64,000 nt of DNA from Thermoleophilia bacterium (lineage in GTDB: Bacteria > Actinomycetota > Thermoleophilia > RBG-16-64-13). The DNA lies in assembly GCA_026415615.1 (NCBI GenBank), contig JAOAGT010000002.1, forward strand, positions 448,545-512,544, in the 5' to 3' direction. Shown here one piece after another: positions 1 through 64,000 of the stretch. A program made the position numbers and the translations under genes. Below the pieces are notes generated by a model. The model saw only the letters and a list, made by a program, of their open reading frames with translations, did not search any database and was not told the DNA's origin. Numbering within the stretch: position 1 is the first letter of the stretch; each line of letters starts with the position of its first letter.

Positions 1-1
1 C

Positions 2-214
2 TCTCTTCTTGAGTTTCTCGTAGGGTTTATCCGTGACAACGAGATCACCTGCGTTTACGTGACTCACGAACTTACCGAAGCGCTTCAGCTTGCCGATCGG
101 ATTGTAGAGATCGGTGCTGACCGCATCCTTCGCGAGCTCGATCTTAGCGACCGCGCAGCCGTGGCGCGAGAGTGGCTTGCCCGCTCGTTGGGAAGATTAG
201 GGGGCGTGGCGTAG
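2..214 (+). CDS. ABC transporter ATP-binding protein, C-terminal fragment (5' end outside window)
   Basis: Frame-2 translation SLLEFLVGFIRDNEITCVYVTHELTEALQLADRIVEI... has an H-loop-like VTHE and an ADRIxxI tail typical of ABC ATPase C-termini. Stop TAG at 212-214. This frame is not in the ORF track. Confidence 0.5.
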   Translation, partial: SLLEFLVGFIRDNEITCVYVTHELTEALQLADRIVEIGADRILRELDLSDRAAVAREWLARSLGRLGGVA

Positions 215-327
215 ACTGAATCCCCGCCAGCACACGTCCCGCCAACACTAGACTACCGTTGGATCCTTTCCGAGGCCGTGTCGCCCTAGCATAGTCCCAG
301 GCAAACATCTTGGGGAAAGGAGGCACG

Positions 328-786
328 GTGTTCCAGAAGCAGCCGTGGATGCAGCGTGCGGGCGAGTATCCAGCGGACGACCAGGGGTACTTTAGTTTGC
401 TAGCAAGGGCGGTGTTCTCTGCTGGCTTAGGGCCCAAGGTTGTGGAAGCTCGGTGGCCCCACATCTGTGCGGCTTTCCACGACTTTGATCCTAGGCAAGT
501 GGCGGCTATGGGGGAGGCTGATGTAACAAGACTTCTGACCGATCCTCACGTGATTCGGAACCGCAGGAAGATCGAGGCTGTACTGGAGAACGCACGCCGG
601 TTTCTGTCTTGTCTAGAGGAGTCCGGGGTGAATTTCCACGATTACCTGCGTAGTCTTGGAGCAGAAAAAGATCTAGATATTGTTGCAGAGAGACTGTCTC
701 AAACCTTCGTTCACCTTGGCCGACCCTCGGCTCTCTTCTTTCTTTTCAGCGCTGGGTGGCGGCCGCGAGACATGGGCTTCGCGTGA
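328..786 (+). CDS. tag: DNA-3-methyladenine glycosylase I (Tag family)
   Basis: YFSLLARAVFSAGLGPKVVEARW...AFHDFDPRQVAAMGEADVTRLLTDPHVIRNRRKIEAVLENARRF matches the Tag/PF03352 pattern. The track ORF 310-786 uses a TTG start. A GTG at 328 is preceded by AAAGGAGG, so I start there. Confidence 0.8.
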   Translation: MFQKQPWMQRAGEYPADDQGYFSLLARAVFSAGLGPKVVEARWPHICAAFHDFDPRQVAAMGEADVTRLLTDPHVIRNRRKIEAVLENARRFLSCLEESGVNFHDYLRSLGAEKDLDIVAERLSQTFVHLGRPSALFFLFSAGWRPRDMGFA

Positions 787-913
787 GTGGTTTGAAGTCG
801 CGATTACCTGGTTAACACACTATTATGTTGTCAGGGGGTGAAATCAGCTGGCACGCCAGCGAGCTCTCCCGGCGGTTGGTTACGACGCCGGGCGGGGTAG
901 GAAAGGAGGCGCT

Positions 914-1189
914 GTGGATCCGGTGATCCTGCAGGAGTACCAACTCAAGCTCGCTAAGTGGCTTGGACAAGGGTATCGACTTCTAGCAGACGACGTGGAC
1001 GGGACACTGCGCATTACGGTGCACTACGTCTCACACGACGGAGCCGTGGGCAGCGAGCGGGATCAGGAGTACTGGCCTATGGCTCCCGAGATAGTGCAGA
1101 TGCTGGAGCAAAACGGTATCGAGATTTCGCGTGCCTTAGCTGGTCCCAGGCCGTGGTCCGGGGGGCCGACTCCTGACGAGCTTGAATAG
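914..1189 (+). CDS. hypothetical small protein (91 aa)
   Basis: GTG start sits 5 nt after GAAAGGAGG. I recognise no family. Confidence 0.45.
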   Translation: MDPVILQEYQLKLAKWLGQGYRLLADDVDGTLRITVHYVSHDGAVGSERDQEYWPMAPEIVQMLEQNGIEISRALAGPRPWSGGPTPDELE

Positions 1190-1296
1190 GGGGCACTCCG
1201 ATCGGCGCACTCTTCCCGCGCGTGGTGGTATCTTGTCGCAGTGCAATTCAGTATGTCGTATTGCACTCAGTGAAGACTTAGGAAAGGAGACCCCCC

Positions 1297-2478
1297 TTGT
1301 CTAGAAATGTTGTTATTGTCAGCGGCGCTCGTACTCCGGTAGGGCGCTTTCTAGGAACTCTGTCCGAAATTCCAGCTCCTAAGCTGGGCGCGATTGCCAT
1401 CCGCGAGGCTGTAAGGCGGGCGGGCATCGAGCCGGGAGAGGTCCAAGAGGTGATCATGGGACATGTGCTCTCGGGAGGCACCGGCCAAGGACCAGCTCGG
1501 CAGGCTGCTCTGATGGCTGGGCTGCCGCAGGAGGTTCCAGCTTGGTCGCTCAACCTGGTGTGCGGATCCGGTATGAAGGCTGTCCACGCCGCGGCCGAGG
1601 CCATTAAGGCTGGAGATGCTGAGGTTATCGTGGCCGGAGGCATGGAGAATATGAGCCTCGGTCCCTATATTGTTCCGAAAGCGCGTACCGGGTACCGCAT
1701 GGGCGACGGTGTGCTGCAGGATTTGATGATTCTGGACGGCCTCTGGTGTGCCATGAACCAGTACCACATGGGCATAACAGCCGAGAATGTGGCTGCCAAG
1801 TATGGCATCACCCGCGAGATGCAGGATCAAATAGCTTACGAGAGCCAAAAGCGGGCGGCTGCAGCTATTGCGGCGGGCAAGTTCAAGGCTGAGATAGTGC
1901 CTGTGGAAATCCCGCAGCGTAAAGGCGAGCCGCTTATCTTCGACACTGACGAGCATCCGCGGCCGGACACGACCCTGGAGGGGCTGGCCAAGCTTAAGCC
2001 AGCTTTCAAGGAAGATGGCACGGTGACCGCCGGGAATGCTTCCGGCATAAACGACGCAGCGGCAGCATTCGTGGTAGCTTCGGAAGAGTGGGCGCAGAGA
2101 AAAGGCATTAAGCCTCTTGCCACGATTGTCGAGTATGCGACTGCCGGTCTTGACCCTGCCTACATGGGTATGGGCCCCTATTACGCTACCAAGAAGGTGC
2201 TGGCCAAAGCGGGTATGAGCTTGGATGAGATGGATATCATCGAGTCCAACGAGGCTTTTGCAGCTCAGTGTGGTGCGGTGGCTAAGGAGCTAGGTCTTGA
2301 CATGTCCAAGACGAACGTATACGGGGGGGCGATCGCGCTTGGACATCCCATCGGGGCCTCCGGTGCTCGCATTCTGCTTACTCTGATCTCTGCGTTGAGG
2401 CAAGAAGGCGGCACTTACGGGCTGGCCACCATGTGCATAGGTGGTGGGCAGGGTATTGCTACCATTGTCAAGGTCTGA
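1297..2478 (+). CDS. acetyl-CoA C-acetyltransferase (thiolase II)
   Basis: [13 protein letters not shown] and [11 protein letters not shown] (active-site Cys) give the thiolase signature. The C-terminal catalytic region [12 protein letters not shown]...CIGGGQG is present. TTG start with an AGGAAAGGAGA RBS. Confidence 0.9.
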
Positions 2479-2496
2479 GAAGAAAGGAAGAAGGAA

Positions 2497-2721
2497 GTGA
2501 GAGACCGCGTAGAAAAAGCGCTCGAGATGATTCGGCCAGCCCTTCAGAATGATGGAGGAGATGTGGAGCTGGTCGACGTCGACGAGACCACCGGTGTGGT
2601 CAAGCTCAAGCTGGTAGGCGCCTGCGGCAGCTGTCCCATGTCGCAAATGACATTGCGCATGGGTGTGGAGCGCATACTCAAAGAGCAGGTCCCCGAGGTT
2701 GTAGAAGTTCAGGCTGTTTGA
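2497..2721 (+). CDS. NifU-like (Nfu-type) Fe-S cluster assembly domain protein
   Basis: A 74-aa protein with ...[15 protein letters not shown].... The CxxC motif fits the NifU C-terminal domain. GTG start. Confidence 0.8.
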
Positions 2722-2749
2722 AGCTGGCCAGCTTGTGGTCAGAGCTCGC

Positions 2750-3067
2750 CTAGGGCTTGACCCGTAAGAGCCAGCCCAGAGAACGGTCGAACTCGGTTTT
2801 GAGTAGGTTGAGCTGGGCAGCGGCGGCGGAGAGGGCTTGCAGCCTCTCCGCCGCCGCTGCTTGACTTTCCGCGGCCTCTTCCAGTCGCAAGGATACTGTC
2901 TGTGCCTGGCGGACGATGGCTGCTGCTTGCGCTCGGGCCGAAACACCCAGAACTCGGGCCCTTTTTAGTGCTCCTAGTCCTTGGACGACGGCATAAATTG
3001 ATCCGGCCAGCACCAGGATGCAGCCGACCCCCAAGCATATCAACATGATCAGAGTGCTCATGCTCAT
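2750..3067 (-). CDS. small membrane-anchored coiled-coil protein, hypothetical
   Basis: It has an N-terminal TM helix (LIMLICLGVGCILVLAGSIYAVV) followed by an Ala/Gln-rich helix. It lies 10 nt downstream of the NlpC/P60 gene on the same strand. The overlapping ORF 2739-3083 is rejected. Confidence 0.4.
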   Translation of the reverse strand: MSMSTLIMLICLGVGCILVLAGSIYAVVQGLGALKRARVLGVSARAQAAAIVRQAQTVSLRLEEAAESQAAAAERLQALSAAAAQLNLLKTEFDRSLGWLLRVKP

Positions 3068-3076
3068 AGGGCAACT

Positions 3077-4384
3077 CTACCAAAAGGCGGGAGGACCCAC
3101 ACGGGGTTTCAGATCAAACCGCCTGATAAGAGCAAGATCGGAACGTTCGCTTAAGCGGGATATTCTCACCACGTCGCCGGTCCGGGGGGCGTGGATGAAC
3201 AGCCCTTCCCCTATGTAGATCCCTACGTGGTAAACAGGCCACCCGAAGGCCAGCAAGTCACCAGGGCGTATGTCCTGTGGTTGCACAGGAGTGCCCATTT
3301 GAGCCTGGCTGCCGGAGTAGTGGGGCAGATACACGCCATGCTGAGCATAGACGTACGCAGTGAATCCAGAGCAATCAAACCCAGTTGAAGGCCGGTCGCC
3401 AGCCCAAACATACGGAGTACCAAGGTAAGCTGCCGCAGTCTCGAGAAGCTGTGTGACAATGTCAATCTCGCTCTGAGGGGAGCCGGAGAGAGTTACTCGT
3501 GCGCCACTTACGATTGCAGCAAGGGTTGTCCTCAATCGGGCCTGTTCTTCTTCCTGTCGTTTTCGCTCTTGCTCAATGATCTGACGAATCTCGTCATTGA
3601 GTTGATTAAGAACGGTCTCCCGTGCTGCCAGAGCGGTTTGTATCTCTCGCCGCTTGGCCTCGATTTGGGTTCGCAGCTCTACTTGTTCTTGCTTGACCTT
3701 GTCTACCTCTTGGACCAGTTCCTCAAGCCTATCAGTACTCCTCTGCACGCTTTCTAGGGCCCGCTCGTCCTCTTCAGCCAACATCATGCCAAGACGGATC
3801 CGGTAGACGAGGTCGGTAAACCCTTGAGCTTCAAGCACGAGTTGGAAAAAGCGCGAGCGTCCGCCGGACTTGTAAAGGGCGCAGAGGTGCCTTTCCCACT
3901 TTCTCACCTGATAGGCGTGGTCTTTTTCAGCTTGGTCAAGGTCACGCCGAAGCTCAAGCAGCCTCACATTTGTTTCGTCAAGCTTGACCTGAAGCTGGTT
4001 GTAGTTTTCGGTGTAGCGCTCAAGTTCTTGGTCAAGCCTGTCTATCTCACTCTGAATGGCCTTTGCTTGGGCCTCTAGGTTGTCGACTGTAGCCTGTGCA
4101 GAGCGGGATAGCGGCCCGGAGTAGGGACCTACAGGGTAGGCGGCTCTCACGGTAGTTCCTACGAGGAAGACTGGGACAAGGAGGACGAACACAAGGCTCG
4201 TCAGCAGCACGACTTTGGCGACGCTGATTCCTTGGCAGCGCGCGTACTTCTTCGCGTTGGTTGCGTGGGGCGCTTGTCGGACCGCGCTCTGTTGTACGGT
4301 ATTTGTCCGGGTTCGCAAGGGGCTGCCTCTGCCGGTATAGTCTTGTTCGACGATTCGTTTGTCTGCAATGCTATCTTTAAACAA
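3077..4384 (-). CDS. NlpC/P60 family peptidoglycan endopeptidase with N-terminal signal-anchor and long coiled-coil
   Basis: The C-terminus GTPYVWAGDRPSTGFDCSGFTAYVY...HVGIYIG...HAP carries the NlpC/P60 Cys-His core. The N-terminal two-thirds is heptad and coiled-coil-like, as in RipA or CwlO. The start is uncertain: TTG at 4384, or TTG at about 4315 after AGAGG. Confidence 0.85.
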   Translation of the reverse strand: MFKDSIADKRIVEQDYTGRGSPLRTRTNTVQQSAVRQAPHATNAKKYARCQGISVAKVVLLTSLVFVLLVPVFLVGTTVRAAYPVGPYSGPLSRSAQATVDNLEAQAKAIQSEIDRLDQELERYTENYNQLQVKLDETNVRLLELRRDLDQAEKDHAYQVRKWERHLCALYKSGGRSRFFQLVLEAQGFTDLVYRIRLGMMLAEEDERALESVQRSTDRLEELVQEVDKVKQEQVELRTQIEAKRREIQTALAARETVLNQLNDEIRQIIEQERKRQEEEQARLRTTLAAIVSGARVTLSGSPQSEIDIVTQLLETAAAYLGTPYVWAGDRPSTGFDCSGFTAYVYAQHGVYLPHYSGSQAQMGTPVQPQDIRPGDLLAFGWPVYHVGIYIGEGLFIHAPRTGDVVRISRLSERSDLALIRRFDLKPRVGPPAFW

Positions 4385-4443
4385 TGCTATCTCTAATTAT
4401 CGGCAACATGATATCTAGACTTGTCATGCTTTCGTTCGGCGAA

Positions 4444-4457
4444 GGTGTGGTATACTA
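4444..4457 (+). promoter_or_regulatory. extended -10 promoter element (TGgTATACT) upstream of tRNA-fMet
   Basis: gtggTATACT ends about 15 nt before tRNA nucleotide +1. Confidence 0.35.
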
Positions 4458-4471
4458 CGCAGCCCATACGG

Positions 4472-4548
<77 letters not shown>

Positions 4549-4553
4549 TAACG

Positions 4554-4584
4554 AAGCCCTGCTTTTGCAGGGCTTCCTATTTTC
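4554..4584 (+). terminator. rho-independent terminator after tRNA-fMet
   Basis: Hairpin GAAGCCCTGC-TTTT-GCAGGGCTTC followed by CTATTTT. Confidence 0.7.
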
Positions 4585-4669
4585 CGCATGAGTTGCAGCG
4601 GTCTCGCTGACGGGGCTATGGACTAGCATCGCTGTGTAGCAAGATCTTCATACCTTCGCCTCAGGCTCG

Positions 4670-5269
4670 TTACTCTCCCCACTTGGCCTCGATATCGCTA
4701 AAGATATCGCGCTGAAAAACAACGTACGAAGGGGTCGCGTCTTCTGGCATGGCGAAAGCCACCGCCCCTTTGACGGTCTTGCCAGGTAGCACCTGGCCGG
4801 TGCCAAGATCAGGCTTGCTGCAAGGGGCCATCAGCGACTCGTACTTCATGCCCTCAGTGTCGTACATCGTGAAGGCGAGCGCATTGTAGCTGTATGGCTC
4901 ATCGCCGATATTGCTGATGCTGACCATGCAATAAACGGCCTTCTGGTTAGGCTCAAGCAGCATCTCGCGGGTGATTTCGTCAAGATTGGCTGTGTCGTCC
5001 ACTGGGGCTGCTACGGTAATCTCCAGGCCCTTGAGCTTGGCAGTGCCTCCCCAGGGTTCTTCTACGACACCAGAAATCTTGACACCAGAAATCTTGGAAG
5101 TGGTTGTTTGCGGCTCTTTCGTCGGGCTGGGCTTGGCAGAGCTGTCGGTCGGTACTGATGTCTCAGTTGTCTCTGCAGCCGTAATAGTTCCAGTTTCGCT
5201 CACCGTGCAGCCAGCAGTGGCCACTAGCGTCAGACCGACTACGAGCAGGGCTAATAGCAACCTTGGCAT
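4670..5269 (-). CDS. secreted protein or lipoprotein with DUF4352-like beta-sandwich domain
   Basis: The start is moved to MPRLLLALLVVGLTLVATAGC, which is preceded by AAGGAGG. The signal peptide ends in Cys. The C-terminal region resembles the DUF4352 family. Confidence 0.65.
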   Translation of the reverse strand: MPRLLLALLVVGLTLVATAGCTVSETGTITAAETTETSVPTDSSAKPSPTKEPQTTTSKISGVKISGVVEEPWGGTAKLKGLEITVAAPVDDTANLDEITREMLLEPNQKAVYCMVSISNIGDEPYSYNALAFTMYDTEGMKYESLMAPCSKPDLGTGQVLPGKTVKGAVAFAMPEDATPSYVVFQRDIFSDIEAKWGE

Positions 5270-5548
5270 GAGCTTCCTCCTTGTTTTGGAATGTCTGACT
5301 TGTCTTGCTCTGCATGATAGTCGGGCCTGCGGACGGCTAGTTGGCTCGGTCGGGCTATCCATGCTCGCAGGAAGGGTCTTACCTCGAGTCCGTCTGCTTT
5401 GTCATCTCAGTTGCCACGTGGATCGGCTTGACAGCGTAAACAGGGGGCAATCAAAAAGTGACTCGAGACAAGCCGAATAAAGTCTCAGAATCGTAGGTTT
5501 AGCAGGATTATGCAGCGACCTATCTCGATGACCCGCCGCTGGACTAGC

Positions 5549-5926
5549 TCAGGACTGGGTATGAGCTTCTCCTTGCTCCTCAACAGCTCGCCGCGCTGCC
5601 TTTTGTACAAGCCATTGGTCGAGCTTGCTCTGCAACAAACGCCTCTGTTCAGGGCCCATGGCCTGCACAGCTGCTTCAACAATCATTTTTTGCTCGGGTG
5701 AAAGATCTGGAGAAAGCCGGTAGTGCATCCATAGGCCATGGCGAGTGAAATCCACAAGCCCAGCATGATAAAGATACCTAAGATGTCTTGAAACCTTAGA
5801 CTGAGTGAGGCCGAAACTGCCCACAAAATCGCAAACGCAGAGTTCTCCCCGATCATGTAGCAGGGCCACCATCTGGAGCCGAGTCTCCTCGGCCAAGGCC
5901 TTGAGTGTTTCAACAACCTGGTTCAC
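5549..5926 (-). CDS. ArsR/SmtB family transcriptional regulator
   Basis: LKALAEETRLQMVALL...ELCVCDF...LTQSKVSRHLRYLYHAGLV is the ArsR wHTH with a CVC metal site. GTG start. Confidence 0.85.
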   Translation of the reverse strand: MNQVVETLKALAEETRLQMVALLHDRGELCVCDFVGSFGLTQSKVSRHLRYLYHAGLVDFTRHGLWMHYRLSPDLSPEQKMIVEAAVQAMGPEQRRLLQSKLDQWLVQKAARRAVEEQGEAHTQS

Positions 5927-6177
5927 TGGCGATCGCTTGCAAAGGCGCGCTCTGTATTGTCTGCCGCTAGATTGTCAGTTTAGCCTCACATGCGCTGAAT
6001 GATAGCGCTTGAACTAGGGTCTGCAAGGTACTTGCCGACAAAAGCTAGTGTGCGGGAGGCGCGGGTGGCCGAAATCAGCTTACCCGTTGCTACCCCTTTG
6101 GGTTGGGAACTTATCCGAGTGTACTGTGGTCTAGTAACGGGTAGAGTAGTGTCGGTGATGCCAACGTTGGAGGCAGC

Positions 6178-7818
6178 ATGGGAGCCGCCCGCAGCAATCA
6201 CGGAACTAGGGCGCGAGCATCTTGGCGCTCTCTCTGGCACGCGTTGCTTTCTGCAGTTCTTCCGGGTGCAGGTCAGCTTGCGGCTGGGGCGAAAGCTCGA
6301 GGCTTTGCCATGGTGGCTGCAAGTGTTTTTGTGGCTGCAGCGGCTGGGATAGTTGCTGTGGTAGCCGGTCTTGACAACATGCTTGCCTGGGTGATTGCGC
6401 CGTCGGTGCTTTTGCTTCTCATTTTGCTGGATGGGGCCTTACTGGCCTTCAGGGTGTTTGCGGTAGTCGACGCCTACAGAGTCCCGCGTCGGTCAGATAT
6501 AACCTGGCCTCCTCAGGTGGTGGGATCCCGAGTTGAGTTTCGTGCTGCTCAGCGCCAACACCGGGCTTCGTTGGCAGCGGGGCTTCTTCTTGCTCTACTT
6601 GTCTTGTTCACCGCCGTACCCCACCTTGTTGCTGGCTATTACCTGTATGTCTCGCGCGATTTGGTGATGAGTGTATTCTCTAGTGAGGGTATTCCTGGGG
6701 GCTCCACAGACGTATGCACCACTGTAGTGGTCAGCCATACTGAAAGCAGGGGCAGCGGCTCCCTCGCTGTTTCTACAACAGGCTCAAGCGCGACATCCAA
6801 TGGCGGTACTTCGACGACCTATCCAGTTTCTAGTTCTACAGCTGCCTCTACTGGCGCCTCCGAACCGGGCTCTCTAGGTCCGACCTCGTCTGGGGAGGAG
6901 ATACCAGTTGTGGCTGACGATGACGGAAGACTTACGGTCTTGTTGATAGGAACCGATGCTGGATACGGACGCAGTGGCGCTAGAGCGGATAGCATAATGG
7001 TAGCCACTGCAAACCTAGAGACTGGGCGGGTGGCTCTATTTGGAATAGCGCGGAATACAGGTAGTGTTCCTCTAAGCCAACCAGCAGCGAGAGCCTTGGG
7101 CACCAAGGTCTACCTGAACTTAATCAGCTCCCTTTACTCTGACGCACGTGAGCACCCAGAGCTTGCTCCTGAGGGACAGGATCCTGGCGCAGTTGTGCTG
7201 CGCGACACGGTTAGCATGTTGCTTGGGATCCCCATTGACTATTACGCAGTAGTGGATATGGGCGGATTTGTCAAAGTTGTAGACGCTTTGGGTGGAGTTA
7301 CTTTGAATGTGAAAGAGCGGGTGCAAGTGCGTCTTTCGCCGCCTACCCCTGACGAGGAATGGAGGGTCTACGACATTGAGCCGGGTGTACGGCACTTGAG
7401 CGGTCTTGAGGCGCTCGCCTTTGCCCGTTCGCGCACAGGGAGCAGCGACTACGTTCGTATGGGGAGGCAGCGTTGCATACTTGCGGCACTTTTGTATCAG
7501 AATGGAGCAGCAGAATTTCTTCTCAAATTTCCTAAGCTGGCGGAGGTTATAAAAGACAGCGTAAAGACTGATGTCCCGCTTGAGACCATTCAAGCATTGA
7601 TCAAATCCCGTTCGCGCCTGAAGGCGGACGAAATAATAACCGTAGGATTCACTCGGCCAAAATACACCACGGGTATCAATTCCATGGGCTATAACATCTT
7701 GGATGTTGATTTGGTCCAGCGTACTGTGCGTGAGATCATTGAACATCCAGAGGAAGTAATGGCTAAGTCTGGCACCGACCAGTCGCTCGACACTTACGAC
7801 TGTTGGAAGGTCAAGTAG
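6178..7818 (+). CDS. LytR-CpsA-Psr (LCP) family cell-envelope phosphotransferase
   Basis: N-terminal TM, a Ser/Thr-rich linker, then LLIGTDAGYGRSGARADSIMVATANLETGRVALFGIARNT, which is the LCP core. GGAGG RBS. Confidence 0.85.
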   Translation: MGAARSNHGTRARASWRSLWHALLSAVLPGAGQLAAGAKARGFAMVAASVFVAAAAGIVAVVAGLDNMLAWVIAPSVLLLLILLDGALLAFRVFAVVDAYRVPRRSDITWPPQVVGSRVEFRAAQRQHRASLAAGLLLALLVLFTAVPHLVAGYYLYVSRDLVMSVFSSEGIPGGSTDVCTTVVVSHTESRGSGSLAVSTTGSSATSNGGTSTTYPVSSSTAASTGASEPGSLGPTSSGEEIPVVADDDGRLTVLLIGTDAGYGRSGARADSIMVATANLETGRVALFGIARNTGSVPLSQPAARALGTKVYLNLISSLYSDAREHPELAPEGQDPGAVVLRDTVSMLLGIPIDYYAVVDMGGFVKVVDALGGVTLNVKERVQVRLSPPTPDEEWRVYDIEPGVRHLSGLEALAFARSRTGSSDYVRMGRQRCILAALLYQNGAAEFLLKFPKLAEVIKDSVKTDVPLETIQALIKSRSRLKADEIITVGFTRPKYTTGINSMGYNILDVDLVQRTVREIIEHPEEVMAKSGTDQSLDTYDCWKVK

Positions 7819-7863
7819 GTCAACTAAGGCGCGACGTGCCAACCGTTCGAGGAGAGAACAACG

Positions 7864-9591
7864 ATGGGAACAGGGCGCATTCCCCCTCCATATCTCCCTA
7901 AAGACCACTGGGAATACAACCTTTACGAATATCACAAGGGGCTCCCCGACAAGAGTCACTACGAGTTCATCGCTAACACACCCGGGGTCAAGACGGCCGA
8001 ATATTGGAAGGAATGGTGCCAGGCCATTTTCTACGCTGGCACTACCCTTTGCATGTGGAACGCACTCCCCGAGGTTAAAGCGGCCTTTCTGTCACTGTGC
8101 TCGTTTGAGCCAGGCATGAAGGTATTTCTGGTGGGCAAGTATTTGTGGGAAAGCGGTCTAGCGGACGCGGTTCGCTCCCTTGTCGGAGATTCGGGAACTC
8201 TCGGCATCCTTGACATGACTGATCAAGTTCTCGAGACTGTGCGTGAGCTGGGTCCGCGGCGGACGGTTCAGTATGAGGCTGCGGGGGCTACTGGCAGCCG
8301 GGCGGCTAGGCCGTTAGTTTGGCCCTTGACGTGTTTTGACGGACTACCAGAAGGAAGCCTAGACAGAGTGGTTTTCTTCAATGGCGGCGCGCATGTAGCT
8401 AATTGGGAGCATGTGGCGTCAGAGATAAGCCGCGTTCTTGGGGAGCACGGACGACTGGTGATGGCGGAAGCTCCTCTGGGCGGTAGGGAGTTTGAGAATG
8501 CTTTGCATCTCGATTCCCATTATGAGTCTTTCATTCTCAGGGTACTTTCCGGCCTAGGTCTGTCGGAGAATGAGCTTCCGTATGTGGACCCTCGGGGTCT
8601 AAGCGAGCTTCTGCGGCCGCATTTTGCGTGGACCAGGTGGTGGTCACACCGGGGCATTCTCCTGTTGTACGGAGCCAAGGGGAAGCACGGTCACGAGATT
8701 GCCGTGCCTGGGCCGGCAGCTTCACTTCCCTGTTCAGACGAGGCAAGGGGTCCAGTGAGCGCATTTCTCGCCGTCAAACCGGTGACCAGCAGCTGGGAGC
8801 TAATGACTGAGCGGGAAAGAGAGATCTGGGGTGAGACTGTCGAGGATATTCTCACCCCTCACATGGGGAAATGCGTCACCTGGGGAGGGGGATCTCTTTG
8901 CTGGAATTACCGCAACCAGCGGGAGATCACGGACATCATGTGGAGCAACCTCGCCGCAAAGCCCGGAGACAAAGTAATGGTGATCGGGGAGTTTCTGCAC
9001 GACCTGGGCACCCTTGAGGAAGTCAAGAGGCGAGTGGGACCTACCGGCCAGGTTTTCCCTGTTGATATAACTGCTTCGCCTTGCTCTTATGATTACAAAG
9101 GTTGGCAGGCTAAGCGTAAAGCCTACATGGATCTAGGTTCACCTGAGGAGTGGCCCTACGATTTTGCGGATGACTTTCCGGACGAGTTTTTCGACGTGCT
9201 GTTCCTGCCTCAAGGTGTACACCACTGCAACAACTGGCTTAGGGACGCTCCCAGACTTCTGCGCGCAGTCAAAGTTGGCGGGCAGGTCATGGCGATCGAG
9301 TGTGGAATCAACCGTCCGGAGATGGCGCTAGCCAGAGATTTAAGTGCTCTTGTGCAGGTGGTGGGCGACCGGGTGTTTCGCATCGCGCTGCCTGAATGGC
9401 TCGTGGGGCCGTTGAGCCCCGAAGGGCCTCTCCCAGCAGGTACTGGCTATGGCCACGAGGGTCGCCCGTACCATGATGTGCCGACGGCGCATCTTCGCGA
9501 GGCCTTTGGCGCGGGGCTTACGGACGTTTGCAGTTTGGAGTACAAGGGCTGGATCCTCTTCTGGGGGTATAAGGCGCCGCGGACTGTCTAA
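7864..9591 (+). CDS. protein with two tandem class-I methyltransferase-fold halves, function unknown (paralog A)
   Basis: Both halves show a Rossmann-like motif I (KVFLVGKYLWESGL and KVMVIGEFLHDLG) and an acidic beta-2 end (ILDMTD and FPVDIT). Each half also has a post-III motif (DRVVFFNGGAHV...LGEHGRLVM and FDVLFLPQGVHH...VKVGGQVMAIE). It is paralogous to 29360-30883. Confidence 0.55.
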   Translation: MGTGRIPPPYLPKDHWEYNLYEYHKGLPDKSHYEFIANTPGVKTAEYWKEWCQAIFYAGTTLCMWNALPEVKAAFLSLCSFEPGMKVFLVGKYLWESGLADAVRSLVGDSGTLGILDMTDQVLETVRELGPRRTVQYEAAGATGSRAARPLVWPLTCFDGLPEGSLDRVVFFNGGAHVANWEHVASEISRVLGEHGRLVMAEAPLGGREFENALHLDSHYESFILRVLSGLGLSENELPYVDPRGLSELLRPHFAWTRWWSHRGILLLYGAKGKHGHEIAVPGPAASLPCSDEARGPVSAFLAVKPVTSSWELMTEREREIWGETVEDILTPHMGKCVTWGGGSLCWNYRNQREITDIMWSNLAAKPGDKVMVIGEFLHDLGTLEEVKRRVGPTGQVFPVDITASPCSYDYKGWQAKRKAYMDLGSPEEWPYDFADDFPDEFFDVLFLPQGVHHCNNWLRDAPRLLRAVKVGGQVMAIECGINRPEMALARDLSALVQVVGDRVFRIALPEWLVGPLSPEGPLPAGTGYGHEGRPYHDVPTAHLREAFGAGLTDVCSLEYKGWILFWGYKAPRTV

Positions 9592-9602
9592 TTGCAGCAA
9601 AG

Positions 9603-9654
9603 AGCTGAGCGCCCCGCTCGCCCGTCGGATCCGGGGCGAGCGGGGCGCTCAGCT
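9603..9654. terminator. long GC-rich palindromic hairpin between convergent genes, bidirectional terminator
   Basis: AGCTGAGCGCCCCGCTCGCCC at 9603-9623 pairs perfectly with 9634-9654, a 21-bp stem with a 10-nt loop. No strong U-tract. Confidence 0.6.
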
Positions 9655-9743
9655 GTCTCAGAGCTCAAGCTCTCCCGAGGCTTGTCCTAGCTCGGCAATG
9701 AGTTGCGGGCTAGAAAACTCGCTATATGGTTACTTTCCAATAA

Positions 9744-11111
9744 TCACTGCCCCGGCCACGGTGGCTTCGGGTAAATGGGTTTAGCTGTCCGCTTTGGCCC
9801 TGGGTCTATTACCTCGATCACCCCGTTTTGCCACTGGCCGATGAAGCCAGCGTAACAATCGCGGGCAAGAAGCTGGTTCTCAAACCAAGTATCTCCCAGC
9901 ACAGTCTGGAAATGCTCAGTCTTTAGGACCTCAGCCACTTTCTTGTTGTCCAAAGTGCCGGCCTTTTCGATAGCTTGCTTCAACATGTCAAGCGCAGCCA
10001 CAAAGTAGGCATAGCCGTAGTAGTTCATGTTGGCTTCGGTTCCGACTCTTTGCAGCAGCTTGTCGTGGAGTTGAGCAAGAGCAGGTGAGCTATGCACGCT
10101 CCAGACTCCATAGCCGCAGACCCCCTCCACCACTTTGTAGCCTTGTTCTGGTCCTTTGTCGCCTCCCATGGCAAACGGGAAAGCGCCAAAGGTTGCTCCG
10201 GGGCCCATTACCAGCATGCGCGGGTTATAGCCCAGTTGCATCATCTGGGCCACCATCGGGAAGTTCTGATCTGGGTAGCAGGGTACGAAGAAGCAGTCAG
10301 GATCAGCCTGCTGCACCTTTCGTAGTATCTGAGTGAAGTCTGCGGTGTTGGCAGGAATTGCCTCGTCATAAAGCAGCTTGATTCCCGCGTTCTTGGCCTC
10401 CTGGCGCATAACCTCGGAGTACTCTAGCCCGTGGAGGTCATCGAGATACACCATAGCTACGCTCTTAACTCCCACTTCCTTGAATATATCGATGAGGGTT
10501 GGGATGTCGTAGTGATTTGAATAGCTGAGCAAGCCAAAGAACATCGGCAAGTCGGGCAGCACCTCTTCAATGCTCTTGGCCCCTGCTTCCCCCGAGATGA
10601 GCAGATAACCGTGGGAGTTCGCCACATTCGCGGCTGCGAAGACAAATGCTGTACTTGCGGGAGAAAGGATGAAGTCCACCTTGTCCTCGACCATAAGCTT
10701 CTCAAGGAGCCGCATGCAGGTGTCCATATCGCTCTGGTCGTCGTAGACTTTCATCTCGATGGGGAGTTTCTTGCCATACTCAGCTACGTAAATGCCGCCT
10801 TCGGCATTGACCTCTTCTACCCACATCTTATAGATGACACCCAAAGCATTTTGCTCGAAGAAGCTTAGTGGTCCAGAGATGGGACGGGCGGCTCCGATGA
10901 CTATCTTGTCTTTTCCGCCCAGAGTGGTGGCAGTAGAAGTTTCTGTACTAGGAGCAGCAGTAGTCGTAGGTCCGGATGTGGTCGAAGGTCCGGCAGTTGT
11001 GCTGGGTGCTGCCGTTGTAGTTGTCTCCTTCTCGCCACAAGCAGCAACCAGCAAGGCGACCGCGGCGAGTATGCATACAACGGCCAGAATTCGTAAGTGT
11101 TTAGATCTCAT
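9744..11111 (-). CDS. ABC-type substrate-binding lipoprotein, LivJ/Peripla_BP_6 family; orphan with no permease or ATPase nearby
   Basis: Lipobox LVAAC, then a Thr/Pro/Ala-rich linker, then a type-I periplasmic binding fold (GxLSFFEQ..., VAMVYLDD...). It is the last gene of the minus-strand operon. Confidence 0.8.
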   Translation of the reverse strand: MRSKHLRILAVVCILAAVALLVAACGEKETTTTAAPSTTAGPSTTSGPTTTAAPSTETSTATTLGGKDKIVIGAARPISGPLSFFEQNALGVIYKMWVEEVNAEGGIYVAEYGKKLPIEMKVYDDQSDMDTCMRLLEKLMVEDKVDFILSPASTAFVFAAANVANSHGYLLISGEAGAKSIEEVLPDLPMFFGLLSYSNHYDIPTLIDIFKEVGVKSVAMVYLDDLHGLEYSEVMRQEAKNAGIKLLYDEAIPANTADFTQILRKVQQADPDCFFVPCYPDQNFPMVAQMMQLGYNPRMLVMGPGATFGAFPFAMGGDKGPEQGYKVVEGVCGYGVWSVHSSPALAQLHDKLLQRVGTEANMNYYGYAYFVAALDMLKQAIEKAGTLDNKKVAEVLKTEHFQTVLGDTWFENQLLARDCYAGFIGQWQNGVIEVIDPGPKRTAKPIYPKPPWPGQ

Positions 11112-11284
11112 TTTTTATTCATCCCCCTCTCTTGCCTGTGCTGTCAGGAACGCACACGTTGCAGAATACAAACGCTAAACCGGATAAGCAATGCCTAGGG
11201 GCTACCGTGACCTGATGAGCAGGTGCTGATCCCCAGCACTGAAAAACCCCGCCCAGGCTTTTCTAAAGGTTAAATGGTGCGACG

Positions 11285-12025
11285 CTAATACTTGTCTGGA
11301 GCCGCACCGGGGGCCACACCGGGAGGAGGCGTCTGTATCGGTCTGCCGGTAACCGGATGAGAGCAGTGAAAAGGCAGAACCTCGTGCTCTGGCCAGCGGA
11401 GCGGCATTTGGTCGGCTAGTTCATCCGGACCATAAGGATCCTCGGGGTATGTGGTAGTGAGCAACGGTACAAAGTTAGGCGGCGCGAAAGCCCATCCATT
11501 CTCAAAAGTGCTAAACCATACCGGCCGATAGTCAAGCTTCTTGATCCGCCAGATGCCGTCGCGCTTGACGTAGACATTTTCATAGAGCGCCCCTTCCCAC
11601 CACTGTCGCGAGATGGTGGTGGGAGAGGGGTTGCGTTCGTAATGAGTGCCCGCCTGCATCAGAAGACGAAACCGGCCCCACGCTGTCTGCCGGTCGGGGG
11701 CGACGTCGATGACGTCCTGCATCATGGGGTGGTCAAGCAAGAAGCCGAACACAGGGCCATTCTTGCCGTTGGTGAACTGCTCGCGAAATCGCCCGCAGTA
11801 GAGACGGCGCGCACCTTCCTTGCCTCGGTAAATACCGCCGAAAAAATGAACTTCGCAATCGTCGTCGTAGCAATCCACGGCCTCGTCGTACATGCATTTG
11901 TCGATGAAGTAGCCGTAGAGATGCTGAAGCCGGCGAATTGCTTGTATGTCCTCAACCACCCCCAGGCGGTATTCGAGTTCTCTTACTCGCTCGCTAAGCT
12001 TCTCAAGCTCTGCAACCGGATCCAT
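11285..12025 (-). CDS. NTF2-like / SnoaL-like fold protein
   Basis: DIQAIRRLQHLYGYFIDKCMYDEAVDCY..., then a beta-rich C-terminus, typical of the NTF2-like superfamily. GGTGGGGGG RBS. Confidence 0.5.
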   Translation of the reverse strand: MDPVAELEKLSERVRELEYRLGVVEDIQAIRRLQHLYGYFIDKCMYDEAVDCYDDDCEVHFFGGIYRGKEGARRLYCGRFREQFTNGKNGPVFGFLLDHPMMQDVIDVAPDRQTAWGRFRLLMQAGTHYERNPSPTTISRQWWEGALYENVYVKRDGIWRIKKLDYRPVWFSTFENGWAFAPPNFVPLLTTTYPEDPYGPDELADQMPLRWPEHEVLPFHCSHPVTGRPIQTPPPGVAPGAAPDKY

Positions 12026-12066
12026 CTCGGCCCCCCCACCATTTGACTAGCTTGCTCCTCGATACT

Positions 12067-13092
12067 TCAGCTTGCTCCCCGGTACTTCTCAACACCCACC
12101 CCAATAGGCTGGGACATCAAAAAGAAAACTTGCTTTCTTATGTCTCTGATGATCAAAGGTCCCTGACTTACGTTTGGGGGGATATAGGCGAAGAAACTCT
12201 TGGTAATCACGTGCTTCTCGCCCCCAATCCAGAGCTCGACCTCAGCGCAAAGGTCCGTGATGTCCTCGTAGTTAAGACCCAGCATAGCCAGGGAGGTGCC
12301 GTGAGGAACGGCGTGCTCGTCCATGATCACCAACTCCGCCCTTGTCTCTTTGGTGGGCAGATACCATCTGGTGTCACAGCCAAACTCAGCATCAGGGATC
12401 ACGGTCTCGTCAATATAAGCAGCAGGACGAACGTATTCGGGGTCAAGGGGACGCATGTATTCTGGGCGCTTCACATCCGGAGGCGTGCCGAATACTACAT
12501 ACCGGGCGTATTTGGACTCGGCAGGGTCCACGTGTCTGGCCACTGGCGGCTCTTTCTGTTCCTCCTCTGCCTGTTTGGTTTTTTCGTCTTTCTCCCGTGT
12601 GTAGACCCCGCCTGGCCCCGAAGTCCAATGCACGGTCGGGCGGGAGAAATGATGGCCGGTCACCCCTCCTGAGAACACTGGCATATGAGGGAGCCCGGCT
12701 GGTACGTAGGCTACCCAACTGCTTGGGAGGGGAATAATTTCGTCACCCATCTGAATGGCTGTGGGGTCGGTTTTGCTCGGGTCGTCTGGATCGGTTCCCC
12801 ACCAAGAAAGCAGTTCGGGAAAGTCATGGACATGCGGAAACATGGTGGGTGTCTGGTAGCCCAGCTTGGCCAGGTCTTCCCAGGTTACCTGATTGGGATA
12901 GTCAGGAGGCCAAATCCAGGTGGTTTCCCCATAGTAGGCGCCAGGGATCACGTCGTGGTCGATCCAGTGGACATGCTCCATGCTAATCCGCTTCCCTTGG
13001 GCAGCCAGTTGACGCCTCTGCTCTGGGGTGGGGCCGGGCAAGAGGTGCTGCTTCTGCAATGTGGTGCAAATGTACTTGTCAAACTGACCCAT
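12067..13092 (-). CDS. bicupin, a metal-binding double cupin protein, function unknown
   Basis: The N-terminal half has cupin motif 1 (HVHDFPELLSWWG) and motif 2 (PAGLPHMP). The C-terminal half has a degenerate second cupin (HAVPHGTS...GEKHV). It is paralogous to 13137-13634 and 33431-33898. Confidence 0.6.
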   Translation of the reverse strand: MGQFDKYICTTLQKQHLLPGPTPEQRRQLAAQGKRISMEHVHWIDHDVIPGAYYGETTWIWPPDYPNQVTWEDLAKLGYQTPTMFPHVHDFPELLSWWGTDPDDPSKTDPTAIQMGDEIIPLPSSWVAYVPAGLPHMPVFSGGVTGHHFSRPTVHWTSGPGGVYTREKDEKTKQAEEEQKEPPVARHVDPAESKYARYVVFGTPPDVKRPEYMRPLDPEYVRPAAYIDETVIPDAEFGCDTRWYLPTKETRAELVIMDEHAVPHGTSLAMLGLNYEDITDLCAEVELWIGGEKHVITKSFFAYIPPNVSQGPLIIRDIRKQVFFLMSQPIGVGVEKYRGAS

Positions 13093-13136
13093 GGCCTTGT
13101 GCCCTCCCTTGACGTGTATCGCGCAGAACGCGCCGC

Positions 13137-13634
13137 CTATGATGTCCCTTTCCCGTAGGGGATTGTTTCAAAATTCATAACCTTGTGGGGATCGAAGTCC
13201 TTGTCTTGCTCAAAATACGGCTCTCTAGTTCCCTCCGGGCCAGCAAGCATGATCTCAACCTGAATTATGGGCTTGTCCACGCGAGTGACTTCTAACGGGC
13301 AGTGGGGAAGGCCAGGTGGGAGATGGACTAGCGTGGGCCGAGTGAATACGTGTTTTTCCATCTCGGGCCCAAAGTGGAGTACTACCTCAGCCTCAAATTC
13401 ATCGGGGTCTTCGGGATTTCCGCTGTACCAGGCCAGGAACTCGTGAAAATTGTGCGTGTGGCAGGGATTATCTCCTCGAAACGGCTTTCGCACAAACTGC
13501 AGGCCCATAGTAAGGGGAAACCCGAGCTGCTGGTGGCCGATCATAAGACCATCGAAGACTACCGTCCCATCTGACTTCATGCTGAGGCGCAAATGGGGCG
13601 GATGATGAATATATTGGTCATACTTTCCGCTCAT
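13137..13634 (-). CDS. cupin domain protein (paralog of bicupin N-terminal half)
   Basis: HTHNFHEFLAWYSG...VHLPPGLPHCP. I moved the start to MSGKYDQ, which is preceded by GGAGA. The track used 13646. Confidence 0.6.
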   Translation of the reverse strand: MSGKYDQYIHHPPHLRLSMKSDGTVVFDGLMIGHQQLGFPLTMGLQFVRKPFRGDNPCHTHNFHEFLAWYSGNPEDPDEFEAEVVLHFGPEMEKHVFTRPTLVHLPPGLPHCPLEVTRVDKPIIQVEIMLAGPEGTREPYFEQDKDFDPHKVMNFETIPYGKGTS

Positions 13635-13649
13635 GCTCGTCTCCATTGG

Positions 13650-14447
13650 TTACATTACCGATCCGCCTGAGACATGGAACACCTGTCCAGTCACATAGCT
13701 TGTAATGTCCGAGGCGAGGATCGCAATAGCATTTGCCATATCCCGCGCAGTGCCAAACCGGCCAAGCGGAAACTCACCCATGATGGCTGCCTGTCTTCTT
13801 TTCATCTCCTCTGGGGAAATGTTGGGGTCGGGCTCTCTTAGAATGGCTCCGAAGTTAGTGGGCACAGGACCGGGTGCCACACAGTTAACCCGAATTCCGT
13901 TTTTTCCTTCTACATACGCCAACTGCTTGGTGAACAAGTCGACGGCGTATTTGGAGATGGCGTACATACCCACCCCCATTTGGTACTGATGCGTGCTTCC
14001 CGAACCCACGTTCACGATGACCCCGTAGCCTCGTTCGCGCATATGAGGGACCACCGCCTGGGTGACGTTCATCGTGCCAATCAGGTTTAACTTAAGCTGC
14101 TTTTCCCAGACTGTAGGATCTTGCTTTTCGATGGGTACGTTGTCCTTGTGCAGGATAGCTCCGGCCACATTGCAGAGGATGTCAATCCGCCCAAATTCTT
14201 CGAGGACTTTCTGGACCATAGCTTTGACGGCCGCATTGTCAGTGATGTCGGCGCTTAGGGCAATACATCTTGGGCCCAAGCTGCGCACGGTTTCTGCGGT
14301 CTTGGCCAGGTTCTCCTCATCAATGTCTGTTACGGCGATGGCCTCGATCCCTTCCTCGGCCAACACCAAGGCCGTCTCTCTCCCTATCCCCACCTGGCTA
14401 GCTGCGCCCGTTACGAGGGCCACTTTGTTCTTGAAACCCAGATCCAT
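13650..14447 (-). CDS. short-chain dehydrogenase/reductase (SDR)
   Basis: ALVTGAASQVGIG is a TGxxxGxG-like motif. NVAGA, the catalytic YxxxK region (YAISKYAV) and PGPVPT are present. Confidence 0.9.
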   Translation of the reverse strand: MDLGFKNKVALVTGAASQVGIGRETALVLAEEGIEAIAVTDIDEENLAKTAETVRSLGPRCIALSADITDNAAVKAMVQKVLEEFGRIDILCNVAGAILHKDNVPIEKQDPTVWEKQLKLNLIGTMNVTQAVVPHMRERGYGVIVNVGSGSTHQYQMGVGMYAISKYAVDLFTKQLAYVEGKNGIRVNCVAPGPVPTNFGAILREPDPNISPEEMKRRQAAIMGEFPLGRFGTARDMANAIAILASDITSYVTGQVFHVSGGSVM

Positions 14448-14472
14448 GTTCGCGACTCCCTGCTTGTAGTGA

Positions 14473-16320
14473 TTATGGCCACAGCACTTGGGCTATGTCA
14501 TCGAGACCCAGCTCAAGCAGTTTGGCCTTGCTCGGCTTGCCCGTCTTCGTATCCCAGTCCATCTCGACCAGGTACTGATCGTAAATCTCCTCGTGCGTGA
14601 AGGTGATGCCGGCTCGTGGGCCCACGGTCTTGGGCGGTACGCCTCTCATCCTATCGGGGTAGAGGAAAGGCGTCTGGACACCCTCTCTAATGTTGAAGGC
14701 CTGCCTGACGTTGGTGATTCTTTCACCGGTCTTAAGCAGCTCGTCTGCGCTGATGTCCTCCCAGCCGGTCAGGGCTCTCAGAGCTTCGAGCAGTTGGTCC
14801 ACATGTGGATATGCTCCAATCACAAACTGGCAAAGCCCCATGGCGCTTGCTGCGTGCATGAAGTTGGTGCTGATCTTGTGGTAAAGGCCACGGCCGGTAC
14901 GTTGCTCGCGTGGTATATCGGGTATATTCAAGCCTGGTGGGTGTTGCCCGCCTCCCTGATTGTGTCTTCCGGGGGTGGGGTCGCAGCCATAACCAATGGC
15001 AAATCCCCAACCGCCACGAGGGTCGTGACCAGCAATCTCTTGACCGCCAATGTGCATGGCATATTTCTCTGCGCCCCGACCAATCTTCTCGGCCGCGCGC
15101 TTTACGCCGTCGGCGATGATGTCGCCAAAGCCCTCACGCTTGGCCATCTTCTCGACCATTGCCACGATAGCCTTGTGATTGCCCCAGGTCATCTCAAGGC
15201 CGTCTGTGTCCGCCTGAGAAAGCACGCCGTTTTCATAACACTCAATGGTGAAGGCGATGCAAGCACCCGCAGAGATGGTGTCTAGGCCATAACGATTGCA
15301 GATGTCGGCGGCCAGGATGATGGAGTCAAGGTTTGAGTTCAGGAGGTTGCTCCCCAGCATAGCAAGCGTCTCGTACTCGGGTTTATGAGCGCCCTCCTCA
15401 TACTTGTATTCGCCTGTTCCGGCTTTCATTAGGCCCCCGCAGGCAATGGGGCAACGCCAGCAGGCAAAGCGGCGCATCTGCTTTTCTAATACCGCTTGCC
15501 CTCCACAAGCTGCGTAGTCGGGAAGATCGACGGTAACCACACCGGCCCAATTCTTGGCTGGAGCGTCGTCGATTATGCAGCACATCTCGAATATGCCGGG
15601 GGTGCCGGTTTCGTGTAGCTGCTCAGCATGGCCGGTAAGGGCGGCCACGTGCTTTTTTCTGAGCTCTTTCATTAACTCGGGGTTGTAGGCCGGCGGGATG
15701 AGATTGCCCTGGGCCACGATAGCCTTTAGACGCTTGGAGCCCATGACCGCGCCGAGACCTGAACGGGCCGCGGCTCGGCCCTTATTGTTGATTACCCCGC
15801 TAATTAGAGCGAGCTTCTCGCTCGCTGGACCGATGCAGGCTACCTCCAGGTTCTTGCCGTGTTTGGCGCGCAAGATATCTTCAGTTTCTACAGTGTCTTT
15901 CCCCCAAATCTCTGCGGCGTCCAGGAGTTGGGCCTCCCCATTGTGAAGGTAAAGGTAGACCGGTTTCTCGGAAATTCCGGTGAAAAAGACGGCGTCGTAA
16001 CCAGCGAACTTAAGCTGCGGGCCAAAGCTCCCTCCCGAGTTGGCGTCCCCCCATCCTCCGGTGAGAGGAGATTTGCCGACTACTGTGTAGCGGGAGCCGC
16101 CGACTACGTCGGTGCCAGTGGTTATGCCGGTCACAAAACCCAACGTGGCGTCGGGGCCTAGGGGATCTACTCCTGGCTTTTGCCGGTCCCAGAGCACTCG
16201 CGCGCCTAGCCCGTATCCGCCCAGGTATTTGCGGGCGGCCTGTTCGTCGAAAGTATCTACGGTTATCTCGTGGGTTGTAAGATCCACCCAGAGGATTTTC
16301 TCCATAGCTCCAAAAGCCAA
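14473..16320 (-). CDS. tungsten-containing aldehyde:ferredoxin oxidoreductase (AOR family)
   Basis: The N-terminal domain aligns by eye to canonical AORs: KYLGGYGLGARVLW, GGSRYTVVGKSPLTGGWGDANSGG and KFAGYDAVFFTG. The length is 615 aa. TTG start 5 nt after AAGGAGGT. Confidence 0.9.
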   Translation of the reverse strand: MAFGAMEKILWVDLTTHEITVDTFDEQAARKYLGGYGLGARVLWDRQKPGVDPLGPDATLGFVTGITTGTDVVGGSRYTVVGKSPLTGGWGDANSGGSFGPQLKFAGYDAVFFTGISEKPVYLYLHNGEAQLLDAAEIWGKDTVETEDILRAKHGKNLEVACIGPASEKLALISGVINNKGRAAARSGLGAVMGSKRLKAIVAQGNLIPPAYNPELMKELRKKHVAALTGHAEQLHETGTPGIFEMCCIIDDAPAKNWAGVVTVDLPDYAACGGQAVLEKQMRRFACWRCPIACGGLMKAGTGEYKYEEGAHKPEYETLAMLGSNLLNSNLDSIILAADICNRYGLDTISAGACIAFTIECYENGVLSQADTDGLEMTWGNHKAIVAMVEKMAKREGFGDIIADGVKRAAEKIGRGAEKYAMHIGGQEIAGHDPRGGWGFAIGYGCDPTPGRHNQGGGQHPPGLNIPDIPREQRTGRGLYHKISTNFMHAASAMGLCQFVIGAYPHVDQLLEALRALTGWEDISADELLKTGERITNVRQAFNIREGVQTPFLYPDRMRGVPPKTVGPRAGITFTHEEIYDQYLVEMDWDTKTGKPSKAKLLELGLDDIAQVLWP

Positions 16321-16398
16321 CGCCTACCTCCTTAGCTCGATGACGCCGTATTTATGACTATGGTCTTTATGACCCACTCAGACATCCGTTTGGCTTAG

Positions 16399-17715
16399 TT
16401 ACTTGCCGGTCACACTGGGAAGCCATGTCGCTAGCCCCGGGATAAGGAACAGGAGCACTACCATCAGCAGCCCGAGGGCAAAGAACGGCATGGAAGAACG
16501 AAACACCTGCCCCAGGGTAGCATGTGGTGGTGCTATAGCCTTCATAGTGTAAACATCCAGTCCAAACGGCGGAGATATCAGACCAAGCTGGATGTTAAGG
16601 AGAGAAACGACCCCGTACCAGATCAGATCGTACCCGAGGGCCTTAGCCAGCGGGAAGAAGATTGGCACCGTGATCATAACGATGCTGGCCGGATCCATGA
16701 ACATGCCGAGGAAGATAAGAATCACTTGAGTAGCGATGATTATGTAGATGGGGGCAATGTTGGCGCCTGTGGCCATATCGATCAGCTTTTGAATGGCCCC
16801 GGTGGTGGCCAGGATGCGGCTGAAGCTAATTGAGCCCACCACAATGAACATAACCATGACGGTGACGCGTACGCAGCTCATGGCGGATTTCGTTACCGTT
16901 TTCCAGCTTAACTGTCGGTAGAAAGCCGCCAGGACAAAGCAGGCTAACACGCCTAGAGCCGCTGCCTCACTCGGGGTGGCCACACCCAGGTATATGCTTC
17001 CGATCACCGCCAGAATGACAATGCCGATTGGGAGGATGTGGAATGTAAACGTGCGAAGCTTGTCTGTGAGGGAGACCTTTTCCACCTCGTAGGTGGGGGC
17101 AAGCGAAGGATCAAGTTTGCAACGTATCATGATGTAGAGGGCAAAGAGAATGGCCAGAAGCACACCGGGGATGATAATGGCCATGAGCAGCTTCCCTACT
17201 GAAATTTGCCCGATGGCTCCCAAAAAGACGGCAAGCGCGCTCGGTGGGATCAGAATGGCTAGGGTCCCGCTGGTGACGATGGGACCGTAAATCATAGCTG
17301 GTTTGTATCCTCGCGCTTCCATTTCGGGTACTAGTACCCGTCCAAGGATGCCAATCGATCCTCCACTGATGCCAATCATCGTCCCCAGAAGGACGCCGGA
17401 CCCTACGGCGAGTAGGCTTAAGCGGCCGGGCACCTTGCCTAGGAGCTTGTCTACCGCGCCCACTATTCGTGCGCCTGCTCCCGAAGAGAAGATGACGTCT
17501 CCCATCAGCACAAAAAGCGGGATGGGTAAAAACGCATAGTTTGCTACCGCGCTGTAAAAGCTCATTGCCAGCTGATCAAGACCCGGCGCCCCGCCCCAAA
17601 ACAGGACAGAACCAATGATGCACGTGAAGGTGAAAGCGAAACATATGGGCATGCCAGTCATCATGATGACAATGAGGCAACCAAACATGATAAGCAGTGA
17701 CGCCAACCATTCCAT
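16399..17715 (-). CDS. TRAP transporter large permease subunit (DctM family)
   Basis: A 438-aa polytopic membrane protein with the DctM pattern. GGAGG RBS. Confidence 0.9.
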   Translation of the reverse strand: MEWLASLLIMFGCLIVIMMTGMPICFAFTFTCIIGSVLFWGGAPGLDQLAMSFYSAVANYAFLPIPLFVLMGDVIFSSGAGARIVGAVDKLLGKVPGRLSLLAVGSGVLLGTMIGISGGSIGILGRVLVPEMEARGYKPAMIYGPIVTSGTLAILIPPSALAVFLGAIGQISVGKLLMAIIIPGVLLAILFALYIMIRCKLDPSLAPTYEVEKVSLTDKLRTFTFHILPIGIVILAVIGSIYLGVATPSEAAALGVLACFVLAAFYRQLSWKTVTKSAMSCVRVTVMVMFIVVGSISFSRILATTGAIQKLIDMATGANIAPIYIIIATQVILIFLGMFMDPASIVMITVPIFFPLAKALGYDLIWYGVVSLLNIQLGLISPPFGLDVYTMKAIAPPHATLGQVFRSSMPFFALGLLMVVLLFLIPGLATWLPSVTGK

Positions 17716-17724
17716 GGCTGCCTC

Positions 17725-18273
17725 CTACTCTGCTTTACCAGCTGGAGGCTGGGTCTCCGCTGGGGTCGGGGGACTGGTCTGCCGGTAGGCTTTAAAGTAG
17801 TTGACCGCGTGCCTTACTGCCTGGATTGTCAGCACCAGAAACGATATGGGAATGATCATCTCGATGGGCCACTTAACCGGATTAAGCACAGTAGCCAAGA
17901 TGAAGTGGTTGAGGTAGTCGTTGATAGTTAGCCGCGCGGTCAGAAAAAGACATAGGAGGCACAGGGCAACTACTACGCATGAAGTGGCGAAGTTAAGCAA
18001 GTTCTGGGCTCTCTTTGAAAGCATTCCAAGAATGGATTCCATCCTTACATGCCCGTGGTCGCGGTAGATGGCGGCTGTGCCAAGAAAGGTAAGCCACACC
18101 ATCGTGTAGGTCAGAAGCTCATACAAAGGTGCCCAGGTGAAGTCGACTGTCTTTCTGATGATTACGTCCTGTGCTATGGCCAAAGTGTCGAGAAGGATCA
18201 AGATGGCCGAGAGCAGCAGGAGAAAGTTAACAAGCTTGTCAAAAGCTCGGCCAGCTTTCTGTAAGAAGCGCAT
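17725..18273 (-). CDS. TRAP transporter small permease subunit (DctQ family)
   Basis: A 182-aa membrane protein with 4 TM segments. It lies between the DctP-like and DctM-like genes. Confidence 0.8.
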   Translation of the reverse strand: MRFLQKAGRAFDKLVNFLLLLSAILILLDTLAIAQDVIIRKTVDFTWAPLYELLTYTMVWLTFLGTAAIYRDHGHVRMESILGMLSKRAQNLLNFATSCVVVALCLLCLFLTARLTINDYLNHFILATVLNPVKWPIEMIIPISFLVLTIQAVRHAVNYFKAYRQTSPPTPAETQPPAGKAE

Positions 18274-18458
18274 GTCACTAACCTCTCACAGGTTGGTTGA
18301 AGTACGCGCAAGCAGAGAAGCAGAGGGCGCGAAGCGGCCCTGGACAGGGCCGCTTCGCGCCCTCACTTGGGTCTTGCCTGGTTCCGCAGGATGGCAAACC
18401 ACCCCGATCCGCCTAGCCTACGACCTGTCTAGCCTATGGCTGGCTAATCCAGGCACCT

Positions 18459-19610
18459 TTACTTGGCGCGCTCAAAGTCTGGATTCACGAGCCATTCCTT
18501 GAGCTTGGGGCCAATCTCGGGCCACCTCGCGATGTCTTCGGCCCACATCGACTCGCGGTACTTCAGATAGAACTGCTTTGACTCCTCAGGCGACAGGTGA
18601 ATGATCTTAATACCCGCAGCTTCAAGATCTGCCTTTACCTTTTCCACTGTCTTGTGGAAGTGGTCCGCCATGTCAATCTCGGTTTGAATCATGGCTTGGG
18701 TGAGCACGGCCTTTTGTTTCTCAGTGAGGCTCTCCCACTTCTTGAGGTTCATGATCATCATGCCGCCGCAGGAGCTGAACGGCTCGTCCAGCATAGCCTT
18801 GGTCACAGGCGTGAGTCCGAAGTCCTGAATGCCGGGGATGCCGATGTTGTAGCCGTCGACTGTCCCGCGCTCCATGGCTGTGAAGTACTCAGTAAAGTCT
18901 ATGGGCACGCAGACTGCGCCGAGGGCCTCAATGAAGGAACGGTTGGAACCGCCGGTGGCTGCGATCTTGAGCCCCTTCAAGTCAGCTAGGCCGTTGATAA
19001 CCTTGCCGAGGTAAATGACCGTCTGCTCCTGGGGACGAGACGAGACAGAGGCCCCCAAGTACTTGATGCCGTTCTTAGCAAATTCTTCCTCGTAGTACTT
19101 AAAGGCTGGGTTGCCGTTGCGCAGCTCTGGCGGGCTGTATTCAGCTCGCCCGATGGTGCTGCATCCGGGGACCATGGTGTCGCAATAGGCGGACATTACG
19201 CTCGCGATATCCATCGTGCCCCTTTGTACTGCAGCTGGCTGGTCCGGGGCGGGGATAGCCTCTGGGCCGTTGAACTTGATGGTCATCTTGCCAGCCGAGT
19301 ATTCCTGGACCTTGTTAATGAAGTCGCGGTGCCAGTCGGCTCCCGGGGGAATATCGGGCAAGAAGCAGGCCATGGAAAGCTCGATAGGCTCTACATCAGC
19401 AATTACCTGAGGCCCCGACGCAGCTGTCGTTTCTGTAGATGGCGCAGTAGTCTCAGTGGGCGCAGCCGTAGTGGTTGTCGCGGGTGCTTGGGTGGTAGCG
19501 GTGGTAGCCGGTGCGGCTGTGGTTGTGGTGGCTTCTTCCTCTCCGCACGATACCGCCAGGATAGACAGCGCAAGTACACAGCAAATGGCTATTATGGCCA
19601 GTTTCCTCAT
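18459..19610 (-). CDS. TRAP transporter substrate-binding protein (DctP family), probable lipoprotein with Thr-rich linker
   Basis: The start is moved to MRKLAIIAICCVLALSILAVSCGEE. The track ORF extends to 19736. A TTTAAP-type linker precedes a DctP-like fold. Confidence 0.85.
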   Translation of the reverse strand: MRKLAIIAICCVLALSILAVSCGEEEATTTTAAPATTATTQAPATTTTAAPTETTAPSTETTAASGPQVIADVEPIELSMACFLPDIPPGADWHRDFINKVQEYSAGKMTIKFNGPEAIPAPDQPAAVQRGTMDIASVMSAYCDTMVPGCSTIGRAEYSPPELRNGNPAFKYYEEEFAKNGIKYLGASVSSRPQEQTVIYLGKVINGLADLKGLKIAATGGSNRSFIEALGAVCVPIDFTEYFTAMERGTVDGYNIGIPGIQDFGLTPVTKAMLDEPFSSCGGMMIMNLKKWESLTEKQKAVLTQAMIQTEIDMADHFHKTVEKVKADLEAAGIKIIHLSPEESKQFYLKYRESMWAEDIARWPEIGPKLKEWLVNPDFERAK

Positions 19611-19838
19611 GGTGCCCCCCAATCCTAAGATTGCCTGATTTTGCCAAGTCTGCCTGCTGACGTGGAAGTCATTTCTCGCAAGTGCCGAGATGTGCTCTGG
19701 TCCGCTCCAACCTCCTTTGCTCCCGTTTGCTGTCAAGCCGGAACCTGTTGATCAGTGCCTCCCGGTATCGCCAAGCGTATAGCGTGGTGCTCCCGGGCCG
19801 AGACTGCTACTCCGGCGCGCCCGACTATGTTAGTGAGG

Positions 19839-19909
19839 ACTACTAGCACACGCTACTAGCGAATGCAACCGGTCTGTGTTATGTAGGACAGGTAATCGAG
19901 TTACTAGAC
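19839..19909. promoter_or_regulatory. candidate operator: CTACTAGC direct repeats in the 450-bp divergent region between dctP and tetR
   Basis: CTACTAGC occurs at 19840-19847 and 19853-19860. A third copy, TTACTAGAC, is at 19901-19909. Confidence 0.3.
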
Positions 19910-20184
19910 AGCGTTCTTACCAGGGCAAGATGCTTCCCTCGGTACTGGGAATGAAAGGCGTGACACACAACATGGACTACCTTGACTTGCCCGCGGGCAA
20001 GAAAGAAAACACCAAGAAGGATGACGGTACTGGCCCTGAGGGCAACAGTTCGTCGCCACAGACCGGAACCACCCTCACCACCCACACCCGTGAGATCTCG
20101 GGAACTGTAGCTCGCAGTAGTGAGACCGCGGGAACAAACGGAGGAGGCAGCAAGAGGAGCTCCGTATCTCTGCGGTGGAAGACC

Positions 20185-20832
20185 ATGAAGCCCGAACAAA
20201 AGAAGGAGGCGGTTATCAAAGCCGTACTGCGGGTGATAGCCAAACACGGGGTTCAAGGTACCACCACCGCTCGTATCGCTGCAGCTCTGGGGGTATCTGA
20301 GCCGACCATCTACCGAGTTTTCCCGAGCCGGCGGGAAATGCTTCTGGCTGCGGCGCAAAGTCTATGGCGGCAACGCCGTGAAGAGCTCGAGGCGTTTGTT
20401 CCAGTTGACGCTATGGACTATCTAAGGAAGTTATCTGCGCATCACACCGCTGGCATCCAGAAAACCAGAGTAACCCGGTATCTTTACGAGCTTTCGGTTG
20501 CGCGGCCTTCTGATGGACTCCGTGACTACTTGCGCGGGGAAATGATCGCCGAAGCAGAACGTCTTGCGGCTATTGTGGAGCAAGGACAAAAAGAAGGGTG
20601 CATCCGTGCAGACGTAGACCCCGGGGAAACAGCCTGGCGGATCATGACCGTTTACTGGCTTGAGGCTATGGCCCGGCTCCATGGGCTTGAGGACATTCTT
20701 CTCACCGGGTTTTCCACCCGGTTTTTCGACGGGATCCTAACCGACATTGCTGCCGCGCCTCTAGATGCACCAGGTGAGCAGCAAACTGTAGGGCAAAGTA
20801 GCGTCAAAGCGAGCGGTCTTGAGGGAGTGTGA
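20185..20832 (+). CDS. TetR/AcrR family transcriptional regulator
   Basis: KAVLRVIAKHGVQGTTTARIAAALGVSEPTIYRVFPSRREM is the TetR HTH. I moved the start to MKPEQKK. The 103 aa the track puts upstream are low-complexity, so they are not called. Confidence 0.8.
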   Translation: MKPEQKKEAVIKAVLRVIAKHGVQGTTTARIAAALGVSEPTIYRVFPSRREMLLAAAQSLWRQRREELEAFVPVDAMDYLRKLSAHHTAGIQKTRVTRYLYELSVARPSDGLRDYLRGEMIAEAERLAAIVEQGQKEGCIRADVDPGETAWRIMTVYWLEAMARLHGLEDILLTGFSTRFFDGILTDIAAAPLDAPGEQQTVGQSSVKASGLEGV

Positions 20833-20836
20833 ATAG

Positions 20837-22093
20837 ATGGATCACCAGTCTCCGCAAGTCTTGTACCAAGAGAGATTAAAGAGGATTGAGGACGCCATAG
20901 CACTGCGCCAGCCGGATAGAGTCCCGATCGTGATGTCTGCCGGATATTTTCTGGCTGATCTGGGAGGCATTACCAAACAGCAGCTGCTTGAGGACCCTGA
21001 ACTTTGCCAACAGCTGCTAGAAAAGGCCGCCCTTGAATTTCAGCCTGATTCAATCTGGGGTCCTATGCCGGCGGATCCAACTCCCTCCCTTATTCTGGGG
21101 GACAGACAGAGCGCTTGGCCCGGACACCAGCTTTCGCCCAACAGCCAGTTCCAGTTCGTTGAAGGCGAATTCATGAAGGAAGACGAGTACGAGGAATTCC
21201 TGGAAGATCCCACCGACTGGACCATCCGCACCTATTTGCCGCGGGTGTTTGGGGCGCTTGAAAGCTTTGCGCAGCTGCCGCCTCCGATTCTGTTCCTGTT
21301 TGGCGGGGGTTTTGGCCTTTCTAATTTTGCAATGCTGACCTCAGGGGCATTCGCGGAGTCTTTCAAAGCTTTTGCCAAGGCCTTACAGGCGGTAGCCGAA
21401 GGCCATGAGCGGGCAGCCAGAAATCATGAGCGCATGGCGGCGTTGGGTTTTCCGCCGAGCTTCATGAACGGTCCGATTCTAACCGCTCCCTTCGACGTGA
21501 TGTCTGATGCGGTTCGTGGGATGCGCGGCATTATGCTCGACGTTATTCGGCGTCCCGACAAGCTGCTTGCGGCGCAAGAAAAGGTGATGCGCTTTGAGCT
21601 TAAGTGGGCTCTTGATTTTTGCCGGGCTACGGGCGCAAAGAGAGCTTTTCTGCCTCTTCACAGGGGGTCGGATGGCTTCATGTCGCTGAAGCAGTTTGAG
21701 ACCTTGTACTGGCCGCAGCTGAAGAAGGTTCTCGAGACCCTCATAGAGAACGGCGTGACCCCCGTGGTGTTCTACGAAGGCTGCTGGAATCAAAGACTGG
21801 AGTATCTAGCGGAGCTACCCAAGGGCAAGAGCGTAGGATGGTTCCAAGCAAGCGACATCTTCAAAGTCAAGGAAGTGCTTGGCGACACCATGTGCATCAT
21901 GGGGGGGATGCCAAACTCGCTGCTTAAGGCTGGTCCTGCCGAGGAGGTGCGTGCGTTCACCAAACGCCTTTGCGAAGAGGTTGGCAAGGGCGGGGGATTC
22001 ATCATGACCACCGCGGTTGGCGAATTGGCTGGCTGCGATCCGGATCTCATCAAGGTGTGGGTGGAGGCGACCAAGGAATTTGGGAAAGCTTAG
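20837..22093 (+). CDS. uroporphyrinogen-decarboxylase (URO-D) family protein, MtaA/CmuA-like methyltransferase or decarboxylase
   Basis: 418 aa. The N-terminal RLKRIEDAIALRQPDRVPI, then FKVKEVLGDTMCIMGGM, EEVRAFTKRL and GGGFIMTTAVGE resemble the URO-D TIM-barrel family used by corrinoid-dependent methyltransferases. Confidence 0.5.
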   Translation: MDHQSPQVLYQERLKRIEDAIALRQPDRVPIVMSAGYFLADLGGITKQQLLEDPELCQQLLEKAALEFQPDSIWGPMPADPTPSLILGDRQSAWPGHQLSPNSQFQFVEGEFMKEDEYEEFLEDPTDWTIRTYLPRVFGALESFAQLPPPILFLFGGGFGLSNFAMLTSGAFAESFKAFAKALQAVAEGHERAARNHERMAALGFPPSFMNGPILTAPFDVMSDAVRGMRGIMLDVIRRPDKLLAAQEKVMRFELKWALDFCRATGAKRAFLPLHRGSDGFMSLKQFETLYWPQLKKVLETLIENGVTPVVFYEGCWNQRLEYLAELPKGKSVGWFQASDIFKVKEVLGDTMCIMGGMPNSLLKAGPAEEVRAFTKRLCEEVGKGGGFIMTTAVGELAGCDPDLIKVWVEATKEFGKA

Positions 22094-22123
22094 CAAAGCA
22101 CAGGAAAGCTTAGGAATGAAACC

Positions 22124-22858
22124 ATGGACCTCAAGTTGAAGGATAAAGTTGCGCTCGTTACAGGAGCAGGGAGTCCCATAGGCTATGGCAGGGCAATTGC
22201 TCTCACCCTGGCCGAAGAGGGCTGTCGAGTTGCCTGTGCTGACCTACGACTTGACTGGGCAGAGGAGACCGCTGCCCTAATCAGAGAGGCAGGCGGCGAA
22301 GCCTTCGCAGTCAAGGTTGACGTGACCGACATGGCCCAGGTGGAGGCCATGGTGGAGGCGGTTGTTGCCCGATACGGGCGGATCGACATTCTCGTTAACA
22401 ACGCTGGCAAAAGCAGCATCGACAAACCTTTCATGGAAAAGACCCGGGCAGACTGGGATCTCGATATTCAGGTGAATTTGTATGGCCAAATGAACGTGGC
22501 GCGCGCAGTGATTCCTCACATGGCCAGGCAAGGCTATGGGCGCATCATTAACACTTCCGGCGGGCAGGGCTTGCCGACCGTATCCACTTACGGAGCAGCC
22601 AAAGCAGGGGTGGAAGCATTTACACATTCGTTGGCCATGGAGGTTGCCTCCTTGGGGATCATCGTAAACGCCATTGCCCCGGGGCTGGGGGAGACCGGCC
22701 TGATTTCGGCCAGCGAAGAACACAAAGAGGGGTATCGGCGTATGTCGGCCCTAAAACGCCTTTGCACTCCAGCCGACGTGGCACCTGCGGTGGCGTTTCT
22801 AGCTTCGGATGTTTGTAGCTACATGGTTGGGCAGTGCCTCAGGTTGAGTACCCACTAG
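22124..22858 (+). CDS. short-chain dehydrogenase/reductase (SDR), FabG-like
   Basis: ALVTGAGSPIGYG, NNAG, YGAAKAG (YxxxK) and PG. Confidence 0.9.
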   Translation: MDLKLKDKVALVTGAGSPIGYGRAIALTLAEEGCRVACADLRLDWAEETAALIREAGGEAFAVKVDVTDMAQVEAMVEAVVARYGRIDILVNNAGKSSIDKPFMEKTRADWDLDIQVNLYGQMNVARAVIPHMARQGYGRIINTSGGQGLPTVSTYGAAKAGVEAFTHSLAMEVASLGIIVNAIAPGLGETGLISASEEHKEGYRRMSALKRLCTPADVAPAVAFLASDVCSYMVGQCLRLSTH

Positions 22859-22873
22859 CAAGGAGTACCAGTC

Positions 22874-23095
22874 ATGGCCATACGTCACTTTAGTCGTGAC
22901 GATTGCACGGGATGCGGGATATGTGTCGCTGCGTGTCCCATGGATGTGCTTCGTCTGGATGAGGAAGCGCAGAAGGCAACCGTAAGCTATCCCGACGACT
23001 GCATCGCCTGCTGGGGTTGCGAGTCGTTCTGTCCGCAGGGTTGTTTCGATATTTCTCCCGAACGGGCCCGCGGGGAGCTACCCGCTCCTTACTGA
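22874..23095 (+). CDS. 2x[4Fe-4S] ferredoxin
   Basis: CTGCGICVAACP and CIACWGCESFCP. 73 aa. Confidence 0.85.
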   Translation: MAIRHFSRDDCTGCGICVAACPMDVLRLDEEAQKATVSYPDDCIACWGCESFCPQGCFDISPERARGELPAPY

Positions 23096-23118
23096 GTCTC
23101 GCGGAGTAACAAAGGCGA

Positions 23119-24849
23119 GTGGGAAGGAAAGACATGAGAGGCTGGGATCAAACGCCGGTTAGGATTGCTGCCGATGTGCTGGTGCTGGGAGCGGGCGGTG
23201 CTGGCATGTGTGCGGCGCTTAAAGCGCGGGAAATCGGCGCTGATGTTCTGATGGTAGACAAGTGCGGCATCGGCTACAACGGGCAGGTGCCTATCGGGGG
23301 CGGCATACTCGCGTACATTTACCCCTCCTACGTAGAGACGTGGGTTGAGAAAGTTACCCGCCAGAGCCATTTCTTCAACAACCAGGAATGGACGTATCTC
23401 TTTGGCCGCTCAATGGACCCAGTTACTACTGAGCTTGCGAAGCTAGGGCTCACATTCTTGCGGAAAGAGGGCGAGATCGAGATTCTAACCTGGGGTCCAA
23501 ATATCCATGTGACGCTATTTGACGCGCCCAAGTCCTTAGTGGCCCTAAAAAGAACAGCCGCCGCCCGGGGCGTGCGCATGATGGACAAGATTTTTGCTGT
23601 CGATCTGCTCAAGAAAGACGACCGTGTGGTAGGAGCGGTGGCCTTTGGGTTGGTAGATGGGCGGGTTTATGTTTTTGATGCCAAGGCAGTAATTGTTGCC
23701 ACCGGGAACTGCGGCTACCAGCATGAAAAAACTTACAGCTCCGTCCAAGGCGAGGGCCCAGCTATGGGTTATCGAGCGGGGGCCAAACTCACCAACGCCG
23801 AGTTCAACAGCATGTACGTGTGGGGAGCTAAGGTCCTTGGCAAGGAGTTAATGGGCATCCATTACTACCTGTATCTCGAGAACGCCCGGGGAGAAAAGAT
23901 TATGGGCAAGCACTATCCGGAGCTGATGGTAGGAAAGCATGCCGTCTACACCTTTGATCCTCGGGTTATTGACGCCATGTACAAAGAGGTCCAGGCTGGG
24001 CTAGGACCCATCTATCTAAACCTCACGGGGCTGAGCGAGGAAGAAATTGCAGGGCTTGCCGAAGACGTCGTGGAAGAACTCTCTCATCTTATGGCAAACG
24101 ACTCCATGCGTTTGCTTCGGGAAAAGGCCGGCATTGATCCCACGAAAGAGCGCATCGAAATGTGGCCTCGTCTGTTGTACACGGGGGGCGGCATGCTGGT
24201 GGACACAGAGTGTCGAACGACTGTCCCAGGTCTTTGGGCGGCGGGGGGAGCGTGCAGCACCTTGTGGACTAACGGCGGCGGTGGTCAGGGCGGTCTAGGG
24301 GTACAGAACGCCGCGGTTACTGGATTTGTCGCTGGGGAGAGTGCAGCCAAATGGGCGGCGGAGACAACGCTTGTGCGCGCCGATGATGCCCATGTTGAGC
24401 AAGTTGTGGGGCGGATTATTGAGCCGCTTGTGCGGGAAGGGGCGGGCGACCCGTACGAGGTCACCTACCGAGTACATGAAGCAATAGTTCCCATGAAGTA
24501 CAACCGCATCCGAGAGGCTACTAGGATGCGTGAGGCACTGGGGATCTTGGCGGATGCGCGCGAAAAACTGTCTCGTATAAGCGTCCGCAATTTCCACGAT
24601 CTAGCCCGTTATCACTCAGCAGAAAGCATGCTGATGGCGGCGGAGTTTACCTACCAGGCTGCTTTAATGCGCCAGGAGAGCAGAAGCCAGCACTATAGAG
24701 AAGATTTCCCCGCGCGAGACGACGCAAATTGGCTTAAGTGGATCACGATCGAAAAGGGGGCAAACGGCCCCGAGCTTGGTGTTGTACCCGTGCCCTTGGA
24801 GAAGTACCCGCTCAAACCAGACTGGTGGCCAGCATTGAGCGGGAATTAG
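23119..24849 (+). CDS. FAD-dependent oxidoreductase, fumarate reductase/succinate dehydrogenase flavoprotein-like
   Basis: VLVLGAGGAGMCAAL (GxGxxG) and a C-terminal HYREDFPARDDANWLKW like the FrdA/SdhA tail. It lies directly after the small ferredoxin. Confidence 0.8.
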   Translation: MGRKDMRGWDQTPVRIAADVLVLGAGGAGMCAALKAREIGADVLMVDKCGIGYNGQVPIGGGILAYIYPSYVETWVEKVTRQSHFFNNQEWTYLFGRSMDPVTTELAKLGLTFLRKEGEIEILTWGPNIHVTLFDAPKSLVALKRTAAARGVRMMDKIFAVDLLKKDDRVVGAVAFGLVDGRVYVFDAKAVIVATGNCGYQHEKTYSSVQGEGPAMGYRAGAKLTNAEFNSMYVWGAKVLGKELMGIHYYLYLENARGEKIMGKHYPELMVGKHAVYTFDPRVIDAMYKEVQAGLGPIYLNLTGLSEEEIAGLAEDVVEELSHLMANDSMRLLREKAGIDPTKERIEMWPRLLYTGGGMLVDTECRTTVPGLWAAGGACSTLWTNGGGGQGGLGVQNAAVTGFVAGESAAKWAAETTLVRADDAHVEQVVGRIIEPLVREGAGDPYEVTYRVHEAIVPMKYNRIREATRMREALGILADAREKLSRISVRNFHDLARYHSAESMLMAAEFTYQAALMRQESRSQHYREDFPARDDANWLKWITIEKGANGPELGVVPVPLEKYPLKPDWWPALSGN

Positions 24850-24900
24850 CTGGTAGTTGGATAGGCGGCCCTCAACGGTAAAGGAGGCGGGAAGAGCGCG

Positions 24901-26367
24901 ATGGTAAGCAAAGAAAGACTGGCAGAGATAGTAGGGGCTGCGAATGTCAGCAGCGAGCCGGATGTTCTTGAGCAGTACGCCAGGGACGTGAGTTTTGTCA
25001 ATCATACAAGACCGGCGTACGTGGTTAAGCCCCATACCGCCCAGGAGGTCAAGGACCTTGTCAAACTGGCCAACGAGAGCCGTACGCCTCTGGTGCCAGT
25101 GAGCTCGGGCCCACCGCACTTTCGGGGAGATACGGTGCCCACAGCGGGCGGGGCGGTGGTGGTAGACCTGAGTGAGATGAAACGCATCGTGTTTGTGGAT
25201 CGCCCGCGCAGAGTGGCCATGGTTGAGCCAGGCGTGACCTTTGGAGAACTCATTCCGGCTGCCACCAAGGAAGGGATTAGGCTAAACATGCCTCTCTTGC
25301 CTAGAACGACCAAGACAGTCGTGGGCAGCATGTTAGAGAGGGAACCTGTGGTCATGCCCAAGTATCAGTGGGACATCTCCGATCCCTTGGCGTGCGTTGA
25401 GGTAATCTTCGGCACGGGTGACGACTTCCGCACGGGCCAGGCCGCTGGACCCGGCACCATCGAAGAGCAGTGGCAGGTCGGGGGAGTGCAGAAAGCCCCC
25501 TACGGGCCTCACATTACCGCGTGGCATAGGCTCATTCAGGGAGCTCAGGGAACCATCGGAATCGTGACCTGGGCCTCTTTGCGCTGTGAGCTGCTGCCTC
25601 GGTTACAGGAGCCTTACGTCGTAGCAAGTGCGCAGCTGGGACCTTTGGTGGAGATGGCAGCCTGGTTGATTCGGCTAAGGATGGCCAACGAGTGCTTCAT
25701 TTTGTCGAATGCCAACCTGGCTGCGATCTTTGCCGAAGACTGGCCAAACGATTACGTCAAGCTAAAAGCCTCTCTGCCCTCTTGGACATTGTTCTACGTT
25801 CTGGCCGGCTACGAGTACTTCCCCGAAGAGAGGGTGGCGTCATATCAGAAGCAAGTCGTATCTCTTTGTCAGCGCCTAGCTCTGGAGCCGCTGCGGGCGG
25901 TGGGCGGACTTTCTGCGCGCAGCATCATGAAAGCTGTGCAGAACGTGTGCCCCGAACCCTACTGGAAGCTCCGCTACAAAGGCGCCTCAGAGGACGTGTT
26001 CTTCCTTACCACCAACGACAAGGTGGAAGGATTTGTAAGTACGATGCAGGCTCTTGCTGCCGAGGTAGGGTACGCTGCCTCTGACTTAGGAGTCTATGTC
26101 CAGCCAGTGGTGCAAGGTACGGCTTGTCACGTAGAGTTCAACCTCTTCTACGATCCAGGTGACAGCAAAGAAGTCGAGCGGACTAGATGTCTTGCCGGCA
26201 TTGCCACGAAAGCGTTCTTGGATGATGGCGCCTTCTTCTCTCGTCCATACGGCGAGTATGCCCGGGACATCATGAATCGCGATGCTGCGTCGCTAGATGT
26301 GCTTAAGAAGCTGAAGGGGATCTTTGATCCCAACAACATCATGAACCCGGGCAAGCTTTGCTTCTGA
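24901..26367 (+). CDS. FAD-linked oxidase (PCMH/FAD_binding_4 type), GlcD-like
   Basis: The FAD-binding N-terminal domain (VVKPHTAQEVKDLVKLANESRTPLVPVSSG...) and oxidase C-terminal domain are present. Confidence 0.8.
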   Translation: MVSKERLAEIVGAANVSSEPDVLEQYARDVSFVNHTRPAYVVKPHTAQEVKDLVKLANESRTPLVPVSSGPPHFRGDTVPTAGGAVVVDLSEMKRIVFVDRPRRVAMVEPGVTFGELIPAATKEGIRLNMPLLPRTTKTVVGSMLEREPVVMPKYQWDISDPLACVEVIFGTGDDFRTGQAAGPGTIEEQWQVGGVQKAPYGPHITAWHRLIQGAQGTIGIVTWASLRCELLPRLQEPYVVASAQLGPLVEMAAWLIRLRMANECFILSNANLAAIFAEDWPNDYVKLKASLPSWTLFYVLAGYEYFPEERVASYQKQVVSLCQRLALEPLRAVGGLSARSIMKAVQNVCPEPYWKLRYKGASEDVFFLTTNDKVEGFVSTMQALAAEVGYAASDLGVYVQPVVQGTACHVEFNLFYDPGDSKEVERTRCLAGIATKAFLDDGAFFSRPYGEYARDIMNRDAASLDVLKKLKGIFDPNNIMNPGKLCF

Positions 26368-26429
26368 GCTTTGCTTCTGAGGCGAGGCCTGTTGGTGAGA
26401 CATTGGTCGTAGCAGAAGGAAGGAGCGAG

Positions 26430-27704
26430 ATGGCATTAGAAGATTACGCCGGTGACATGAACATGTGTTGCCGCTGCTCGGCATGCAAGTTCATACCACT
26501 GCAGATGATCAAAGGGTATAAGCATGCCTATGTGTGCCCCAGCATCTCCCGGTACAACTTCCACTTCTTCTCTGGCGGCGGCAGACTGAACCTGGGGGTG
26601 GCGGGGCTGGAGCAGGGGTTCAAATACACGCCCTGGTACCTCTCCAGTGTCTATAACTGTCAGCAATGCGGCGCCTGCGACGTGTCCTGCAAGTACGGCA
26701 TGGACATGGAGGTCCTGCTTCCCATCCAGGAGCTTCGCATCAAGGCAGTGGAAGACGGGCATGCGCATCCGGCTCTGGCGCGCGTGGTGGAGCGGATGAA
26801 CAAGACCGGGAGCATGGTCCCCATGGAAGGGGCAAGCCGTGGGGACTGGGCTGCGGACTTGGGCCTCAAAGACGCCACCCAAGAGAAGGTGGAGGTTCTC
26901 TACCACGTAGGGTGCCTGACCAGCTTTGATAAGGATATGCAGGCGGTGGCTCGGGCGACGGCCAAGGTACTTGGCGCGGCCGGGATTGACTTTGGCATCC
27001 TGGGCGATGCCGAGACCTGCTGTGGGGGGCGCGCCTACGAGATGGGCCACAAGAATGACTTCATGACTCAGGCCAAGAAGAGCATGGAGGTCATCCGGTC
27101 CACTGGGGCAAAATTCCTGGTCACGAGCTGCGCCGAGTGCTACCAGGCCTACAAGGTTCTCTACGATCGTTTTGGCCTACGGAATGATTCGGAGCTTAAG
27201 GTTCTCCATACCTCTCAGCTTCTAGACGAGGTGATAAGCCAGGGCAACCTCAAGCTAAGTGGCCGGGTCGATCTGTGTGTTACTTATCACGATCCTTGCC
27301 ATCTGGGCAGACTAGGAGAGCCCTGGATCCACTGGCAGGGTAAAAAAGTGCCGGGCGACCGCTTCATCTTTGACCCGCCGAAGCCTTACCGCCGCGGCAC
27401 TAACGGGGTATACGAGCCGCCGCGCCGGGTGCTAAAAAGCGTACCCGGGGTGATTCTCGAGGAGATGGACCGCATAAAGGAATACGCGTGGTGCGCTGGT
27501 TCGTGCGGTGGTGTTACCGACTCCAATCCGGAGTTTGCCGAATGGACCGCCGAGCAGCGTCTCGAAGAGGCGCTCTGCACAGGCGCGGAGGCGATTGTCT
27601 CGGCTACCCCGTGGGGCGAGAAGCTCCTGCGCGATGTCGCAAAGAAGAACGACGTGCAGCTCGAGGTTTATGACCTTGTTGAACTGGTCGCCCAGGCTAT
27701 CTAG
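26430..27704 (+). CDS. Fe-S oxidoreductase with two 4Fe-4S motifs and two CCG domains (GlcF/HdrD-like)
   Basis: CxxCxxC..CP and CQQCGACDVSC, then CCGG and CAGSCGG cysteine-rich CCG motifs. I moved the start to MALEDY, which is preceded by AGGAAGGAG. Confidence 0.75.
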   Translation: MALEDYAGDMNMCCRCSACKFIPLQMIKGYKHAYVCPSISRYNFHFFSGGGRLNLGVAGLEQGFKYTPWYLSSVYNCQQCGACDVSCKYGMDMEVLLPIQELRIKAVEDGHAHPALARVVERMNKTGSMVPMEGASRGDWAADLGLKDATQEKVEVLYHVGCLTSFDKDMQAVARATAKVLGAAGIDFGILGDAETCCGGRAYEMGHKNDFMTQAKKSMEVIRSTGAKFLVTSCAECYQAYKVLYDRFGLRNDSELKVLHTSQLLDEVISQGNLKLSGRVDLCVTYHDPCHLGRLGEPWIHWQGKKVPGDRFIFDPPKPYRRGTNGVYEPPRRVLKSVPGVILEEMDRIKEYAWCAGSCGGVTDSNPEFAEWTAEQRLEEALCTGAEAIVSATPWGEKLLRDVAKKNDVQLEVYDLVELVAQAI

Positions 27705-27721
27705 GAAGGAGGTCGAAAGCC

Positions 27722-29212
27722 TTGGCACTTACTAAGGAAATGTATGAGGCGTTCGCAGGGGTAGTGGGGGAAGAGAATCTCTGCGACGATCCCGCCATGA
27801 TGGCTGCTTATTTCCGCACGGATTTTGCGGCGGTGGTGATGCCCAAGGACACTGCCGAAGTCCAAGCGGTCGTCAGATTGTGCAATAAGTTCAAGCTAAA
27901 GTTTAGGCCCATATGTACAGGCTGGACGGGAGTCTTCCAGCCGGGCAGCGTTCTGCTTGATCTGCGGCGGATGAACCGCATCATCGAGATCAACGAAAAG
28001 AACATGTATGCGGTAGTGGAGCCGTACGTGACTTCTGCCCAGCTGCAGGCTGAGCTGTTTAAGCGAGGGCTGAACACCAACATGAAGGGGGCAGGAGCCC
28101 AGTGTTCGGCCATGCTTCGGGGCCACGGACATCTCGATCAGTCGTGTGGCGCTGACGATCGCAATCACCTAGCTGTGGAGTGGGTGACTCCCGAGGGCGA
28201 GCTGGTCAAGATGGGATCCTGGGGCGCCATCGGTGAGTGGTTCTGTGGCGATGGGCCAGGCCCCTCTTTGCGCTCCCTTGTGTCCAGTGTGGTTCCGCCG
28301 AGCACCACTCCGGGCGTCTTCACCAAGGTGGCGATGAAGCTTTATCACTGGCCGGGGCCTGATAAGTACGCGCTGGAGGGCTACTCTCCCAAATATACGT
28401 TGCGGGAGTTTCCGCCCAACATGATGGCTCGGTACTACAGCTTCCCCACGCTTGAGAAGATGTGGCAGGCGGAGATTGCCATCGGCGAGGCGGAGATCGC
28501 TCTTGAGCTCATGGGCTTCAACGCGGCCATGGTGGCGGCGAATATCACCACCTGCAACGAAGAAGAAATGGCCATGTTTGAACGCCTCTCTAAGGAGGTG
28601 CAGGGGCCGGGCTTCTTTGTGATCATAGCTGGCGATTCTCCAGAAGACTTTGCCTACAAGAAAAAGGTCCTTGAGACTATCGTCAAGGAAAATGACGGGC
28701 AGTCGCTTAAGACAGTCGAAGATCCGGAGCTTGAGGGTATCCTGCTTACGCAGTGCACAAGAATCAGTGCATCAGTTCGGGAGACGTTCCGACCGGGTGG
28801 GTACTTCAAGTCGATTCCCATCATGGGTCAACGTGACCTTACTATTCGTTGGGCTGTAGGTGCTGGCAAGGCCAAGCTCCCGCTTATTGAGCAGGGTCTT
28901 ATTGCCGATGACGGTGGCGGATTCTTCGGCTGGGGAGTGGAGCACGGTCATCTCGGCAAGACGGAGATCTTCTGCAAGTTCAGTCCGCTTAATCCCGAGG
29001 CCTGGAAAGCGGTTAACAAGTGGCACCAGGAGCAGGTCCAGCGGGCGCTTGACGAAAAGTACTTTGCTCTCACCATGGGGCCGCAGGAAGAGATCGACAA
29101 GAAGGTTGGGCCCGCTCTCTCGAACTATCACTTGTGGTGGTACAAGGTGCTCGACGCCTTAGACCCCAACGGAGTGGTGCCTGACAAGGGCCTGAGCAAT
29201 CTTACGCCGTAG
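27722..29212 (+). CDS. FAD-linked oxidase-like protein (divergent, GlcE-like)
   Basis: The N-terminus resembles a FAD_binding_4 domain (AVVMPKDTAEVQAVVRLCNKFKLKFRPICTGW...). TTG start after GGAAGGAGG. Confidence 0.6.
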   Translation: MALTKEMYEAFAGVVGEENLCDDPAMMAAYFRTDFAAVVMPKDTAEVQAVVRLCNKFKLKFRPICTGWTGVFQPGSVLLDLRRMNRIIEINEKNMYAVVEPYVTSAQLQAELFKRGLNTNMKGAGAQCSAMLRGHGHLDQSCGADDRNHLAVEWVTPEGELVKMGSWGAIGEWFCGDGPGPSLRSLVSSVVPPSTTPGVFTKVAMKLYHWPGPDKYALEGYSPKYTLREFPPNMMARYYSFPTLEKMWQAEIAIGEAEIALELMGFNAAMVAANITTCNEEEMAMFERLSKEVQGPGFFVIIAGDSPEDFAYKKKVLETIVKENDGQSLKTVEDPELEGILLTQCTRISASVRETFRPGGYFKSIPIMGQRDLTIRWAVGAGKAKLPLIEQGLIADDGGGFFGWGVEHGHLGKTEIFCKFSPLNPEAWKAVNKWHQEQVQRALDEKYFALTMGPQEEIDKKVGPALSNYHLWWYKVLDALDPNGVVPDKGLSNLTP

Positions 29213-29214
29213 GG

Positions 29215-29257
29215 GGTGGGCGGGCGCAGGCCCTGCAGGGCCTGCGCCCGCCCCCTT
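29215..29257 (+). terminator. palindromic terminator hairpin ending the plus-strand operon
   Basis: GGGCGGGCGCAGGCCC-TGCA-GGGCCTGCGCCCGCCC, a perfect 16-bp stem, followed by CCTTTC. Confidence 0.65.
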
Positions 29258-29359
29258 TCAGTACCCGTCCAATACGTGGGCCGGGAGTGTAGACTTTCTA
29301 GCCTGCTTCGCGCAGCGCTTCTCTCTTGTTTGTTTCGATAACGGCAAGGAGGTTGCGGT

Positions 29360-30883
29360 TTGACAGCCCTACCCGAGAGAACAGCAAGCTGGTGCCAAGC
29401 GTTGTTCTTTGCTGGATCCACGACCTACATGTGGAATCAGGCGCCGGAGCTTAAAGCGCTTTTCTTGACGGCCTGCTCCTTCGAGGAAGGTATGGACGTA
29501 CTCCTTATAGGCAAGTTCTTGGAGGAAAGCGGTCTTGTTTCGGCCGTTGAGTCGATCCTACGGAGCTGGGGCAATCTGCGGGTAGTGGACTTGGCTCCCC
29601 AGGTTGTGGCTGCATGGCGGGCGGCGGGTGTGGCAGATGAGCAGCCTTCTTTCAAATGGGATCTTGATTGTTTTGATGAGCTCAGAGATGGGAGTCTCGA
29701 CCGTGTCGTGTTGTTTAACGCGGCCTCCCACGTTGCGGACTGGGAACATCTGTCTGCTCAAATCGGCCGGGTTCTTTGTCGAGGAGGCCGGGTTGTAGTC
29801 GCAGAGGCTCCACTGGGCGGGGCTGCTTTTAAACGCGCCCTTGCCTTTCACGCAGGATGGCGAGCAACGGTCGAAGGATTGCTTAGCGGCTTGGATCTAG
29901 AAGAAAGGGCAGTTGCTCCGCCAGAACCGGAGGATCTCAGGGCTCTGCTTGCCCAGCATATGACTTGGGCTCGTGTGCATGAGTGGCAGGGAATCTTTAT
30001 TTGCTACGGACAAAAAGGTCTCACAGAAAGGGAGGAGCTGGAAGCGTCCACAGCTGCCGAGATGGCCGGTCTGGGGGAGAATGATCTGGTCTACGTACCC
30101 GGTCCGGACACGTTTACAGCTTTTCCGCCGGCCAACATCTGGGTGCGCAGTTTCTTGAAGGTGCGTCCAGTGCGCACCACGTGGAGCCTTATGAGCGAGC
30201 TTGAGAAGGAAATTTGGGCAGACACCGCTGTAGAACTAGTGACACACTCAGGTGGCGATCTGTCAACAAATAAGGTGCTGGGGCTTAGCTTGATCGTCGA
30301 GTCGCCACAATCTGAGTTGGCGTCGCAGACACTGGTTTTGACGAAGCCTGCTGCAATAGGAGATGCGCTAGGAGGCTTTTCTCATCACTGGGCTTCTGGG
30401 CTTGTCGGCGCGTTTCTGGAATGCTTCCTGGGTCCAGATGATGGCCACCTTGCAAAGGTTGGAGAAACGCATGGTCCTTCTGAGCTGGGAAGTCTTGTTG
30501 CCAGACACTCGGCAGACGAGCTTGATCTTCTTTTTGTTGACGCCAGACTGGGTGACAGACACTACTGGAAGGAAACAATATCCCTCCTGTTGCCGGTTCT
30601 AAAACCCGGGGGCCGGCTTGTGTTATTTGCGGAAGATGGCGATGCTATCCAGCTGCTGTCGTTTCACAGCGCCTTCGCGCGCCTGCTTCTGGCAAGACTA
30701 GTGACTCCAGCAGACCCACTCGCTGCAGACTCCGCGGACGCGCTCTGTAACCGACTGACGGGCGGCATAAATATGGACCCCGAGTTGCTGCGCCAAGTGC
30801 TTGCAGGGTTCTTTGATGAGATCTCTGTGGCAGGACACGGCGGCTTCGTATTTGTGTCTGGCCGAAAACCTATGCGTCTTTAG
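29360..30883 (+). CDS. protein with two tandem class-I methyltransferase-fold halves, function unknown (paralog B)
   Basis: It shares extended motifs with 7864-9591: WCQALFFAGSTTYMWNQAPELKALFLTACSFEEGMDVLLIGKFLEESGL, DRVVLFNAASHVADWEH and RVVVAEAPLGG. TTG start after GGCAAGGAGG. Confidence 0.55.
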   Translation: MTALPERTASWCQALFFAGSTTYMWNQAPELKALFLTACSFEEGMDVLLIGKFLEESGLVSAVESILRSWGNLRVVDLAPQVVAAWRAAGVADEQPSFKWDLDCFDELRDGSLDRVVLFNAASHVADWEHLSAQIGRVLCRGGRVVVAEAPLGGAAFKRALAFHAGWRATVEGLLSGLDLEERAVAPPEPEDLRALLAQHMTWARVHEWQGIFICYGQKGLTEREELEASTAAEMAGLGENDLVYVPGPDTFTAFPPANIWVRSFLKVRPVRTTWSLMSELEKEIWADTAVELVTHSGGDLSTNKVLGLSLIVESPQSELASQTLVLTKPAAIGDALGGFSHHWASGLVGAFLECFLGPDDGHLAKVGETHGPSELGSLVARHSADELDLLFVDARLGDRHYWKETISLLLPVLKPGGRLVLFAEDGDAIQLLSFHSAFARLLLARLVTPADPLAADSADALCNRLTGGINMDPELLRQVLAGFFDEISVAGHGGFVFVSGRKPMRL

Positions 30884-30888
30884 ACAAC

Positions 30889-31200
30889 CTATGCGTCTTT
30901 GGGCTCGCTGGGGCTGTTCTGTGGGCTGTCAGAGAAGAGACTCTCAAACCGACGCGCGGCTTTTTCTTTTTCTGCCTCCTGAGCAGCTCTTACTTTCGAT
31001 GCGGCTTCTTCCAGGGCCACTTTGTGTTGCTCTGCCCGGGCAAGCAGAGTGTCAAGCGAGACCTCCGGCTGCTCCTTCGCCACTTGCTTTAGGATAAAGA
31101 GCACTTCCTCTTGCAGCGTCCGCTGATTGTATGCCGCTCGCATGCGCAAGGCCCGGACTACTTCGTCGGGTACGTTTTTTATGGTCAGGGTGGTAGCCAT
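30889..31200 (-). CDS. ribbon-helix-helix (Arc/FitA-type) antitoxin-like protein, no adjacent toxin
   Basis: MATTLTIKNVPDEVVRALRMRAAYNQRTLQEEV matches RHH 'plasmid stability' antitoxins, followed by a charged helical tail. I moved the start to MATT, preceded by AGGAG. Confidence 0.5.
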   Translation of the reverse strand: MATTLTIKNVPDEVVRALRMRAAYNQRTLQEEVLFILKQVAKEQPEVSLDTLLARAEQHKVALEEAASKVRAAQEAEKEKAARRFESLFSDSPQNSPSEPKDA

Positions 31201-31219
31201 TACATTGACGCTCCTGCGT

Positions 31220-31768
31220 TCAAAGCCTAAGTACCAACAAGCGGGCTCGCTCTTCAATTCGCCTTAGCTCCGCTTCATCAGGAAGACCTTTGATGTTGCC
31301 CATTCTTCCTCTTGTGCTCAGTTCCTCAGACCCATGGAACTCAGAAAGCACATACCATTCATCTAGCACAGCGAACCCTAGGTGCTCAAAAAACTGCGCA
31401 GCGTACATGCCAGCTGGGATGGCCTCTCTGAGCCCCGTGTGTGGTCCCGAGAAAGTGCAGAAAATTAAGGCATTTCTGTTAGGCAGGCGCGGTGCTCCTG
31501 GCAAGACCCTGCCTTGATGGCGATACTGTTCAAACTTGCTCTTTAGATAATCATCCATGGCCCGGGGCGGATGCCAGTTGTAAGACGGAAACCCCAGGCA
31601 GACAAGATCAAAATCAAAGAAGTCAAGATCTCCAGCCTCTTCTACTGGACGCAAGGTAGTGGCCATTCCTCCGGCGCGGAGTCCTGCTTCGATGGCCCGA
31701 GCTACCTTGGCTGTATTTCCTGTGCGTGACCAATAAAGCACCAGGGCAGTTCTTGGCGCGTTGGTCAT
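31220..31768 (-). CDS. flavodoxin-family FMN protein
   Basis: LVLYWSRTGNTAKVARAI is the flavodoxin phosphate-binding motif. Confidence 0.7.
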   Translation of the reverse strand: MTNAPRTALVLYWSRTGNTAKVARAIEAGLRAGGMATTLRPVEEAGDLDFFDFDLVCLGFPSYNWHPPRAMDDYLKSKFEQYRHQGRVLPGAPRLPNRNALIFCTFSGPHTGLREAIPAGMYAAQFFEHLGFAVLDEWYVLSEFHGSEELSTRGRMGNIKGLPDEAELRRIEERARLLVLRL

Positions 31769-31882
31769 TCCTCTACCTCTTATCTTGTGCTCGCGGTTGT
31801 TCCTGCCGTAATTTTGCTACCGACTAACAGAAGCCTACCATGACAACAGGCGGTGGCAAGAGGTTCCCAAAGGAGGCTGCAC

Positions 31883-32236
31883 GTGATTGTCAAGCGAGCA
31901 AGCGACGTGGAGCAAGTAGAGGTAGCCGGGTGTCCTGGGGTAACAAAACAAATTGTCCTGGGCCCAGCCGATGGTTCAGAGGAGATAGTGCTCCGTTACT
32001 TTAAGGTAGAAAAAGGCAGCGCTACGCCCCGGCATGCTCATGATTTTCCTCACCTCGTGAAGATTGAAGCTGGCCAGGGAGTAGCGGTATGTGCTGATGG
32101 GACCGAGAAGCCTCTGGGCGCCGGCGACTACGTGTTTGTTCCAGCCAATGAGCTGCACAGCTTCAGGAACACAGGGGAAAAGACCTTTGAGTTCGTGTGT
32201 ATAGTGCCGGGGCGCGGCGAGCCGCCCGGAGCCTAG
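31883..32236 (+). CDS. cupin domain protein
   Basis: ATPRHAHDFPHLVKIEAG...PANELHSFRNTG are the cupin motifs. The GTG at 31883 is preceded by AAAGGAGG. The track start at 31853 has no RBS. Confidence 0.75.
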   Translation: MIVKRASDVEQVEVAGCPGVTKQIVLGPADGSEEIVLRYFKVEKGSATPRHAHDFPHLVKIEAGQGVAVCADGTEKPLGAGDYVFVPANELHSFRNTGEKTFEFVCIVPGRGEPPGA

Positions 32237-32272
32237 GCCGGGCGGCTCGCCGCCTAAATCCTGTCTAGCCTT

Positions 32273-33049
32273 TTACCGCACTATCCGGTAGACGACTGTC
32301 ACCGAAGCTGTTACCTGGATGTTCTGCGGAATGATCGGCGGCGGTGTTACCGAACCTGTCTCTTGGGCGCCAGCATAAGCTCTTGCATCCATTCCCGGGA
32401 ACCAGTTGTAGCTCTGGTTCTCACTGATGCTGACAACTTCTCCCAGACGAAGACCCTGGTCTTGTGCGATAGCTTCGGCTTTGAGCTGAGCGTTGGCAAG
32501 CGCCTTTGAAAGGGCCTTGGCGACTGCCGAACTGTCCTCTCTTAGTTGCCAAGCGGGACCGTTTATGTTGTCCGCTCCTGCGTCGCTAGCTGCAGCGAAA
32601 ACCTGTCCTATCTGGGCGAAATCCGTGATCCTGACACTTACCGTGTTCTGTGCCCGGTAGCCGGTGGTTTTCTCCTGGCCCGTTGCAGAGTCATAGTAAC
32701 GGTTGGGGTAGACTGTAACTCCTGCGGTCTCAATCTTGTCCTGCGAGATGCCCTCAGCCTTCAAGCGATCAAGGACCTTCTGTGTTTCCTTTGAGTTCGC
32801 GTCAAGTGCCGCGGCCGCGGTTTTCCCATCCGTTTCGACACCGATTTGGATCGTGGCCTCATCTGGAGCGGTGGTGACCGTGCCAGTGCCGGTGACGACG
32901 ATAGTGTTGGCTCCCTGGGCTTCAGGGCTCTCTGCTTGAGCGGCTGGCTGCTCCTGGCTGCATCCGGCTAATGTTCCTGCCAGGATAATCGTTAGACCCA
33001 CCAGAACTGCTGCAATGAGCCTCCCCGTGCTCCGTTTGGAGTGCGTCAT
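32273..33049 (-). CDS. SIMPL/DUF541 domain secreted protein (BP26/OMP28-like)
   Basis: Signal peptide with AGC, then the SIMPL pattern (YRAQNTVSVRITDFAQIGQVFAAA...). AAAGGAGAA RBS. Confidence 0.8.
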   Translation of the reverse strand: MTHSKRSTGRLIAAVLVGLTIILAGTLAGCSQEQPAAQAESPEAQGANTIVVTGTGTVTTAPDEATIQIGVETDGKTAAAALDANSKETQKVLDRLKAEGISQDKIETAGVTVYPNRYYDSATGQEKTTGYRAQNTVSVRITDFAQIGQVFAAASDAGADNINGPAWQLREDSSAVAKALSKALANAQLKAEAIAQDQGLRLGEVVSISENQSYNWFPGMDARAYAGAQETGSVTPPPIIPQNIQVTASVTVVYRIVR

Positions 33050-33430
33050 TGTATTCTCCTTTCCACTCTGAGCCGTGGTCTAGCTTCGTTGTGCCCATGA
33101 GTGGGACGCACCCTGGGACGGTTTGGTTCCGTTGCGAAGTCCAAGAGGGTACCGATCGGATCGGAGGCTGCGTACACATCTTGGCGGACCGCACCCCCTT
33201 CTGGCAACTGCTAGAGGTTGGCAGTCGCTTGGCGCGACATGCGTCTCGGGTTAAGCGGGAACGTGGAGGGAAAGACGTGCGGGGACGACTGCAGCTTGAA
33301 GATCACTGCTTGTTCTGTGAACGAGAGATATCTTCCTATGTGGCCAGCTACCTCTATACTTGCAGGCGGTGCTTTGGAAGCGCCTGGAACTAAGCTTCAT
33401 TTGACGGAACCGGGCCAGAAAGGAAAACCC

Positions 33431-33898
33431 ATGTGCGCAGACGACGTTTCGAGGTATCTAGTTGATCACCCTCCCTACGAAGTGACGCCGCCCGCTGTCG
33501 AGGGTCGCACTTCTCCCATGACTCTGATGAGTCGCAACCTTGTCCCCGAAGCCAATGTCTACGTGGAGGGCGGCTGGATCTTCGGTCCCCCAGATCCAAA
33601 TCCCCACATTCTTGAGCACACTCACAACTACGATGAGCTGGTCATACACGTTGGGTCCGACCCAGAGAACCCCGAGGACCTCGGAGCCGAAATAGAGTTC
33701 ATGCTTGACGGCAAGCCTCTTCTCATTAGCCGGACGTCTTGTGTCTTTGTGCCCAAGGGTATGAAGCACGGCCCGCTTACCTGGAAGCGGTTCACGCGCC
33801 CGCATATCGAACTAACGGTCATGTTAGGAGCAGGCACTCTCGCTGAGGCTGATCCCGGAGGCCATCTGGCTGCCTCAGAGCAGAAGGACACTCCCTAA
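33431..33898 (+). CDS. cupin domain protein (third paralog of the 12067 and 13137 family)
   Basis: HTHNYDELVIHVGSDPENP...VFVPKGMKHGP. I moved the start to MCADD, preceded by AAAGGAAAA. The track starts at 33218. Confidence 0.6.
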   Translation: MCADDVSRYLVDHPPYEVTPPAVEGRTSPMTLMSRNLVPEANVYVEGGWIFGPPDPNPHILEHTHNYDELVIHVGSDPENPEDLGAEIEFMLDGKPLLISRTSCVFVPKGMKHGPLTWKRFTRPHIELTVMLGAGTLAEADPGGHLAASEQKDTP

Positions 33899-33944
33899 TC
33901 AGCTCCTAGTGAGCTCGCGCCGCGCTTGTCAGGCTCGCTGCGCA

Positions 33945-34382
33945 CTAGTGCGCCCGGGTAAGGGGCGGCACGATAACAACTGGGCAGGGAGCGTGGTCGG
34001 CCACATGTCTGCTTACAGAGCCTAGCAACAATGAGGCTAGCGCTCCCTGCCCTCGTCTGCCTACTACCAACATCTCCGCCTCTTTGGCCTCTTCCACGAG
34101 CACTTCAGGGGGCCAACCGTTAATGGCTCGCCCCTCACGGGCCAAGGTGGGTTCGAGTTCTCTTACTCTCTCAAGGGCTTCGGCGACAACAGCCTCTGCT
34201 CCCTCCCTGATCACATCAAAAAGCCCGGCGGCTGTGAGGGCGTCTTGCTGGCCCAAGCTTGGACTCTCCCAGACGCAGATCACGCGCAGTAAGGCGTTTC
34301 GTATCTTGGCTTCCTCCACTGCAAACTCAAGAGCCACCCCCGATGCCTCAGAGCCATCTACGCCAACCAATATGAGCCCCAC
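33945..34382 (-). CDS. universal stress protein (UspA family)
   Basis: ILVGVDGSEAS...VVGRRGQGALASLLLGSVSRHVADHAPCPVVIV. GTG start after GGGAGG. Confidence 0.85.
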   Translation of the reverse strand: MGLILVGVDGSEASGVALEFAVEEAKIRNALLRVICVWESPSLGQQDALTAAGLFDVIREGAEAVVAEALERVRELEPTLAREGRAINGWPPEVLVEEAKEAEMLVVGRRGQGALASLLLGSVSRHVADHAPCPVVIVPPLTRAH

Positions 34383-34486
34383 CTTCAGCCTCCCGCCAAG
34401 TCTGGTCTTGTGCTAGTCGCGCGCAGTTCCCAAGCGGTGAATCTGCGCGAAAATAGGTTTGCGCGGAAATGGGTCTGCCTGAGTAA

Positions 34487-34912
34487 CTAGATGCCCTGCG
34501 ACAGCACTTCAACCACGCGGTTGGCGTCTTCTGCCGAGTCAAGCCCTACGTGAGCAACGAACCGTGTTCCTAGTGCCGCAGCGGAGAAGCCGCGCATGTT
34601 TATGCCTGCATCTGCCACCTTTTGCGCGATCTTAGACGCTACACCCGGTTCGTTTTGGCCCTCCACCCGAACCGAGTGAAGAGTAGAGGTTGCCGAGAAA
34701 CCCAGAGTAGTGGCGGCTCTAATTTCCCGGTCGCCGCGAATCGGGGTCACGAAAATCACACCTGTGCCAGGTTTCTCTGGCGCTCGCCGCACAATGATGA
34801 AATCCAAGTCAGCTCCTGCTGCAGCCAACCCTTGTAGAACTGCGGCTAGGGCTCCCGGTTTATCCTCAAGACTTGCAGCCCACACTTCTTCCTTTTCCAC
34901 CAGGAGTTCCAT
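34487..34912 (-). CDS. ACT-domain pair protein
   Basis: Two ACT-like halves (DKPGALAAVLQGLAAAGADL and EPGVASKIAQKVADAGINM). Confidence 0.7.
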   Translation of the reverse strand: MELLVEKEEVWAASLEDKPGALAAVLQGLAAAGADLDFIIVRRAPEKPGTGVIFVTPIRGDREIRAATTLGFSATSTLHSVRVEGQNEPGVASKIAQKVADAGINMRGFSAAALGTRFVAHVGLDSAEDANRVVEVLSQGI

Positions 34913-35106
34913 GAATTCCCCCTTCGTAACGTAAGAGCGCTTTCCCTAAGAGTAGGCTTGTTCGACGGCCTATGAGCCGCTCTCTTGTTGCGAAGTTACC
35001 CAGAATAAGCCTTGTCTAAGCCCCCTCGTCGTCCTTAAGTTGGCGGCAAGACCACGCACGAGAGCGCGTGGTGGGGAGGGCAGATCGCAGCAGGCGCGCG
35101 TGGCAT

Positions 35107-36336
35107 TTATGGGGTGGTCTGTGGGGCGGTCCCTGAGAGTTTCTTGGCCAGAGCCGGGAGACCTATGACGTCAAGCGTACGAATCTCTGAGCGGTTGGTT
35201 TCAAACAGAGTGGCAAAACCTGTGGGTAGCTCTCCGTTTCTCGCTAGGAGCAAAATGCCGTTGTCCTGCGCAAGACACGCGCTAGCTACCAAGGCATCGG
35301 CAAAGCTATCGCCACTCGCAATACAAGTGTGCGCGAAGCTCAACCCGTTCCGTGAGGCGTAACTCACTACGGCAGCGGCGGTGGTGAATGGGTCAGTCTC
35401 GTTAATAGTCTCCACAGTAGCAAGAGAGAGCTTGGTCTGTGTTCCCACTATGAGTGCCGATGTCACTCCAGCCTGGTCCAGAAATGAGGTTACCTGTGCA
35501 GGTAACTTGGCGTCGCGTCTGGTAAGAACCACAGGCCACTTGTGCGCGCCAGCGAGCGGGCCAACGGCGACCGCTTCAACAAAGTCATCCGAGGGGACAA
35601 CCACGACCCGAGCAATGGTCTCCAATTTGCCGGCTAGCGTCTGCGCTATAAGCACTGCGGTTTGGTAGGCGTCATCGCCAGTTATCGTGGTGACCTGGGG
35701 CTTGTCCAGTATTTCTCTTAGTCGAGAAGCGGTCGCTTTAGCCTTTGGAACTCCCACCAGGAAGACCTGGACTGGGTCAAGCCTCTTGAGCTCCGTCTCT
35801 AAATCACCGCGCAGCCCCGAGGGGGGCATCAGCAGCACGGGTCCCCCGTAAGCAGCTGCTAAGGGAGGGACGCAGATACCATGCTCGAAGCTCTCCCCAG
35901 AAACCAAGACTACGCTCGGCGCTCCTGTGGGGAAGTTTAGCCGCGAAACAGCTATGGCTGTGGCGTAGCGGTCTTCGCCAGCGGGGATGTTGTTTACTAT
36001 GAGAGGTTCAGTGGTAGTGGTGGTGGACGTCTCTTCTACATAAGGGGTCGTGCTAGGTACGGTGTAGGCTGTTTCCGTTGTATTGGAGGCAAACAACGGG
36101 AACACAAGTCGCTCCGCGGTGTAGTAGAGAGCGTATGCAATTGCCGCTATCACACCGAGAGAAAAAAGCCACTTAACAACTTGTGCTCCCACGCGGATGT
36201 AAGTGGTCCCGCCGAGCAAACCCAGGTGAACCCGGGGAAGACGCGCCCCGCAGTACCAGCAATACTTGCTTCCGCGAGTGTTGGTTCCACCGCACTCGCG
36301 ACACTCGATGCCCTGATCTTGCTTCTCAGCAGCCAC
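35107..36336 (-). CDS. cell-wall-binding repeat (CW_binding_2) protein with N-terminal zinc-ribbon and TM anchor
   Basis: CRECGG..CWYCG zinc ribbon, a TM helix, then three repeats of the clostridial cell-wall-binding repeat 2 (...GDDAYQTAVLIAQ...). Confidence 0.75.
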   Translation of the reverse strand: MAAEKQDQGIECRECGGTNTRGSKYCWYCGARLPRVHLGLLGGTTYIRVGAQVVKWLFSLGVIAAIAYALYYTAERLVFPLFASNTTETAYTVPSTTPYVEETSTTTTTEPLIVNNIPAGEDRYATAIAVSRLNFPTGAPSVVLVSGESFEHGICVPPLAAAYGGPVLLMPPSGLRGDLETELKRLDPVQVFLVGVPKAKATASRLREILDKPQVTTITGDDAYQTAVLIAQTLAGKLETIARVVVVPSDDFVEAVAVGPLAGAHKWPVVLTRRDAKLPAQVTSFLDQAGVTSALIVGTQTKLSLATVETINETDPFTTAAAVVSYASRNGLSFAHTCIASGDSFADALVASACLAQDNGILLLARNGELPTGFATLFETNRSEIRTLDVIGLPALAKKLSGTAPQTTP

Positions 36337-36380
36337 GTTTCCCCCCGCTTGGCAGCTCCAATCTACTACATTAGCCCTAT

Positions 36381-37895
36381 TTAAAGCAGTAGGGATCTAG
36401 TCGGAAACTGGGGATCGCTGGTGGCGTTTAGACCGAGTCTGCGCAAGCCCGCCTCATCGCCTGCTGTGGGCATGTGAGTGGTATGAAACTCGCAGCCGGC
36501 GAGTTCTCTTAGGTGTCCCATGGCCAGCTGAGCTGCGGGATTGGTAGCCGCGCTTATCCCCAGAGCTATTAACGTTTCGTCGAGATCCAAACTTACGGAG
36601 TTCATCCGCAGGATGTCTTTTTTCATGTTGGCTATTGATTCAAGGACGTTGGGGGTAAGCAGAGGCAACTCGTCCGGAATATGGGAAAGATACTTGACGG
36701 CGTTCAGCACGGCTGCGGACGCGGCGTGCATCAAAGGAGAGTTCTTGCCGGTGACAATATGGCCGTCTGAAAGTTCGATGGCGGCGCCGCAGTATATCCC
36801 GTTGTTGCCCTTGCCTTTAGCTTCTGCCTCTTGAGCTGCCTGCCTTGCGGGCTGCACGACGCTGCGCTGACTCTCGTCAAGCCCAAGCTCTTTCATAAGA
36901 AGCAAGGCGCGCTCGGCATCTTCTTTTTCCACCAAACCCAGCGCATATTCGCATGCATAGCGGAAATAGCGACGGATAACCTCCTGCTCGGCGGCTCGGC
37001 ACACTACCTCCTCGTCAACAATGGCGAAACCGGCCCGGTTGACTCCCATATCCGTTGGAGAGCGGTATAAGGTTGGGGCGCCTATGCGCTCGAGGATCCG
37101 AGCCAGCAACGGGAAAGCCTCTATATCTCGATTGTAGTTCACGGCTTGCACCCCATAGGCCGCCAAGTGGAAGGGGTCGATCTGGTTGACGTCCCGTAGC
37201 TCCACCGTGGCGGCCTCATAAGCGACGTTTACTGGATGCTTAAGGGGAAGATTCCATATTGGAAAAGTTTCAAACTTGGCATACCCTGCTTTGTTCCCCC
37301 TGAGATTTTCGTGGTAAAGCTGCGAGAGACATGTGGCCAACTTGCCGCTGCCAGGGCCGGGTCCCACTACTACCACCACCGGGCGCTCGGTCGGAATGTA
37401 GCTGTTGGCCCCATACCCTTCCTCGCTCACGATCCGGTCCACGTCGGTTGGGTAGCCGCGAGTAGAAGCGTGGGTATACACGGGAATGCCACGGCGCTCA
37501 AGCCGAGACTTGAAAATCCGGGCCGAAGGCTGTCCGTCAAAACGTGTGATGACAACCGCACGAACCAACAATCCCCAGTCTTGTAGATCGTCAATGAGTT
37601 TAAGAGCGTCCAGATCGTAAGGAATGCCGAAATCCGCCCGTATCTTGCGACGTTCGATCGCTCCTGCGTAGATGCAAACGATGATCTCAGCCTGGTCTCG
37701 CAACAGCTGAAGCAGCCGGACTTTCACGTTTGGGTCGTAGCCGGGTAACACCCGCGCCGCGTGGTAGTCATAGGCCACCTTCCCCCCAAATTCAAGATAC
37801 AGTCGCCCCCCGGTCCGCTCGGCTCTCTCGATTATGGCTCGGCTCTGTTCCTCCAGATACTTCTCGTTATCAAAACCGATCTTCTTTTGCGCCAA
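36381..37895 (-). CDS. UPF0371 (DUF1846) family protein
   Basis: The 504-aa protein matches the UPF0371 pattern end to end (KIGFDNEKYLEEQSRAIIER...). TTG start after GGGGAGA. Confidence 0.85.
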   Translation of the reverse strand: MAQKKIGFDNEKYLEEQSRAIIERAERTGGRLYLEFGGKVAYDYHAARVLPGYDPNVKVRLLQLLRDQAEIIVCIYAGAIERRKIRADFGIPYDLDALKLIDDLQDWGLLVRAVVITRFDGQPSARIFKSRLERRGIPVYTHASTRGYPTDVDRIVSEEGYGANSYIPTERPVVVVVGPGPGSGKLATCLSQLYHENLRGNKAGYAKFETFPIWNLPLKHPVNVAYEAATVELRDVNQIDPFHLAAYGVQAVNYNRDIEAFPLLARILERIGAPTLYRSPTDMGVNRAGFAIVDEEVVCRAAEQEVIRRYFRYACEYALGLVEKEDAERALLLMKELGLDESQRSVVQPARQAAQEAEAKGKGNNGIYCGAAIELSDGHIVTGKNSPLMHAASAAVLNAVKYLSHIPDELPLLTPNVLESIANMKKDILRMNSVSLDLDETLIALGISAATNPAAQLAMGHLRELAGCEFHTTHMPTAGDEAGLRRLGLNATSDPQFPTRSLLL

Positions 37896-37928
37896 GGCTG
37901 TCTCCCCGTGCTCCTTTCCGCTCTGTCT

Positions 37929-38783
37929 TTAGAGGTCTTCTCGCCAGTTCCAGTCCCGGCCTCCTTTGAAAACATTGGCGTTCATCTCATTGCTGAGGTG
38001 CACAAGGTTGGCTTCGGGGAAACGCTCAGCCATAGCGTAGTAGAACCCTGCCACAGTGTCGTGTCTGGCAAGCTCTTCTTCGGTTGCGATTAAGTACTCG
38101 CGTGTGAAGTCGAGGGAGCTACGATCAAAAGGCATGCCAGGCTTCTGGTGCCCCGGAATGATTATCTCGGCACCCATCTTTTCTATCTTGTCGATTTCCT
38201 CTATCCACTGCTTGCGCTCTTCGGCGGTAAGCTCGCAGGTGAACGGGTGCGCCTGGTTGAAAAGCACGTCGCTCGCATAGAGCGTCTTCATGCAGGGAAT
38301 CCACACCATGGTGTTGTACTTCATGTCGCCCATAACGCGCGGGATGATCTCGATCCGTTCGCCTTCAAGCTCTAGGTAGTCTTGCTCAAGCGGCTCCACC
38401 GGGACGGTCTGCCGACACACGTTGTGGGAACCGATGATGCTTTCCCAGTGCTCGATCTTGCCGAAGAACTGCTTGTTTATGATGTTTGCCTCCGACGGAA
38501 CAGCAACAACTCTAGCTTTGGGGAAAGCTGCGGCTATGGTGCCTGCGCCAAAGTAGTGGTCTGGGTGGGCGTGGGTGAGATAGATTGTATGCAGGTTCTT
38601 GCCTGTCTCGAGAATCTCCGCAATAACTCTGTAAGCGTTGGAAAGAGTCCACTGGGCGTCGATTAGGATGGCGTCCCTCTCGCCCATTATGATAACCGAG
38701 GCAACTTCAAAGCCCTTCTCATCGCTGAATAGCACCTTGGCTGTGAGGGGGCTGGTGGCGACTCCGGCGTGTCTAATCTCCAT
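37929..38783 (-). CDS. MBL-fold metallo-hydrolase
   Basis: THAHPDHYFG (HxHxDH). AAGGAGGA RBS. Confidence 0.85.
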   Translation of the reverse strand: MEIRHAGVATSPLTAKVLFSDEKGFEVASVIIMGERDAILIDAQWTLSNAYRVIAEILETGKNLHTIYLTHAHPDHYFGAGTIAAAFPKARVVAVPSEANIINKQFFGKIEHWESIIGSHNVCRQTVPVEPLEQDYLELEGERIEIIPRVMGDMKYNTMVWIPCMKTLYASDVLFNQAHPFTCELTAEERKQWIEEIDKIEKMGAEIIIPGHQKPGMPFDRSSLDFTREYLIATEEELARHDTVAGFYYAMAERFPEANLVHLSNEMNANVFKGGRDWNWREDL

Positions 38784-38855
38784 CGCGTGATCCTCCTTGA
38801 CTAGTGTTTCTCTCCGTTCTCACGTTCGGCGCGTGCTTAGTGTAGGGGTTACTTT

Positions 38856-39818
38856 TTAGACCGCTTCAATAGTGGAAGGCGGCTTGGGAGCAATGTTGTA
38901 CGTCACGCTGACCACTCCAGGCACTTCCTGCACGATCTCTCGAGCCAGGCGCTCAAGAACATCAAATGGCAGGCGGGTGGGAGTGGCCGTGCGGGCATCT
39001 ACACTGTCCCAACACCTCACTTCGATTTGCTGACCAAACTCCCGTTTGCCGTTGCGCATGCCCGTGACCCGATCCTCGTGCAGAATAGCCAGGTACTGGA
39101 ATGCTCCGTACCCGGAGAGCATGCGCTCTACAATCTCGGTGGCTTGGCGAACGGTCTCTATTCGCTCGGGTGTGACCTCGCCAATAACTCGGGCAGCTAG
39201 AGCGGGACCTGGGAAGGGAATGCGTTCGAAAACTTCGGGTGGTAACCCAAGAGCTTCCCCGACCTTGCGCACCCCGTCCTTGCGCAGTTGGACCAGGGGC
39301 TCAATGATTTTGTATCCAAAAGCGGCTTCAGGGTCTATGCCAAGCTGCTCAAAAACGTTGTGTTGGCGTTTTATACCAGCCGCCGTTTCTTCCACGTCGG
39401 TTAGAATTGTGCCCTGCAGGAGGAACCTCGCTCCGCTTTCGCGCACGATGCGTCCAAATACGTCCCGGTAGAACGTTTGCGTGATGGCCTCGCGCTTGGC
39501 CTCGGGATCCGTAACGCCGCGCAGGGCATTGAAAAACTCCTCTCGGGCATCGACGAGCTCTACAGGTATGCCAAGATCTCGGAACAGGCCAACCACTTGC
39601 TCGGGCTCCCCGGCCCGCATGAGTCCGTTGTTAATGAAGACTGTGCGCAGCCGGTCTCCCAAGGCTCGATGACCTAGCATGGTCACGGTTGAGGAGTCAA
39701 CCCCTCCAGACAGGGCGTTGATGGCATGTCCGTCGCCAACCAGCTCCCTTATTTCTCTAACCTTTTCGTCGATAAAACGCTGTGGATCGAGCTCCGACGC
39801 CGGAATTTCCTTGATCAT
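38856..39818 (-). CDS. GMP synthase-type ATP pyrophosphatase plus dimerisation domain, stand-alone with no glutamine amidotransferase adjacent
   Basis: ALSGGVDSST is the PP-loop. The C-terminal ...NIAPKPPSTIE resembles the GuaA tail. I moved the start to MIKEIP, preceded by AAAGGAGA. The track uses TTG at 39884. Confidence 0.7.
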   Translation of the reverse strand: MIKEIPASELDPQRFIDEKVREIRELVGDGHAINALSGGVDSSTVTMLGHRALGDRLRTVFINNGLMRAGEPEQVVGLFRDLGIPVELVDAREEFFNALRGVTDPEAKREAITQTFYRDVFGRIVRESGARFLLQGTILTDVEETAAGIKRQHNVFEQLGIDPEAAFGYKIIEPLVQLRKDGVRKVGEALGLPPEVFERIPFPGPALAARVIGEVTPERIETVRQATEIVERMLSGYGAFQYLAILHEDRVTGMRNGKREFGQQIEVRCWDSVDARTATPTRLPFDVLERLAREIVQEVPGVVSVTYNIAPKPPSTIEAV

Positions 39819-40143
39819 CCAGTTGTCTCCTTTAGCCTTCACATATGTGGTCTTGCGATCGGCCAAACCATAGGTCCTGATCAAGCTTCCATTATCCAGG
39901 ATTGGCTAGCTGTTTGAAGGCTCTTTTGTGACCGTAGTTGATCATCCAGTTAACGCGGGCGTACACTAGGCAAAGACCAGCCTGCGAAGGTGCAGAGCAA
40001 TCCAAGCGGTCTGCCGTGTCGAGCTCTTCTTGTCGTCTTGAGCTCTTCTATTGCCTGCCGGCGCGTAAGAATATCGACCGGCTGGTAGGGTTCCCGTAGT
40101 AAGATGGCCGGAGCTAAAAACACCGAAAGGAAGGTTCCAAGAG

Positions 40144-40554
40144 ATGCCGGTTGATGTAATTACCGCTGACACCCTCAACAAAGAGACCATTAAAGAAGCA
40201 CTGGACCCAGACTTTCCCAACGTCTTTGTTGACGAAGACGGGGATTTGGGGGTGAGGGACCTTTGCATCTGCTACCTGCTTCCGAACGTGGAGCAGAAGA
40301 GGCTGAGACTGCTCACTCTTTGGCATTTTAGGAAAGAGGTAGGGGAGCTCGAGAAGTATCTTTGCGCAAACCGCATAAATGTAGACTATGCCATCGTGCG
40401 GGCGGCTGTGGTGGGGAATAACCTTGCCATGACATACGATGTTTCTTTGGAGGGAGACGGAATATCTCGTCGGTCTCTGGTTCTTTTGATAAAGCGTTTC
40501 TGCTCTGCAGCCCTGGCTTCTGCCATGGAGTATGGGCAAGGTCTGCTTTCCTGA
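40144..40554 (+). CDS. hypothetical protein, possibly a YbjN-like (T3SS-chaperone-like fold) domain
   Basis: 136 aa with AAAGGAAGG RBS. The family assignment is by weak pattern only. Confidence 0.35.
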   Translation: MPVDVITADTLNKETIKEALDPDFPNVFVDEDGDLGVRDLCICYLLPNVEQKRLRLLTLWHFRKEVGELEKYLCANRINVDYAIVRAAVVGNNLAMTYDVSLEGDGISRRSLVLLIKRFCSAALASAMEYGQGLLS

Positions 40555-40650
40555 GATAGACAGAGGGAAAGAGCTCATCTGGCCGGGTATAAGAGCCCGA
40601 GGGAGGTTTGAAAAGAAAGGGCGCTGCGTAGCCAAGAGAGCGGCGCCGGC

Positions 40651-40689
40651 AAAGAGGAGCGGCCCGCCGATGGCGGGCCGCTCCTCTTT
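40651..40689. terminator. bidirectional terminator hairpin between convergent genes
   Basis: AAAGAGGAGCGGCCCGCC-GAT-GGCGGGCCGCTCCTCTTT. A-tract on one side, T-tract on the other. Confidence 0.7.
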
Positions 40690-40735
40690 GGTCTTAAGCC
40701 TTTTCCCGAGCCTCGGGACCGAAGGCTCCAGAGTT

Positions 40736-41587
40736 CTACTTGCTAAGCACAATGTCGCCCAGGTTGACAGACGTGAAAGTCCTTGCCTCTAGCACCTGGT
40801 CCTTGTAACCAGCCATTGAAACCGTGAGCTTGTACTTGGTATTGGCTGGCAGCCCGTCGAACTCAAAATCGCCGAAGCCGTCGGTGACTTTGGTTTGCTT
40901 GGCGCCAGTCGGATTCCCGTCCACATCAAGCTCCTCAAGCGTCACCGTCGCTCCCTTGGCGCACTCATCGGTGTCGCCAAGGACTACGCACCCGGCTATG
41001 AAGCTCTTGGGCAACCCGATATAGCGGACCTTCTCTTTTAGACCAAATTCGGGATGAAGCACCTCGGTCTGGCTTGAGGCAAGCAGTTTCGAGATGGCGC
41101 TGTTTGGATCATCCAGGTCGCCAAAGACAAGAGCTCCGGTGGGGCATGCCTCCACGCAGCGAGGCTCCTTCCACCCAGCATCCAGAAGGTGGGCACAGAA
41201 CGTGCATTTCTGGGGTAGCTGGGACTCCTCGTTCCAGAAGATCACCCTGTACGGGCAACGGTTAACGAGTTCCTTTTGGCCCTTGGCCTTGACGGGATCA
41301 ATGATCACTATGCCGTCGTCACGCTTGTAGACGGCGCCATCTCGCGAAGCCGCCACACAGGGGGCGTCATCGCAGTGCATGCAAGGGATGGCCGTATAGT
41401 CAACCTTGACCTTGGGGTACTGGCCCCGCTGGGTCTCAATGACGTTCATCCAAGTCTGCCCGGTCAGAGGCTGGGCCGCCGCATACGGGCTGTGATCATT
41501 GCCGCAATGCTCGTCCTTGCAGGCAATGAAGCAGTTGTAGCACCCAATACAGTGGGCGACGTCGATCACCATTCCGTACCTGGTCAT
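40736..41587 (-). CDS. molybdoenzyme small (beta) subunit: 3x[4Fe-4S] ferredoxin domain plus C-terminal Ig-like beta-barrel (BthL-like)
   Basis: CIGCYNCFIACKDEHC, CMHCDDAPCVAA and CTFCAHLLDAGWKEPRCVEACP, then a beta-sandwich tail. Immediately downstream of the alpha subunit, separated by 1 nt. Confidence 0.7.
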   Translation of the reverse strand: MTRYGMVIDVAHCIGCYNCFIACKDEHCGNDHSPYAAAQPLTGQTWMNVIETQRGQYPKVKVDYTAIPCMHCDDAPCVAASRDGAVYKRDDGIVIIDPVKAKGQKELVNRCPYRVIFWNEESQLPQKCTFCAHLLDAGWKEPRCVEACPTGALVFGDLDDPNSAISKLLASSQTEVLHPEFGLKEKVRYIGLPKSFIAGCVVLGDTDECAKGATVTLEELDVDGNPTGAKQTKVTDGFGDFEFDGLPANTKYKLTVSMAGYKDQVLEARTFTSVNLGDIVLSK

Positions 41588-41588
41588 C

Positions 41589-44093
41589 TTAGGCCTCCCA
41601 TCTGGTTATCTCGATCAAGCACGAGTTGGGTGCCATGCCCGGTGCATTCTTAGAGAGCAGTCTCGCCGGCGTGAGCAGGTTGACGCATCCGCCTCTGTCA
41701 ATGGCGCCAGGCTTACCGGGCTCCAGCGGGTCGTACTTGGCCGATCCTTCATATGAGTGAACAACGCCAGGCCGAACTCTCTCGGTAACTTCGGCGGCGC
41801 ACAGCACCGCAGCGCGGTCGTTAAACAGCTTCACGATGTCACCGTTCTTGATGCCTCTGGCCTCAGCGTCCCGCGGATGGATGCGCACGATCCAGTAGTC
41901 GTAGCCGTTCTTGCGCATCCGGTGGATGGGGATCTCTGACAGCCACGGCACATGGGTGTCGTGGTGAGTATGGAAGCTAAACCGCGGATGCGGGGATATG
42001 AGCTGCAACGGGTACTTCTTGGCTAGCTCAGAGGTATGCCCCTCCCAGCTTGGGATGTACTTGGGCATTGGCGCCCGCTCAGTGTCATCCGGGGTATGCG
42101 CCAGCAAGCTTTGCGACACGAACTCGATCTTACCGCTGTAGGTGCCAAGCTCGTGCGCCTTCTCGGTGCCGCGCTTGGGATTGGCAAAGTCAGGCGTGTC
42201 GCAAGGTCTGCCCTCGTAGAACCACCGCAGGGCTGGAGTGGGCTTGTAGTTCTCGATCTGCGGGACCACAAAGTAGCCCTTGCGCTTGAACTCCTCGAAG
42301 GATATGTACTTGGGCAGATCCGAGGCGTAGAACATCTTCTCGATCCACTCCTCGATGGTCTTGCCTTCGGTGTAATCCTCGAGGAAGCCAAGGCGTTCAG
42401 CAAGTCCGCAGAAGATGTCCCAGTCAGAACGTGACTCACCAAGCGGCTCGATGCACTTCTGCTGGTAAATAATGACGCGGTGGTTGCAGCTACCAGAAGC
42501 GTGGAGGGAGTATCCGCCCGAGCTTGCCCACTCGCTAATGTCGTTGCGCTCCAAGTTGGTGCACGCCGGCAGAATGACGTCAGCAAAGCGAGTCTCCGTG
42601 GACCACCAGCAGTCCTGGTTGACCACAAACTCCAACTTCGGGCTCTGATACATCCGGACCCAGCGGTTGGTCTCGGTCATAGTGGCGATGAATGCGCCCC
42701 CATACCGATAGAACATCTTCACCTCAGAGTGTCCCGGCAGCGGGTACACAAATTTGGTGAACTGCTGTTCGAGCGATCCGCCGCAGAAGCCCTCGCCCAT
42801 CCATTCGATGTGCCCATCAAGGATTGCTTCCGGCACAAGCAAGCGGTACACGCGCTGCTTAACCGGGTTAATCGCCTTCTTCTCAGCGATGAGGTTAAAC
42901 CCGCCGCTGGCGTATCCCGGGAAGTCAAGCTCGTAGTTGTACGGCGGCCCGTTAGTGGTGCCCCATATGCTGACTCCGGGCTTGCCCAAGCCTTGCATAG
43001 CTTGCAGGAAGACCAGCATCCGGTCGTGCTCGGTAGCGTAGGCTTGACGGCAGTGACCACCCTCGCCGCCTTTGGTGCCGCCTGCCAGGCAAGTGCGGTT
43101 GGCGGCCCACTCGCGAGCCAACGCAACGATGGTGCGGGCCTCGACTCCGGTGATCTCAGCTGCCCATCTGGGGTCCTTAGGTACGCCGTCTTCTTCGCCG
43201 AGCACATACTTCTTGAACTCATCAAAGCCAATAGTGCGATTGGCGATGTAGTCCTTGTCGTAAGTGCCCTCGGTAAGCCAGACATAGGCGATGCCCAGAG
43301 CCAACGCTCCCGTGGTGCCGGGCCGGTAAGCGATCCACTTATCTCCTACCGCAGCGCCGGTGTAGTTGTAGAACGGGTCGATGATAATCTGCCGAATGCC
43401 CTTTTCTTTGAACCAATAACGCCAGAGTGCGGACTCATTACCCCCGTAGATGCCGTGGGTGGAGTCGGCGTCGTTTCCCCAGTGGATAATGAGCGTGGTA
43501 TGCCTCAGTGTTTCCTCGAGCATGTCGTAATGCTCGGGGTTGCCGAGGCGCCAGTAGAAGCCCCAGGCGTGTGTGGCTCCCCAGTGCCAGCCTTCCCAGC
43601 TGTCTGGGTTGTCCAGGATGTCGGTAAAGCCGAGCATGTTGAAGAAGCGAGCCCACGCCCCGGTGCGATAGCCCAGGTTACCCCAGTTGTGATGCGAGGA
43701 AGCGCGGGACATGATGGCTTCGGGACCATAGGTCTCCCGAATCCGCTTCATCTCATTCGCAACTAGGTCCAGCGCCTCGTCCCAGCTGATCCTCACATAT
43801 CCGGACTTGCCCCGGTTTTGGGGATTGCGCTCACCGTTTGGATCGAAGTCAACCCGCTTCATGGGGTAGAGGATCCGGTCCTCAGAGTAGACGCGGGCTT
43901 TTTCCGTCAAGGTGAAAGGCGCAACACAGGCTTTACGTGGAGGCGTGTACTTCTTGCCTTCAACATCGATTACCCAAGACGGGGCGTCCGTCTCGTCAAA
44001 GACGAGCGGACGCACCCGTACTATCTTTCCATCCTTGACATGGACTCGGATTGGGCCGCCGGCAGTGCAGTTAATAAATGTCTGCTCCGACAT
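41589..44093 (-). CDS. molybdopterin (bis-PGD) oxidoreductase large subunit, pyrogallol-hydroxytransferase (AthL)-like; no N-terminal Fe-S motif, no Tat signal
   Basis: 834 aa. The N-terminus GGPIRVHVKDGKIVRVRPL...PSW...YTPPRK...YPMKRVDFDPNGERNPQNRG...SHHNWGN...DSWEGWHWG follows the transhydroxylase-family pattern. The Cys cluster of other DMSO-reductase-family enzymes is absent. AGGAGGG RBS. Confidence 0.7.
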   Translation of the reverse strand: MSEQTFINCTAGGPIRVHVKDGKIVRVRPLVFDETDAPSWVIDVEGKKYTPPRKACVAPFTLTEKARVYSEDRILYPMKRVDFDPNGERNPQNRGKSGYVRISWDEALDLVANEMKRIRETYGPEAIMSRASSHHNWGNLGYRTGAWARFFNMLGFTDILDNPDSWEGWHWGATHAWGFYWRLGNPEHYDMLEETLRHTTLIIHWGNDADSTHGIYGGNESALWRYWFKEKGIRQIIIDPFYNYTGAAVGDKWIAYRPGTTGALALGIAYVWLTEGTYDKDYIANRTIGFDEFKKYVLGEEDGVPKDPRWAAEITGVEARTIVALAREWAANRTCLAGGTKGGEGGHCRQAYATEHDRMLVFLQAMQGLGKPGVSIWGTTNGPPYNYELDFPGYASGGFNLIAEKKAINPVKQRVYRLLVPEAILDGHIEWMGEGFCGGSLEQQFTKFVYPLPGHSEVKMFYRYGGAFIATMTETNRWVRMYQSPKLEFVVNQDCWWSTETRFADVILPACTNLERNDISEWASSGGYSLHASGSCNHRVIIYQQKCIEPLGESRSDWDIFCGLAERLGFLEDYTEGKTIEEWIEKMFYASDLPKYISFEEFKRKGYFVVPQIENYKPTPALRWFYEGRPCDTPDFANPKRGTEKAHELGTYSGKIEFVSQSLLAHTPDDTERAPMPKYIPSWEGHTSELAKKYPLQLISPHPRFSFHTHHDTHVPWLSEIPIHRMRKNGYDYWIVRIHPRDAEARGIKNGDIVKLFNDRAAVLCAAEVTERVRPGVVHSYEGSAKYDPLEPGKPGAIDRGGCVNLLTPARLLSKNAPGMAPNSCLIEITRWEA

Positions 44094-44107
44094 GCGCTAT
44101 AGCCCTC

Positions 44108-45331
44108 CTAGTCGACTGGTGCTGCGTTCAGCAAGGCCATGTCCGTCGTTGCAAATCCATGCAGGAAGCTGTAGACGTCCCTTAGATGCTTGCTGAAGGG
44201 CACGTCGTCATCAGTTGTACCGTATCCGCCGAAGATGCCGCACGCGTGGTTGACAAACTCCACGCCGATTTGGTCGACAAAGGCCTTGACCAGCATTCCG
44301 ATCTTCGGATTGTAGTCGTGCTTTGTCTGGTACGACCAGGCACCCTTCCAGAGCAGCGCCCGAGCCGCCTCAAGCTTGGCCTGCATGTCGGCGATCTTCA
44401 TGGCGACATGGTGATGCTGAATGATGGGCTTTCCGCCCTGCACCCGCTTCTTAGCGTAGTCCAGAGCCTCTTCATAAATTGCCCTCACCGTGCCCAGGTT
44501 GGCAGCAGCGCCCAGGAGCCCAAACGGCGGTGGAACTCCTTGCGGGGTCTTGGACCAGTCTTTCTGCGGGCCTCCCCACTCGCCTTCGGTTCCCCAAGCC
44601 TCGCCTTCCTTACCTACGAGGTAGCGGGCCGGAATCCGAGCGTTCTCGAAAACTAGCTCAGCGTTGGCAAGCAGCCTCCTACCCAACTTGTTGTGGAACC
44701 GGCCGATCCGCAACCCTGGGGTGTCGTGCGGCACGAGGAAGCAGCTCAGGCTGGTGGAGATGGGGCCCTTCCTGTCGGTACGGGCATACAGGAAATAAAG
44801 CTTGGCGATGCCGCCGCAGGAAATGTAATGCTTAGTGCCGTTAATAATGTATTCGTCGCCTACTCTTTCGGCATAGGTTTGAATTGAGGCTCCCGGCTCG
44901 TCGTAGAGGAAGTGAGAGTCGGTTCCCGCCTCCGGCTCGGACCGCGCCAGACCCAGGAGGAAGGTGTCGTCTTCCAGGAACTTTGGCAACCACTCGTCGC
45001 GCTGTTCAGGTGTGAGCTCCCCGACAAGTCGTGGAGACTCGGTGTAGCAGCCGCGGATGATGGTGGCAAAGCCCTGGTCTGCCACTCCCAGTTCCTCGAG
45101 GACGATGCAGAGAGTAAGGTAATCCGCGCCTCCGCCTCCCCACTTCTCAGGGATGGCAAGAGTACGAAGACCAAGCTGCGAAGCCTTCTTGATCAGGTCC
45201 CACGGGACACAGTCAATCGGGTTCGGCCGCCGGTCGTACTCCATGGCCACGGGCTTCACCTCGTTCTCGGCGAAATCCCGCACCATGTCGCGGATCATCT
45301 GTTGTTCTTCGGTTAGATAAAAATCAACCAT
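44108..45331 (-). CDS. acyl-CoA dehydrogenase family protein
   Basis: ACAD N-terminal, middle and C-terminal domains are present (LTEEQQMIRDMVRDFAENEV..., YIINGTKHYIS, FGGYG). GGAAGGAGGA RBS. Confidence 0.85.
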   Translation of the reverse strand: MVDFYLTEEQQMIRDMVRDFAENEVKPVAMEYDRRPNPIDCVPWDLIKKASQLGLRTLAIPEKWGGGGADYLTLCIVLEELGVADQGFATIIRGCYTESPRLVGELTPEQRDEWLPKFLEDDTFLLGLARSEPEAGTDSHFLYDEPGASIQTYAERVGDEYIINGTKHYISCGGIAKLYFLYARTDRKGPISTSLSCFLVPHDTPGLRIGRFHNKLGRRLLANAELVFENARIPARYLVGKEGEAWGTEGEWGGPQKDWSKTPQGVPPPFGLLGAAANLGTVRAIYEEALDYAKKRVQGGKPIIQHHHVAMKIADMQAKLEAARALLWKGAWSYQTKHDYNPKIGMLVKAFVDQIGVEFVNHACGIFGGYGTTDDDVPFSKHLRDVYSFLHGFATTDMALLNAAPVD

Positions 45332-45605
45332 GCAATTCCTATCCTCCTTCCAGCACCGAGAGGCTGCCGCCGACGTTGGCTAGATCACCGGAGGTCCGGT
45401 GGTTGCTGTAGCTGAAGACCAGCCCAGCAACTAGCTCCATCATAGTACTTGTTGTTGCTGCGCGGGCCGTTTTAAGTCAACTTGTCATGACTTGGCCAAA
45501 CTATTACGGGAAGGTATGAATCCGGACCGCTGCCAGAGCTAGACGAATCTGGACTGCCGTCAGCACCAGATCAAGGTGGAATGTTGCCGCCACGAGACAC
45601 TCGGG

Positions 45606-46490
45606 CTAGCCCCGCTGGACAATGGCGCTCTTTATGTGGAGCATTAGGGCGCGGGCCGCTGCCGGGAGGGGCCGGTCGCGGGGATAGATAAGAGTAAGGT
45701 CTCGGTAGAGAGGACGTTCAAACGGGACCACTACCAGATCTTCAGCATTATCTGCGGTGGCAAGCATTTTTGGCATGGGAGCAACCCCAAAACCTTTGCT
45801 TACCAAAGCCTTGATCAGCTCTGGGTAATTGGCACGATAGGAGAAGCGAGGCTCCACGCCTGCTCGCCGCAGGGCGTCGGCTGCAATGTTCCCCGCATTC
45901 ATGGTGGTACGCGGGAGAAGTATCGATTCTCCAGCAAGCATCTTGAGCGGAACGCGGGGGAGGCGAGCCAACCGGTGGTTTCGCGGCACCACAAGCACTA
46001 TTTCTTCTGTAAGAAGATGCTGCGCAGCAGTGCGTGACGAACCCCAGGGAGTTATTACCGCGCAGTCGAGTTCCCCACGAATGACTGCCTCTTCGAGCTG
46101 AGCGTCATCCTTTTCCACGAGGTCTACACTGACATGGGGATAGGCTTCCAAGAACGAAACTAGAATAGGAGTAAGAAGCAGTGCCATGACGTTGCCGACG
46201 GCGCCAAAACGCACCGAACTGGATGTGGCTCCGGCCTGTTCGCGTATGAGAGCGATGGCCTCCTCGGTTCGGGCGACGATTGCTTGGGCCAAGGGCAATA
46301 AGAGCTGGCCGGCTGCGGTGCATTCCACGTGCCGTCCGTATCGCTCAAAGAGCTGAGCTCCCAGCTCACGCTCTAGTCGCGCTATCTGCCTGCTCAGGGT
46401 AGGCTGCGTGGAGTGCATAGCGCGAGCCGCCCGGCTGAAACTTCGGGCTTCGGCTACGGCAAGAAAGGATTTGAACAGCTCCAGGTCCAT
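45606..46490 (-). CDS. LysR family transcriptional regulator
   Basis: The N-terminal HTH (LELFKSFLAVAEARSFSRAARAMHSTQPTLSRQIARLERELG) plus the LysR substrate-binding domain. It is divergent from etfB. Confidence 0.9.
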   Translation of the reverse strand: MDLELFKSFLAVAEARSFSRAARAMHSTQPTLSRQIARLERELGAQLFERYGRHVECTAAGQLLLPLAQAIVARTEEAIALIREQAGATSSSVRFGAVGNVMALLLTPILVSFLEAYPHVSVDLVEKDDAQLEEAVIRGELDCAVITPWGSSRTAAQHLLTEEIVLVVPRNHRLARLPRVPLKMLAGESILLPRTTMNAGNIAADALRRAGVEPRFSYRANYPELIKALVSKGFGVAPMPKMLATADNAEDLVVVPFERPLYRDLTLIYPRDRPLPAAARALMLHIKSAIVQRG

Positions 46491-46640
46491 CTATGCAATA
46501 TGGTAATACTTCTTGCTAGCCATGAAAAGTTCCATACAAAACTCAACTTGCTGTTGGCATAGGGCTATCATGTATAAAGCCCGTTTCTGCGGGCGGGGGT
46601 CGTTTCCAGGTATGCCTTGAAAAAAAGGAATGGATGACTC

Positions 46641-47417
46641 ATGAACATTGTAGTTTGCGTGAAACAAGTTATCGACACCGAAGCCGAAAACAGGCTCAAC
46701 CCGGAGACGTGGCGCGTAGACCGCAGCGTCAATTGCATTCTCAACCCCTATGACGAGTATGCAGTGGAAGAAGCGCTAAGGCTTCAAGAGGCGCACGGCG
46801 GCCAGGTTACTGTGGTTTGCATGGGACCAGAGAAGGCTGCTGAGGCCGTGCGGAAGGCTCTGGCCATGGGAGCAGACAGCGCCGTGCTGGTGAGCGACGA
46901 AGCTTTGGCCGGTTCCGATGTGCAGGGTACCGCGTATGCGCTGGCGGAAGCTCTCAAGGGGCTAACCTTTGATCTCCTGATTTTCGGCAACCGTTCCACC
47001 GACGGCGAAACAGGGTGCGTACCTGCAGCTGTGGCCGAGCGACTGGGCATTCCGTTCTTGTCTTGCTTGTCCAAGGTCGAGGTCAACGGGAACACCCTAT
47101 CTGTCCATCGGGAAACAGACCAAGGCCATGTTGCGTATGAATGCCCGCTGCCGGCTGCCATTTCGGTGGTCAAGGGAATCAATGAGCCTCGGTATCCAAG
47201 CATCAAGGGCATCATGACCGCAAAGAAAAAGCCGCTCGACGTCAAGAATGTGGCGGCTCTTGGTCTGGACGCTGGCCAAGTAGGGGCTGCCGGGGCAAAG
47301 ACCAAGGTCCTGACAGCAACCGTTCCAGAGCCACGCAAGGCTGGGGTCAAGATTGAGGACGACGGTTCAGGCGGCAAGCGCATAGCTGAGTTCTTGGCTG
47401 GCGCCAAGCTCATCTAG
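46641..47417 (+). CDS. etfB: electron transfer flavoprotein beta subunit
   Basis: MNIVVCVKQVIDTE...NPYDEYAVEEALRL is the EtfB/FixA pattern. Confidence 0.9.
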   Translation: MNIVVCVKQVIDTEAENRLNPETWRVDRSVNCILNPYDEYAVEEALRLQEAHGGQVTVVCMGPEKAAEAVRKALAMGADSAVLVSDEALAGSDVQGTAYALAEALKGLTFDLLIFGNRSTDGETGCVPAAVAERLGIPFLSCLSKVEVNGNTLSVHRETDQGHVAYECPLPAAISVVKGINEPRYPSIKGIMTAKKKPLDVKNVAALGLDAGQVGAAGAKTKVLTATVPEPRKAGVKIEDDGSGGKRIAEFLAGAKLI

Positions 47418-47434
47418 GAAGGGGAGATAGAACC

Positions 47435-48424
47435 GTGAGCAACAAGACTGGGATCCTGGTTGTAGCTGAGCCCGGCCAAGGCCGGCTGGCTAACGTTACT
47501 CTCGAAAGCATTACTCAAGCTCGGGTGCTTGCGGCGTCCCTGGGCGGGCCCGTGAGTGTGGCCGTGATCTCCTCTGAAGCGGCTCCTCTGGTGGCTCAGG
47601 CTGGACGGTTTGGGGCAGACAAAGTCTACGTGGTAGAGAGCCCCGAACTTAGCGTATTCCGGTCCGGCACGTTTGCTGATGCTGCCACGGCGGCGATCAA
47701 AGCGGCAGACCCGGCGGTGGTGCTCTTTTCTAATTCGAACGATGGTCGGGATGTGGCAGCAGCGTGTGCTGCTCGTCTGGGCGTAGGACTCTTGGTGGAC
47801 GTCACCGATTTGCAGGTGAAAGACGGGACGCTTCGAGCTTATCATCCGTGCTTTGGTGGGCGGATGATTGCTGAAAAAGAGGCCACTTCCGTTCCCGTCA
47901 TGGTCACGGTCCGGCCAAGCGCGTTTGCGCGCGAAGAGGCTCCTAAGGAACCCGAGGTTGTCCCGCTTGCTGTTGATTTTGGGCCGACAAGCCTCGCTGC
48001 AAAGATAGTGGATGTGGTCACCGAGAGTCTCGGGGAAATTGCCCTCGAGGAGGCTTCGGTCATCGTAGCCGGTGGACGCGGAGTGGGAAGCGCAGAGGGA
48101 TTTGGCGTCTTGCGCGAATTGGCCAAAGAGCTGGGGGCTGCGGTGGCAGCGAGCCGAGCTGTGGTGGATCTCGGTTGGATGCCTCACCAGAGCCAGGTTG
48201 GCCAGACGGGCAAGACCGTTTCGCCGCAGCTTTATATTGCCTGCGGGATTTCCGGGTCCATCCAGCACCGAGCTGGTATGCAGACTTCCAAATGCATCGT
48301 GGCCATCAACAAAGACCCCGAGGCGCCCATCTTTTCCATTGCCGACTTTGGCGTGGTGGGAGATCTCTTTGCTGTCGTGCCGGCGCTGACCGAGGAAATT
48401 CGTCGTCGCAAAGCGGGAGCCTAA
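47435..48424 (+). CDS. etfA: electron transfer flavoprotein alpha subunit
   Basis: The C-terminal FAD-binding region (...[19 protein letters not shown]...) is the EtfA/FixB pattern. Confidence 0.9.
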
Positions 48425-48488
48425 AGCAATGTGCGCGAAAGCCCTCGCAGCGGTTAAGGTTTGGTCCTTAGAGTAGGAGGGTGCGCCG

Positions 48489-50180
48489 ATGACTCAAGAA
48501 CGAGAGGTAATGGAGGTCGATGTCCTCTATGTGGGCGGAGGCGTTGCCTCTCTAAGTAGCGCTCTTCACCTGTCAAATCTTATTAATGCTCACAACGCCA
48601 AGGGCGAGGGCAAGAAGCTTGATGAGGTTATGGTAGCGGTCCTCGAGAAGGGGGCCTACTTTGGAGCTCACGGCATTTCCGGAGCAGTGATGGCTCCTGG
48701 CCCGCTTAAAGAGCTGATACCCGACTACTTAGACAAAGGCGCCCCCATTGAGGGAGAGGTAACAAAAGAATCCATCTACCTTCTGACCGAGCGGGGCAAG
48801 ATTAAGTCTCCCATTACTCCTCCTCCACTTAATAACCACGGCAACGTCGTCATATCCATGGCGAAGATGAATCAATGGCTGGCTGGCCTAGTGGAGGAGA
48901 ACGGCGTTTACATGTTCCCCAGCTTTGCTGGAGTTGAGCTTCTCTACGACGGGGACAGGGTCATTGGAGTTCGCACTGGAGACAAGGGAGTTGGCCCCGA
49001 CGGGCAAAAGAAGCCCAACTATGAACCGGGAGCCGACGTCATCGCCCGGGTGGTCGTGTTAGGCGAGGGTTCGCGTGGAAGCTTGACCAAAGAGGTCATA
49101 AAGCGTTTCGGGCTTGATCGCGGCAAGAACCCGCCAGGATTTGAGGTTGGTGTAAAAGAGGTTTGGGAGATACCTGCTGGTCGTATCGAGCCTGGCGAAG
49201 TAATCCACACCATGGGGTATCCGCTCAAGAGCGATACTTTTGGCGGGGGCTTCATCTACGGTATGAAAGACAATCTGGTGTGCCTCGGCCATCTCACCAG
49301 TCTGGATTATTCAGATCCTTTCATTGATCCCCACCGCGAGTTCCAGCGTTTTAAGCTTCATCCTTTGGTGAGAGGACTACTGGAGGGCGGCAAGCTTGTC
49401 CAGTACGGGGCCAAGACTGCGCCAGTGGGTGGATATTACTCGATTCCCAAGCTCACCTTCCCTGGCGGTTTGCTAATTGGTGACGGCGCCAACCTCTTCA
49501 ACGCCCAGAAAATCAAAGGCGTGGATATAGCTATGCGGTCAGGAATGCTGGCTGCAGAGGTTATTTTCGCTGCACTGGTTAACGACGATTTTTCTGAGTC
49601 CCGCCTTGCGGCGTACGAGCAGGCCATGGCTGAGACCAAGGAAATGAAGGACCTGTACAAGGTGCGGAATTTCCATCAAGCCATGACGCGCGGGCTGTAT
49701 TTGGGCCTGCTTACCGCGGCTGCTCAGTATGTTCTGGGAGGGCGAGTACTTAAGAACAGGTTGCCTGCTACTCCGGATCATACCCACCTGAAAACTGTCG
49801 CGGAGAAGTACGGCACAACTACCCCGAGCCCCGAGGCGGTGCGCGACTTCAAGTATGACGGCAAGCTCACTTTTGACAAAGAGACAGACGTTTACTACTC
49901 GGGAACGGTTCACGAAGAAGCTCAGCCCTCTCATCTCAAGATAAAGAGCTTGGACATTTGCTACGGGGAGTGCGCTACACGTTATCAATATCCTTGCGTC
50001 AGGTTCTGTCCAGCCGGGGTCTATGAGATTGAGGTGGACGAGTCTACCGGGCAGAAGTCGCTCAAGATTAACTTCTCAAACTGCGTTCATTGCAAGACGT
50101 GTGATGTGAAGGATCCTTTCGAGAACATCCAATGGGTGCCCCCGGAAGGAGGAGGAGGTCCCAAGTACACAGTCGTGTAG
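48489..50180 (+). CDS. ETF:quinone oxidoreductase (ETF-QO / FixC-FixX fusion type)
   Basis: 563 aa. The N-terminal FAD motif VDVLYVGGGVASL and a C-terminal 4Fe-4S ferredoxin-like domain (CYGEC...CVRFCPAGVY...CVHCKTCD). Confidence 0.85.
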   Translation: MTQEREVMEVDVLYVGGGVASLSSALHLSNLINAHNAKGEGKKLDEVMVAVLEKGAYFGAHGISGAVMAPGPLKELIPDYLDKGAPIEGEVTKESIYLLTERGKIKSPITPPPLNNHGNVVISMAKMNQWLAGLVEENGVYMFPSFAGVELLYDGDRVIGVRTGDKGVGPDGQKKPNYEPGADVIARVVVLGEGSRGSLTKEVIKRFGLDRGKNPPGFEVGVKEVWEIPAGRIEPGEVIHTMGYPLKSDTFGGGFIYGMKDNLVCLGHLTSLDYSDPFIDPHREFQRFKLHPLVRGLLEGGKLVQYGAKTAPVGGYYSIPKLTFPGGLLIGDGANLFNAQKIKGVDIAMRSGMLAAEVIFAALVNDDFSESRLAAYEQAMAETKEMKDLYKVRNFHQAMTRGLYLGLLTAAAQYVLGGRVLKNRLPATPDHTHLKTVAEKYGTTTPSPEAVRDFKYDGKLTFDKETDVYYSGTVHEEAQPSHLKIKSLDICYGECATRYQYPCVRFCPAGVYEIEVDESTGQKSLKINFSNCVHCKTCDVKDPFENIQWVPPEGGGGPKYTVV

Positions 50181-50224
50181 TGCTGTTGGACGGTCAAATC
50201 AACAAGAAGTAAAGGAGTGGTCAG

Positions 50225-50680
50225 ATGGCACGGCCCGAAGAACAGAAAATTGTGGAGATTTTTAAGGCCGCTAAGACCGGCGAAGATATTCTCGCAGCGT
50301 GGGCTGCTCAGCGGCCAGGGTACAAGCCCAGCGGCGCCGGCGACCCGAGCCTGGATTTCTGGGTAAAGCGCAGACCGGACATGCTGCATACCTTTGCCCA
50401 TAACCAGCTCACCCAGCTGCTTGATCGCGGCATCCTCGATCCGAAGACCCGTTACCTCCTGCTCGTGGGTCTCTACATGATGCAGGGTCATTACGACGGG
50501 GTTCTGCCGCAGGCCTGCAACGCCAAGGCTGCTGGTGCTACCGAGGAAGAGCTCATGGAAGTGGCTTTCTGCGTTTGCTACTCCGTGGGCAAGGCCAAAC
50601 TCCAGGAGACTGGCGCCTGCCTGGACAAGGTTTTCTCCAATCCGATGTTCCAGCAGATCAAGCGGGTCGGCGAGGAGTAA
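50225..50680 (+). CDS. carboxymuconolactone-decarboxylase / AhpD-like family protein
   Basis: The 151-aa helical protein has the CMD-family pattern (KTRYLLLVGLYMMQGHYDGV...FCVCYSVG). Confidence 0.7.
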   Translation: MARPEEQKIVEIFKAAKTGEDILAAWAAQRPGYKPSGAGDPSLDFWVKRRPDMLHTFAHNQLTQLLDRGILDPKTRYLLLVGLYMMQGHYDGVLPQACNAKAAGATEEELMEVAFCVCYSVGKAKLQETGACLDKVFSNPMFQQIKRVGEE

Positions 50681-50716
50681 TCTCTCCCAAGAAAGCCGAT
50701 CTTGGTTTGGAAGTGC

Positions 50717-50754
50717 GCAAGAGGAGGCCCCGTCCATGCGGGGCCTCCTCTTGC
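50717..50754 (+). terminator. terminator hairpin after the etf-etfQO-ahpD-like operon
   Basis: GCAAGAGGAGGCCCCG-TCCAT-GCGGGGCCTCCTCTTGC, then TTAAC. Confidence 0.6.
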
Positions 50755-50836
50755 TTAACGGCTCGGCAGGGCGGCAGGAGTCTTGCTGTTAGCCGGTCCG
50801 TCTTGACCAGTGTAAGAGAAGGGTCTGCGTGCAGGC

Positions 50837-51580
50837 ATGGTTGTGCGGGAAAAGCAAGTAAAGAGCATTTTGTCTCCCTCCAAGGTCTACGACTATGCGC
50901 TTAACCCGTACGTAGGATGTGAGCACGCATGCGCATACTGCTATGCCCGCTTCATGCGCCGGTTTACTGGTCACCGGGAGCCGTGGGGCGAGTTTGTGGA
51001 CGTGAAAACCAATGCGCCAGATTTGCTTCGCCGGGAAATTATGCGAAAGCCTGTGGGTACAGTGTGGGTGAGCGGGGTTTGTGATCCCTATCAGCCGCTT
51101 GAGCGCCAATACAGGCTCACGCGCCAGTGCCTTGAAATCTTGGTGGAGAACCAGTGGCCCATCTGTGTTCAGACTCGGTCTCCTCTCGTGTTGCGAGATC
51201 TGGACGTTTTGCGTCTGGGATCACGGTTGGAGGTCGGTTTTACGATCACCACCGGTGACGACGAAATCAGGCGCCTGTTTGAGCCTCGTGCATCGAGCGT
51301 GCAAGAGCGGCTGGAAGGTCTTGCAGTGCTACACGAGGCGGGAATAAAGACCTTCGCCATGATTGCTCCTATCTTGCCCGGCGCCGAGAAACTGCCCAAG
51401 TTACTCGCTGGCAAGGTAGATCACATTCTTGTGGACCGGCTAAACTACGACTACGGCAATTGGGTCTACAAACAGCACGAACTTGAGTACGCTCGCACAG
51501 ACGCTTACTTCGAGTCCGTTGCCAGAGAACTCGCGGCTGATTGCGCACGACTAGGCATTCCGTGCCGAGTGGTGTTCTAG
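50837..51580 (+). CDS. radical SAM protein (COG1533 / SPL-like family)
   Basis: YALNPYVGCEHACAYCYA is the CxxxCxxC radical-SAM cluster motif. Confidence 0.7.
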   Translation: MVVREKQVKSILSPSKVYDYALNPYVGCEHACAYCYARFMRRFTGHREPWGEFVDVKTNAPDLLRREIMRKPVGTVWVSGVCDPYQPLERQYRLTRQCLEILVENQWPICVQTRSPLVLRDLDVLRLGSRLEVGFTITTGDDEIRRLFEPRASSVQERLEGLAVLHEAGIKTFAMIAPILPGAEKLPKLLAGKVDHILVDRLNYDYGNWVYKQHELEYARTDAYFESVARELAADCARLGIPCRVVF

Positions 51581-51625
51581 TCGAACTCTAGCGGCTGTTA
51601 TGATGCCGGAGATGTCGAACAAACT

Positions 51626-54199
51626 GTGATGGAGAGTGGGGGTATGATCGCGCGCACTACGGCCTGGTCAGCGGGCCCCGGCTGCCACGGAGGGTGCGGG
51701 GTTCTAGCTTATGTTGAGGACGGCAGACTGGTAAAGGTGGAAGGGGATCCGGATCATCCCATCAACCGGGGACGGCTCTGCGCCCGGTGTCTGGCGATGC
51801 CCCAGTACATCTATCACCCGGATCGCCTACGCAGTCCCAGGATTAGAGTTGGCGAGCGCGGCGAGGGAAAGTGGAAAGACATCTCTTGGGAGGAGGCCTT
51901 CGACTATATAGAGGAAAGAATGAAGGCCATCCGAGACAAGCATGGGGCCGAAAGCGTGCTGTTTGCTATGGGCACCGGTCGTGATGTCGGGGCCTGGATC
52001 TGTTTGCTTGCTTACAACTATGGGAGTCCCAACGTAGTTTTTGCCCTATCCGGAATCGGATGCTACACGCCTCGTATTGTGGCCTCCGAGACAGTGTTGG
52101 GTGACTACTGCGTGTTTGACGGTGGGCAGTGGCTTCCGCAGGGACACGATGATCCGGCGTACCGAGTGCCGGAGTGCATCGTTATCTGGGGTTACAACAT
52201 TAACGCCTCTTGCCCAGACAATATCTTTGGTCACTGGGTGACCGATCTCATGAAAAAGGGCTCCAAGCTCATCACGATCGATCCCCGTCTTACCTTTTTT
52301 GCTTCGCGAGCCGACAAGTGGCTTCAGCTTAGGCCTGGTACAGATGGTGCCCTGGCTATGGGCTTTCTCAATGTGATCATCGAAGAAGGACTCTACGACA
52401 AGGAGTTTGTAGAGAAGTGGACAAATGCTCCCCATCTGATCCGGACCGACACAGGTACGCTCTTGCGCGCTTCGCACCTGGTTGCTGATGGCTCGCCTGA
52501 CGACTTTGTGGTCTGGGATCTTGCCGGTGGACGTCCTGCTATATGGGATTCGGCCAACGTGGAGTTTCGCAGTCCTGGGGTGACTCCTGCGTTGGAAGGA
52601 AGCTTTACCGTGCGTCTGGCTGACGGTTCCTCGGTTACCACTGAGACGGTGTGGTCGCTGTTCTGCAGGGAAGTCGCCAAGTATCCTGTGGAGGAGGTTG
52701 CGAGAATCACCTGGCTCAAGCCGGACGATATCAGAGAAGCTGCCCGTCTATATGCCACGAGCAAACCCGCCACCATCCAGTGGGGCGTGGCAATTGATAT
52801 GACTCCGGCCATAACTCCCACCTCAATGGCTATTGCCGACCTTTGGTGCATTACCGGCAACCTTGACGTGCCGGGGGGAAATGTGATTGCGCGCCCGGCT
52901 TTTGGGGCAGTGCCGTACGCTCTACCTGGGCAAAGGGGGCCTATCCGGCTGCCCGATGAAAGCATCGACGAAAAGCGCATAGGTCGAGACCGTTACGGAG
53001 CTCTAAGAGAGTTCATTTGGCGGGCCCACACCGATCTTGCGTTGGAACAGATCTTTACCGGAGATCCGTACCCGATTAAGGGAATGTGGATTCAGTGCTG
53101 CAACTTGGTAGGAGGCATAGGGTACGACCCGGAGCGATGGGTGAGGGCTTTGAAGAAGCTCGACTTTGTCGCTGTGGTGGACACTTTCATGACGCCTACT
53201 GCGGAGCTTGCGGACATCGTGCTACCCGCGGCTACTTTCTTAGAAAAGAACGGAGTGCGCAGCTGGTGGACTCCGCTTGAGGCCATTGTCAAGGTTGTTG
53301 AAGTGGAAGGGTGCAAACCGGACAACGAAATCAACTTTGAGCTTGCCAGGCGCTTTAATCCAAACATGAAGTGGAAGTCCTGCGATGAGCTTCTGGACGA
53401 GATCGTAAGTCCAGCGGGCGTGACCTTCAAAGAGCTTGCCGAGAAGGGCTGGATTCTTCCTCCTGATGGTCATCCGAGCGCTCCCTACCGCCGACACGAG
53501 CGCGGTTTACTTCGGCCCGACGGAAAGCCTGGCTTTAAAACTCCATCGGGCAAGGTAGAGCTCTACTCAGTCTTGCGGGAAAAATGGGGGTTTGAGCCCT
53601 TGCCACACCACGAGGAGCCGCCTTTTAGTCCGGTGGCGAGCCCAGACCTCTTCCAGCGATATCCGCTTATTCTCACCACTGGGAGGCGCTCTCCCGTGTA
53701 CTTTAACTCCGAGCATCGCAATATCCCTTGGCTTCGTGAGGCCGACCCCGACCCAGTGGTTGAACTTCATCCTGAGACTGCCGCTGCCCTAGGCATCGGC
53801 GATGGCGAGTGGGTCTGGATAGAGAACATGTTTGGGCGGTGTCGACTGAAAGCCAAGCTCACGCGTGTAGTGCCGCGCTGGCTAGCCTCTGCTACGCATG
53901 GATGGTGGTACCCAGAGAGAGAAGGTGCCGAGCCGTCGCTGCGGGGAGTTTGGGACTCAAGCACAAATCAACTGCTTCCTATGGGCTATCAGGGCAAAGA
54001 CGGATTGGGGACCCATGCCAAGTGCACCATCTGCCGGGTCTATCGGGCCCACACCGCTCCTCCCAGCGCCTATGCCATGCCAGAGGGCGGTGTCATTGGT
54101 GGAGTACTAAAGCCGAGATCGGTGCCTCATGGTGCGGCTCCAGGCCACGCCTCGGCGCCGGCCGGATCGGCGGGGCGGGAAGACAGAGAGGAGAAGTAA
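51626..54199 (+). CDS. molybdopterin/tungstopterin (bis-PGD) oxidoreductase catalytic subunit, cytoplasmic with no Tat signal; PsrA/PhsA-like N-terminus
   Basis: The N-terminal Fe-S motif CHGGC...C..C with KVEGDPDHPINRGRLCARC resembles the polysulfide/thiosulfate-reductase-type N-terminus. 857 aa. The start is ATG at 51626, or ATG at 51644 after GGAGAGTGGGGG. Confidence 0.8.
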   Translation: MMESGGMIARTTAWSAGPGCHGGCGVLAYVEDGRLVKVEGDPDHPINRGRLCARCLAMPQYIYHPDRLRSPRIRVGERGEGKWKDISWEEAFDYIEERMKAIRDKHGAESVLFAMGTGRDVGAWICLLAYNYGSPNVVFALSGIGCYTPRIVASETVLGDYCVFDGGQWLPQGHDDPAYRVPECIVIWGYNINASCPDNIFGHWVTDLMKKGSKLITIDPRLTFFASRADKWLQLRPGTDGALAMGFLNVIIEEGLYDKEFVEKWTNAPHLIRTDTGTLLRASHLVADGSPDDFVVWDLAGGRPAIWDSANVEFRSPGVTPALEGSFTVRLADGSSVTTETVWSLFCREVAKYPVEEVARITWLKPDDIREAARLYATSKPATIQWGVAIDMTPAITPTSMAIADLWCITGNLDVPGGNVIARPAFGAVPYALPGQRGPIRLPDESIDEKRIGRDRYGALREFIWRAHTDLALEQIFTGDPYPIKGMWIQCCNLVGGIGYDPERWVRALKKLDFVAVVDTFMTPTAELADIVLPAATFLEKNGVRSWWTPLEAIVKVVEVEGCKPDNEINFELARRFNPNMKWKSCDELLDEIVSPAGVTFKELAEKGWILPPDGHPSAPYRRHERGLLRPDGKPGFKTPSGKVELYSVLREKWGFEPLPHHEEPPFSPVASPDLFQRYPLILTTGRRSPVYFNSEHRNIPWLREADPDPVVELHPETAAALGIGDGEWVWIENMFGRCRLKAKLTRVVPRWLASATHGWWYPEREGAEPSLRGVWDSSTNQLLPMGYQGKDGLGTHAKCTICRVYRAHTAPPSAYAMPEGGVIGGVLKPRSVPHGAAPGHASAPAGSAGREDREEK

Positions 54200-54200
54200 G

Positions 54201-54617
54201 GTGTCGGATCACAGAGTGAATTCAGACGCCAGCGTCAGCCAGGGTGCACCCACGAGTGGTGAAACAAAGCCGCGTCGTGACAAGCAACCCGAGTATGGCC
54301 TTCTCATTGACTATGAATTCTGCACCGGGTGTTTTGCTTGTCAGGTGGCCTGTCAGCAAGAGCACCGCTGGCCGTCGGGATTGGGAGGCATTCGGGTGCA
54401 GGAGATAGTCCAAAATTTGCCGAATGATCGGGCCTACCTTACATATCTCCCCTTTCCGACCGAGCTCTGTGTCCTGTGTGCTGCACGCACTCGTAAAGGG
54501 CTTCAACCCGCATGCGTCCAGCACTGCATGGCTCGCTGCATGAAATATGGGCGACTGGAGGATCTCGTCAAGGAGATGACGAAGCCGCGGATGGTGTTAT
54601 GGGCGCCTCGCGCGTGA
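54201..54617 (+). CDS. small 2x[4Fe-4S] ferredoxin-like electron-transfer subunit
   Basis: CTGCFACQVACQ and CVLCAA...CVQHCMARC. GTG start 5 nt after GAGGAGAAG. The stop of the upstream Mo enzyme overlaps the RBS. The track ORF 54129 starts inside the Mo gene. Confidence 0.65.
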   Translation: MSDHRVNSDASVSQGAPTSGETKPRRDKQPEYGLLIDYEFCTGCFACQVACQQEHRWPSGLGGIRVQEIVQNLPNDRAYLTYLPFPTELCVLCAARTRKGLQPACVQHCMARCMKYGRLEDLVKEMTKPRMVLWAPRA

Positions 54618-54662
54618 TTTGCGCCTAAGTAATTCGCGCTTAGCTCGGTAATTCGCGCTCAA

Positions 54663-55247
54663 TTAGTTGTGGCAGTTGTGGCGAGTTGGGGCATCCCGCC
54701 AGGCAACTCTCTCGGACGAGATTGGTCGGGCTGGCACTCCACCCACAAAGCTTCCCGGTGCCACGTCCGCGTTAACCAAGCTACAAGCGGAGATCACAGC
54801 ACGATCTCCGATCTTTACTCCTGGCAGAATGGTCACGTTGGCGCCTATCATCACCCGCTGACCAATCGTGACCGGTCCAACTCGCAGCTCGTCAACTAGG
54901 AACTCGTGAGCGAGGATTACCGTGTTGTAGCCAATAATAGAGTTATCGCCAACGGTTATAAGTTGGGGGAAGAATATGTCCAAGACGGATCCGAGGCCAA
55001 ACGATACTTGATTCCCGATACGTGCTCCTAGTGCCCGGTAGAGGAAGTTTTTCCAGGACAGGAAAGGCAAGTACCGGCAAAGGTATATCACGACAAAATT
55101 AAGAGCTACCCTACGCAGCGGTACCCACTTTCGCCAGACCCACAGGGAATTAGAGTCTGGCGGCGCCGGCATAACTGACAGTCTAGCAGTTCGTGATGTC
55201 TGTCCGTCCATCCAAGAGTGCTCGCTTATTGCCGTGCATCCTACCAA
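54663..55247 (-). CDS. hexapeptide-repeat (LbH) acetyltransferase, WcaF/maltose-O-acetyltransferase-like
   Basis: Hexapeptide repeats IGNQVSFGLGSV...IGANVTILPGVKIGDRAVISACSLV. Confidence 0.7.
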   Translation of the reverse strand: MVGCTAISEHSWMDGQTSRTARLSVMPAPPDSNSLWVWRKWVPLRRVALNFVVIYLCRYLPFLSWKNFLYRALGARIGNQVSFGLGSVLDIFFPQLITVGDNSIIGYNTVILAHEFLVDELRVGPVTIGQRVMIGANVTILPGVKIGDRAVISACSLVNADVAPGSFVGGVPARPISSERVAWRDAPTRHNCHN

Positions 55248-55357
55248 GTATTGTAAAGCGGGCGCGGCAGTGGTCTACTCTACTGCGTAGGAGTAGTTGT
55301 AAAGCAGCAGTAGTTCGTAAAGCAGCACCTAACGGGTTCTCAACTGGGTAAGCCGCA

Positions 55358-56026
55358 ATGGTATCGTTGCTCTCTTCACAGCCACACGAGTACCGGATCT
55401 TGCGGCATGCCGTGAGGGCTTGGACCTGTTTTGCTCGCTGGGCGGTCTACAGTCCCGTCGTCTGGGTCTTGGTTGCGGTTAACCTCGGTAGTGCAGTTCC
55501 GGGTTACCTTTTTTGGTATGGCGGAACGCTACAGCGTTCTCCCTGGTACCTGTGGGTTTTCGTTCCTGACAGCCCCCTGTCTGTCAGCCTTATGGGCGTG
55601 GCGCTTGTGGCCTTGCATTACCGCAAACGGTGGGAAGTACTGTATATGTTGGCCTCCGTTAGCTGTATGAAATATGGAATGTGGACTGTCTTGGTCTGGC
55701 TTACCCACTACCTCTCGGGCGGAAGTTACGACTTTACCGCTATCCTAATGAGCGCGACCCACGGCGGAATGGTGATCGAGGGCTTTATAGTTGCTGTCCT
55801 CATGCGACGCGTTCTTTTATCTCTTGTTGTCTCTGCTTGCTACCTAGTGGTCAATGACGTGGTCGACTACGTGCTCGGTCACCATCCGCGAGTTCCCAAT
55901 CCTCAAGACTTGCCGCTAATAGGCATCTTAACGGCTCTTCTGTCCGTCCTCATCATCGTCGGGTGGGTGGTTGTTCTGGTCAAACAAGGGGCACTTCATC
56001 GCCAGTCCGCGTTGATGGGCAAGTGA
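55358..56026 (+). CDS. DUF1405 family membrane protein
   Basis: A polytopic membrane protein of about 220 aa with the DUF1405 pattern (WYLWVFVPDSPL...). The family is Firmicutes-specific. Confidence 0.65.
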   Translation: MVSLLSSQPHEYRILRHAVRAWTCFARWAVYSPVVWVLVAVNLGSAVPGYLFWYGGTLQRSPWYLWVFVPDSPLSVSLMGVALVALHYRKRWEVLYMLASVSCMKYGMWTVLVWLTHYLSGGSYDFTAILMSATHGGMVIEGFIVAVLMRRVLLSLVVSACYLVVNDVVDYVLGHHPRVPNPQDLPLIGILTALLSVLIIVGWVVVLVKQGALHRQSALMGK

Positions 56027-56215
56027 GGCGGGGCGTGTCCAGCGCTGGCACTTCGGCCGAGCCTCCAGATTTCAAATAGCATCTTGGGACTTAATGGCTG
56101 AGATTTGACGGCTGAGATTTGATAGGTGGGATTTGATGCGCTCTTGATTGGGGTAGTGTTAAATAGCAGCGGCGGCGTGAGAAATAGCCGATGCCAACAT
56201 GTGAAGGGTGTGTAT

Positions 56216-58282
56216 ATGGTTCTTGGCGCAGTCGAGAACAACGACCAGTCGGTGAAGGCCGAGAAGAGCTTGGAGTCCGGTGAGCGTGCTGGAGTAGGGC
56301 AGAGCAACTCGCGTTCTGCTCGCTCCAATCGGCAGGCCCAAAGGCCTCTTCGCTCGCCCACAACTCGGGGAGAGGGCGACGCCGACGGGCGTCAGCCTCG
56401 CGGGCGGCACCTTTGGCACTTTGTGGCCTACGTCATTGTGGCTCTGGTGGCCCTGTATCTGTTTCAGCAGTTTATCCTTGGTCCTCTAACCAGTCCCTCG
56501 GTTGAGCTCGACTACAGCACATTCAAGGCTAAGCTTGCTGAGGGGCAGATACTTACCGCCACCATTGGGGACAACCAGATAACCGGGACGATGAAGGATC
56601 CCACAGGGGCTACCAAGAAGGGAGTCGAGTTTCGAACCTACGCCAAGCTGGGTGCAGACAGCAATCTTGTCAAGGAGCTGCAGGACGCCGGAGTCCACTA
56701 CAAGTTCAGCAGCCCGAGCAGTCCCGTGGTGAACATTCTCATTAGCCTGTTGCCTTTTGTGCTGATCGGGGTGTTCTGGTACTTGATGTACGGCCGGATC
56801 ATGGGCGGCGCGAGGGGCGCGGGGGGCATATTTGGCGTGGGAAAGAGCAAAGCTACCCGCGTTATGCCTGAGCAGGTAGGGGTGACGTTTAAAGACGTGG
56901 GCGGAGCCGACGAGGCTATTGCTGAATTGCGGGAGATCATCGAATTTCTCAAGAATCCTGAGCAGTTCGCTCGTTTGGGCGGCCGAATTCCGAAAGGTGT
57001 GTTGCTGGTGGGTCCGCCGGGAACGGGTAAGACCCTGTTGGCAAAGGCGACGGCTGGCGAGGCTGGTGTACCTTTCTTTGAAAGTAGCGGGTCTGAGTTT
57101 GTTGAGATGTTCGTCGGAGTGGGAGCAGCCCGCGTGCGCGATCTGTTTGAGCAAGCGCGCAAAGTGGCTCCGGCAATCGTTTTCATCGATGAGATTGATG
57201 CCATCGGAAAGAGTCGCGCGATGGGCATCACGCTGGGAGGGGCCAATGACGAGCGCGAGCAAACTTTGAACCAGTTGCTTGCTGAAATCGACGGTTTTAG
57301 CAGCGACACTGGTCGTCCGGTAATCATAATGGCGGCAACTAACCGTCCCGAGGTTCTCGACCCTGCGTTGCTGCGTCCCGGGCGATTTGACCGGCAGATC
57401 GAGGTAGGCAATCCGGATCTTCACGGGCGTATACAGATCCTTAAGATTCATAGCCGCGGAATTAAACTTGCCCCCGACTTTGACATCGAGCGGGCAGCCA
57501 GAATAACCCCTGGTTTTAGCGGCGCCGACTTGGCCAACACCATGAACGAAGCAGCGCTTCTTGCGGCCAGACGTAACGCTCGTGCGGTGACTATGGCCGA
57601 CTTCGAAGCGGCTATGGAGCGAGTCATAGCAGGGCTGGAAAAGAAAACTCGAGCCATGAACGAACACGAGCGCAGAATCGTTGCCTACCACGAAGCGGGC
57701 CACGCTTTGGTTGCCGGACTTCTGCCGCATGCCGATCCGGTTGCCAAAATAAGCATCATTCCGCGTGCCCGCGGTGCTCTGGGTTACACGCTTCAGATGC
57801 CAGCCGAAGATCGATACATTCTGACTCGAGAGGAGCTTCTTGATCGTATCGCTGTGATGCTTGGGGGTAGGGCTGCGGAGAAATTAGTTGTAGGGACGAT
57901 TAGCACCGGAGCGACTGATGATATCCAAAAAGCAACGGAGCTAGCTCGCCGCATGGTGGTTGAGTTTGGCATGAGCGAGGCTCTAGGCTCGGTACGTTAT
58001 GCTGGGCAGCAACTGCAGTATCTCGGGGGAGGGATACAAGAAGCGGGCGTTATTAGTCCCAGTACCCAAGAGCTAATAGACCGCGAAGTCAAGAATTTAG
58101 TAACTGAGCAGTATGAGCGGGCTGTCACCTTGCTCACCGAGCATCGGCAGGCATTGGAATATCTCGCCAACAAACTGCTGCGTGAGGAAACGCTCGAGGG
58201 TTCTGTTGTGCAAGAGGCCCTAGAGGTCGAGGGTCAGGGATCAAACGCGACCGCCGCCGAGGCGATAAGCCCGGCGCCGTAG
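56216..58282 (+). CDS. ftsH: ATP-dependent zinc metalloprotease FtsH
   Basis: Walker A GPPGTGKT, the SRH motif, the HEAGHA zinc motif, and an N-terminal TM plus periplasmic domain. I moved the start to MVLGAV. The track starts at 56126. Confidence 0.9.
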
Positions 58283-58305
58283 GATATGAGGGAAGCGAGA
58301 CTGCT

Positions 58306-59142
58306 ATGACATCTGTGGGCGTGATAGGGGCTGGCAATATGGGTTCTGCCATGGTTCGAGGTTGGGCCCGTGACCCCGCGAGCAACCTCGAGGTAGTTGT
58401 CTGGGACAAAGTCGAAAGCGCGGTTCGGCAATTTGACGCCTTTCCTCGTGTACGGCTCGCGGCTGGCCTGGAGGATGTCATCAAAGACGTAGACTTTGTT
58501 TTTCTGGTGGTAAAGCCCAAGGACGCCATCCAGGTGCTTCGAGAACTTCGCTCGTGCTTGAATGCGGTGCAGACTGTTGTTTCGGCCATGGCGGGGGTCA
58601 CTCTTGCCTGGCTGCGGGAGGGGCTTGGACCCGGCCCTGGGTTGATCCGCATCATGCCCAATCTTGCGGTTGAGTTTGGAGTGGGCACGATTGGTCTAGC
58701 TCCCGAGTGGGGCACAAGTGAGGAAATGATTGCGGCCTGCCGGCGAATCCTTAGTCCGCTGGGCTTGGTTGAGATGGTACCGGAGGACTGTATGGATGCC
58801 GTCACCGCGGTGGCCGGCTCGGGGCCTGCTTTCTTTGCTATTGCCATGGAGGCGCTCGAAGACGGCGCTGTTTCAGCAGGGTTGAGTAGGGCTGCGGCTA
58901 GAGCACTCGTGTTGCGGGTTGCCGCCCGTGTGGGCGAGGAACTCATGCTTCTCCATGACGAAATGCGAGAAGGTTTATCCGGAATTGACGACAGGGAACA
59001 ACAAATGTCAGCTGTTGCGAGGGCCGCGGCTTTGGTCGAGCAGCGCGCAGTGCGGGAAGCTTTTCGCCAAGCCGTGGTGGCGGCAGTCGAGCGTGGGCGC
59101 GCGATGCTCTTGCATCAGCCCCGTCCTAGTGCTGTAGACTGA
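58306..59142 (+). CDS. proC: pyrroline-5-carboxylate reductase family protein
   Basis: VGVIGAGNMGSAMVRG is the NADP Rossmann motif. AGSGPAFFAIAMEALEDGAVSAGL is the P5CR signature region. Confidence 0.75.
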   Translation: MTSVGVIGAGNMGSAMVRGWARDPASNLEVVVWDKVESAVRQFDAFPRVRLAAGLEDVIKDVDFVFLVVKPKDAIQVLRELRSCLNAVQTVVSAMAGVTLAWLREGLGPGPGLIRIMPNLAVEFGVGTIGLAPEWGTSEEMIAACRRILSPLGLVEMVPEDCMDAVTAVAGSGPAFFAIAMEALEDGAVSAGLSRAAARALVLRVAARVGEELMLLHDEMREGLSGIDDREQQMSAVARAAALVEQRAVREAFRQAVVAAVERGRAMLLHQPRPSAVD

Positions 59143-59185
59143 AAGACAGTGGCAAATTTCGGGTCACAAGGAGAGGGAGGGAAAA

Positions 59186-59818
59186 ATGCTAGTCAGGGAT
59201 CGGATGTCAAAACACCCCGTCACGATTCGACCCGATGCATCAGTTCCGGATGCGCTGAAGGTGATGCAGGGTAGCAAGGTCCGTCAGCTTCCCGTAGTCA
59301 CCGACAAAGGGGAGCTGGTTGGAATAGTCTCCTTGGTAGACCTGTTCAGAGTCTCGCCTTCCCCAGCTACGTCACTTAGCGTTTGGGAAGTGGACTACTT
59401 GCTTGAGAAGATCACCATCGAGCAAATCATGACTCGAGAGGTGATCACCGTCACCGAAGATACGGCAGTGGAGGAGGCGGGTCGGATCATGGCTGACAAC
59501 AAGATCAGCGGCCTGCCAGTTATGCGCGGTGACGAGCTTGTCGGCATGTTTACTGAGAGCCACGTTTTCAACATCTTGCTCGAACTATTTGGGGCGTGGA
59601 CTTCCGGCGTCAGGGTCACAGCCAAGATTGCTCATGAGCAGGGGATGTTGGCCAAGATCACCGGCGCTATCGCCAGCATAGGAGGGCAAATCGAGGCGCT
59701 TGGTCTTCACGGAGATTCGCAGACCGTCACTTTTAAGGTGGTGAATCTCCCGCGGGAGGAAATCATCAAGGCTATTGAGCCTCTTGTGATAGAGATCCTG
59801 GACGTAAGAGAAACCTGA
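59186..59818 (+). CDS. CBS-domain pair protein with C-terminal ACT-like domain (AcuB-like)
   Basis: Two CBS motifs (VTIRPDASVPDALKVM and VITVTEDTAVEEAGRIM). AGGAGAGGGAGG RBS. Confidence 0.8.
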   Translation: MLVRDRMSKHPVTIRPDASVPDALKVMQGSKVRQLPVVTDKGELVGIVSLVDLFRVSPSPATSLSVWEVDYLLEKITIEQIMTREVITVTEDTAVEEAGRIMADNKISGLPVMRGDELVGMFTESHVFNILLELFGAWTSGVRVTAKIAHEQGMLAKITGAIASIGGQIEALGLHGDSQTVTFKVVNLPREEIIKAIEPLVIEILDVRET

Positions 59819-59844
59819 AGCACCTTTCATTGCTTCTGAAATCG

Positions 59845-59890
59845 GCGGGGCGGGGGCTTGTCTTGCAAGCCCCCGCCCCGCAGTTTCTCT
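59845..59890 (+). terminator. rho-independent terminator after the CBS gene
   Basis: GCGGGGCGGGGGCTTG-TCTTG-CAAGCCCCCGCCCCGC followed by AGTTTCTCT. Confidence 0.7.
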
Positions 59891-59945
59891 CCAGGACTCC
59901 CGCGCGAAGATACTTCCGCGCTTAAGCTAGATCTACGAAATACGT

Positions 59946-60815
59946 CTACGAAGTTTTTCTCGCCGGCTGGGCTTGTTTGCGCAGGTAGATGAACCAGTAC
60001 ATGAATCCCACCAAGACGGCCCCGCCAATAATGTTGCCAATTGTTACGGGGATGAGATTGTTCACGAAGAAGTTTCCCCAGGTAAGGTCGGGATAGTCGG
60101 CAGCAGTCTTGCCGATCGCCGTCCAGAAGGACTCCGGGGCAAGTGCTTTGATCGCTAGGCCCAGAGGAATGAAGTACATGTTTGCAATGCTGTGCTCGAA
60201 GCCTGCAGCGACGAAAGCAGTTATGGGCGGAATTATGGCCAATATACGGTCAGTAGTGCTGCGGGCGCTGTAGGTAAGCCAGACTGCCAAGCAGACAAGG
60301 GCATTACACATGATGCCCAAGACAAGAGCTTGGAAGAAATCTAGACCGGACTTGGTGTTGGCTATAGCAAGTGCTGTTGCGCCCACGACTCCGGACCCAA
60401 AGCGGTACTGCCCGGTGGCTAGCATGAGGCCCACGGTAGCCAGGGAGCCCACAAAATTTCCCACCCAGACGACCAGCCAGTTCCACAGTAGTCGCCGGGT
60501 GCTTACTTTTCGCCGGGCCCAAGCCATTACGATCAAATTGTTTCCCGTAAAAAGCTCGGCTCCGCCGATCACTACCAGCATGAGCCCGAGGCTAAAAGCT
60601 AGACCGCCGAGCAGTTTCACTATCCCATATGGTAGGGCGCCAGTAAGCCCGGCGGATCCGTCAACCGAGCGGAAATCCAAAGTGCCTGAGATTACGGTGG
60701 TTGAGAAAACTGCTCCCAGAGCAATAAAGGCGCCAGCTAGCACGGAAAGAGCAAACATCCGGGGGAAATCCATGTTTGCCTTAGACACGCCTATCTGTTC
60801 GGCCTTAGTTGCCAT
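59946..60815 (-). CDS. formate/nitrite transporter (FNT) family channel
   Basis: The FNT pattern (...GAELFTGNNL..., NLIPVTIGNIIGGAVLVG). The start is uncertain: the track ORF begins at 60950 and overlaps the upstream gene, so I chose the Met at 60815. Confidence 0.75.
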   Translation of the reverse strand: MATKAEQIGVSKANMDFPRMFALSVLAGAFIALGAVFSTTVISGTLDFRSVDGSAGLTGALPYGIVKLLGGLAFSLGLMLVVIGGAELFTGNNLIVMAWARRKVSTRRLLWNWLVVWVGNFVGSLATVGLMLATGQYRFGSGVVGATALAIANTKSGLDFFQALVLGIMCNALVCLAVWLTYSARSTTDRILAIIPPITAFVAAGFEHSIANMYFIPLGLAIKALAPESFWTAIGKTAADYPDLTWGNFFVNNLIPVTIGNIIGGAVLVGFMYWFIYLRKQAQPARKTS

Positions 60816-60880
60816 CTGTGAGGGGAGAAGGGCGTCAAAGGAAACGGCACCATGGCCGGGATGATTCCCCTGTGGTCTTC

Positions 60881-61534
60881 TCATGCGCGGCTGAGCTTCT
60901 CGAGTGCTTGTTGGCACAGTCTTACTCCCTCCATTGCGTCGTTGGTCCAAAGGTCAGCGCCTATGTAGCGCGCGGTAGCTTCGTCGATAGTTCCCCCGCC
61001 TACGACTAACAGCGGCAAGTGTTCAAACTCCGAGGCGTGCTGACGGAAGAGCGCCACGGTTTCGTGCATAGAAGCAAAAGCAGCTGTGAGGAGACCGGAC
61101 ATGCCCACGATGTCGGGCTTGGACTCCCGTGCCGCTTCGAGAAACTCCTCTGGGGGTATGTTTACGCCAAGGTCACGGACAGAGAAGCCAAACATGCGAA
61201 ATGCCAAAGCTGCCATGTTCTTGCCGATATCGTGGATATCCCCAGCTACAGTACCAAGCAGCACTTTCCCCGAGGCTTCCCCAGTCCACTCGGCTTCGAG
61301 CCCTGGTCTTACCAGTTCCATAACGGTCCGGAAGATTTCGCCGGCCATTATGAGCCCGGACAAGTAGATTTCTTTTTGCTCGTACCTTTCTCCAACGCGG
61401 CGCATGCCTGCCTGCACAGCTCGCACCACCTCGACCGGGCTGGTGCCCTCTTTGAGGGCTTGTTCCACAAGGTCGAGGACTCGCTTGTCGTCTAGCTCCT
61501 CGACTGCGCCGCTTATCTGTTCCAAGACAAGCAT
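60881..61534 (-). CDS. corrinoid (cobalamin-binding) protein, MtaC/MtbC-like
   Basis: An N-terminal helical cap plus the B12-binding Rossmann domain with GDIHDIGKN (the DxHxxG motif). GGGAGGAG RBS. Confidence 0.8.
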   Translation of the reverse strand: MLVLEQISGAVEELDDKRVLDLVEQALKEGTSPVEVVRAVQAGMRRVGERYEQKEIYLSGLIMAGEIFRTVMELVRPGLEAEWTGEASGKVLLGTVAGDIHDIGKNMAALAFRMFGFSVRDLGVNIPPEEFLEAARESKPDIVGMSGLLTAAFASMHETVALFRQHASEFEHLPLLVVGGGTIDEATARYIGADLWTNDAMEGVRLCQQALEKLSRA

Positions 61535-61591
61535 CTACTCCTCCCGCAGCTTCCCCCTCCACGTCACCACGATGTCACCGCGCTGCGATGA

Positions 61592-62491
61592 TCATTTCCT
61601 GGCGCGAGCAAGCGGCGCCGATCGAGGTTCACGTGGTGGCACGGGACCTAGGTGGCTTGTTAGCTGAAATTGATCAGGCCGGCAGAGGAAACGGCCCCAA
61701 CTTAGCGGTCTGCCGTCAAAATCGTGGAACAAACTCTCTAAACACAACGCAGGCGAGCCAACGGGCAGCTCTAGATTAGCCGCGGCTTCGCTGTCCAGAC
61801 TGACAGCGCGTATGGTGAGCCAACCTCCGGGCAAGCCTTCGGCTCTGGCAGATCGCAGCAGGCCGGCAAGGGATGTAATCTGGAGTTCAACCTCAACTAG
61901 AGGTCGATGCTCATCGTAGAGTATGTAGGCCAGCTGGTAAATCAGGGGAGTTTGTTCCCGCTTCACTAGACGGCGTAAGTAGACAGTGGGCGTTCCCGTC
62001 TCGACCTCAAGCACGGCCGCCACCTCTTCGTCAGCCGGTTTGATCCTTGCCTCGAGCAATAGGACTTCGGCAGAGTCGTCCTCGGTCCACGACTCGGTAA
62101 TTTCTTGGAGGCGAAAGATCGCCTCTCCCATGTCAAGAGCACGCACGAACGTGCCCTTGCCCTGTACCGTGGTGACTAGACCTCTGTCGAGGAGCAGGCC
62201 GATGGCTCTGCGGACAGTCATAGGACTAACTCTGTACTGTGCCCGCAGCTGGGGCTCGGTCGGGAGTTGGTCCCCGGGGCGAAATACTCCGGCCGCAATC
62301 TGCTCCGAAAGAGCGTTTGCGATACGCACATAGGCCGGCTCATAAGAACGTTCTGATGGGTAACGAGGGCGACCTCGCTCAGACGCGGCTGGCGGAACAG
62401 GTTCCAAGTTCCCCTGCATGCCGCCATATCCCGCCTGCTGGCTTCGTCTTTGAGTCGGCGGGCCCGAAGCGTTGTTGAAGGGCTCTACCAC
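61592..62491 (-). CDS. GntR family transcriptional regulator, HutC subfamily (UTRA effector domain)
   Basis: YVRIANALSEQIAAGVFRPGDQLPTEPQLRAQYRVSPMTVRRAIGLLLDRGLV is the GntR wHTH. The UTRA-like C-terminus is present. The start is uncertain: GTG at 62491, or ATG at 62419. Confidence 0.8.
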   Translation of the reverse strand: MVEPFNNASGPPTQRRSQQAGYGGMQGNLEPVPPAASERGRPRYPSERSYEPAYVRIANALSEQIAAGVFRPGDQLPTEPQLRAQYRVSPMTVRRAIGLLLDRGLVTTVQGKGTFVRALDMGEAIFRLQEITESWTEDDSAEVLLLEARIKPADEEVAAVLEVETGTPTVYLRRLVKREQTPLIYQLAYILYDEHRPLVEVELQITSLAGLLRSARAEGLPGGWLTIRAVSLDSEAAANLELPVGSPALCLESLFHDFDGRPLSWGRFLCRPDQFQLTSHLGPVPPREPRSAPLARARK

Positions 62492-62528
62492 TTATGTCCC
62501 ACAACCTCCTCGAACAACTTGCACATTT

Positions 62529-62557
62529 ATCTATATAACTATACAATACATCCCCGG
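62529..62557 (+). promoter_or_regulatory. sigma-A-type promoter TTGCAC-N17-TACAAT upstream of fhs
   Basis: TTGCAC at 62529-62534, a 17-nt spacer, TACAAT at 62552-62557. A leader of about 100 nt lies before the fhs ATG. Confidence 0.45.
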
Positions 62558-62657
62558 ACTGTCAAACCAAGTAGTTGTGAGAACTTGCGGGCTCGACTGA
62601 CGGCGAAGTTCTCCCGCATGTTCTCGGGCGTACAAGCGTCGTAATGGAGCATAGCTG

Positions 62658-64000
62658 ATGAAGACGGAGTCGAGGATCAAGACTGACATCGAGATTGCTC
62701 ACGAAGCCACCCTGGTTCCCATCACTGAAATAGCTGCTGATCTAGGTCTATCTGCTGACGACATCGACCAGTATGGCAAATACAAAGCCAAGATACATCT
62801 GGATGTCCTTGAGCGTCTAAGCGACAGACCCGACGGCAAGCTCGTTCTCTGCACAGCGATCACCCCCACTCCGGCAGGAGAGGGAAAAACGACTACCAAC
62901 ATTGGCCTCTCCATGGCTCTGAACAAACTGGGCCGCAAAGCTGTATGCACTCTGCGCGAGCCGTCCTTGGGGCCCTGCTTTGGGATTAAAGGCGGTGCGG
63001 CTGGCGGCGGCTATGCCCAGGTTGTGCCCATGGAAGACATCAACCTTCATTTTACTGGAGATATTCACGCTATCGGAGCTGCGCACAATCTGTGTGCTGC
63101 GGTTCTGGACAACCACCTTTTCCAAGGAAACGAGCTTGACATTAATCCCAACGACATCCCCTGGCCTCGCGTGGTTGACTTGAACGACCGTGCGCTTCGT
63201 GACATTACCATCGGCCAGGGTGGCCAAGGCGTCGAGCGCAAGACTCGCTTCGACATCACTGTGGCCTCCGAAGTGATGGCTATCCTCTGCTTGGCTAACG
63301 ACTATGACGACCTGAAGGCCCGCCTTGAGCGTACCGTAGTAGCTTGGACCCACTCGGGTCAGCCTGTCACGGCCAAGGATCTCAAGGTTTCGGGGTCTAT
63401 GGCTGTTCTCTTGCGTGACGCACTCATGCCCAACCTGGTGCAGACGCTGGAAAATACTCCGGCGATTATTCATGGTGGTCCCTTCGCCAACATCGCTCAC
63501 GGATGCAATTCGGTGCAGGCTACCAAGATCGGTCTCAAGCTAGGTGACTACTGCGTCACCGAGGCCGGCTTTGGGGCTGATCTCGGGGCCGAGAAGTTCT
63601 TCGACATTAAGTGCCGCTACGCTGGTTTATCGCCAGACTGCGTAGTCTTGGTGGCAACCATTCGGGCTCTTAAGATGCACGGTGGTGTTCCGTTGGCGGA
63701 TCTTAAGACCGAGAATCTTGAGGCGCTCAGCCTCGGCATCGAGAACCTTGAAAAGCACCTCGAGAACATTCAGGGCTTTGGTATGCCGGTGGTTGTGGCC
63801 ATTAACCGCTTCCCCGATGACACCGAAGCGGAGCTTGAGCTTTTGCGGCAGAGAGTGGCTGCCATGGGAGCCAATGTAGTGCTATCTGAAGTCTGGGCCC
63901 ACGGCGGAGATGGCGGGCTTGAGCTGGCGGAGGAAGTCATTCGGTTGTGCGAGTCAGGAGAAAAACCACAGCTAAAGTTTACGTATGACCTTGAGGACAG
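62658..64000 (+). CDS. fhs: formate--tetrahydrofolate ligase, 3' end outside window
   Basis: My own translation from ATG 62658 gives [19 protein letters not shown]...[18 protein letters not shown]...[38 protein letters not shown]... These are diagnostic Fhs motifs. The frame stays open to the window end, so the ORF track does not list it. Confidence 0.9.

Follow-up and report, generated by a model that had tools for sequence, protein, structure and literature searches.

Proteins that carry two methyltransferase domains in tandem on one chain have been described in the PEAMT/PMT enzymes (PMC8353235) and in RsmC, in which the methyltransferase domains are tandem-duplicated and the one that has lost SAM binding helps its partner to stay stable and to recognize the substrate (PMC3351187). 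We analyzed two paralogous genes, here called A and B, in a 64-kb stretch of DNA (the window), for which a sequence-only reading had proposed a double methyltransferase architecture not known from any characterized family. That wording was too strong: the tandem family of A and B is rare and unstudied, and tandem methyltransferase architecture itself is already known.

Neither PEAMT nor RsmC is homologous to the A/B family beyond the level of the fold. Like A and B, PEAMT/AtPMT and the nematode PMT-1/PMT-2 have two tandem class-I domains per chain, and plant PEAMT was the best whole-chain Foldseek match of both proteins (E 3e-9 for A and 5e-7 for B). However, identity in the structural alignments was only 9–13%, and profile comparison gave E ~2e-3 over ~55 residues, which does not amount to sequence homology. 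Whole-chain TM-scores were only 0.2, indicating that the domains are arranged differently from those of A and B, and PEAMTs are eukaryotic enzymes of phosphobases whose domains, unlike those of the A/B family, carry canonical SAM motifs. RsmC structures (2zwv, 2zul) were also among the Foldseek matches. By analogy, RsmC may serve as a working model for a division of labor between the N- and C-modules of the A/B family, but it modifies RNA (16S rRNA m2G1207), its inactive domain is N-terminal, and it has no sequence similarity to A or B. The genomic contexts of the A/B family are not ribosomal but catabolic or transport-related. The Methyltransf_11 small-molecule methyltransferases, among them the carboxyl O-methyltransferases CysG/BelI, Tam, and BioC, differ from A and B in being single-domain proteins with a canonical motif I, and they feature a His-His-Asp calcium site; any similarity between the substrates of these enzymes and those of A and B is speculation.

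Two diverged paralogs at the edges of a catabolic gene block

Gene A (7864..9591, plus strand) encodes a 575-aa A-type tandem class-I methyltransferase-fold protein. Its ATG follows a GAGGAG ribosome-binding site at a distance of 7 nt, and a LytR_cpsA_psr gene ends 46 nt ahead of it. Gene B (29360..30883, plus strand) encodes the 507-aa B-type paralog, which starts at a TTG after AAGGAGG and is without the N-terminal lid of ~40 aa that A has. The two proteins, whose genes are the only copies in the window, are 40% identical over 312 aa (BLASTP, E 2e-66), and the shared runs WCQA.F.AG.T, DRVV.FN..H.A.WEH, and AEAPLGG were seen in their alignment, which bears out the paralogy proposed from the sequence. 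At the DNA level, identity is 65–71% and confined to the two best-conserved stretches; an assembly artefact is therefore excluded. A is also internally duplicated (N-half versus C-half, 23% identity, E 6e-11). A and B are ancient, diverged paralogs of a rare, uncharacterized tandem family.

Convergent with A lies a minus-strand gene (9744..11111; Peripla_BP_6, Pfam 6e-46) for a LivK-type lipoprotein solute-binding protein with a Cys-containing signal sequence and a Thr/Ser/Pro linker; no HAAT permease was found within the 64-kb window, making it an orphan. The minus-strand operon (11285..19736) encodes DctP, DctQ, DctM, a tungsten-type AOR, an SDR, two cupin-like proteins, and a SnoaL_4 protein. 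On the plus strand, tetR and the second operon (19876..29212; Pfam and NCBIfam) encode TetR, a URO-D-like protein, an SDR, a 2x[4Fe-4S] ferredoxin (22874–23095), a FrdA/TfrA-like flavoprotein, a FAD_binding_4 protein, a CCG/TfrB-like Fe-S protein, and a second FAD_binding_4 protein; none of the NCBIfam matches exceeded the equivalog cut-off. Pfam thus matched the plus-strand content as it had been read from the sequence, together with the TRAP transporter (DctPQM), AOR, SDR, SnoaL_4 (NTF2-like), Peripla_BP_6, and TetR. The exception was the pair of "cupins", for which only the motif HxHxFxE...LPxGLPH speaks and which had no match in Pfam or the PDB.

A perfect hairpin with 21-nt arms (9603..9654) lies between A and the Peripla_BP_6 gene, in the gap that separates their stop codons. 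It looks like a bidirectional terminator, with a folding energy of −52.8 kcal/mol on one strand and −54.6 kcal/mol on the other (z ~−7). A second perfect hairpin with 18-nt arms (29218..29253, plus strand; −47.2 kcal/mol, z −5.8) comes right after the last operon gene, 106 nt ahead of B, and likewise looks like a terminator. In locus L008 of a close relative it is kept through pairing-preserving base changes, and six consecutive Ts follow its copy there. The palindromes reported on each side of the block are accordingly present as perfect GC-rich hairpins, but the right one occupies the gap between operon and B instead of lying outside B, and no hairpin was found after gene B. An additional hairpin occurs between dctP and dctQ (18323–18364).

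Both halves adopt a methyltransferase fold with a divergent motif I

AlphaFold models of A and B both match class-I methyltransferases in Foldseek and show a Rossmann-like alpha/beta fold with the methyltransferase strand order. The Pfam family Methyltransf_11 also scored above its gathering cut-off of 21.2 bits (33.6 for A and 32.2 for B), so the fold had been assigned correctly. The best match covers only profile positions 55–95 in A and begins at position 12 in B; both matches leave out motif I, with which the profile opens, and Pfam matches across the family mostly bypass it.

According to the DSSP assignment of the model and the motif table, the N-module of A (7999..8688, plus strand; residues 46–275) contains the post-beta-1 loop G91-K-Y-L-W-E-S-G98, the acidic beta-2 end D117, and, further on, D167-R168, S176-H177, and E202-A-P-L-G-G. 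Its C-module (8746..9588, plus strand; residues 295–575), recognized through the internal duplication, has the loop G375-E-F-L-H-D-L-G382 and conserved stretches that include YDYKGWQ, EEWPYDFAD, PQGVHHCNNW, and ECGINRP. In B, the N-module (29375..30025, plus strand; residues 6–222) retains the family signature, with G-K-F-L-E-E-S-G, the beta-2-end D, DRVVLF, SH, and AEAPLGG. The C-module (30260..30880, plus strand; residues 301–507) is degenerate, having lost the post-beta-1 loop, the beta-2 acid, and the equivalents of H177 and E202; its part of the model is of lower confidence (pLDDT 41–91, against an AF2 pLDDT of 82.5 for B overall).

The two-fold layout proposed earlier therefore stands as far as the folds are concerned, but its glycine-rich beta-1 does not, since the canonical GxGxG is absent from both halves of A and of B in the motif table; the acidic beta-2 end holds for the N-modules and fails in the C-half of B. 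In place of the motif I consensus E/D-x-G-x-G-x-G, N-modules read G-K-[YF]-x-x-E-S-G (22–25 of 26 N-modules) and C-modules [GSAC]-E-[FL]-x-x-[DE]-[LM]-G, with Tyr/Phe and Phe/Leu, respectively, at the second-glycine position. The post-beta-1 loop exceeds the usual length by three residues. Single-module relatives often keep G-E-[GAS] at motif I. The beta-2 acid was present in 26/26 N-modules, 8/8 single modules, and 15/23 C-modules, and in the close A-type proteins it is kept in only two of 11 C-modules. D167 is invariant across all 60 modules compared.

Origin and divergence of the tandem family

A search among 5.8 billion proteins found ~30 full-length sequences of the family. All of them come from assemblies of uncultured organisms, with bioreactor metagenomes among the samples, and bear automated names only; the B-type was found in just three sequences. 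Sequence comparison traces the family to one fusion event that joined two Methyltransf_11-like modules of ~240 aa each. Relatives with a single module persist, and they match the SAM methyltransferases RebM (7e-12), YcgJ, PEAMT, and MitM in alignments that span motif I. In a neighbor-joining tree of the 60 modules, built without bootstrap, the N-modules formed one clade and the C-modules another, and the N-module of B was sister to those of the close A-type proteins.

The two types differ in which half is conserved. Mean pairwise identity among A-type proteins is 75% in the C-module, their most conserved part, and 64% in the N-module, whereas among B-type proteins it is 58% and 75%, respectively. 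Between B and the A-type proteins, identity is 44% in the N-module and 21% in the C-module. Compared with its L008 ortholog, to which its C-module is 69% identical, B has a dN/dS of 0.27 overall (0.20 in the N-module and 0.43 in the C-module), ~4–60 times that of seven neighboring operon genes (0.004–0.07). Judged by these rates, the C-terminal half of B is decaying.

A distant clade (P0027, L031, L032, and P0033 with its cluster) has conserved N-termini that resemble signal peptides, as assessed by eye and hydrophobicity only, followed by Pro/Ser/Ala-rich linkers; its N-module hallmarks are intact. From these features, this clade of the family appears to be exported.

Possible roles: a SAM-dependent N-module or a SAM-free fold

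Two candidate roles may account for the chemistry of A and B, SAM-dependent methyl transfer and SAM-free binding. We give even chances to the former, in which A and B are ordinary chromosomal tandem class-I methyltransferase-fold paralogs with an active N-module and a supporting C-module. Each lies outside a strong terminator-like hairpin closing one of two TetR-centered catabolic operons, and the two modules would pack as a covalent pseudo-dimer. From its retained nucleotide-binding hallmarks, the beta-1-end Gly and the invariant beta-2-end acid, we infer that the N-module is most likely a SAM-binding domain that methylates a small metabolite, probably one with a carboxylate or amine group, which may be brought in by binding-protein-dependent transporters. 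The C-module, its hallmarks lost, would act as a non-catalytic substrate-recognition or stabilizing partner, as in RsmC. It is the most constrained part of A-type proteins and a decaying part of the lineage-specific B-type, which implies that B works, if at all, via its N-module alone.

SAM use by the N-module is plausible from its sequence, but the non-canonical motif I, the Pfam matches that bypass it, and the clade with signal-peptide-like N-termini count against it. A possible alternative, which we rank below SAM-dependent methyl transfer, is that the family is SAM-free, the tandem fold having been re-used as a small-molecule binder or a different enzyme alongside binding-protein-dependent uptake, with cytoplasmic (A, B) and exported forms. 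Motif I departs from the consensus in every module, and in A the extended loop places the conserved charged residues K92 and E96 at the usual glycine sites; Tyr at the second-glycine position is nevertheless tolerated in catechol O-methyltransferases. The beta-1-end Gly is kept, the beta-2 acid is invariant in N-modules and single modules, and the alignment of single-module relatives through motif I with SAM enzymes likewise favors SAM.

The putatively exported clade fits poorly with SAM chemistry. Extracellular SAM is not expected, and one literature search that paired S-adenosylmethionine with the exact phrase "periplasmic methyltransferase" gave no hit. Since this clade keeps the N-module hallmarks, these may serve another ligand, although its signal peptides were judged by eye and hydrophobicity only. 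The C-modules of close A-type proteins are the most conserved, yet they lack the ribose-binding acid; being more conserved than the N-module, the A-type C-module may hold the main active site. Extracytoplasmic solute-binding proteins also recur beside family members. LivK-type binding proteins or HAAT permeases adjoin A-type genes in six of 11 arrangements, and a LivK-type binding-protein gene is their most frequent neighbor elsewhere (adjacent in L001, L002, L005, and L018/19). These binding proteins are only 24–31% identical among themselves, no neighbor is conserved at the ortholog level, and the window's own binding protein has its closest homolog (79%) at a site that lacks a tandem gene in the vicinity. 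The methyltransferase-like N-domain of anamorsin/Dre2 was among the Foldseek matches too. It is, unlike A and B, a eukaryotic single domain within an Fe-S assembly protein, and sequence similarity stayed below threshold (one relative reached E 0.066 with Pfam Anamorsin_N). The more specific proposal of a SAM-free binding or processing protein that operates with LivK-type and TRAP uptake and has cytoplasmic (A, B) and Sec-exported members is doubtful; if true, its function would be new for the fold.

If SAM is bound, the family would have an unusual motif I variant among SAM enzymes; if not, it would represent a new use of the fold. Should the model of an active N-module and a supporting C-module be true, the family would represent, in compact form and in bacteria, the "one active, one supporting" design of tandem methyltransferases seen in RsmC and the nematode PMTs and extend that design to small-molecule metabolism. 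The series from A-type to B-type is a natural decay series that tells which module is dispensable.

Relation to the catabolic pathway

The sequence-only reading had also suggested that the paralogs are components of the pathway encoded between them. We consider it unlikely that B, and possibly A, works in the TetR-controlled pathway, for example by methylating its substrate or product. In both the window and L008, B does come after the operon and shares its strand, and the 106-nt spacer between hairpin and B is similar in the two, but a conserved terminator-like hairpin separates operon and gene. The dN/dS of B, far above that of the operon enzymes, its decaying C-module, and the restriction of the B-type to three sequences also argue against a pathway role. 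A is convergent to the minus-strand operon, and none of 10 other A-type contexts contained AOR, TRAP, or GlcDEF-like genes. Distant clades of the family do reside in clusters with TRAP, SDR, SnoaL_4, PrpD, AOR, and S15 hydrolases, so that the expected gene company was found for distant relatives and not for A-type homologs; however, this likeness is at the superfamily level only (30–35% identity). In L019, a URO-D-like gene 35% identical to that of the window lies 7 kb from an A-type gene. No operator-like motif of the tetR region recurs in the upstream DNA of either A or B. With the post-operon place of B kept in L008 on one side and the hairpin, dN/dS, and A-type contexts on the other, the paralogs are weakly supported as pathway components. 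The methoxy-aromatic version of this idea is not indicated, because no Pfam match in the block belongs to a corrinoid-binding family as would be expected of an O-demethylase system; the single URO-D-like gene of the block scores 30.8 bits against an NCBIfam cut-off of 244.

The block is not a genomic island

That A and B mark the ends of a 23-kb module gained by horizontal transfer or by duplication is highly improbable, despite the symmetric layout of A, hairpin, operons, hairpin, and B and the presence of a tRNA-Met gene 3.3 kb upstream of A. Composition does not differ between block and flanks: GC content is 0.545–0.58 throughout the window, and the correlation of tetranucleotide usage with the whole window is 0.82–0.92 inside the block and 0.84–0.94 outside. 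No direct or inverted repeats flank the block, the longest DNA words common to both ends are of chance size, the 3′ end of the tRNA-Met is unrepeated, and no integrase or transposase was found among the flanking ORFs scanned. The low identity of A and B speaks against a recent duplication, and the only other duplicates within the block are the two generic SDRs. In L008, the plus-strand operon is syntenic, with 95–99.8% protein identity and the same neighbors; the order of plus-strand operon, B, dctP, and flavodoxin flank is the same in this single relative, whose contig ends before the A side. Operon and flanks show dS of 0.2–0.4 and strong purifying selection relative to L008. The bracketing position of A and B does not delimit an island, and both are ordinary chromosomal genes next to a block of ordinary, vertically inherited nutrient-breakdown genes. 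For annotation, the lesson is that a paralog pair around a gene block does not equal an island.

A rare tandem family with two old paralogs in the window

The tandem family represents a rare, uncharacterised form of the class-I methyltransferase fold; its cofactor loop is atypical, and one of its clades is, oddly, predicted to be exported. Its two members in the window, gene A (7864-9591, plus strand, 575 aa) and gene B (29360-30883, plus strand, 507 aa), were present as open reading frames where a sequence-only reading of this DNA had placed them. BLASTP aligned residues 46-339 of A with residues 6-303 of B (40% identity over 312 aa, E 2e-66), and all of the shared motif runs quoted in that reading fell within this alignment. 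A tblastn search of the window with A and B found only the two loci themselves, and DNA identity reached 65-71% only within two segments of roughly 150 nt, which marks the copies as old and excludes the assembly artefact that had been considered. The N-half and C-half of A were homologous to each other (23% identity, E 6e-11), and the C-half of A also matched the N-half of B (E 1e-6).

Among 5.8 billion proteins, a word-indexed search found 27 hits of A-type and only three sequences of B-type, namely B, P0029 (82%) and P0030 (59%). When all 1.84 billion 50%-identity representatives were scanned with a profile, 136 matched at E<=1e-3, of which 21 reached E<=1e-30; only about seven were full-length two-module proteins, and single-module relatives of either half, about 240 aa long, were recovered as well. 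Two loci were found in GTDB species representatives (one Actinomycetota MAG and one Chloroflexia MAG) and 22 in JGI metagenomes, many of these contigs being too short for gene context. The source proteins bore only automatically assigned names, for instance "class I SAM-dependent methyltransferase"; the deposited record identical to the A product is a "hypothetical protein" and that identical to the B product a "methyltransferase domain-containing protein".

In a neighbour-joining tree of 60 modules, built without bootstrap, the N-modules formed one clade and the C-modules another, and the single modules lay closer to the N-modules. The C-module of B formed a long branch, and its N-module grouped with the close A-type proteins as their sister. 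This topology points to a single ancient fusion as the probable origin of the tandem family, with B as a derived paralog.

Fold and cofactor-binding residues of the two modules

Pfam Methyltransf_11 scored above its cut-off in both A and B. The AlphaFold2 model of A, based on a 23-sequence alignment, contained two alpha/beta modules (pLDDT 88.9, pTM 0.90), and that of B (pLDDT 82.5) was confident in the N-module and weaker in the C-module. The Pfam matches and the models thus uphold the methyltransferase fold proposed for both proteins, rather than some other fold of the halves. Each protein joins two methyltransferase-fold modules of shared ancestry in one covalent chain, and the models pack them together with high confidence. 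A literature search for tandem bacterial methyltransferases found no paper. The statement that no characterised double methyltransferase architecture is known went too far, since PEAMT has two methyltransferase domains (PMC8353235) and RsmC also has two, one of which is inactive yet supportive (PMC3351187). The supporting inactive domain of RsmC serves as a model for the proposed role of the C-module in the tandem family.

In the models, a Gly closes beta-1 (in A, G91 and G375), and the next loop has seven residues versus the usual four. Among the 26 N-modules, this loop read G-K-[YF]-x-x-E-S-G in 22-25 sequences, and the acid at the end of beta-2 was present in all 26. In the C-modules other than those of B-type (n = 23), the loop read [GSAC]-E-[FL]-x-x-[DE]-[LM]-G and the acid was found in 15 of 23, including 2 of 11 in the close A-type. 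The C-module of B has lost the loop after beta-1, the beta-2-end acid and the equivalents of H177 and E202. The eight single modules carried G-E-[GAS]...C-G in the loop and the acid in every case, and their profile aligned through motif I to real SAM enzymes (RebM, E 7e-12; YcgJ, PEAMT and MitM). D167 was invariant in 60/60 modules, and W181, R190 and E202 were widely retained. As for whether one half or both keep SAM-binding residues, a check proposed in the sequence-only reading, the beta-1 Gly, the beta-2 acid and the motif-I alignment indicate that the N-module retains the requirements of a SAM binder except the second glycine, and that the C-module mostly does not. Catechol O-methyltransferases have Tyr at the second-glycine position as well. 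At gathering thresholds, the sole Rfam match in the window was a tRNA, with no SAM riboswitch near A or B.

Within the A-type, the C-module was the more conserved half (mean pairwise identity of 75% versus 64% for the N-module), and the order was reversed in the B-type (58% versus 75%). Between A and B, the N-modules shared 44% identity and the C-modules 21%. The C-module mostly lacks the acid and beta-1 Gly hallmarks, yet is strongly constrained in the A-type and decaying in B.

Weak constraint on gene B

We compared the window with L008, a locus from a close relative that carries the same plus operon. Six plus-operon genes and the flavodoxin gene gave dN/dS values of 0.004-0.068 (protein identity 94.5-99.8%), versus 0.22 for the TetR gene (19876-20832; 87%) and 0.27 for whole B (81%), the latter divided into 0.20 for the N-module (89%) and 0.43 for the C-module (69%). 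B was also without the N-terminal lid of about 40 residues, which is 70% conserved across close A-type proteins. The dN/dS contrast and the missing lid show that selection constrains B far less than the pathway enzymes and that degeneration of its second module is under way. Both B and the TetR gene evolve far faster than their seven neighbours, even though all of these genes share one locus in each organism. A direct repeat of 18 nt (GAAAACCTATGCGTCTTT / GACAACCTATGCGTCTTT; window 30864-30900, 19 nt start to start) runs across the stop codon of B, and the C-terminal residues of B are KPMRL versus KPTLV in the L008 ortholog.

The paralogs do not bound an island

The sequence-only reading had suggested that A and B mark the boundaries of an acquired or duplicated catabolic module of about 23 kb. 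GC content was 0.545-0.58 over all 64 kb, so that the proposed comparison of 7.9-30.9 kb with its flanks revealed no difference, and tetranucleotide profiles did not set the block apart from the rest of the window. A repeat search found no boundary repeats of the block. The flanking genes were of housekeeping or cell-envelope type, both on the left (thiolase, NlpC/P60, DUF4352, ArsR and LytR-CpsA-Psr) and on the right (RHH, flavodoxin, SIMPL, Usp, CWB2, DUF1846 and GMP-synthase-like), with no integrase or transposase among them on either side. A tRNA-Met (CAT) gene (4472-4548) lies 3.3 kb upstream of A without a nearby integrase, and no attachment-site repeat of its 3' end was found. The only duplicated genes within the block were two generic SDRs. 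L008, a Logan assembly, shares with the window the order dctP, TetR, URO-D-like, SDR, ferredoxin, FrdA-like, FAD_binding_4, CCG, FAD_binding_4, B, RHH and flavodoxin, with operon proteins 95-99.8% identical, although this synteny covers the B side and not the left bracket at A, as the contig ends at dctP. No A ortholog above 65% identity was found in the L008 organism. The flat composition, the lack of boundary repeats and mobility genes, and the synteny with L008 show that the island reading is wrong; the block was probably inherited vertically.

A and B sit beyond the putative operon terminators

Gene A begins 46 nt after the LytR_cpsA_psr gene, and the minus-strand genes run towards it. A perfect hairpin with a 21-bp stem (9603-9654; -52.8/-54.6 kcal/mol, z about -7) separates the stops of A and the Peripla_BP_6 gene. 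The last plus-operon gene stops at 29212 and is followed, ahead of B, by a perfect hairpin with an 18-bp stem (29218-29253; -47.2 kcal/mol, z -5.8), which is retained in L008 with pairing-preserving changes and then TTTTTT. B has its own AAGGAGG and TTG start, and the convergent RHH gene ends 5 nt past it. A palindromic terminator had been described on each side of the block; both hairpins exist, but the right one stands between the operon and B, with no hairpin downstream of B. The resulting order is A, hairpin, two operons, hairpin, B, which places each paralog beyond a putative terminator of the operons. The search for a TetR operator common to the dctP-tetR spacer and the regions upstream of A and B found just one shared word, a 10-mer in front of the LytR gene next to A, which is taken as chance (about 0.14 expected).

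A further perfect hairpin with a 20-bp stem (18323-18364; -47.2 kcal/mol, z -8.2) was observed in the dctP/dctQ gap of the TRAP operon, where it may adjust how much binding protein is made relative to the membrane subunits. The FitA-like ribbon-helix-helix gene (30889-31257, minus strand) overlaps the end of the flavodoxin-like gene (31220-31768, minus strand) by 38 nt, and the equivalent gene in L008 overlaps the 3' end of B.

Genomic neighbourhoods and a possible function

Loci with at least 47% identity to A were taken as A-type and formed 11 distinct arrangements: the window; L001; L002-4; L005/L012; L007; L009; L010; L011, with its near-identical copies L014, L015, L016, L021 and L022; L013; L017; and L018/19. 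In a tblastn search of all block proteins against every locus, AOR, TRAP and GlcDEF-like genes were found in 0 of the 10 non-window arrangements, the gene set whose linkage to A homologs the sequence-only reading had proposed to check, and the sole overlap with the block was a URO-D-like gene 7 kb off in L019. In that locus, an A-type gene (64% identical to A) is followed downstream by a glycyl-radical enzyme gene (PFL-like plus Gly_radical, 6149-8683) and the URO-D-like gene (9836-11146), whose product is 35% identical to that of the window.

A LivK-type binding protein (Peripla_BP_6) was the recurrent neighbour, adjoining the tandem gene in the window, L001, L002, L005 and L018/19; these proteins were 24-31% identical between arrangements and formed no single orthologous group. 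A HAAT permease gene adjoins the tandem gene in L009, and L018 has a full HAAT operon with the tandem gene last. The LivK-type gene of the window (9744-11111, minus strand) is an orphan, with no HAAT permease or ATPase gene detected in the 64 kb, and its closest homolog (79%, L040) lies in an SDR / BP6-permease-permease-PrpD cluster without a tandem gene. S15 (CocE/NonD-type) hydrolases, 30-36% identical mutually, recur in L001, L002 and L035.

Catabolic clusters surrounded the tandem genes of a clade further from A (34-37% identity). These comprised, in L028, PrpD, SnoaL_4 and the tandem gene, which face SDR, DAPG-hydrolase-like, DctQM, DctP, SDR and Amidohydro_2 genes; DctQM and then the tandem gene in L029; two SDRs, arylmalonate-decarboxylase-like, hydantoinase, IclR, FAD_binding_2 and MFS genes in L027; and S15 with an ABC transporter, LysR, AOR and lactonase in L035. 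Their likeness to the window block is at superfamily level only (about 30% identity), showing no fixed partnership with its gene set. Such contexts suggest that the tandem family may serve small-acid or amine catabolism in general. The sequence-only reading stands largely in what it observed in the sequence, fails as to the island, and is weak at this locus in treating the paralogs as pathway components.

Carboxyl O-methyltransferases acting on di- and tricarboxylates (CysG/BelI, Tam and BioC) are among the nearest single-domain structures. The CysG pathway uses the methyl ester as a protecting group, later taken off by an esterase (PMC11408123); by analogy, such protection would fit the S15 hydrolases near the tandem family, as one lead only. 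A mapping of the CysG His-His-Asp calcium site onto the family was also considered and dropped as evidence, because Methyltransf_11 proteins in general have the HH pair, RebM included, and the Asp could not be aligned.

In the SAM-dependent model, the N-module would bind SAM and methylate a small metabolite, the C-module would help in substrate recognition or stabilisation, as the inactive domain of RsmC does (PMC3351187), and the substrate would be a compound of carboxylate or amine type imported through LivK-type or TRAP systems. In the most distant clade, four distinct sequences, P0027/L006 (10001-11584), L031 (526-2505), L032/33 (L032 4266-6041) and P0033 with its cluster members (P0301-P0303), have a conserved signal-peptide-like N-terminus, charged and then hydrophobic, followed by a Pro/Ser/Ala-rich linker, and all of them keep the N-module signature. 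Proteins outside the cell are not expected to have SAM available, and no paper came up in a literature search that paired the exact wording "periplasmic methyltransferase" with S-adenosylmethionine. Mainly because export of this clade would be hard to square with SAM chemistry, we give the SAM-dependent model only roughly an even chance.

Other genes of the block

The adjacent cupin-like genes at 12067-13092 and 13137-13646 (minus strand) are related, the 341-aa protein being two copies of the 169-aa module. Neither protein had a Pfam, NCBIfam or PDB sequence match (for Pfam and PDB even at lenient thresholds). On the basis of their shared HxHxFxE...LPxGLPH motif, these products encoded next to the AOR gene may form a new cupin-like family. 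A literature search for Thermoleophilia with AOR found no paper. The FrdA-like flavoprotein (23119-24849) and the CCG Fe-S protein (26358-27704) best resembled the thiol:fumarate reductase subunits TfrA (8e-49) and TfrB (3e-38), and neither these two nor the ferredoxin reached an equivalog cut-off. The TfrA-like and TfrB-like genes are split by a FAD_binding_4 gene, and the gene for the 73-aa 2x[4Fe-4S] ferredoxin lies ahead of them.

Follow-up and report, generated by a model that had tools for sequence, protein, structure and literature searches.

The window, the whole 64,000-nucleotide stretch analysed here, derives from a Thermoleophilia-class MAG, and the host is an uncultured actinobacterium of this class. 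Its genes, together with the range of taxa in which the cupin family described below occurs, make an anaerobic lifestyle probable. Nine co-directional minus-strand ORFs, which a sequence-only reading had delineated, were confirmed with unchanged boundaries, as were all of its family calls, including two Pfam-less 'cupins'. From upstream to downstream, they encode the TRAP substrate-binding lipoprotein DctP (18459..19610; PF03480 at 9e-29), the small membrane subunit DctQ (17725..18273; PF04290 at 8e-21), the large membrane subunit DctM (16399..17715; PF06808 at 2e-72, with TIGR00786 above its cutoff), an aldehyde:ferredoxin oxidoreductase (AOR) of the P. furiosus type (14473..16320; AFOR_N at 9e-75, AFOR_C at 7e-101), a classical SDR oxidoreductase (13650..14447; adh_short at 2e-50), a 169-aa single-domain metal cupin (13137..13646), a 341-aa bicupin of the same unnamed family (12067..13092), an NTF2-like protein with a SnoaL_4 domain and a C-terminal arm (11285..12025; SnoaL_4 at 8e-24), and a LivJ-type (Peripla_BP_6) lipoprotein (9744..11111; PF13458 at 6e-46). 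The intergenic gaps in this order are 185, 9, 78, 25, 3, 44, 41 and 173 nt, so that the range of 3–80 nt previously given for all of them is wrong for the dctP–dctQ spacer and for the spacer before the LivJ-type gene. A purine-rich Shine–Dalgarno-like sequence precedes eight of the nine starts (AAGGAGG for the TTG start of the AOR gene); the small cupin, an exception to the earlier claim that every start has such support, sits 3 nt past the SDR stop instead, the distance reported before, and is translationally coupled to the SDR.

Divergent from dctP, as had been described, lies a gene for a TetR-family regulator (20185..20832, plus strand; TetR_N at 1e-12), whose start ATG at 20185 leaves a spacer of 574 nt, not 575 nt. 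It is the first gene of a plus-strand arm that continues, co-transcribed with tetR, over 20837..29212. Pfam matches identify in this arm a URO-D-like protein (20837-22093, after a 4-nt gap), a second SDR (SDR2; 22124-22858), an FAD_binding_2 flavoprotein (23119-24849) and a GlcDEF-like trio (FAD_binding_4, CCG and FAD_binding_4; 24901-29212), and the arm also encodes a 2x[4Fe-4S] ferredoxin (22874-23095). The operon is best explained as the minus-strand arm of a two-armed catabolic island under TetR.

Conserved gene order and candidate regulatory elements

Eight of the nine genes (dctPQM and the genes for the AOR, SDR, small cupin, bicupin and NTF2-like protein) recur with the divergent tetR in the same order at about 12 independent Actinomycetota MAG loci (L001, L004–L008, L010, L011, L079, L081 and L090, with a fragment in L009), at 60–80% protein identity, an arrangement far beyond chance. 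The synteny includes TetR, URO-D and SDR2, and in most of these loci a divergently placed orthologue shares 53–68% identity with the TetR protein, with a near-invariant HTH. These data uphold the earlier proposal of a single catabolic unit, conserved and flanked by a divergent TetR, except for the LivJ-type gene. That gene adjoins the lyase gene in the window and, among the other loci, in L089 alone (80% identity), and is not found at this position in the remaining syntenic loci; it lies downstream of the conserved operon, outside it, as an addition particular to this lineage. The 173-nt spacer before it holds no significant structure and no terminator. Its PDB relatives are urea-type binders (E ~1e-10), and nothing among these relatives or in the locus comparison ties it to aromatic acids, at odds with its former placement as an aromatic-acid-linked member of the operon. 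The accompanying analogy with Rhodopseudomonas is not relevant to a Thermoleophilia-class MAG. By contrast, the remark that the lipoprotein has no cognate ABC permease or ATPase proved right, as Pfam scans of large ORFs and a six-frame motif scan found none in the window. Past the LivJ-type gene, a strong GC hairpin (9603..9654, minus strand; MFE z-score −6.2) likely terminates transcription in both directions, serving also the convergent plus-strand gene that ends at 9591.

Alignment of the tetR–dctP spacer across orthologous loci revealed a conserved non-coding block (19825..19887, minus strand) between divergent flanks. Its invariant core, CTAGTAGCGTGTGCTAGTAGT (19839-19859), comprises CTAGTAG units with a 13-nt period, and an exact 15-mer of this core occurs once in the window and in seven orthologous loci, with one mismatch in two more. 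The block, which overlaps the promoter region, is a candidate operator for TetR. In the dctP–dctQ spacer, a GC-rich hairpin of 19 bp (18323..18364, minus strand; MFE z-score −6.2) has counterparts in all ten orthologous loci, in which this spacer contains a long perfect hairpin of differing sequence; it probably acts by mRNA stabilisation or attenuation to lift expression of the binding protein above that of the membrane subunits. Both conserved elements support regulated co-expression. The two spacers of 173–185 nt and the variable LivJ-type gene would suit a chance run of co-directional neighbours with no functional unity, but we consider this extremely improbable, given the order kept in about 12 loci from independent assemblies, the gaps of 3–78 nt at six of the eight junctions, a long spacer that holds a conserved hairpin rather than a terminator and promoter, and the conserved operator-like element.

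An atypical TRAP binding protein and a γ-formaldehyde lyase homologue

The transporter shares its three-component P/Q/M composition with DctP-type TRAP systems (SiaPQM and the aromatic-acid-binding TRAP proteins cited previously), and in both a stem-loop follows the binding-protein gene, which is the first of the three. However, the DctP protein of the window is a lipoprotein with a long Thr/Ala/Pro-rich linker, as in a monoderm host, and lacks the conserved arginine (SiaP R147) that gives carboxylate specificity (PMC4646407). In the alignment, its LKGLKIAAT segment lies where SiaP and the PDB relatives 4mnc, 4pe3 and 8t9t carry the arginine, and the equivalents of both Arg147 and Arg127 (SiaP numbering) are missing from all 11 orthologues, that is, the window protein and ten others. 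The premise that this TRAP system is a carboxylate importer is therefore doubtful, and an Arg-less DctP would suit the uptake of neutral phenolic dimers, of which DGPD is an example.

LdpA and PcfL are cofactor-less γ-formaldehyde lyases that convert lignin β-1 and β-5 dimers to stilbenes (PMC9942872, PMC11323797). The NTF2-like protein, which had been left with no assigned role, is a full-length homologue of these enzymes: it matches the LdpA structures (PDB 8ABT/U/V/W) with E values of 2e-56 to 5e-53, is 43% identical to LdpA over 220 aa, and aligns up to position 228 of the 251-residue NaLdpA chain (8abt). PcfL stands at the same distance from LdpA (44% identity; PMC11323797). The equivalents of the LdpA catalytic or binding residues Tyr35, Asp40, Tyr74, His97, Glu143, Tyr147 and Tyr165 are invariant in 27 family members. 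Two ligand-contact positions of LdpA are changed (Gln170 to Phe and His183 to Asn), and the substrate thus need not be DGPD or DC-C. Two homologues of the same clade (L091 and L094) stand alone, which weighs against the lignin-dimer pathway proposed below.

A comparison with the LdpA–LsdA (β-1) and PcfL–LsdD–FerD–LigW (β-5) pathways of Novosphingobium aromaticivorans and Sphingobium sp. SYK-6 (PMC9942872, PMC11323797, PMC12997858) revealed that both sides have an NTF2/SnoaL_4 lyase of the same length class with matching catalytic His–Asp dyad, Glu and Tyr residues, accompanying SDR-type Cα dehydrogenases, an aldehyde-oxidising enzyme as the next component, and clustering of the genes for the lyase, alkene processing and aldehyde oxidation. 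By contrast, the window operon is devoid of an RPE65 lignostilbene dioxygenase, an NAD-dependent aldehyde dehydrogenase and LigW, has the AOR and two unnamed cupins instead, and includes TRAP uptake with an Arg-less binding protein, in an uncultured anaerobe-type Actinomycetota lineage rather than an aerobic sphingomonad. Sister-clade lyase homologues (51–62% identical) have an adjacent RPE65-type lignostilbene dioxygenase gene in 25 of the 31 loci with enough flank, and many also have ALDH, LigW-like Amidohydro_2 and PhcF/G-like DUF3237 genes; an AOR or bicupin gene accompanies none of 72 sister-clade loci, and RPE65 is absent from all ~80 bicupin loci and from the window. The AOR and the two metal cupins are found where the sister clade has RPE65 and often ALDH, although a shared place is no evidence for a shared reaction.

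AOR, SDR and metal cupins

The AOR (1aor, E = 3e-97) is intact: both the CxxCxxxC-plus-C ligands of the cluster and the counterparts of Glu313 and His448 are conserved. It shares the two-domain AFOR architecture and these ligands and active-site residues with the P. furiosus (1AOR) and Aromatoleum aromaticum (PMC6365974) enzymes, and broad aldehyde oxidation coupled to low-potential carriers would be expected. It differs from them in having no AorA or AorC partner genes, in its operon with an SDR, cupins and a lyase, and in the translational coupling of some relatives to the bicupin. The SDR has BbsD as its best PDB match, but this match is generic; its adjacency to the small cupin is conserved across loci, and we propose that it may act as a benzylic Cα alcohol/ketone dehydrogenase. 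The central place previously given to the AOR and SDR is supported.

Two routes had been offered for these enzymes. In the first, an imported organic (aromatic) acid would be reduced by the AOR to an aldehyde and by the SDR to an alcohol, with the cupins and NTF2-like protein as accessories. The AOR does adjoin an alcohol dehydrogenase-type enzyme, and AORs are reversible, as established in acetogens, for example (PMC12727526). We nevertheless regard acid reduction as very improbable, because it would require a very low-potential ferredoxin with no gain of carbon or energy, leaves three conserved genes without a role, and conflicts with the missing carboxylate-specificity arginine. The second route, aldehyde oxidation, fits the comparative data better, as aldehyde dehydrogenases, enzymes that work oxidatively, take the place of the AOR in sister loci.

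The 169-aa and 341-aa proteins, for which we found no Pfam or NCBIfam match, were correctly called cupin paralogs: the former aligns to each half of the latter (E = 7e-8 and 4e-6), HxHx3E...PxGxxH motifs are present, and the fold is confirmed. The N-terminal domain of the bicupin has a canonical 3-His/1-Glu site (H87, H89, E93 and H136). The bicupin is only ~9–14% identical to the bicupin enzymes OxdC, quercetin 2,3-dioxygenase YxaG and the BacB/AerE isomerases and has no PDB sequence match; it further differs from them in its degenerate C-terminal metal site, its restriction to uncultured anaerobe-type lineages and its partnership with a paralogous single-domain cupin.

Proposed pathway

We suggest, with a probability of roughly 0.45, that the operon encodes an anaerobe-type pathway for lignin-derived phenylpropanoid dimers, in keeping with the plausible earlier idea of aromatic, plant-derived substrates. 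The atypical TRAP transporter would import such a dimer, or a related 4-hydroxyphenyl compound with a γ-CH2OH group, perhaps assisted in the window lineage by the LivJ-type lipoprotein, and the SDR would interconvert Cα alcohol/ketone stereoisomers in the manner of the sphingomonad enzymes LigD/L and LdpB/C. The lyase, whose homology and catalytic residues are clear and whose substrate is predicted, would then remove the γ-carbon as formaldehyde via a quinone methide, yielding a stilbene or alkene. From their position, the metal cupins, which hold the genomic place of the sister clade's O2-dependent dioxygenase, may turn this product into one or more aldehydes. Where aerobes employ NAD-dependent aldehyde dehydrogenases, the AOR would form acids by oxidising the aromatic aldehyde(s) and perhaps also formaldehyde, passing electrons to ferredoxin, perhaps that encoded in the divergent arm. 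TetR would set expression at the operator-like element, and the hairpin after dctP is expected to give surplus binding protein. A lyase, an O2-sensitive AOR and two metal-cupin proteins in one cluster suggest an oxygen-free route of lignin-dimer breakdown. Two further observations speak for this reading. AOR–bicupin adjacency extends outside the operon and across phyla (L003/L038, with a 4-nt overlap; Desulfobacterales L073/L080; Chloroflexi L058/L052), and the window contains further markers of anaerobic aromatic metabolism, namely pyrogallol–phloroglucinol transhydroxylase-like α- and β-subunits, a URO-D-like protein and a B12-binding protein.

The distribution of the cupins bears on a different reading, in which AOR, SDR, cupin and bicupin form a self-contained module for other substrates (α-hydroxy/α-keto acids or polyphenol-derived hydroxy-ketones), the bicupin supplying the AOR with an aldehyde through metal-dependent isomerase, lyase or decarboxylase activity, and the LdpA-like lyase being a lineage-specific add-on funnelling in an extra substrate. 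Chloroflexi L058 and L052 have the four-gene core but no lyase, and AOR–bicupin pairs with neither SDR nor lyase occur in L003, L073 and L080. The GlcDEF-like 2-hydroxy-acid dehydrogenase trio recurs beside the bicupin (L044, L061, L076, L013 and L003/L038), and most Dehalococcoidia bicupin genes are solitary or lie beside SDR, Zn-ADH, ABC or GlcDEF-like genes. Because the core can be lyase-free and most Dehalococcoidia bicupins sit elsewhere, the cupins may serve more general carbonyl chemistry, unrelated to stilbenes. We hold this reading to be somewhat unlikely, as the lyase is fixed in the operon in Actinomycetota (~12 loci) and DctP is devoid of the arginine that acid substrates would call for.

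The lignin-dimer pathway could also run at low O2, with the cupins as O2-dependent Fe/Mn dioxygenases that cleave the stilbene as LSD does; the Mn-cupin TM1459 oxidatively cleaves styrene-type alkenes (PMC5031596). This variant appears improbable, since members of the cupin family come from Dehalococcoidales, Desulfobacterales and other MAGs of anaerobe type and show a tight linkage with AOR, an O2-sensitive family, and since the window contains the further anaerobic markers named above.

A conserved divergent operon and its candidate control elements

The ORF listing and the profile searches bear out the nine co-directional genes that the sequence-only reading had described on the minus strand at 9744-19610; the window has a G+C content of 55-58%. 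From the upstream end, these genes encode consecutive P, Q and M components of a TRAP transporter (dctP, 19610-18459, PF03480; dctQ, 18273-17725, PF04290; dctM, 17715-16399, PF06808), an aldehyde:ferredoxin oxidoreductase (AOR; 16320-14473, AFOR_N and AFOR_C), a classical SDR (14447-13650), a 169-aa small cupin (13646-13137), a 341-aa bicupin (13092-12067), a SnoaL_4/NTF2-like lyase homologue (12025-11285; PF13577, 8e-24) and a LivJ-type lipoprotein with a Peripla_BP_6 domain (11111-9744). The gaps measure 185, 9, 78, 25, 3, 44, 41 and 173 nt, so that the range of 3-80 nt given earlier fails at two junctions. A purine-rich Shine-Dalgarno-like sequence supports eight of the nine starts claimed to have one, including the TTG start of the AOR gene (AAGGAGG); the exception is the small cupin, which starts 3 nt past the SDR stop. 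The TetR gene was correctly placed as divergent and upstream of dctP, with its ATG at 20185, 574 nt away.

The order tetR (divergent)-dctP-dctQ-dctM-AOR-SDR-small cupin-bicupin-lyase recurs in 11 of the loci that we compared (L001, L004-L008, L010, L011, L079, L081 and L090), and L009 carries a fragment of it. All of these contigs come from Actinomycetota MAGs or metagenomes, their proteins are 60-80% identical, and the divergent tetR-URO-D-like-SDR2 unit is likewise conserved. The nine-gene arrangement is genuine, and the unit is conserved. Of the compared loci, the window and L089 alone have the LivJ-type gene after the lyase gene, and their two LivJ-type proteins are 80% identical. In most syntenic loci (L001 11092-11742; L007, L079 and others), but not in L009, L081 or the window, a second, distant SnoaL_4 gene (~216 aa, ~25% identity to the lyase) lies between the bicupin and lyase genes.

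The regulator has a TetR_N domain, and its orthologues share 53-68% identity and an HTH that hardly varies. The spacer that it shares with dctP contains a conserved block of ~60 nt between diverged flanks, so that an HTH regulator and a conserved element occur together, as in a TetR-regulated divergent operon. Seven loci carry an exact copy of the 21-nt core of the block, CTAGTAGCGTGTGCTAGTAGT (19839-19859), and two others differ from it at a single position; judged by this conservation, it is a candidate operator that would overlap the promoter. The dctP-dctQ spacer contains a 19-bp GC hairpin (18323-18364; z = -6.2), and all ten orthologous spacers form a long hairpin, each with a sequence different from that of the window. 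The recurrence of a hairpin at the same place with a different sequence suggests a selected stem-loop that favours expression of the binding protein. No significant structure was detected in the lyase-LivJ spacer, and a strong hairpin lies 3' of the LivJ-type gene (9603-9654). An Rfam scan of 9-21 kb found no credible RNA family, and scans for sigma-70 and terminator consensus sequences found no enrichment relative to shuffled sequences.

An LdpA/PcfL-type lyase homologue with exchanged neighbours

The PDB matches of the lyase homologue are the LdpA entries 8ABT, 8ABU, 8ABV and 8ABW (E 2e-56 to 5e-53). LdpA is a cofactor-less diarylpropane lyase that converts erythro-DGPD, a lignin beta-1 dimer, to lignostilbene and formaldehyde via a quinone methide, and its His97-Asp40 dyad is essential (PMC9942872); mutagenesis has established that Tyr35, Asp40, Tyr74, His97, Glu143 and Tyr147 matter. 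PcfL, the only other characterised member of the family, converts the phenylcoumaran acid DC-C (beta-5) to a stilbene and formaldehyde, and is 44% identical to LdpA with 8 of the 11 LdpA active-site residues in common (PMC11323797). The window protein is 43% identical to NaLdpA over 220 residues (pairwise E 1e-59). Its residues 12-228 match residues 10-228 of the 251-aa NaLdpA chain, and the alignment extends almost to the C-terminal end, the site of the trimer-stabilising arm. In a 27-sequence alignment, the counterparts of the acid-base dyad of motif I (His99 and Asp42 in the window protein), of Glu143 and the oxyanion-hole residues Tyr35 and Tyr147 (Glu144, Tyr37 and Tyr148), and of Tyr74 and Tyr165 (Tyr76 and Tyr166) are invariant. 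At two columns that vary across the family, the window protein has Phe in place of Gln170 (motif II triad) and Asn in place of the beta-ring binder His183. Homology to LdpA, together with the invariant catalytic residues, makes a well-supported case from sequence comparison that the window protein belongs to the LdpA/PcfL lyase family. Four LdpA-like SnoaL_4 proteins (P0291, P0328, P0332 and P0379) carry the JGI label 'carotenoid cleavage dioxygenase', which is probably a mis-annotation inherited from the neighbouring RPE65 gene.

Lyase homologues of the sister clade, 51-62% identical to the window protein, originate in soils and in bacteria that include Paenibacillus, Trebonia and Steroidobacteraceae. 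For 31 of their metagenome loci, the contig extends at least 1.6 kb in both directions; in 25 of these, an RPE65-family gene of the lignostilbene dioxygenase type lies no more than 3.5 kb from the lyase gene, usually directly adjacent; aldehyde dehydrogenase, LigW-like Amidohydro_2 and PhcF/G-like DUF3237 genes are also common neighbours. Neither AOR nor bicupin occurs in any of 72 sister-clade loci. RPE65 is absent from 80 bicupin loci, from the syntenic loci and from the window, and an aldehyde dehydrogenase gene occurs only once among them, ~10 kb away. Thus, whereas the sister loci carry RPE65 and aldehyde dehydrogenase genes, the neighbours of the lyase gene have been replaced in the Actinomycetota clade: the AOR, the SDR and two cupins stand where relatives have an O2-dependent dioxygenase and NAD-dependent aldehyde dehydrogenases. 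Two homologues of the window clade (L091 and L094) are surrounded by unrelated genes; even inside this clade, the lyase gene is therefore not always tied to the operon.

As the aldehyde-oxidising enzyme of an anaerobe, the AOR would be a straightforward substitute. The protein is closest to the Pyrococcus furiosus enzyme, and its cluster and active-site residues are intact: the CxxCxxxC motif and distal Cys of the 4Fe-4S cluster and the equivalents of Glu313 and His448 are all present (CWRCPIAC, GLCQF, PEYE and GRHN in the alignment to 1aor). No tungstate transporter is encoded in the window. The PDB matches of the SDR (BbsD best, followed by 7alpha-HSDH and FabG) are generic and carry no specificity signal, and the cupins would, by their position, be the alkene-processing step.

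The best-supported reading of these observations, tentative at a probability of roughly 0.45, is that the lyase-based pathway for phenylpropanoid dimers from lignin exists here in an anaerobe-type variant, in which the AOR would act instead of aldehyde dehydrogenases and the cupin pair would take the place of the stilbene dioxygenase. To our knowledge, all characterised routes for C-C-linked lignin fragments end in an O2-dependent stilbene dioxygenase. Our literature search found no paper linking LdpA-type lyases with AOR, cupins or anaerobes, and according to a study of lignin-amended anoxic sediments, the genes for the process without O2 are not known (PMC10116835). For the breakdown of such fragments without O2, the operon supplies a small candidate set (lyase, two cupins, SDR and AOR). 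Widespread uncultured Actinomycetota of soil and sediment have this set in conserved form, and all five proteins can be expressed and assayed with existing substrates (DGPD, DC-C and lignostilbene).

An unnamed cupin family

Neither window cupin matches a Pfam or NCBIfam model, and PDB sequence searches with both returned no relative. Both are nevertheless cupins, of an unnamed family: fold comparison revealed the double-stranded beta-helix, and the motifs G(x)5HxH(x)3-4E(x)6G and PxGxxH are present. The small cupin aligns with each half of the bicupin, and its site residues are H63, H65, E69 and H115. Across 42 bicupin homologues, H87-x-H89-x3-E93 and H136 of the N-terminal barrel are invariant or near-invariant, and the C-terminal metal site is degenerate. 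The 120 homologues listed are all 'hypothetical' and have no Pfam domain, and a look-up of the exact bicupin sequence among contigs gave no match. Only 449 of 1.84 billion cluster representatives matched in a profile search, with the core family forming one full-length 50% cluster, and Pfam Cupin_2 is reached by distant relatives only, 28 of 47. The hosts are uncultured Actinomycetota, Dehalococcoidia, other Chloroflexota, Desulfobacterales and one Leptospirales MAG, and none of 80 genome loci comes from a cultured organism. This is a family of several hundred sequences with no described function and no Pfam or NCBIfam model.

Further paralogues occur elsewhere in the window and in orthologous loci. 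One, at 33218-33898 on the plus strand (226 aa, no Pfam match), shows 31% identity to the 169-aa cupin across the region of the motifs. Another, a small cupin of ~136 aa that is absent from the window, is flanked by the URO-D-like gene and SDR2 in the divergent arms of L001 (482-892), L005, L006 and L010, so that SDR and small-cupin pairs occur twice in these loci. The presence of pyrogallol transhydroxylase-like genes in the window raised the idea that a cupin might be a dihydrophloroglucinol cyclohydrolase (DPGC), which we rejected, as DPGC belongs to the 'cyclase'/isatin-hydrolase family and not to the cupins.

A specific proposal for the pair is that the two metal cupins, possibly with the SDR, convert the stilbene or alkene product of the lyase to aromatic aldehyde(s) without O2, for oxidation by the AOR. 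In one chemically plausible form, hydration via a quinone methide would precede C-C cleavage of the retro-aldol type. We consider the proposal unlikely as it stands; if true, it would give the first enzymatic route for anaerobic cleavage of C-C-linked (beta-1 or beta-5) lignin dimers and a new reaction class for cupins.

A serious rival is a more general role for the bicupin, which would make an aldehyde by acting as an isomerase or lyase. In Chloroflexi (L058 and L052), the AOR-SDR-cupin-bicupin core stands on its own, with no lyase gene, and AOR-bicupin pairs occur in L003 and L038, where the two genes overlap by 4 nt and a radical-SAM gene is present, and in the Desulfobacterales loci L073 and L080. 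In L003 (8157-12245), a radical-SAM/SPASM gene follows the overlapping pair, and ETF and GlcDEF-like genes are divergent. The bicupin genes of Dehalococcoidia are mostly solitary or beside genes for SDR (19 loci), Zn-ADH (10), SnoaL_4 (8), ABC binding proteins (8) or GlcDEF-like FAD_binding_4/CCG proteins (7), and Chloroflexi neighbourhoods are mixed, with no single partner. A GlcDEF-like trio in the window (24901-29212) has a counterpart of 64-73% identity in L044, immediately upstream of the bicupin gene. The shared theme of these neighbours is alcohol, aldehyde and carbonyl redox chemistry, which is what makes the general role a serious competitor to an alkene-processing step specific to the lyase pathway.

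Binding proteins and the wider window

The arginine conserved in TRAP binding proteins (SiaP R147) is replaced in the window DctP by Ala ('LKGLKIAAT'), and all ten orthologues likewise have LKG[LM]K[IM]-A at this position; the equivalent of SiaP R127 is also missing. Relatives retain Arg in the aligned position (SiaP R147; 'KIRIS' in 4mnc, 'KVRSP' in 4pe3 and 'KVRTT' in 8t9t). The numbering of the SiaP sequence in this alignment agrees, and the alignments to PDB entries do not depend on that sequence. The R147-type arginine gives TRAP binding proteins their carboxylate specificity (PMC4646407), and its absence from DctP and all ten orthologues weakens the premise of a carboxylate importer. The earlier interpretation was partly right. 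The missing arginine makes a neutral phenolic ligand, such as a DGPD-type dimer, possible, and the clade counters the rule that equates this arginine with carboxylate. A literature search for the ligand of the closest DctP structure (4MNC/4MNI) found nothing; it is presumably an aryl keto-acid, an assumption that we did not use as evidence.

The LivJ-type protein has a Peripla_BP_6 domain, and no ABC permease or ATPase was found within the window, in agreement with its earlier description as an orphan. Its proposed tie to aromatic acids finds no counterpart among its PDB relatives, which are weak, urea-type binders (E ~1e-9). Both binding lipoproteins have long Thr/Ala/Pro-rich linkers past the lipobox cysteine (19460-19550 and 10930-11040, minus strand), which explain spurious 'New_glue' Pfam matches. 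In monoderm hosts, tethered binding proteins typically carry linkers of this kind.

The tightly spaced plus-strand arm begins with tetR and continues with URO-D-like, SDR, ferredoxin, FAD_binding_2 flavoprotein and GlcDEF-like genes. The ferredoxin (22874-23095, plus strand; 73 aa, 2x[4Fe-4S]), encoded between the second SDR and the flavoprotein, is a possible electron acceptor of the AOR. Elsewhere in the window, a pyrogallol-phloroglucinol transhydroxylase-like pair is encoded on the minus strand, with an 834-aa molybdopterin alpha subunit that has an AhtL-like first domain (41589-44093) and a 283-aa beta subunit with Fer4_11 and CarboxypepD_reg domains (40736-41587); the pair (40736-44093) adjoins an acyl-CoA dehydrogenase and a LysR gene. 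The pair is a marker of anaerobic trihydroxybenzene metabolism. The window also encodes ETF/ETF-QO, a B12-binding protein, a formate-dehydrogenase-like molybdopterin enzyme (51626-54199, plus strand) and a FocA formate/nitrite channel (59946-60950, minus strand); the last two could process formate that arises from formaldehyde, but they lie 30-40 kb away from the operon. These features fit a degrader of plant phenolics that is presumably anaerobic. Two paralogous Methyltransf_11 proteins of 500-575 aa, 40% identical (7864-9591 and 29360-30883, both plus strand), bracket the entire two-armed island in direct orientation.

Follow-up and report, generated by a model that had tools for sequence, protein, structure and literature searches.

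Three cupin paralogs in one window

The 64,000-nucleotide stretch of Thermoleophilia DNA analysed here (in the following, the window) encodes two neighbouring cupin-like proteins next to an SDR and an aldehyde:ferredoxin oxidoreductase, and a third one further away, which raises the question of what these proteins are and which reaction they may catalyse. The genes concerned, and a further cupin gene used for comparison, are as follows:

12067-13092, minus strand: gene A, 341-aa bicupin of an unnamed cupin family
12598..12987, minus strand: N-terminal barrel of A, approximately residues 36-165, with the loop GTDPDDP
12070..12477, minus strand: C-terminal barrel of A, approximately residues 206-341, a degenerate copy
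13137-13634, minus strand: gene B, 165-aa single-barrel cupin, with the loop GNPEDP
33431-33898, plus strand: gene C, 155-aa single-barrel paralog, with the loop SDPENP
31853-32236: the window's own Cupin_2 gene

The three open reading frames and their paralogy had been proposed in a sequence-only reading of this DNA, and both were recovered in our analysis. According to pairwise BLASTP, B resembles C (3e-11), and both resemble the N-terminal half (C 9e-10, B 7e-8) and the C-terminal half (C 5e-7, B 4e-6) of A. When all window ORFs of at least 70 aa were searched with an HMM of the family, it matched A, B and C only, with two domains in A. At the level of sequence, A, B and C are genuine paralogs with a similarity well above chance, and A is a bicupin, with two barrels in one chain derived from an internal duplication. 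The products of A and C are 100% identical to 'hypothetical protein N3B14_05035' (Thermoleophilia bacterium MAG) and 'hypothetical protein N3B14_05135', respectively. Gene C is monocistronic and flanked by a SIMPL gene and a Usp gene. The longest ORF of gene B starts at 13646, but the inner start at 13634 is the better one, because it is preceded by GGAG 6 nt upstream and because the homologs of B begin with M-x-GKYD.

Fold and relationship to known cupins

AlphaFold2 models of B (pLDDT 91) and A (pLDDT 89) were confident and support the predicted cupin and bicupin folds, with structural matches to cupins only for B and to cupins and bicupins for A. No match to A, B or C was found in Pfam or NCBIfam at E<=1 or among the PDB sequences (phmmer), and the family is therefore neither named nor characterised, in line with the sequence-only reading, which described it as one of unknown function and would have been refuted by membership of a well-characterised cupin family. 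Sequence models of KduI, KdgF and the cupin-type sugar isomerases (cPGI, PMI, lyxose isomerase) likewise gave no match. The tie to Pfam Cupin_2 (PF07883) is only transitive, via distant relatives, in that 39 of 89 distant family representatives match this model at E<=0.01 (best 1.2e-9). The predicted fold and the logic of the H.H...E and P.G..H motifs are shared with Cupin_2, and the best explanation is that A, B and C form an unnamed, strongly diverged clade of this superfamily. An hhalign comparison of the B-family alignment with the window's own Cupin_2 protein yielded a probability of 0.6%.

With a family profile, the first matches among PDB sequences were MarH (6J4B, E 1.2e-3) and 7EQK (E 2.6e-3), the latter named 'epimerase/lyase' by its depositors, and the cupin sugar-phosphate isomerases 3I7D, 3L2H, 1X82 and 7ZVY come next in the lists. 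MarH/StnK3-type cupins are also the top structural matches of the B model, which suggests that these epimerases are the nearest characterised, though distant, relatives. Structural matches further include the DMSP lyases DddK and DddQ, the Mn hydroxynitrile lyase 4BIF, and the non-catalytic auxin-binding protein, seed globulins and CENP-C cupins. Neither the 10 long members nor the 89 scanned representatives showed a domain fusion other than C-C tandem bicupins.

Motifs and putative metal ligands

The core common to A, B and C reads NP.H.H...E ... [DN]P..P ... P.G..H.P, and in a six-frame translation of the window the signature H.H...E.{6,9}[DN]P..P.{20,40}P.G..H.P has exactly three matches, at A, B and C. 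Three shorter expressions had been offered for this core. The last one (P.G[LM].H.P) fits all three genes, but the other two were drawn slightly too tight: the first motif of B is HTHNFHEF, with F where L was expected, and [GS][TN][DN]P[DE][DN]P literally fits the loop of A only. What had been described as an acidic insert is a conserved loop, lengthened between the motifs rather than separately inserted. Cupin motif 1, G(X)5HXH(X)3-4E(X)6G, is recognisable in B as G58-DNPC-H63-T-H65-NFH-E69-FLAWYS-G76, with the first spacer one residue short and the remainder exact, and in A and C as H.H...E, with the last G replaced by S or T. Of cupin motif 2, G(X)5PXG(X)2H(X)3N, all three have P.G..H (PPGLPH, PAGLPH, PKGMKH); its flanking G and final N are not conserved in the family, which has H.P there instead. 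The putative ligands are:

Gene A, N-terminal barrel: H87, H89, E93, H136 (codons 12832-12834, 12826-12828, 12814-12816, 12685-12687)
Gene B, in 169-aa numbering: H63, H65, E69, H115 (codons 13458-13460, 13452-13454, 13440-13442, 13302-13304)
Gene C: H63, H65, E69, H113 (codons 33617-33619, 33623-33625, 33635-33637, 33767-33769)

Ten positions (N60, P61, H63, H65, E69, P78, P110, H115, P117 and P126 in B numbering) are invariant across the B, C and A N-terminal subfamilies. In the 39 orthologs of A, H87, H89 and E93 never vary, and the conservation of H136 is at least 90%. The expected conservation of the ligands extends to distant representatives, where 261 domains of 150 proteins retain H63 in 72%, H65 in 85%, E69 in 77% (plus 10% Gln) and H115 in 87%. 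The proposed His-His-Glu-His site is present in B, C and the N-terminal barrel of A. It is absent from the C-terminal barrel of A, which reads H/V/T/Q at the four positions (hmmalign column mapping), three of the four being lost, and which has invariant residues of its own (H260, E284, E286, E292). We infer that a single divalent metal ion is bound in each functional barrel by three histidines and one glutamate.

The operon and its counterparts in other genomes

The genes surrounding A and B in the window are listed below, with assignments according to Pfam:

9744..11111, minus strand: Peripla_BP_6 solute-binding lipoprotein, operon tail
11285..12025, minus strand: LdpA-like NTF2/SnoaL_4 protein (SnoaL_4), directly downstream of A with a 41-nt gap
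13650..14447, minus strand: SDR dehydrogenase/reductase (adh_short), directly upstream of B with a 15-nt gap
14473..16320, minus strand: tungsten-type aldehyde:ferredoxin oxidoreductase, AOR (AFOR_N and AFOR_C), canonical AOR clade
16399..19736, minus strand: TRAP transporter DctP-DctQ-DctM (DctP/DctQ/DctM), operon head
19876..22858, plus strand: divergent unit of TetR, URO-D-like and second SDR genes
24901..29212, plus strand: FAD_binding_4, CCG and FAD_binding_4 genes (GlcDEF-like 2-hydroxy-acid oxidoreductase)

In NCBIfam, all ten neighbour genes searched stayed under the curated cut-offs, and the SDR upstream of B had no specific equivalog. The AOR is closest in the PDB to the AOR of P. 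furiosus (1AOR, 3e-97) and matches BamB at 3e-56; a BamB-type ring reductase was therefore rejected. The TRAP transporter implies a carboxylate substrate, and a search for close ligand-defined homologs of its binding protein found none (best 4MNC, 2e-22). A scan of the operon for promoters and terminators found sites no more frequently than in shuffled sequence. Also present in the window are genes for a pyrogallol-hydroxytransferase-like Mo enzyme and its Fe-S beta subunit.

The protein encoded at 11285..12025 is 43.5% identical to LdpA, the lignin-dimer formaldehyde lyase, and matches the LdpA structures 8ABV and 8ABT at 2e-56 and 4e-54 (phmmer). The active site of LdpA combines a His-Asp dyad, a Glu-Tyr-Gln triad and oxyanion tyrosines within an NTF2 fold (PMC9942872). 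Seven of nine active-site residues are kept (Y35, D40, Y74, H97, E143, Y147 and Y165), so that the dyad, Glu143 and the oxyanion tyrosines are retained. The two changes, Q170F (the Gln of the triad) and H183N, suggest that its substrate is probably different from that of LdpA.

The sequence-only reading placed A and B inside a catabolic operon, and this operon is conserved, as their Pfam-annotated neighbours and the synteny in relatives show. A gene module made up of AOR, SDR, B and A is found repeatedly in different phyla; in the window, the LdpA homolog follows it. The most constant partner of the family is the SDR: of 72 loci, 28 have one no more than 5 kb from A. Orthologs of the SDR at 13650..14447 adjoin B or A in Actinomycetota and Chloroflexota, SDR-B gene pairs also occur, and C-type genes elsewhere form tandem arrays interleaved with two SDR genes. 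The divergent unit of TetR, URO-D-like and second SDR genes is syntenic with the operon in relatives, in which a fourth, B-like cupin gene of 136 aa is located between the URO-D and second SDR genes. In 19 of the 72 loci (Actinomycetota, Chloroflexota, Dehalococcoidia, Desulfobacterota), an AOR ortholog accompanies A at a distance of up to 5 kb, and the two genes overlap by 4 bp in L004 and L005. Orthologs of the FAD_binding_4, CCG and FAD_binding_4 genes (69/64/72% identity) are the immediate upstream neighbours of A in the Chloroflexi locus L047 and occur close to it in L004, L016, L064, L073 and L079; the Peripla_BP_6 gene is also present in L084, and in L089 together with C-type arrays.

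Other neighbours are restricted to certain lineages. The LdpA-like gene and the TRAP transporter, the latter syntenic in approximately 12 loci, accompany A in Actinomycetota only, and the Chloroflexota loci carry instead an enolase-superfamily enzyme, PIG-L, MmgE/PrpD and SBP_bac_5. This enzyme belongs to the MLE/dipeptide-epimerase subgroup (2QDE, 3e-123) and not to the acid-sugar dehydratases, and with no match to KduI either, a sugar-acid (KduI/KdgF/KduD-like) pathway was rejected. A CobW metallochaperone gene is next to A in one locus only. In approximately 27 of the 72 A loci, the listed partners are all missing from the 5-6 kb around A, and A may therefore have a more general role. Taken together, the conserved partners (SDR, tungsten AOR and, in the window, the LdpA-like lyase) point to side-chain carbonyl or aldehyde chemistry rather than to the di- or trihydroxybenzenes and reduced rings suggested by the sequence-only reading.

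The family comprises at least 1,354 clusters at 50% identity, with 203 homologs without a Pfam domain for gene B and 524 homologs for gene C. All 80 genome loci come from MAGs (46 Dehalococcoidia, 10 other Chloroflexota, 18 Actinomycetota, 5 Desulfobacterota and 1 Leptospirales), and a tblastn search for cultured carriers in 72,556 plasmids gave no match. Also found at the loci are tungsten AOR, PFOR (pyruvate:ferredoxin oxidoreductase), Hdr/Mvh-type hydrogenase and multihaem cytochromes. The family occurs almost only in uncultured bacteria, most of which are probably anaerobes, and this counts against dioxygenation.

Proposed function and alternatives

We tentatively posit that A, B and C are O2-independent, metal-assisted epimerases or keto-enol/ketol isomerases acting beside a carbonyl that is handled by the partner SDR, a possible rather than a probable function. 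The metal would polarise the carbonyl, the neighbouring carbon would be deprotonated and then reprotonated, and the substrate would be the keto intermediate made or consumed by the adjacent SDR. An epimerase is suggested by the chemistry of the nearest characterised relatives, which act on a carbon adjoining a keto group: in beta-methylindolepyruvate, the aryl-bearing carbon beside the 2-keto group is inverted by MarH and StnK3 without O2 (PMC4742848). The partnership with an SDR is suggested by its proximity to A, the SDR-B pairs, the interleaved C-type arrays and the B-like gene beside the second SDR, a link to aldehyde metabolism by the AOR genes close to A, and the independence of O2 by the all-MAG host range and the anaerobe-type enzymes encoded at the loci. 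For the window operon, a lignin-type substrate is suggested by the LdpA homolog downstream and by the requirements of LdpA itself, which accepts erythro isomers only, so that known bacteria first need an SDR-mediated stereoinversion; in SYK-6, the SDR gene ldpB is directly upstream of ldpA.

From these elements we infer an order of steps. The TRAP transporter would import a carboxylated phenolic compound (lignin-derived phenylpropanoid or dimer-type), the SDR would turn its benzylic alcohol into a ketone, B and/or A would invert or shift the adjacent centre, and the SDR would reduce the ketone back. The LdpA-like lyase would then eliminate formaldehyde, and the tungsten AOR would oxidise the aldehyde or aldehydes released. 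Some points count against this proposal. A 3His-1Glu site is common to dioxygenases, decarboxylases, lyases and isomerases, and the neighbourhoods differ between lineages. As regards the lignin dimers, the carboxylate implied by the TRAP transporter does not fit DGPD, the model substrate of LdpA, which is not a carboxylate, and the Q170F and H183N changes of the LdpA-like protein point in the same direction. In the literature, we found no paper that connects cupins to AOR/TRAP operons or to the anaerobic cleavage of polyphenol rings.

The same genes could encode O2-dependent cupin dioxygenases that cleave an enol or alkene (e.g., an LdpA-type stilbene), a flavonol or a beta-diketone, in which case the AOR would oxidise the aldehyde or acid products and the cupin would stand in for the lignostilbene dioxygenase of aerobes. 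We consider this unlikely, as the carriers are mostly Dehalococcoidia and Desulfobacterota MAGs, the genes share operons with an oxygen-sensitive tungsten AOR and lie near other anaerobe-type enzymes, the first PDB matches at the sequence level are epimerases, and the structural closeness to dioxygenases is not above that to isomerases and epimerases. Cleavage of a C-C bond without O2, which would include the ring-opening hydrolysis named in the sequence-only reading, is a different option, with a metal-dependent retro-aldol lyase or beta-diketone (ring-opening) hydrolase converting an SDR-made beta-hydroxy-ketone or a reduced polyphenol ring into an aldehyde for the AOR. The adjacency and translational coupling of AOR and A, suggesting that A makes or uses an aldehyde, would fit such a role, as would the cupin lyases among the structural neighbours (DddK, DddQ, 4BIF, 7EQK), the pyrogallol-hydroxytransferase-like enzyme of the window and the known phloroglucinol pathway, where an SDR acts ahead of ring hydrolysis. 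However, the known dihydrophloroglucinol cyclohydrolase is a member of the cyclase/isatin-hydrolase family and was therefore rejected as the identity of A, B and C, we know of no cupin beta-diketone hydrolase, and the conserved module comes without thiolase, CoA-transferase or other genes downstream of ring fission, all of which makes a C-C cleaving cupin improbable here.

It is very unlikely, in our view, that the proteins are not enzymes at all and serve as small-molecule-binding or regulatory cupins, as storage or scaffold subunits, or as metal-handling accessories for AOR or SDR. Many cupins are non-catalytic, among them the auxin-binding protein, seed globulins and CENP-C matched in structure, one barrel of A has lost the site, the frequent paralog arrays could build hetero-oligomers, and CobW adjoins A. 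This CobW adjacency was seen just once, though, no DNA-binding or other domain is fused to the members scanned, all subfamilies show strong conservation of the four ligand positions and of the motif around them, and the genes sit between enzymes inside catabolic operons.

Significance

The family is large yet invisible to Pfam and NCBIfam, with hundreds of close homologs per gene, and it is genetically tied to SDRs and tungsten AOR, the enzyme types that define anaerobic carbonyl metabolism, and in Actinomycetota also to an LdpA homolog. LdpA is, to our knowledge, the only known cofactor-free lignin-dimer deformylase. The host lineages dominate anoxic soils, peat and sediments and have few cultured members. 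Assigning a chemistry to these cupins would annotate thousands of 'hypothetical proteins' and could expose an O2-free processing of lignin-derived or other carboxylated compounds, which bears on the 'enzyme latch' view of peat carbon storage. In the most far-reaching case, which we regard as quite improbable, uncultured anaerobic Actinomycetota and Chloroflexota of soils and sediments would process phenylpropanoid or diaryl compounds from lignin by a route that needs no O2, and the cupins would be its missing catalysts. As metal-dependent epimerases/isomerases (or C-C lyases) of a new class, they would feed an LdpA-type lyase, and the AOR would conserve the aldehyde electrons. The wider family would then bring the same chemistry to other carboxylate pathways. 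Should the family prove to be an ordinary isomerase in some minor pathway, annotation would be the main benefit.

Comparison with known systems

Among characterised cupins, MarH and StnK3 (PDB 6J4B-D, 7EQK) are similar in being small single-barrel proteins with a probably comparable site of the His/His/Glu/His type. The bicupins OxdC, quercetin 2,3-dioxygenase, BacB/AerE, YlbA/ureidoglycine aminohydrolase, KduI and IolB show a sequence identity of 5-15%, and A is matched neither by the Pfam models of known bicupin enzymes nor by any other Pfam model; OxdC and quercetinase are also a poor fit to the hosts, because both need O2. Dihydrophloroglucinol cyclohydrolase is comparable in that it is metal-dependent and acts after an SDR, phloroglucinol reductase, when polyphenols are broken down anaerobically, but none of its pathway partners is part of the conserved module of A, B and C.

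The beta-1/beta-5 pathway of sphingomonads consists of the SDRs LigD, LigL, LdpB and LdpC, the NTF2 lyases LdpA and PcfL, a lignostilbene dioxygenase and an aldehyde dehydrogenase; no cupin is described in it, and the word is absent from the 2026 review. The window operon resembles this pathway in having an SDR and an LdpA homolog, parted only by the two cupin genes, together with an aldehyde-oxidising enzyme. It differs in that no stilbene dioxygenase gene was seen in the window, in that the aldehyde step would use a tungsten AOR rather than an NAD-dependent dehydrogenase, and in that its hosts are uncultured Actinomycetota rather than aerobic sphingomonads.

Cupin paralogs and their predicted metal site

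Three genes of the window belong to one family, of which A is a bicupin and B and C are single-barrel proteins:

A: 12067-13092 (-), bicupin, 341 aa
B: 13137-13646 (-) as the longest ORF, with an inner start at 13634
C: start at 33431 (+) within a longer ORF, 155 aa

The window has a G+C content of 56.4%. All three ORFs lie where the sequence-only reading had placed them, and its claim that they are paralogs was borne out at the sequence level. Pairwise BLASTP linked B with C (E 3e-11), C and B with the N-terminal barrel of A (9e-10 and 7e-8), and C and B with its C-terminal barrel (5e-7 and 4e-6). A profile of the three subfamilies matched A (as two domains), B and C alone among all window ORFs of at least 70 aa, and a composite signature occurred three times in the six-frame translation, each time at one of these genes. 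For B, the start at 13634 appears better supported than 13646, as a GGAG lies 6 nt upstream and homologs begin M-x-GKYD. The conserved core noted previously is real, while the exact patterns were a little too strict: motif 1 of B departs from them by ending in F, and the loop pattern matches literally in A only. Invariant across the subfamilies are N60, P61, H63, H65, E69, P78, P110, H115, P117 and P126 (B numbering). What was noted as an "acidic insert" is a loop of 10 conserved residues, G/S/T-[DN]-P-x-[DN]-P, immediately following motif 1 between two strands of the predicted model. The "hypothetical proteins" N3B14_05035 and N3B14_05135, encoded on a 517-kb contig from a MAG of a Thermoleophilia bacterium, match A and C, respectively, at 100% identity.

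No Pfam or NCBIfam model matched A, B or C at E<=1, and a sequence search of the PDB gave no match. Homolog searches retrieved 320 proteins for A, 203 for B and 524 for C, all unnamed or "hypothetical" and nearly all without Pfam domains. AlphaFold2 models built on homolog alignments reached a pLDDT of 91 for B and 89 for A, and by predicted fold and motif logic the three proteins are cupins. None of them reaches the Cupin_2 threshold of Pfam or matches a characterised subfamily; support from sequence comes through intermediates, with Cupin_2 matched by 39 of 89 scanned representatives at E<=0.01 (best 1.2e-9). A search of 1.84 billion cluster representatives with the family profile yielded 1,354 members at E<=1e-3, of which 835 reached E<=1e-10; the majority are two-domain proteins of about 300 aa. 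Across 261 domains, conservation at the His/His/Glu/His positions is 72, 85, 77 (with a further 10% Gln) and 87%, in that order. In the C-terminal barrel of A these positions read H/V/T/Q, so that a canonical site is possible in the N-terminal barrel only; the C-terminal barrel retains invariant His and Glu residues of its own. A fourth cupin gene of the window (31853-32236 (+), 127 aa) encodes a canonical Cupin_2/AraC_binding protein that is unrelated to the family at the sequence level (hhalign probability 0.6%).

Operon context and recurrence of the module

A and B lie within a tight minus-strand operon (intergenic gaps of 9-185 nt) in the order DctP-DctQ-DctM (a TRAP transporter), tungsten-type aldehyde:ferredoxin oxidoreductase (AOR), short-chain dehydrogenase/reductase (SDR), B, A, SnoaL_4 and Peripla_BP_6. 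Upstream is a divergent unit of TetR, URO-D-like and SDR genes, and a GlcDEF-like FAD/CCG set follows further along. The AOR belongs to the classical clade (1AOR 3e-97 vs BamB 3e-56), and the window SDRs matched no specific equivalog. Two long paralogous ORFs, 7864-9591 (+) and 29360-30883 (+), flank the whole AOR/cupin/GlcDEF-like supercluster (40% identity over 312 aa, E 2e-66); neither has an NCBIfam name, both match Methyltransf_11 only weakly, and the former appears to be a methyltransferase-like unit that has duplicated internally.

About 12 loci of Actinomycetota share the order from TRAP to SnoaL_4, and several of them have a fourth B-like gene adjoining the second SDR. This extra copy, of about 136 aa, lies between URO-D-like and second SDR genes in L001 (1022-1432) and likewise in L008, L009, L010, L013, L014 and L082; in the window no more than 30 nt (22094-22123) separate the two genes, and the copy is absent.

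The 80 genomic loci retrieved with relatives of A, all from MAGs, comprise 46 Dehalococcoidia, 10 other Chloroflexota, 18 Actinomycetota, 5 Desulfobacterota and 1 Leptospirales; the hosts are probably anaerobic. The family had no match among 72,556 plasmids. Partner counts for the 72 non-duplicate A loci are given below.

Table. Partners of A among 72 non-duplicate loci
SDR, within 5 kb: 28/72
Family paralog, within 5 kb: 26/72
AOR, within 5 kb: 19/72
TRAP genes, within 6 kb: 13/72
LdpA-like gene, within 3 kb: 10/72
GlcDEF-like genes, within 6 kb: 8/72
None of these at the set distances: 27/72

In another actinobacterial locus AOR is followed directly by A with a 4-bp overlap, and in Desulfobacterota AOR adjoins A. 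Chloroflexia carry AOR, SDR, an enolase-superfamily enzyme and B with A nearby, at 57/65/65-70/56-58% identity to the window proteins. An SDR-B pair also occurs near an unannotated gene of about the size of A (338 aa, without a Pfam match), and a Chloroflexi MAG has a GlcDEF-like triplet directly upstream of A. The 4-bp AOR/A-homolog overlap is seen in L004 (8157-12215) and L005, followed by a radical-SAM/SPASM gene, with ETF alpha/beta, a GlcD-like/CCG/GlcD-like set, SDR and MmgE/PrpD on the other side. In Chloroflexota and around second A copies in Actinomycetes (L061 4794-15806; L055, L056, L058, L086; L019-L022), the module includes a member of the enolase superfamily, from its MLE/dipeptide-epimerase subgroup, very near the function-unknown structure 2QDE (E 3e-123); beside A in these loci are PIG-L deacetylase and SBP_bac_5 genes and, once, a CobW metallochaperone gene.

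C is monocistronic in the window, flanked by SIMPL and Usp genes. Elsewhere its family forms translationally coupled arrays (e.g., 154-156-156 aa, SDR, 306-aa bicupin, 157 aa, SDR, IclR), and C-C fusions also occur. The L088 operon (8001-14128) holds five family genes (six barrels), one unmatched 156-aa ORF and two SDR genes interleaved with the cupin genes, then IclR, a layout shared by L089 and L090. Several of its genes show 4-bp start/stop overlaps, which suggests that the paralogous cupins may form hetero-oligomeric assemblies.

An LdpA-like neighbor and the aromatic setting

Downstream of A, the SnoaL_4 gene (11285-12025 (-)) encodes a clear LdpA homolog (PDB 8ABV/8ABT, E 2e-56 and 4e-54) with 43.5% identity across 216 residues. 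Of nine active-site residues (PMC9942872), seven are identical, namely the His97-Asp40 dyad, Glu143, Tyr35, Tyr147, Tyr74 and Tyr165, with Gln170 changed to Phe and His183 to Asn. LdpA is a cofactor-free NTF2-family lyase of sphingomonads that releases formaldehyde from the beta-1 lignin dimer erythro-DGPD and so forms lignostilbene. It accepts erythro isomers only; in Sphingobium, where the SDR gene ldpB lies directly upstream of ldpA, threo isomers are first inverted by SDR pairs via a C-alpha ketone. PcfL, a related lyase, has the carboxylated beta-5 compound DCA-C as its substrate. In the MAG of an uncultured Actinomycetota lineage, it was unexpected to see a predicted LdpA-type lyase and a tungsten AOR encoded by the same operon.

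Elsewhere in the window, at 40736-44093 (-), an 834-aa molybdopterin oxidoreductase has a "pyrogallol hydroxytransferase large subunit-like" N-terminal domain, and its 283-aa partner (Fer4_11 plus a CarboxypepD_reg barrel) resembles the transhydroxylase Fe-S beta subunit. Adjoining are acyl-CoA dehydrogenase, LysR, ETF alpha/beta and ETF-QO genes (44108-50180). With the LdpA homolog and this molybdoenzyme, an aromatic or phenolic theme is reasonable for the region; the aromatic setting proposed from the sequence alone is thus supported in general, but not for a particular ring substrate. A further part of the window contains a radical-SAM gene (50837-51580), a second molybdopterin oxidoreductase with an N-terminal Fe4S4 domain and formate-dehydrogenase-like architecture (51626-54199 (+)), and a formate/nitrite transporter (59946-60950 (-)).

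Proposed function and comparison with known systems

Against PDB sequences, the family profile matched only MarH (E 1.2e-3) and 7EQK (E 2.6e-3) at E < 0.01; both also top the two structure searches for B, followed by cupin sugar-phosphate isomerases. MarH and StnK3 are epimerases that invert an aryl-bearing carbon beside the keto group of beta-methylindolepyruvate (PMC4742848). Given this likeness, the steady pairing with an SDR and hosts that are probably anaerobic, a Lewis-acid epimerase/isomerase is the best-supported model, which we posit tentatively. The SDR would produce a carbonyl on the substrate, beside which the cupin metal could promote enolisation and thereby epimerisation or keto-enol/ketol isomerisation. 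Within the operon of A and B, one SDR plus the epimerase might then yield the isomer accepted by the LdpA-like lyase, with AOR oxidising the formaldehyde or other aldehydes released. Against this model stand the weak likeness to MarH, the many A genes found alone and the mixed neighborhoods outside Actinomycetota (2QDE-like MLE-subgroup enzyme, PIG-L, MmgE/PrpD, SBP_bac_5).

An O2-dependent dioxygenase cleaving an enol or stilbene would suit the site type and the pathway logic, but the hosts and the tungsten AOR in the same operon speak against it, and we give it a low weight. We give the same low weight to an O2-independent retro-aldol lyase or ring-opening hydrolase supplying AOR, and rather less to a binding or accessory role without catalysis; the rest of the probability goes to something else.

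The searched literature contained no description of the family, or of a cupin in AOR/TRAP or LdpA-type clusters, and we regard it as an unnamed clade within the cupins. It is large, ecologically sited in anoxic carbon turnover and tied to notable partners, and the function put forward for it is a proposal. In L087 (5869-16462), the gene of a 704-aa OYE-type flavoenzyme (Oxidored_FMN plus Pyr_redox_2) immediately precedes two C-type cupin genes, with three URO-D-family genes and a pterin-binding/CdhD-like gene nearby, an arrangement reminiscent of corrinoid-dependent O-demethylase systems. Among known systems, A, B and C come closest to the MarH-type epimerases and, in operon logic, to cupin-plus-SDR pairs such as BacB-BacC or KduI-KduD, with membership supported in none of these families.
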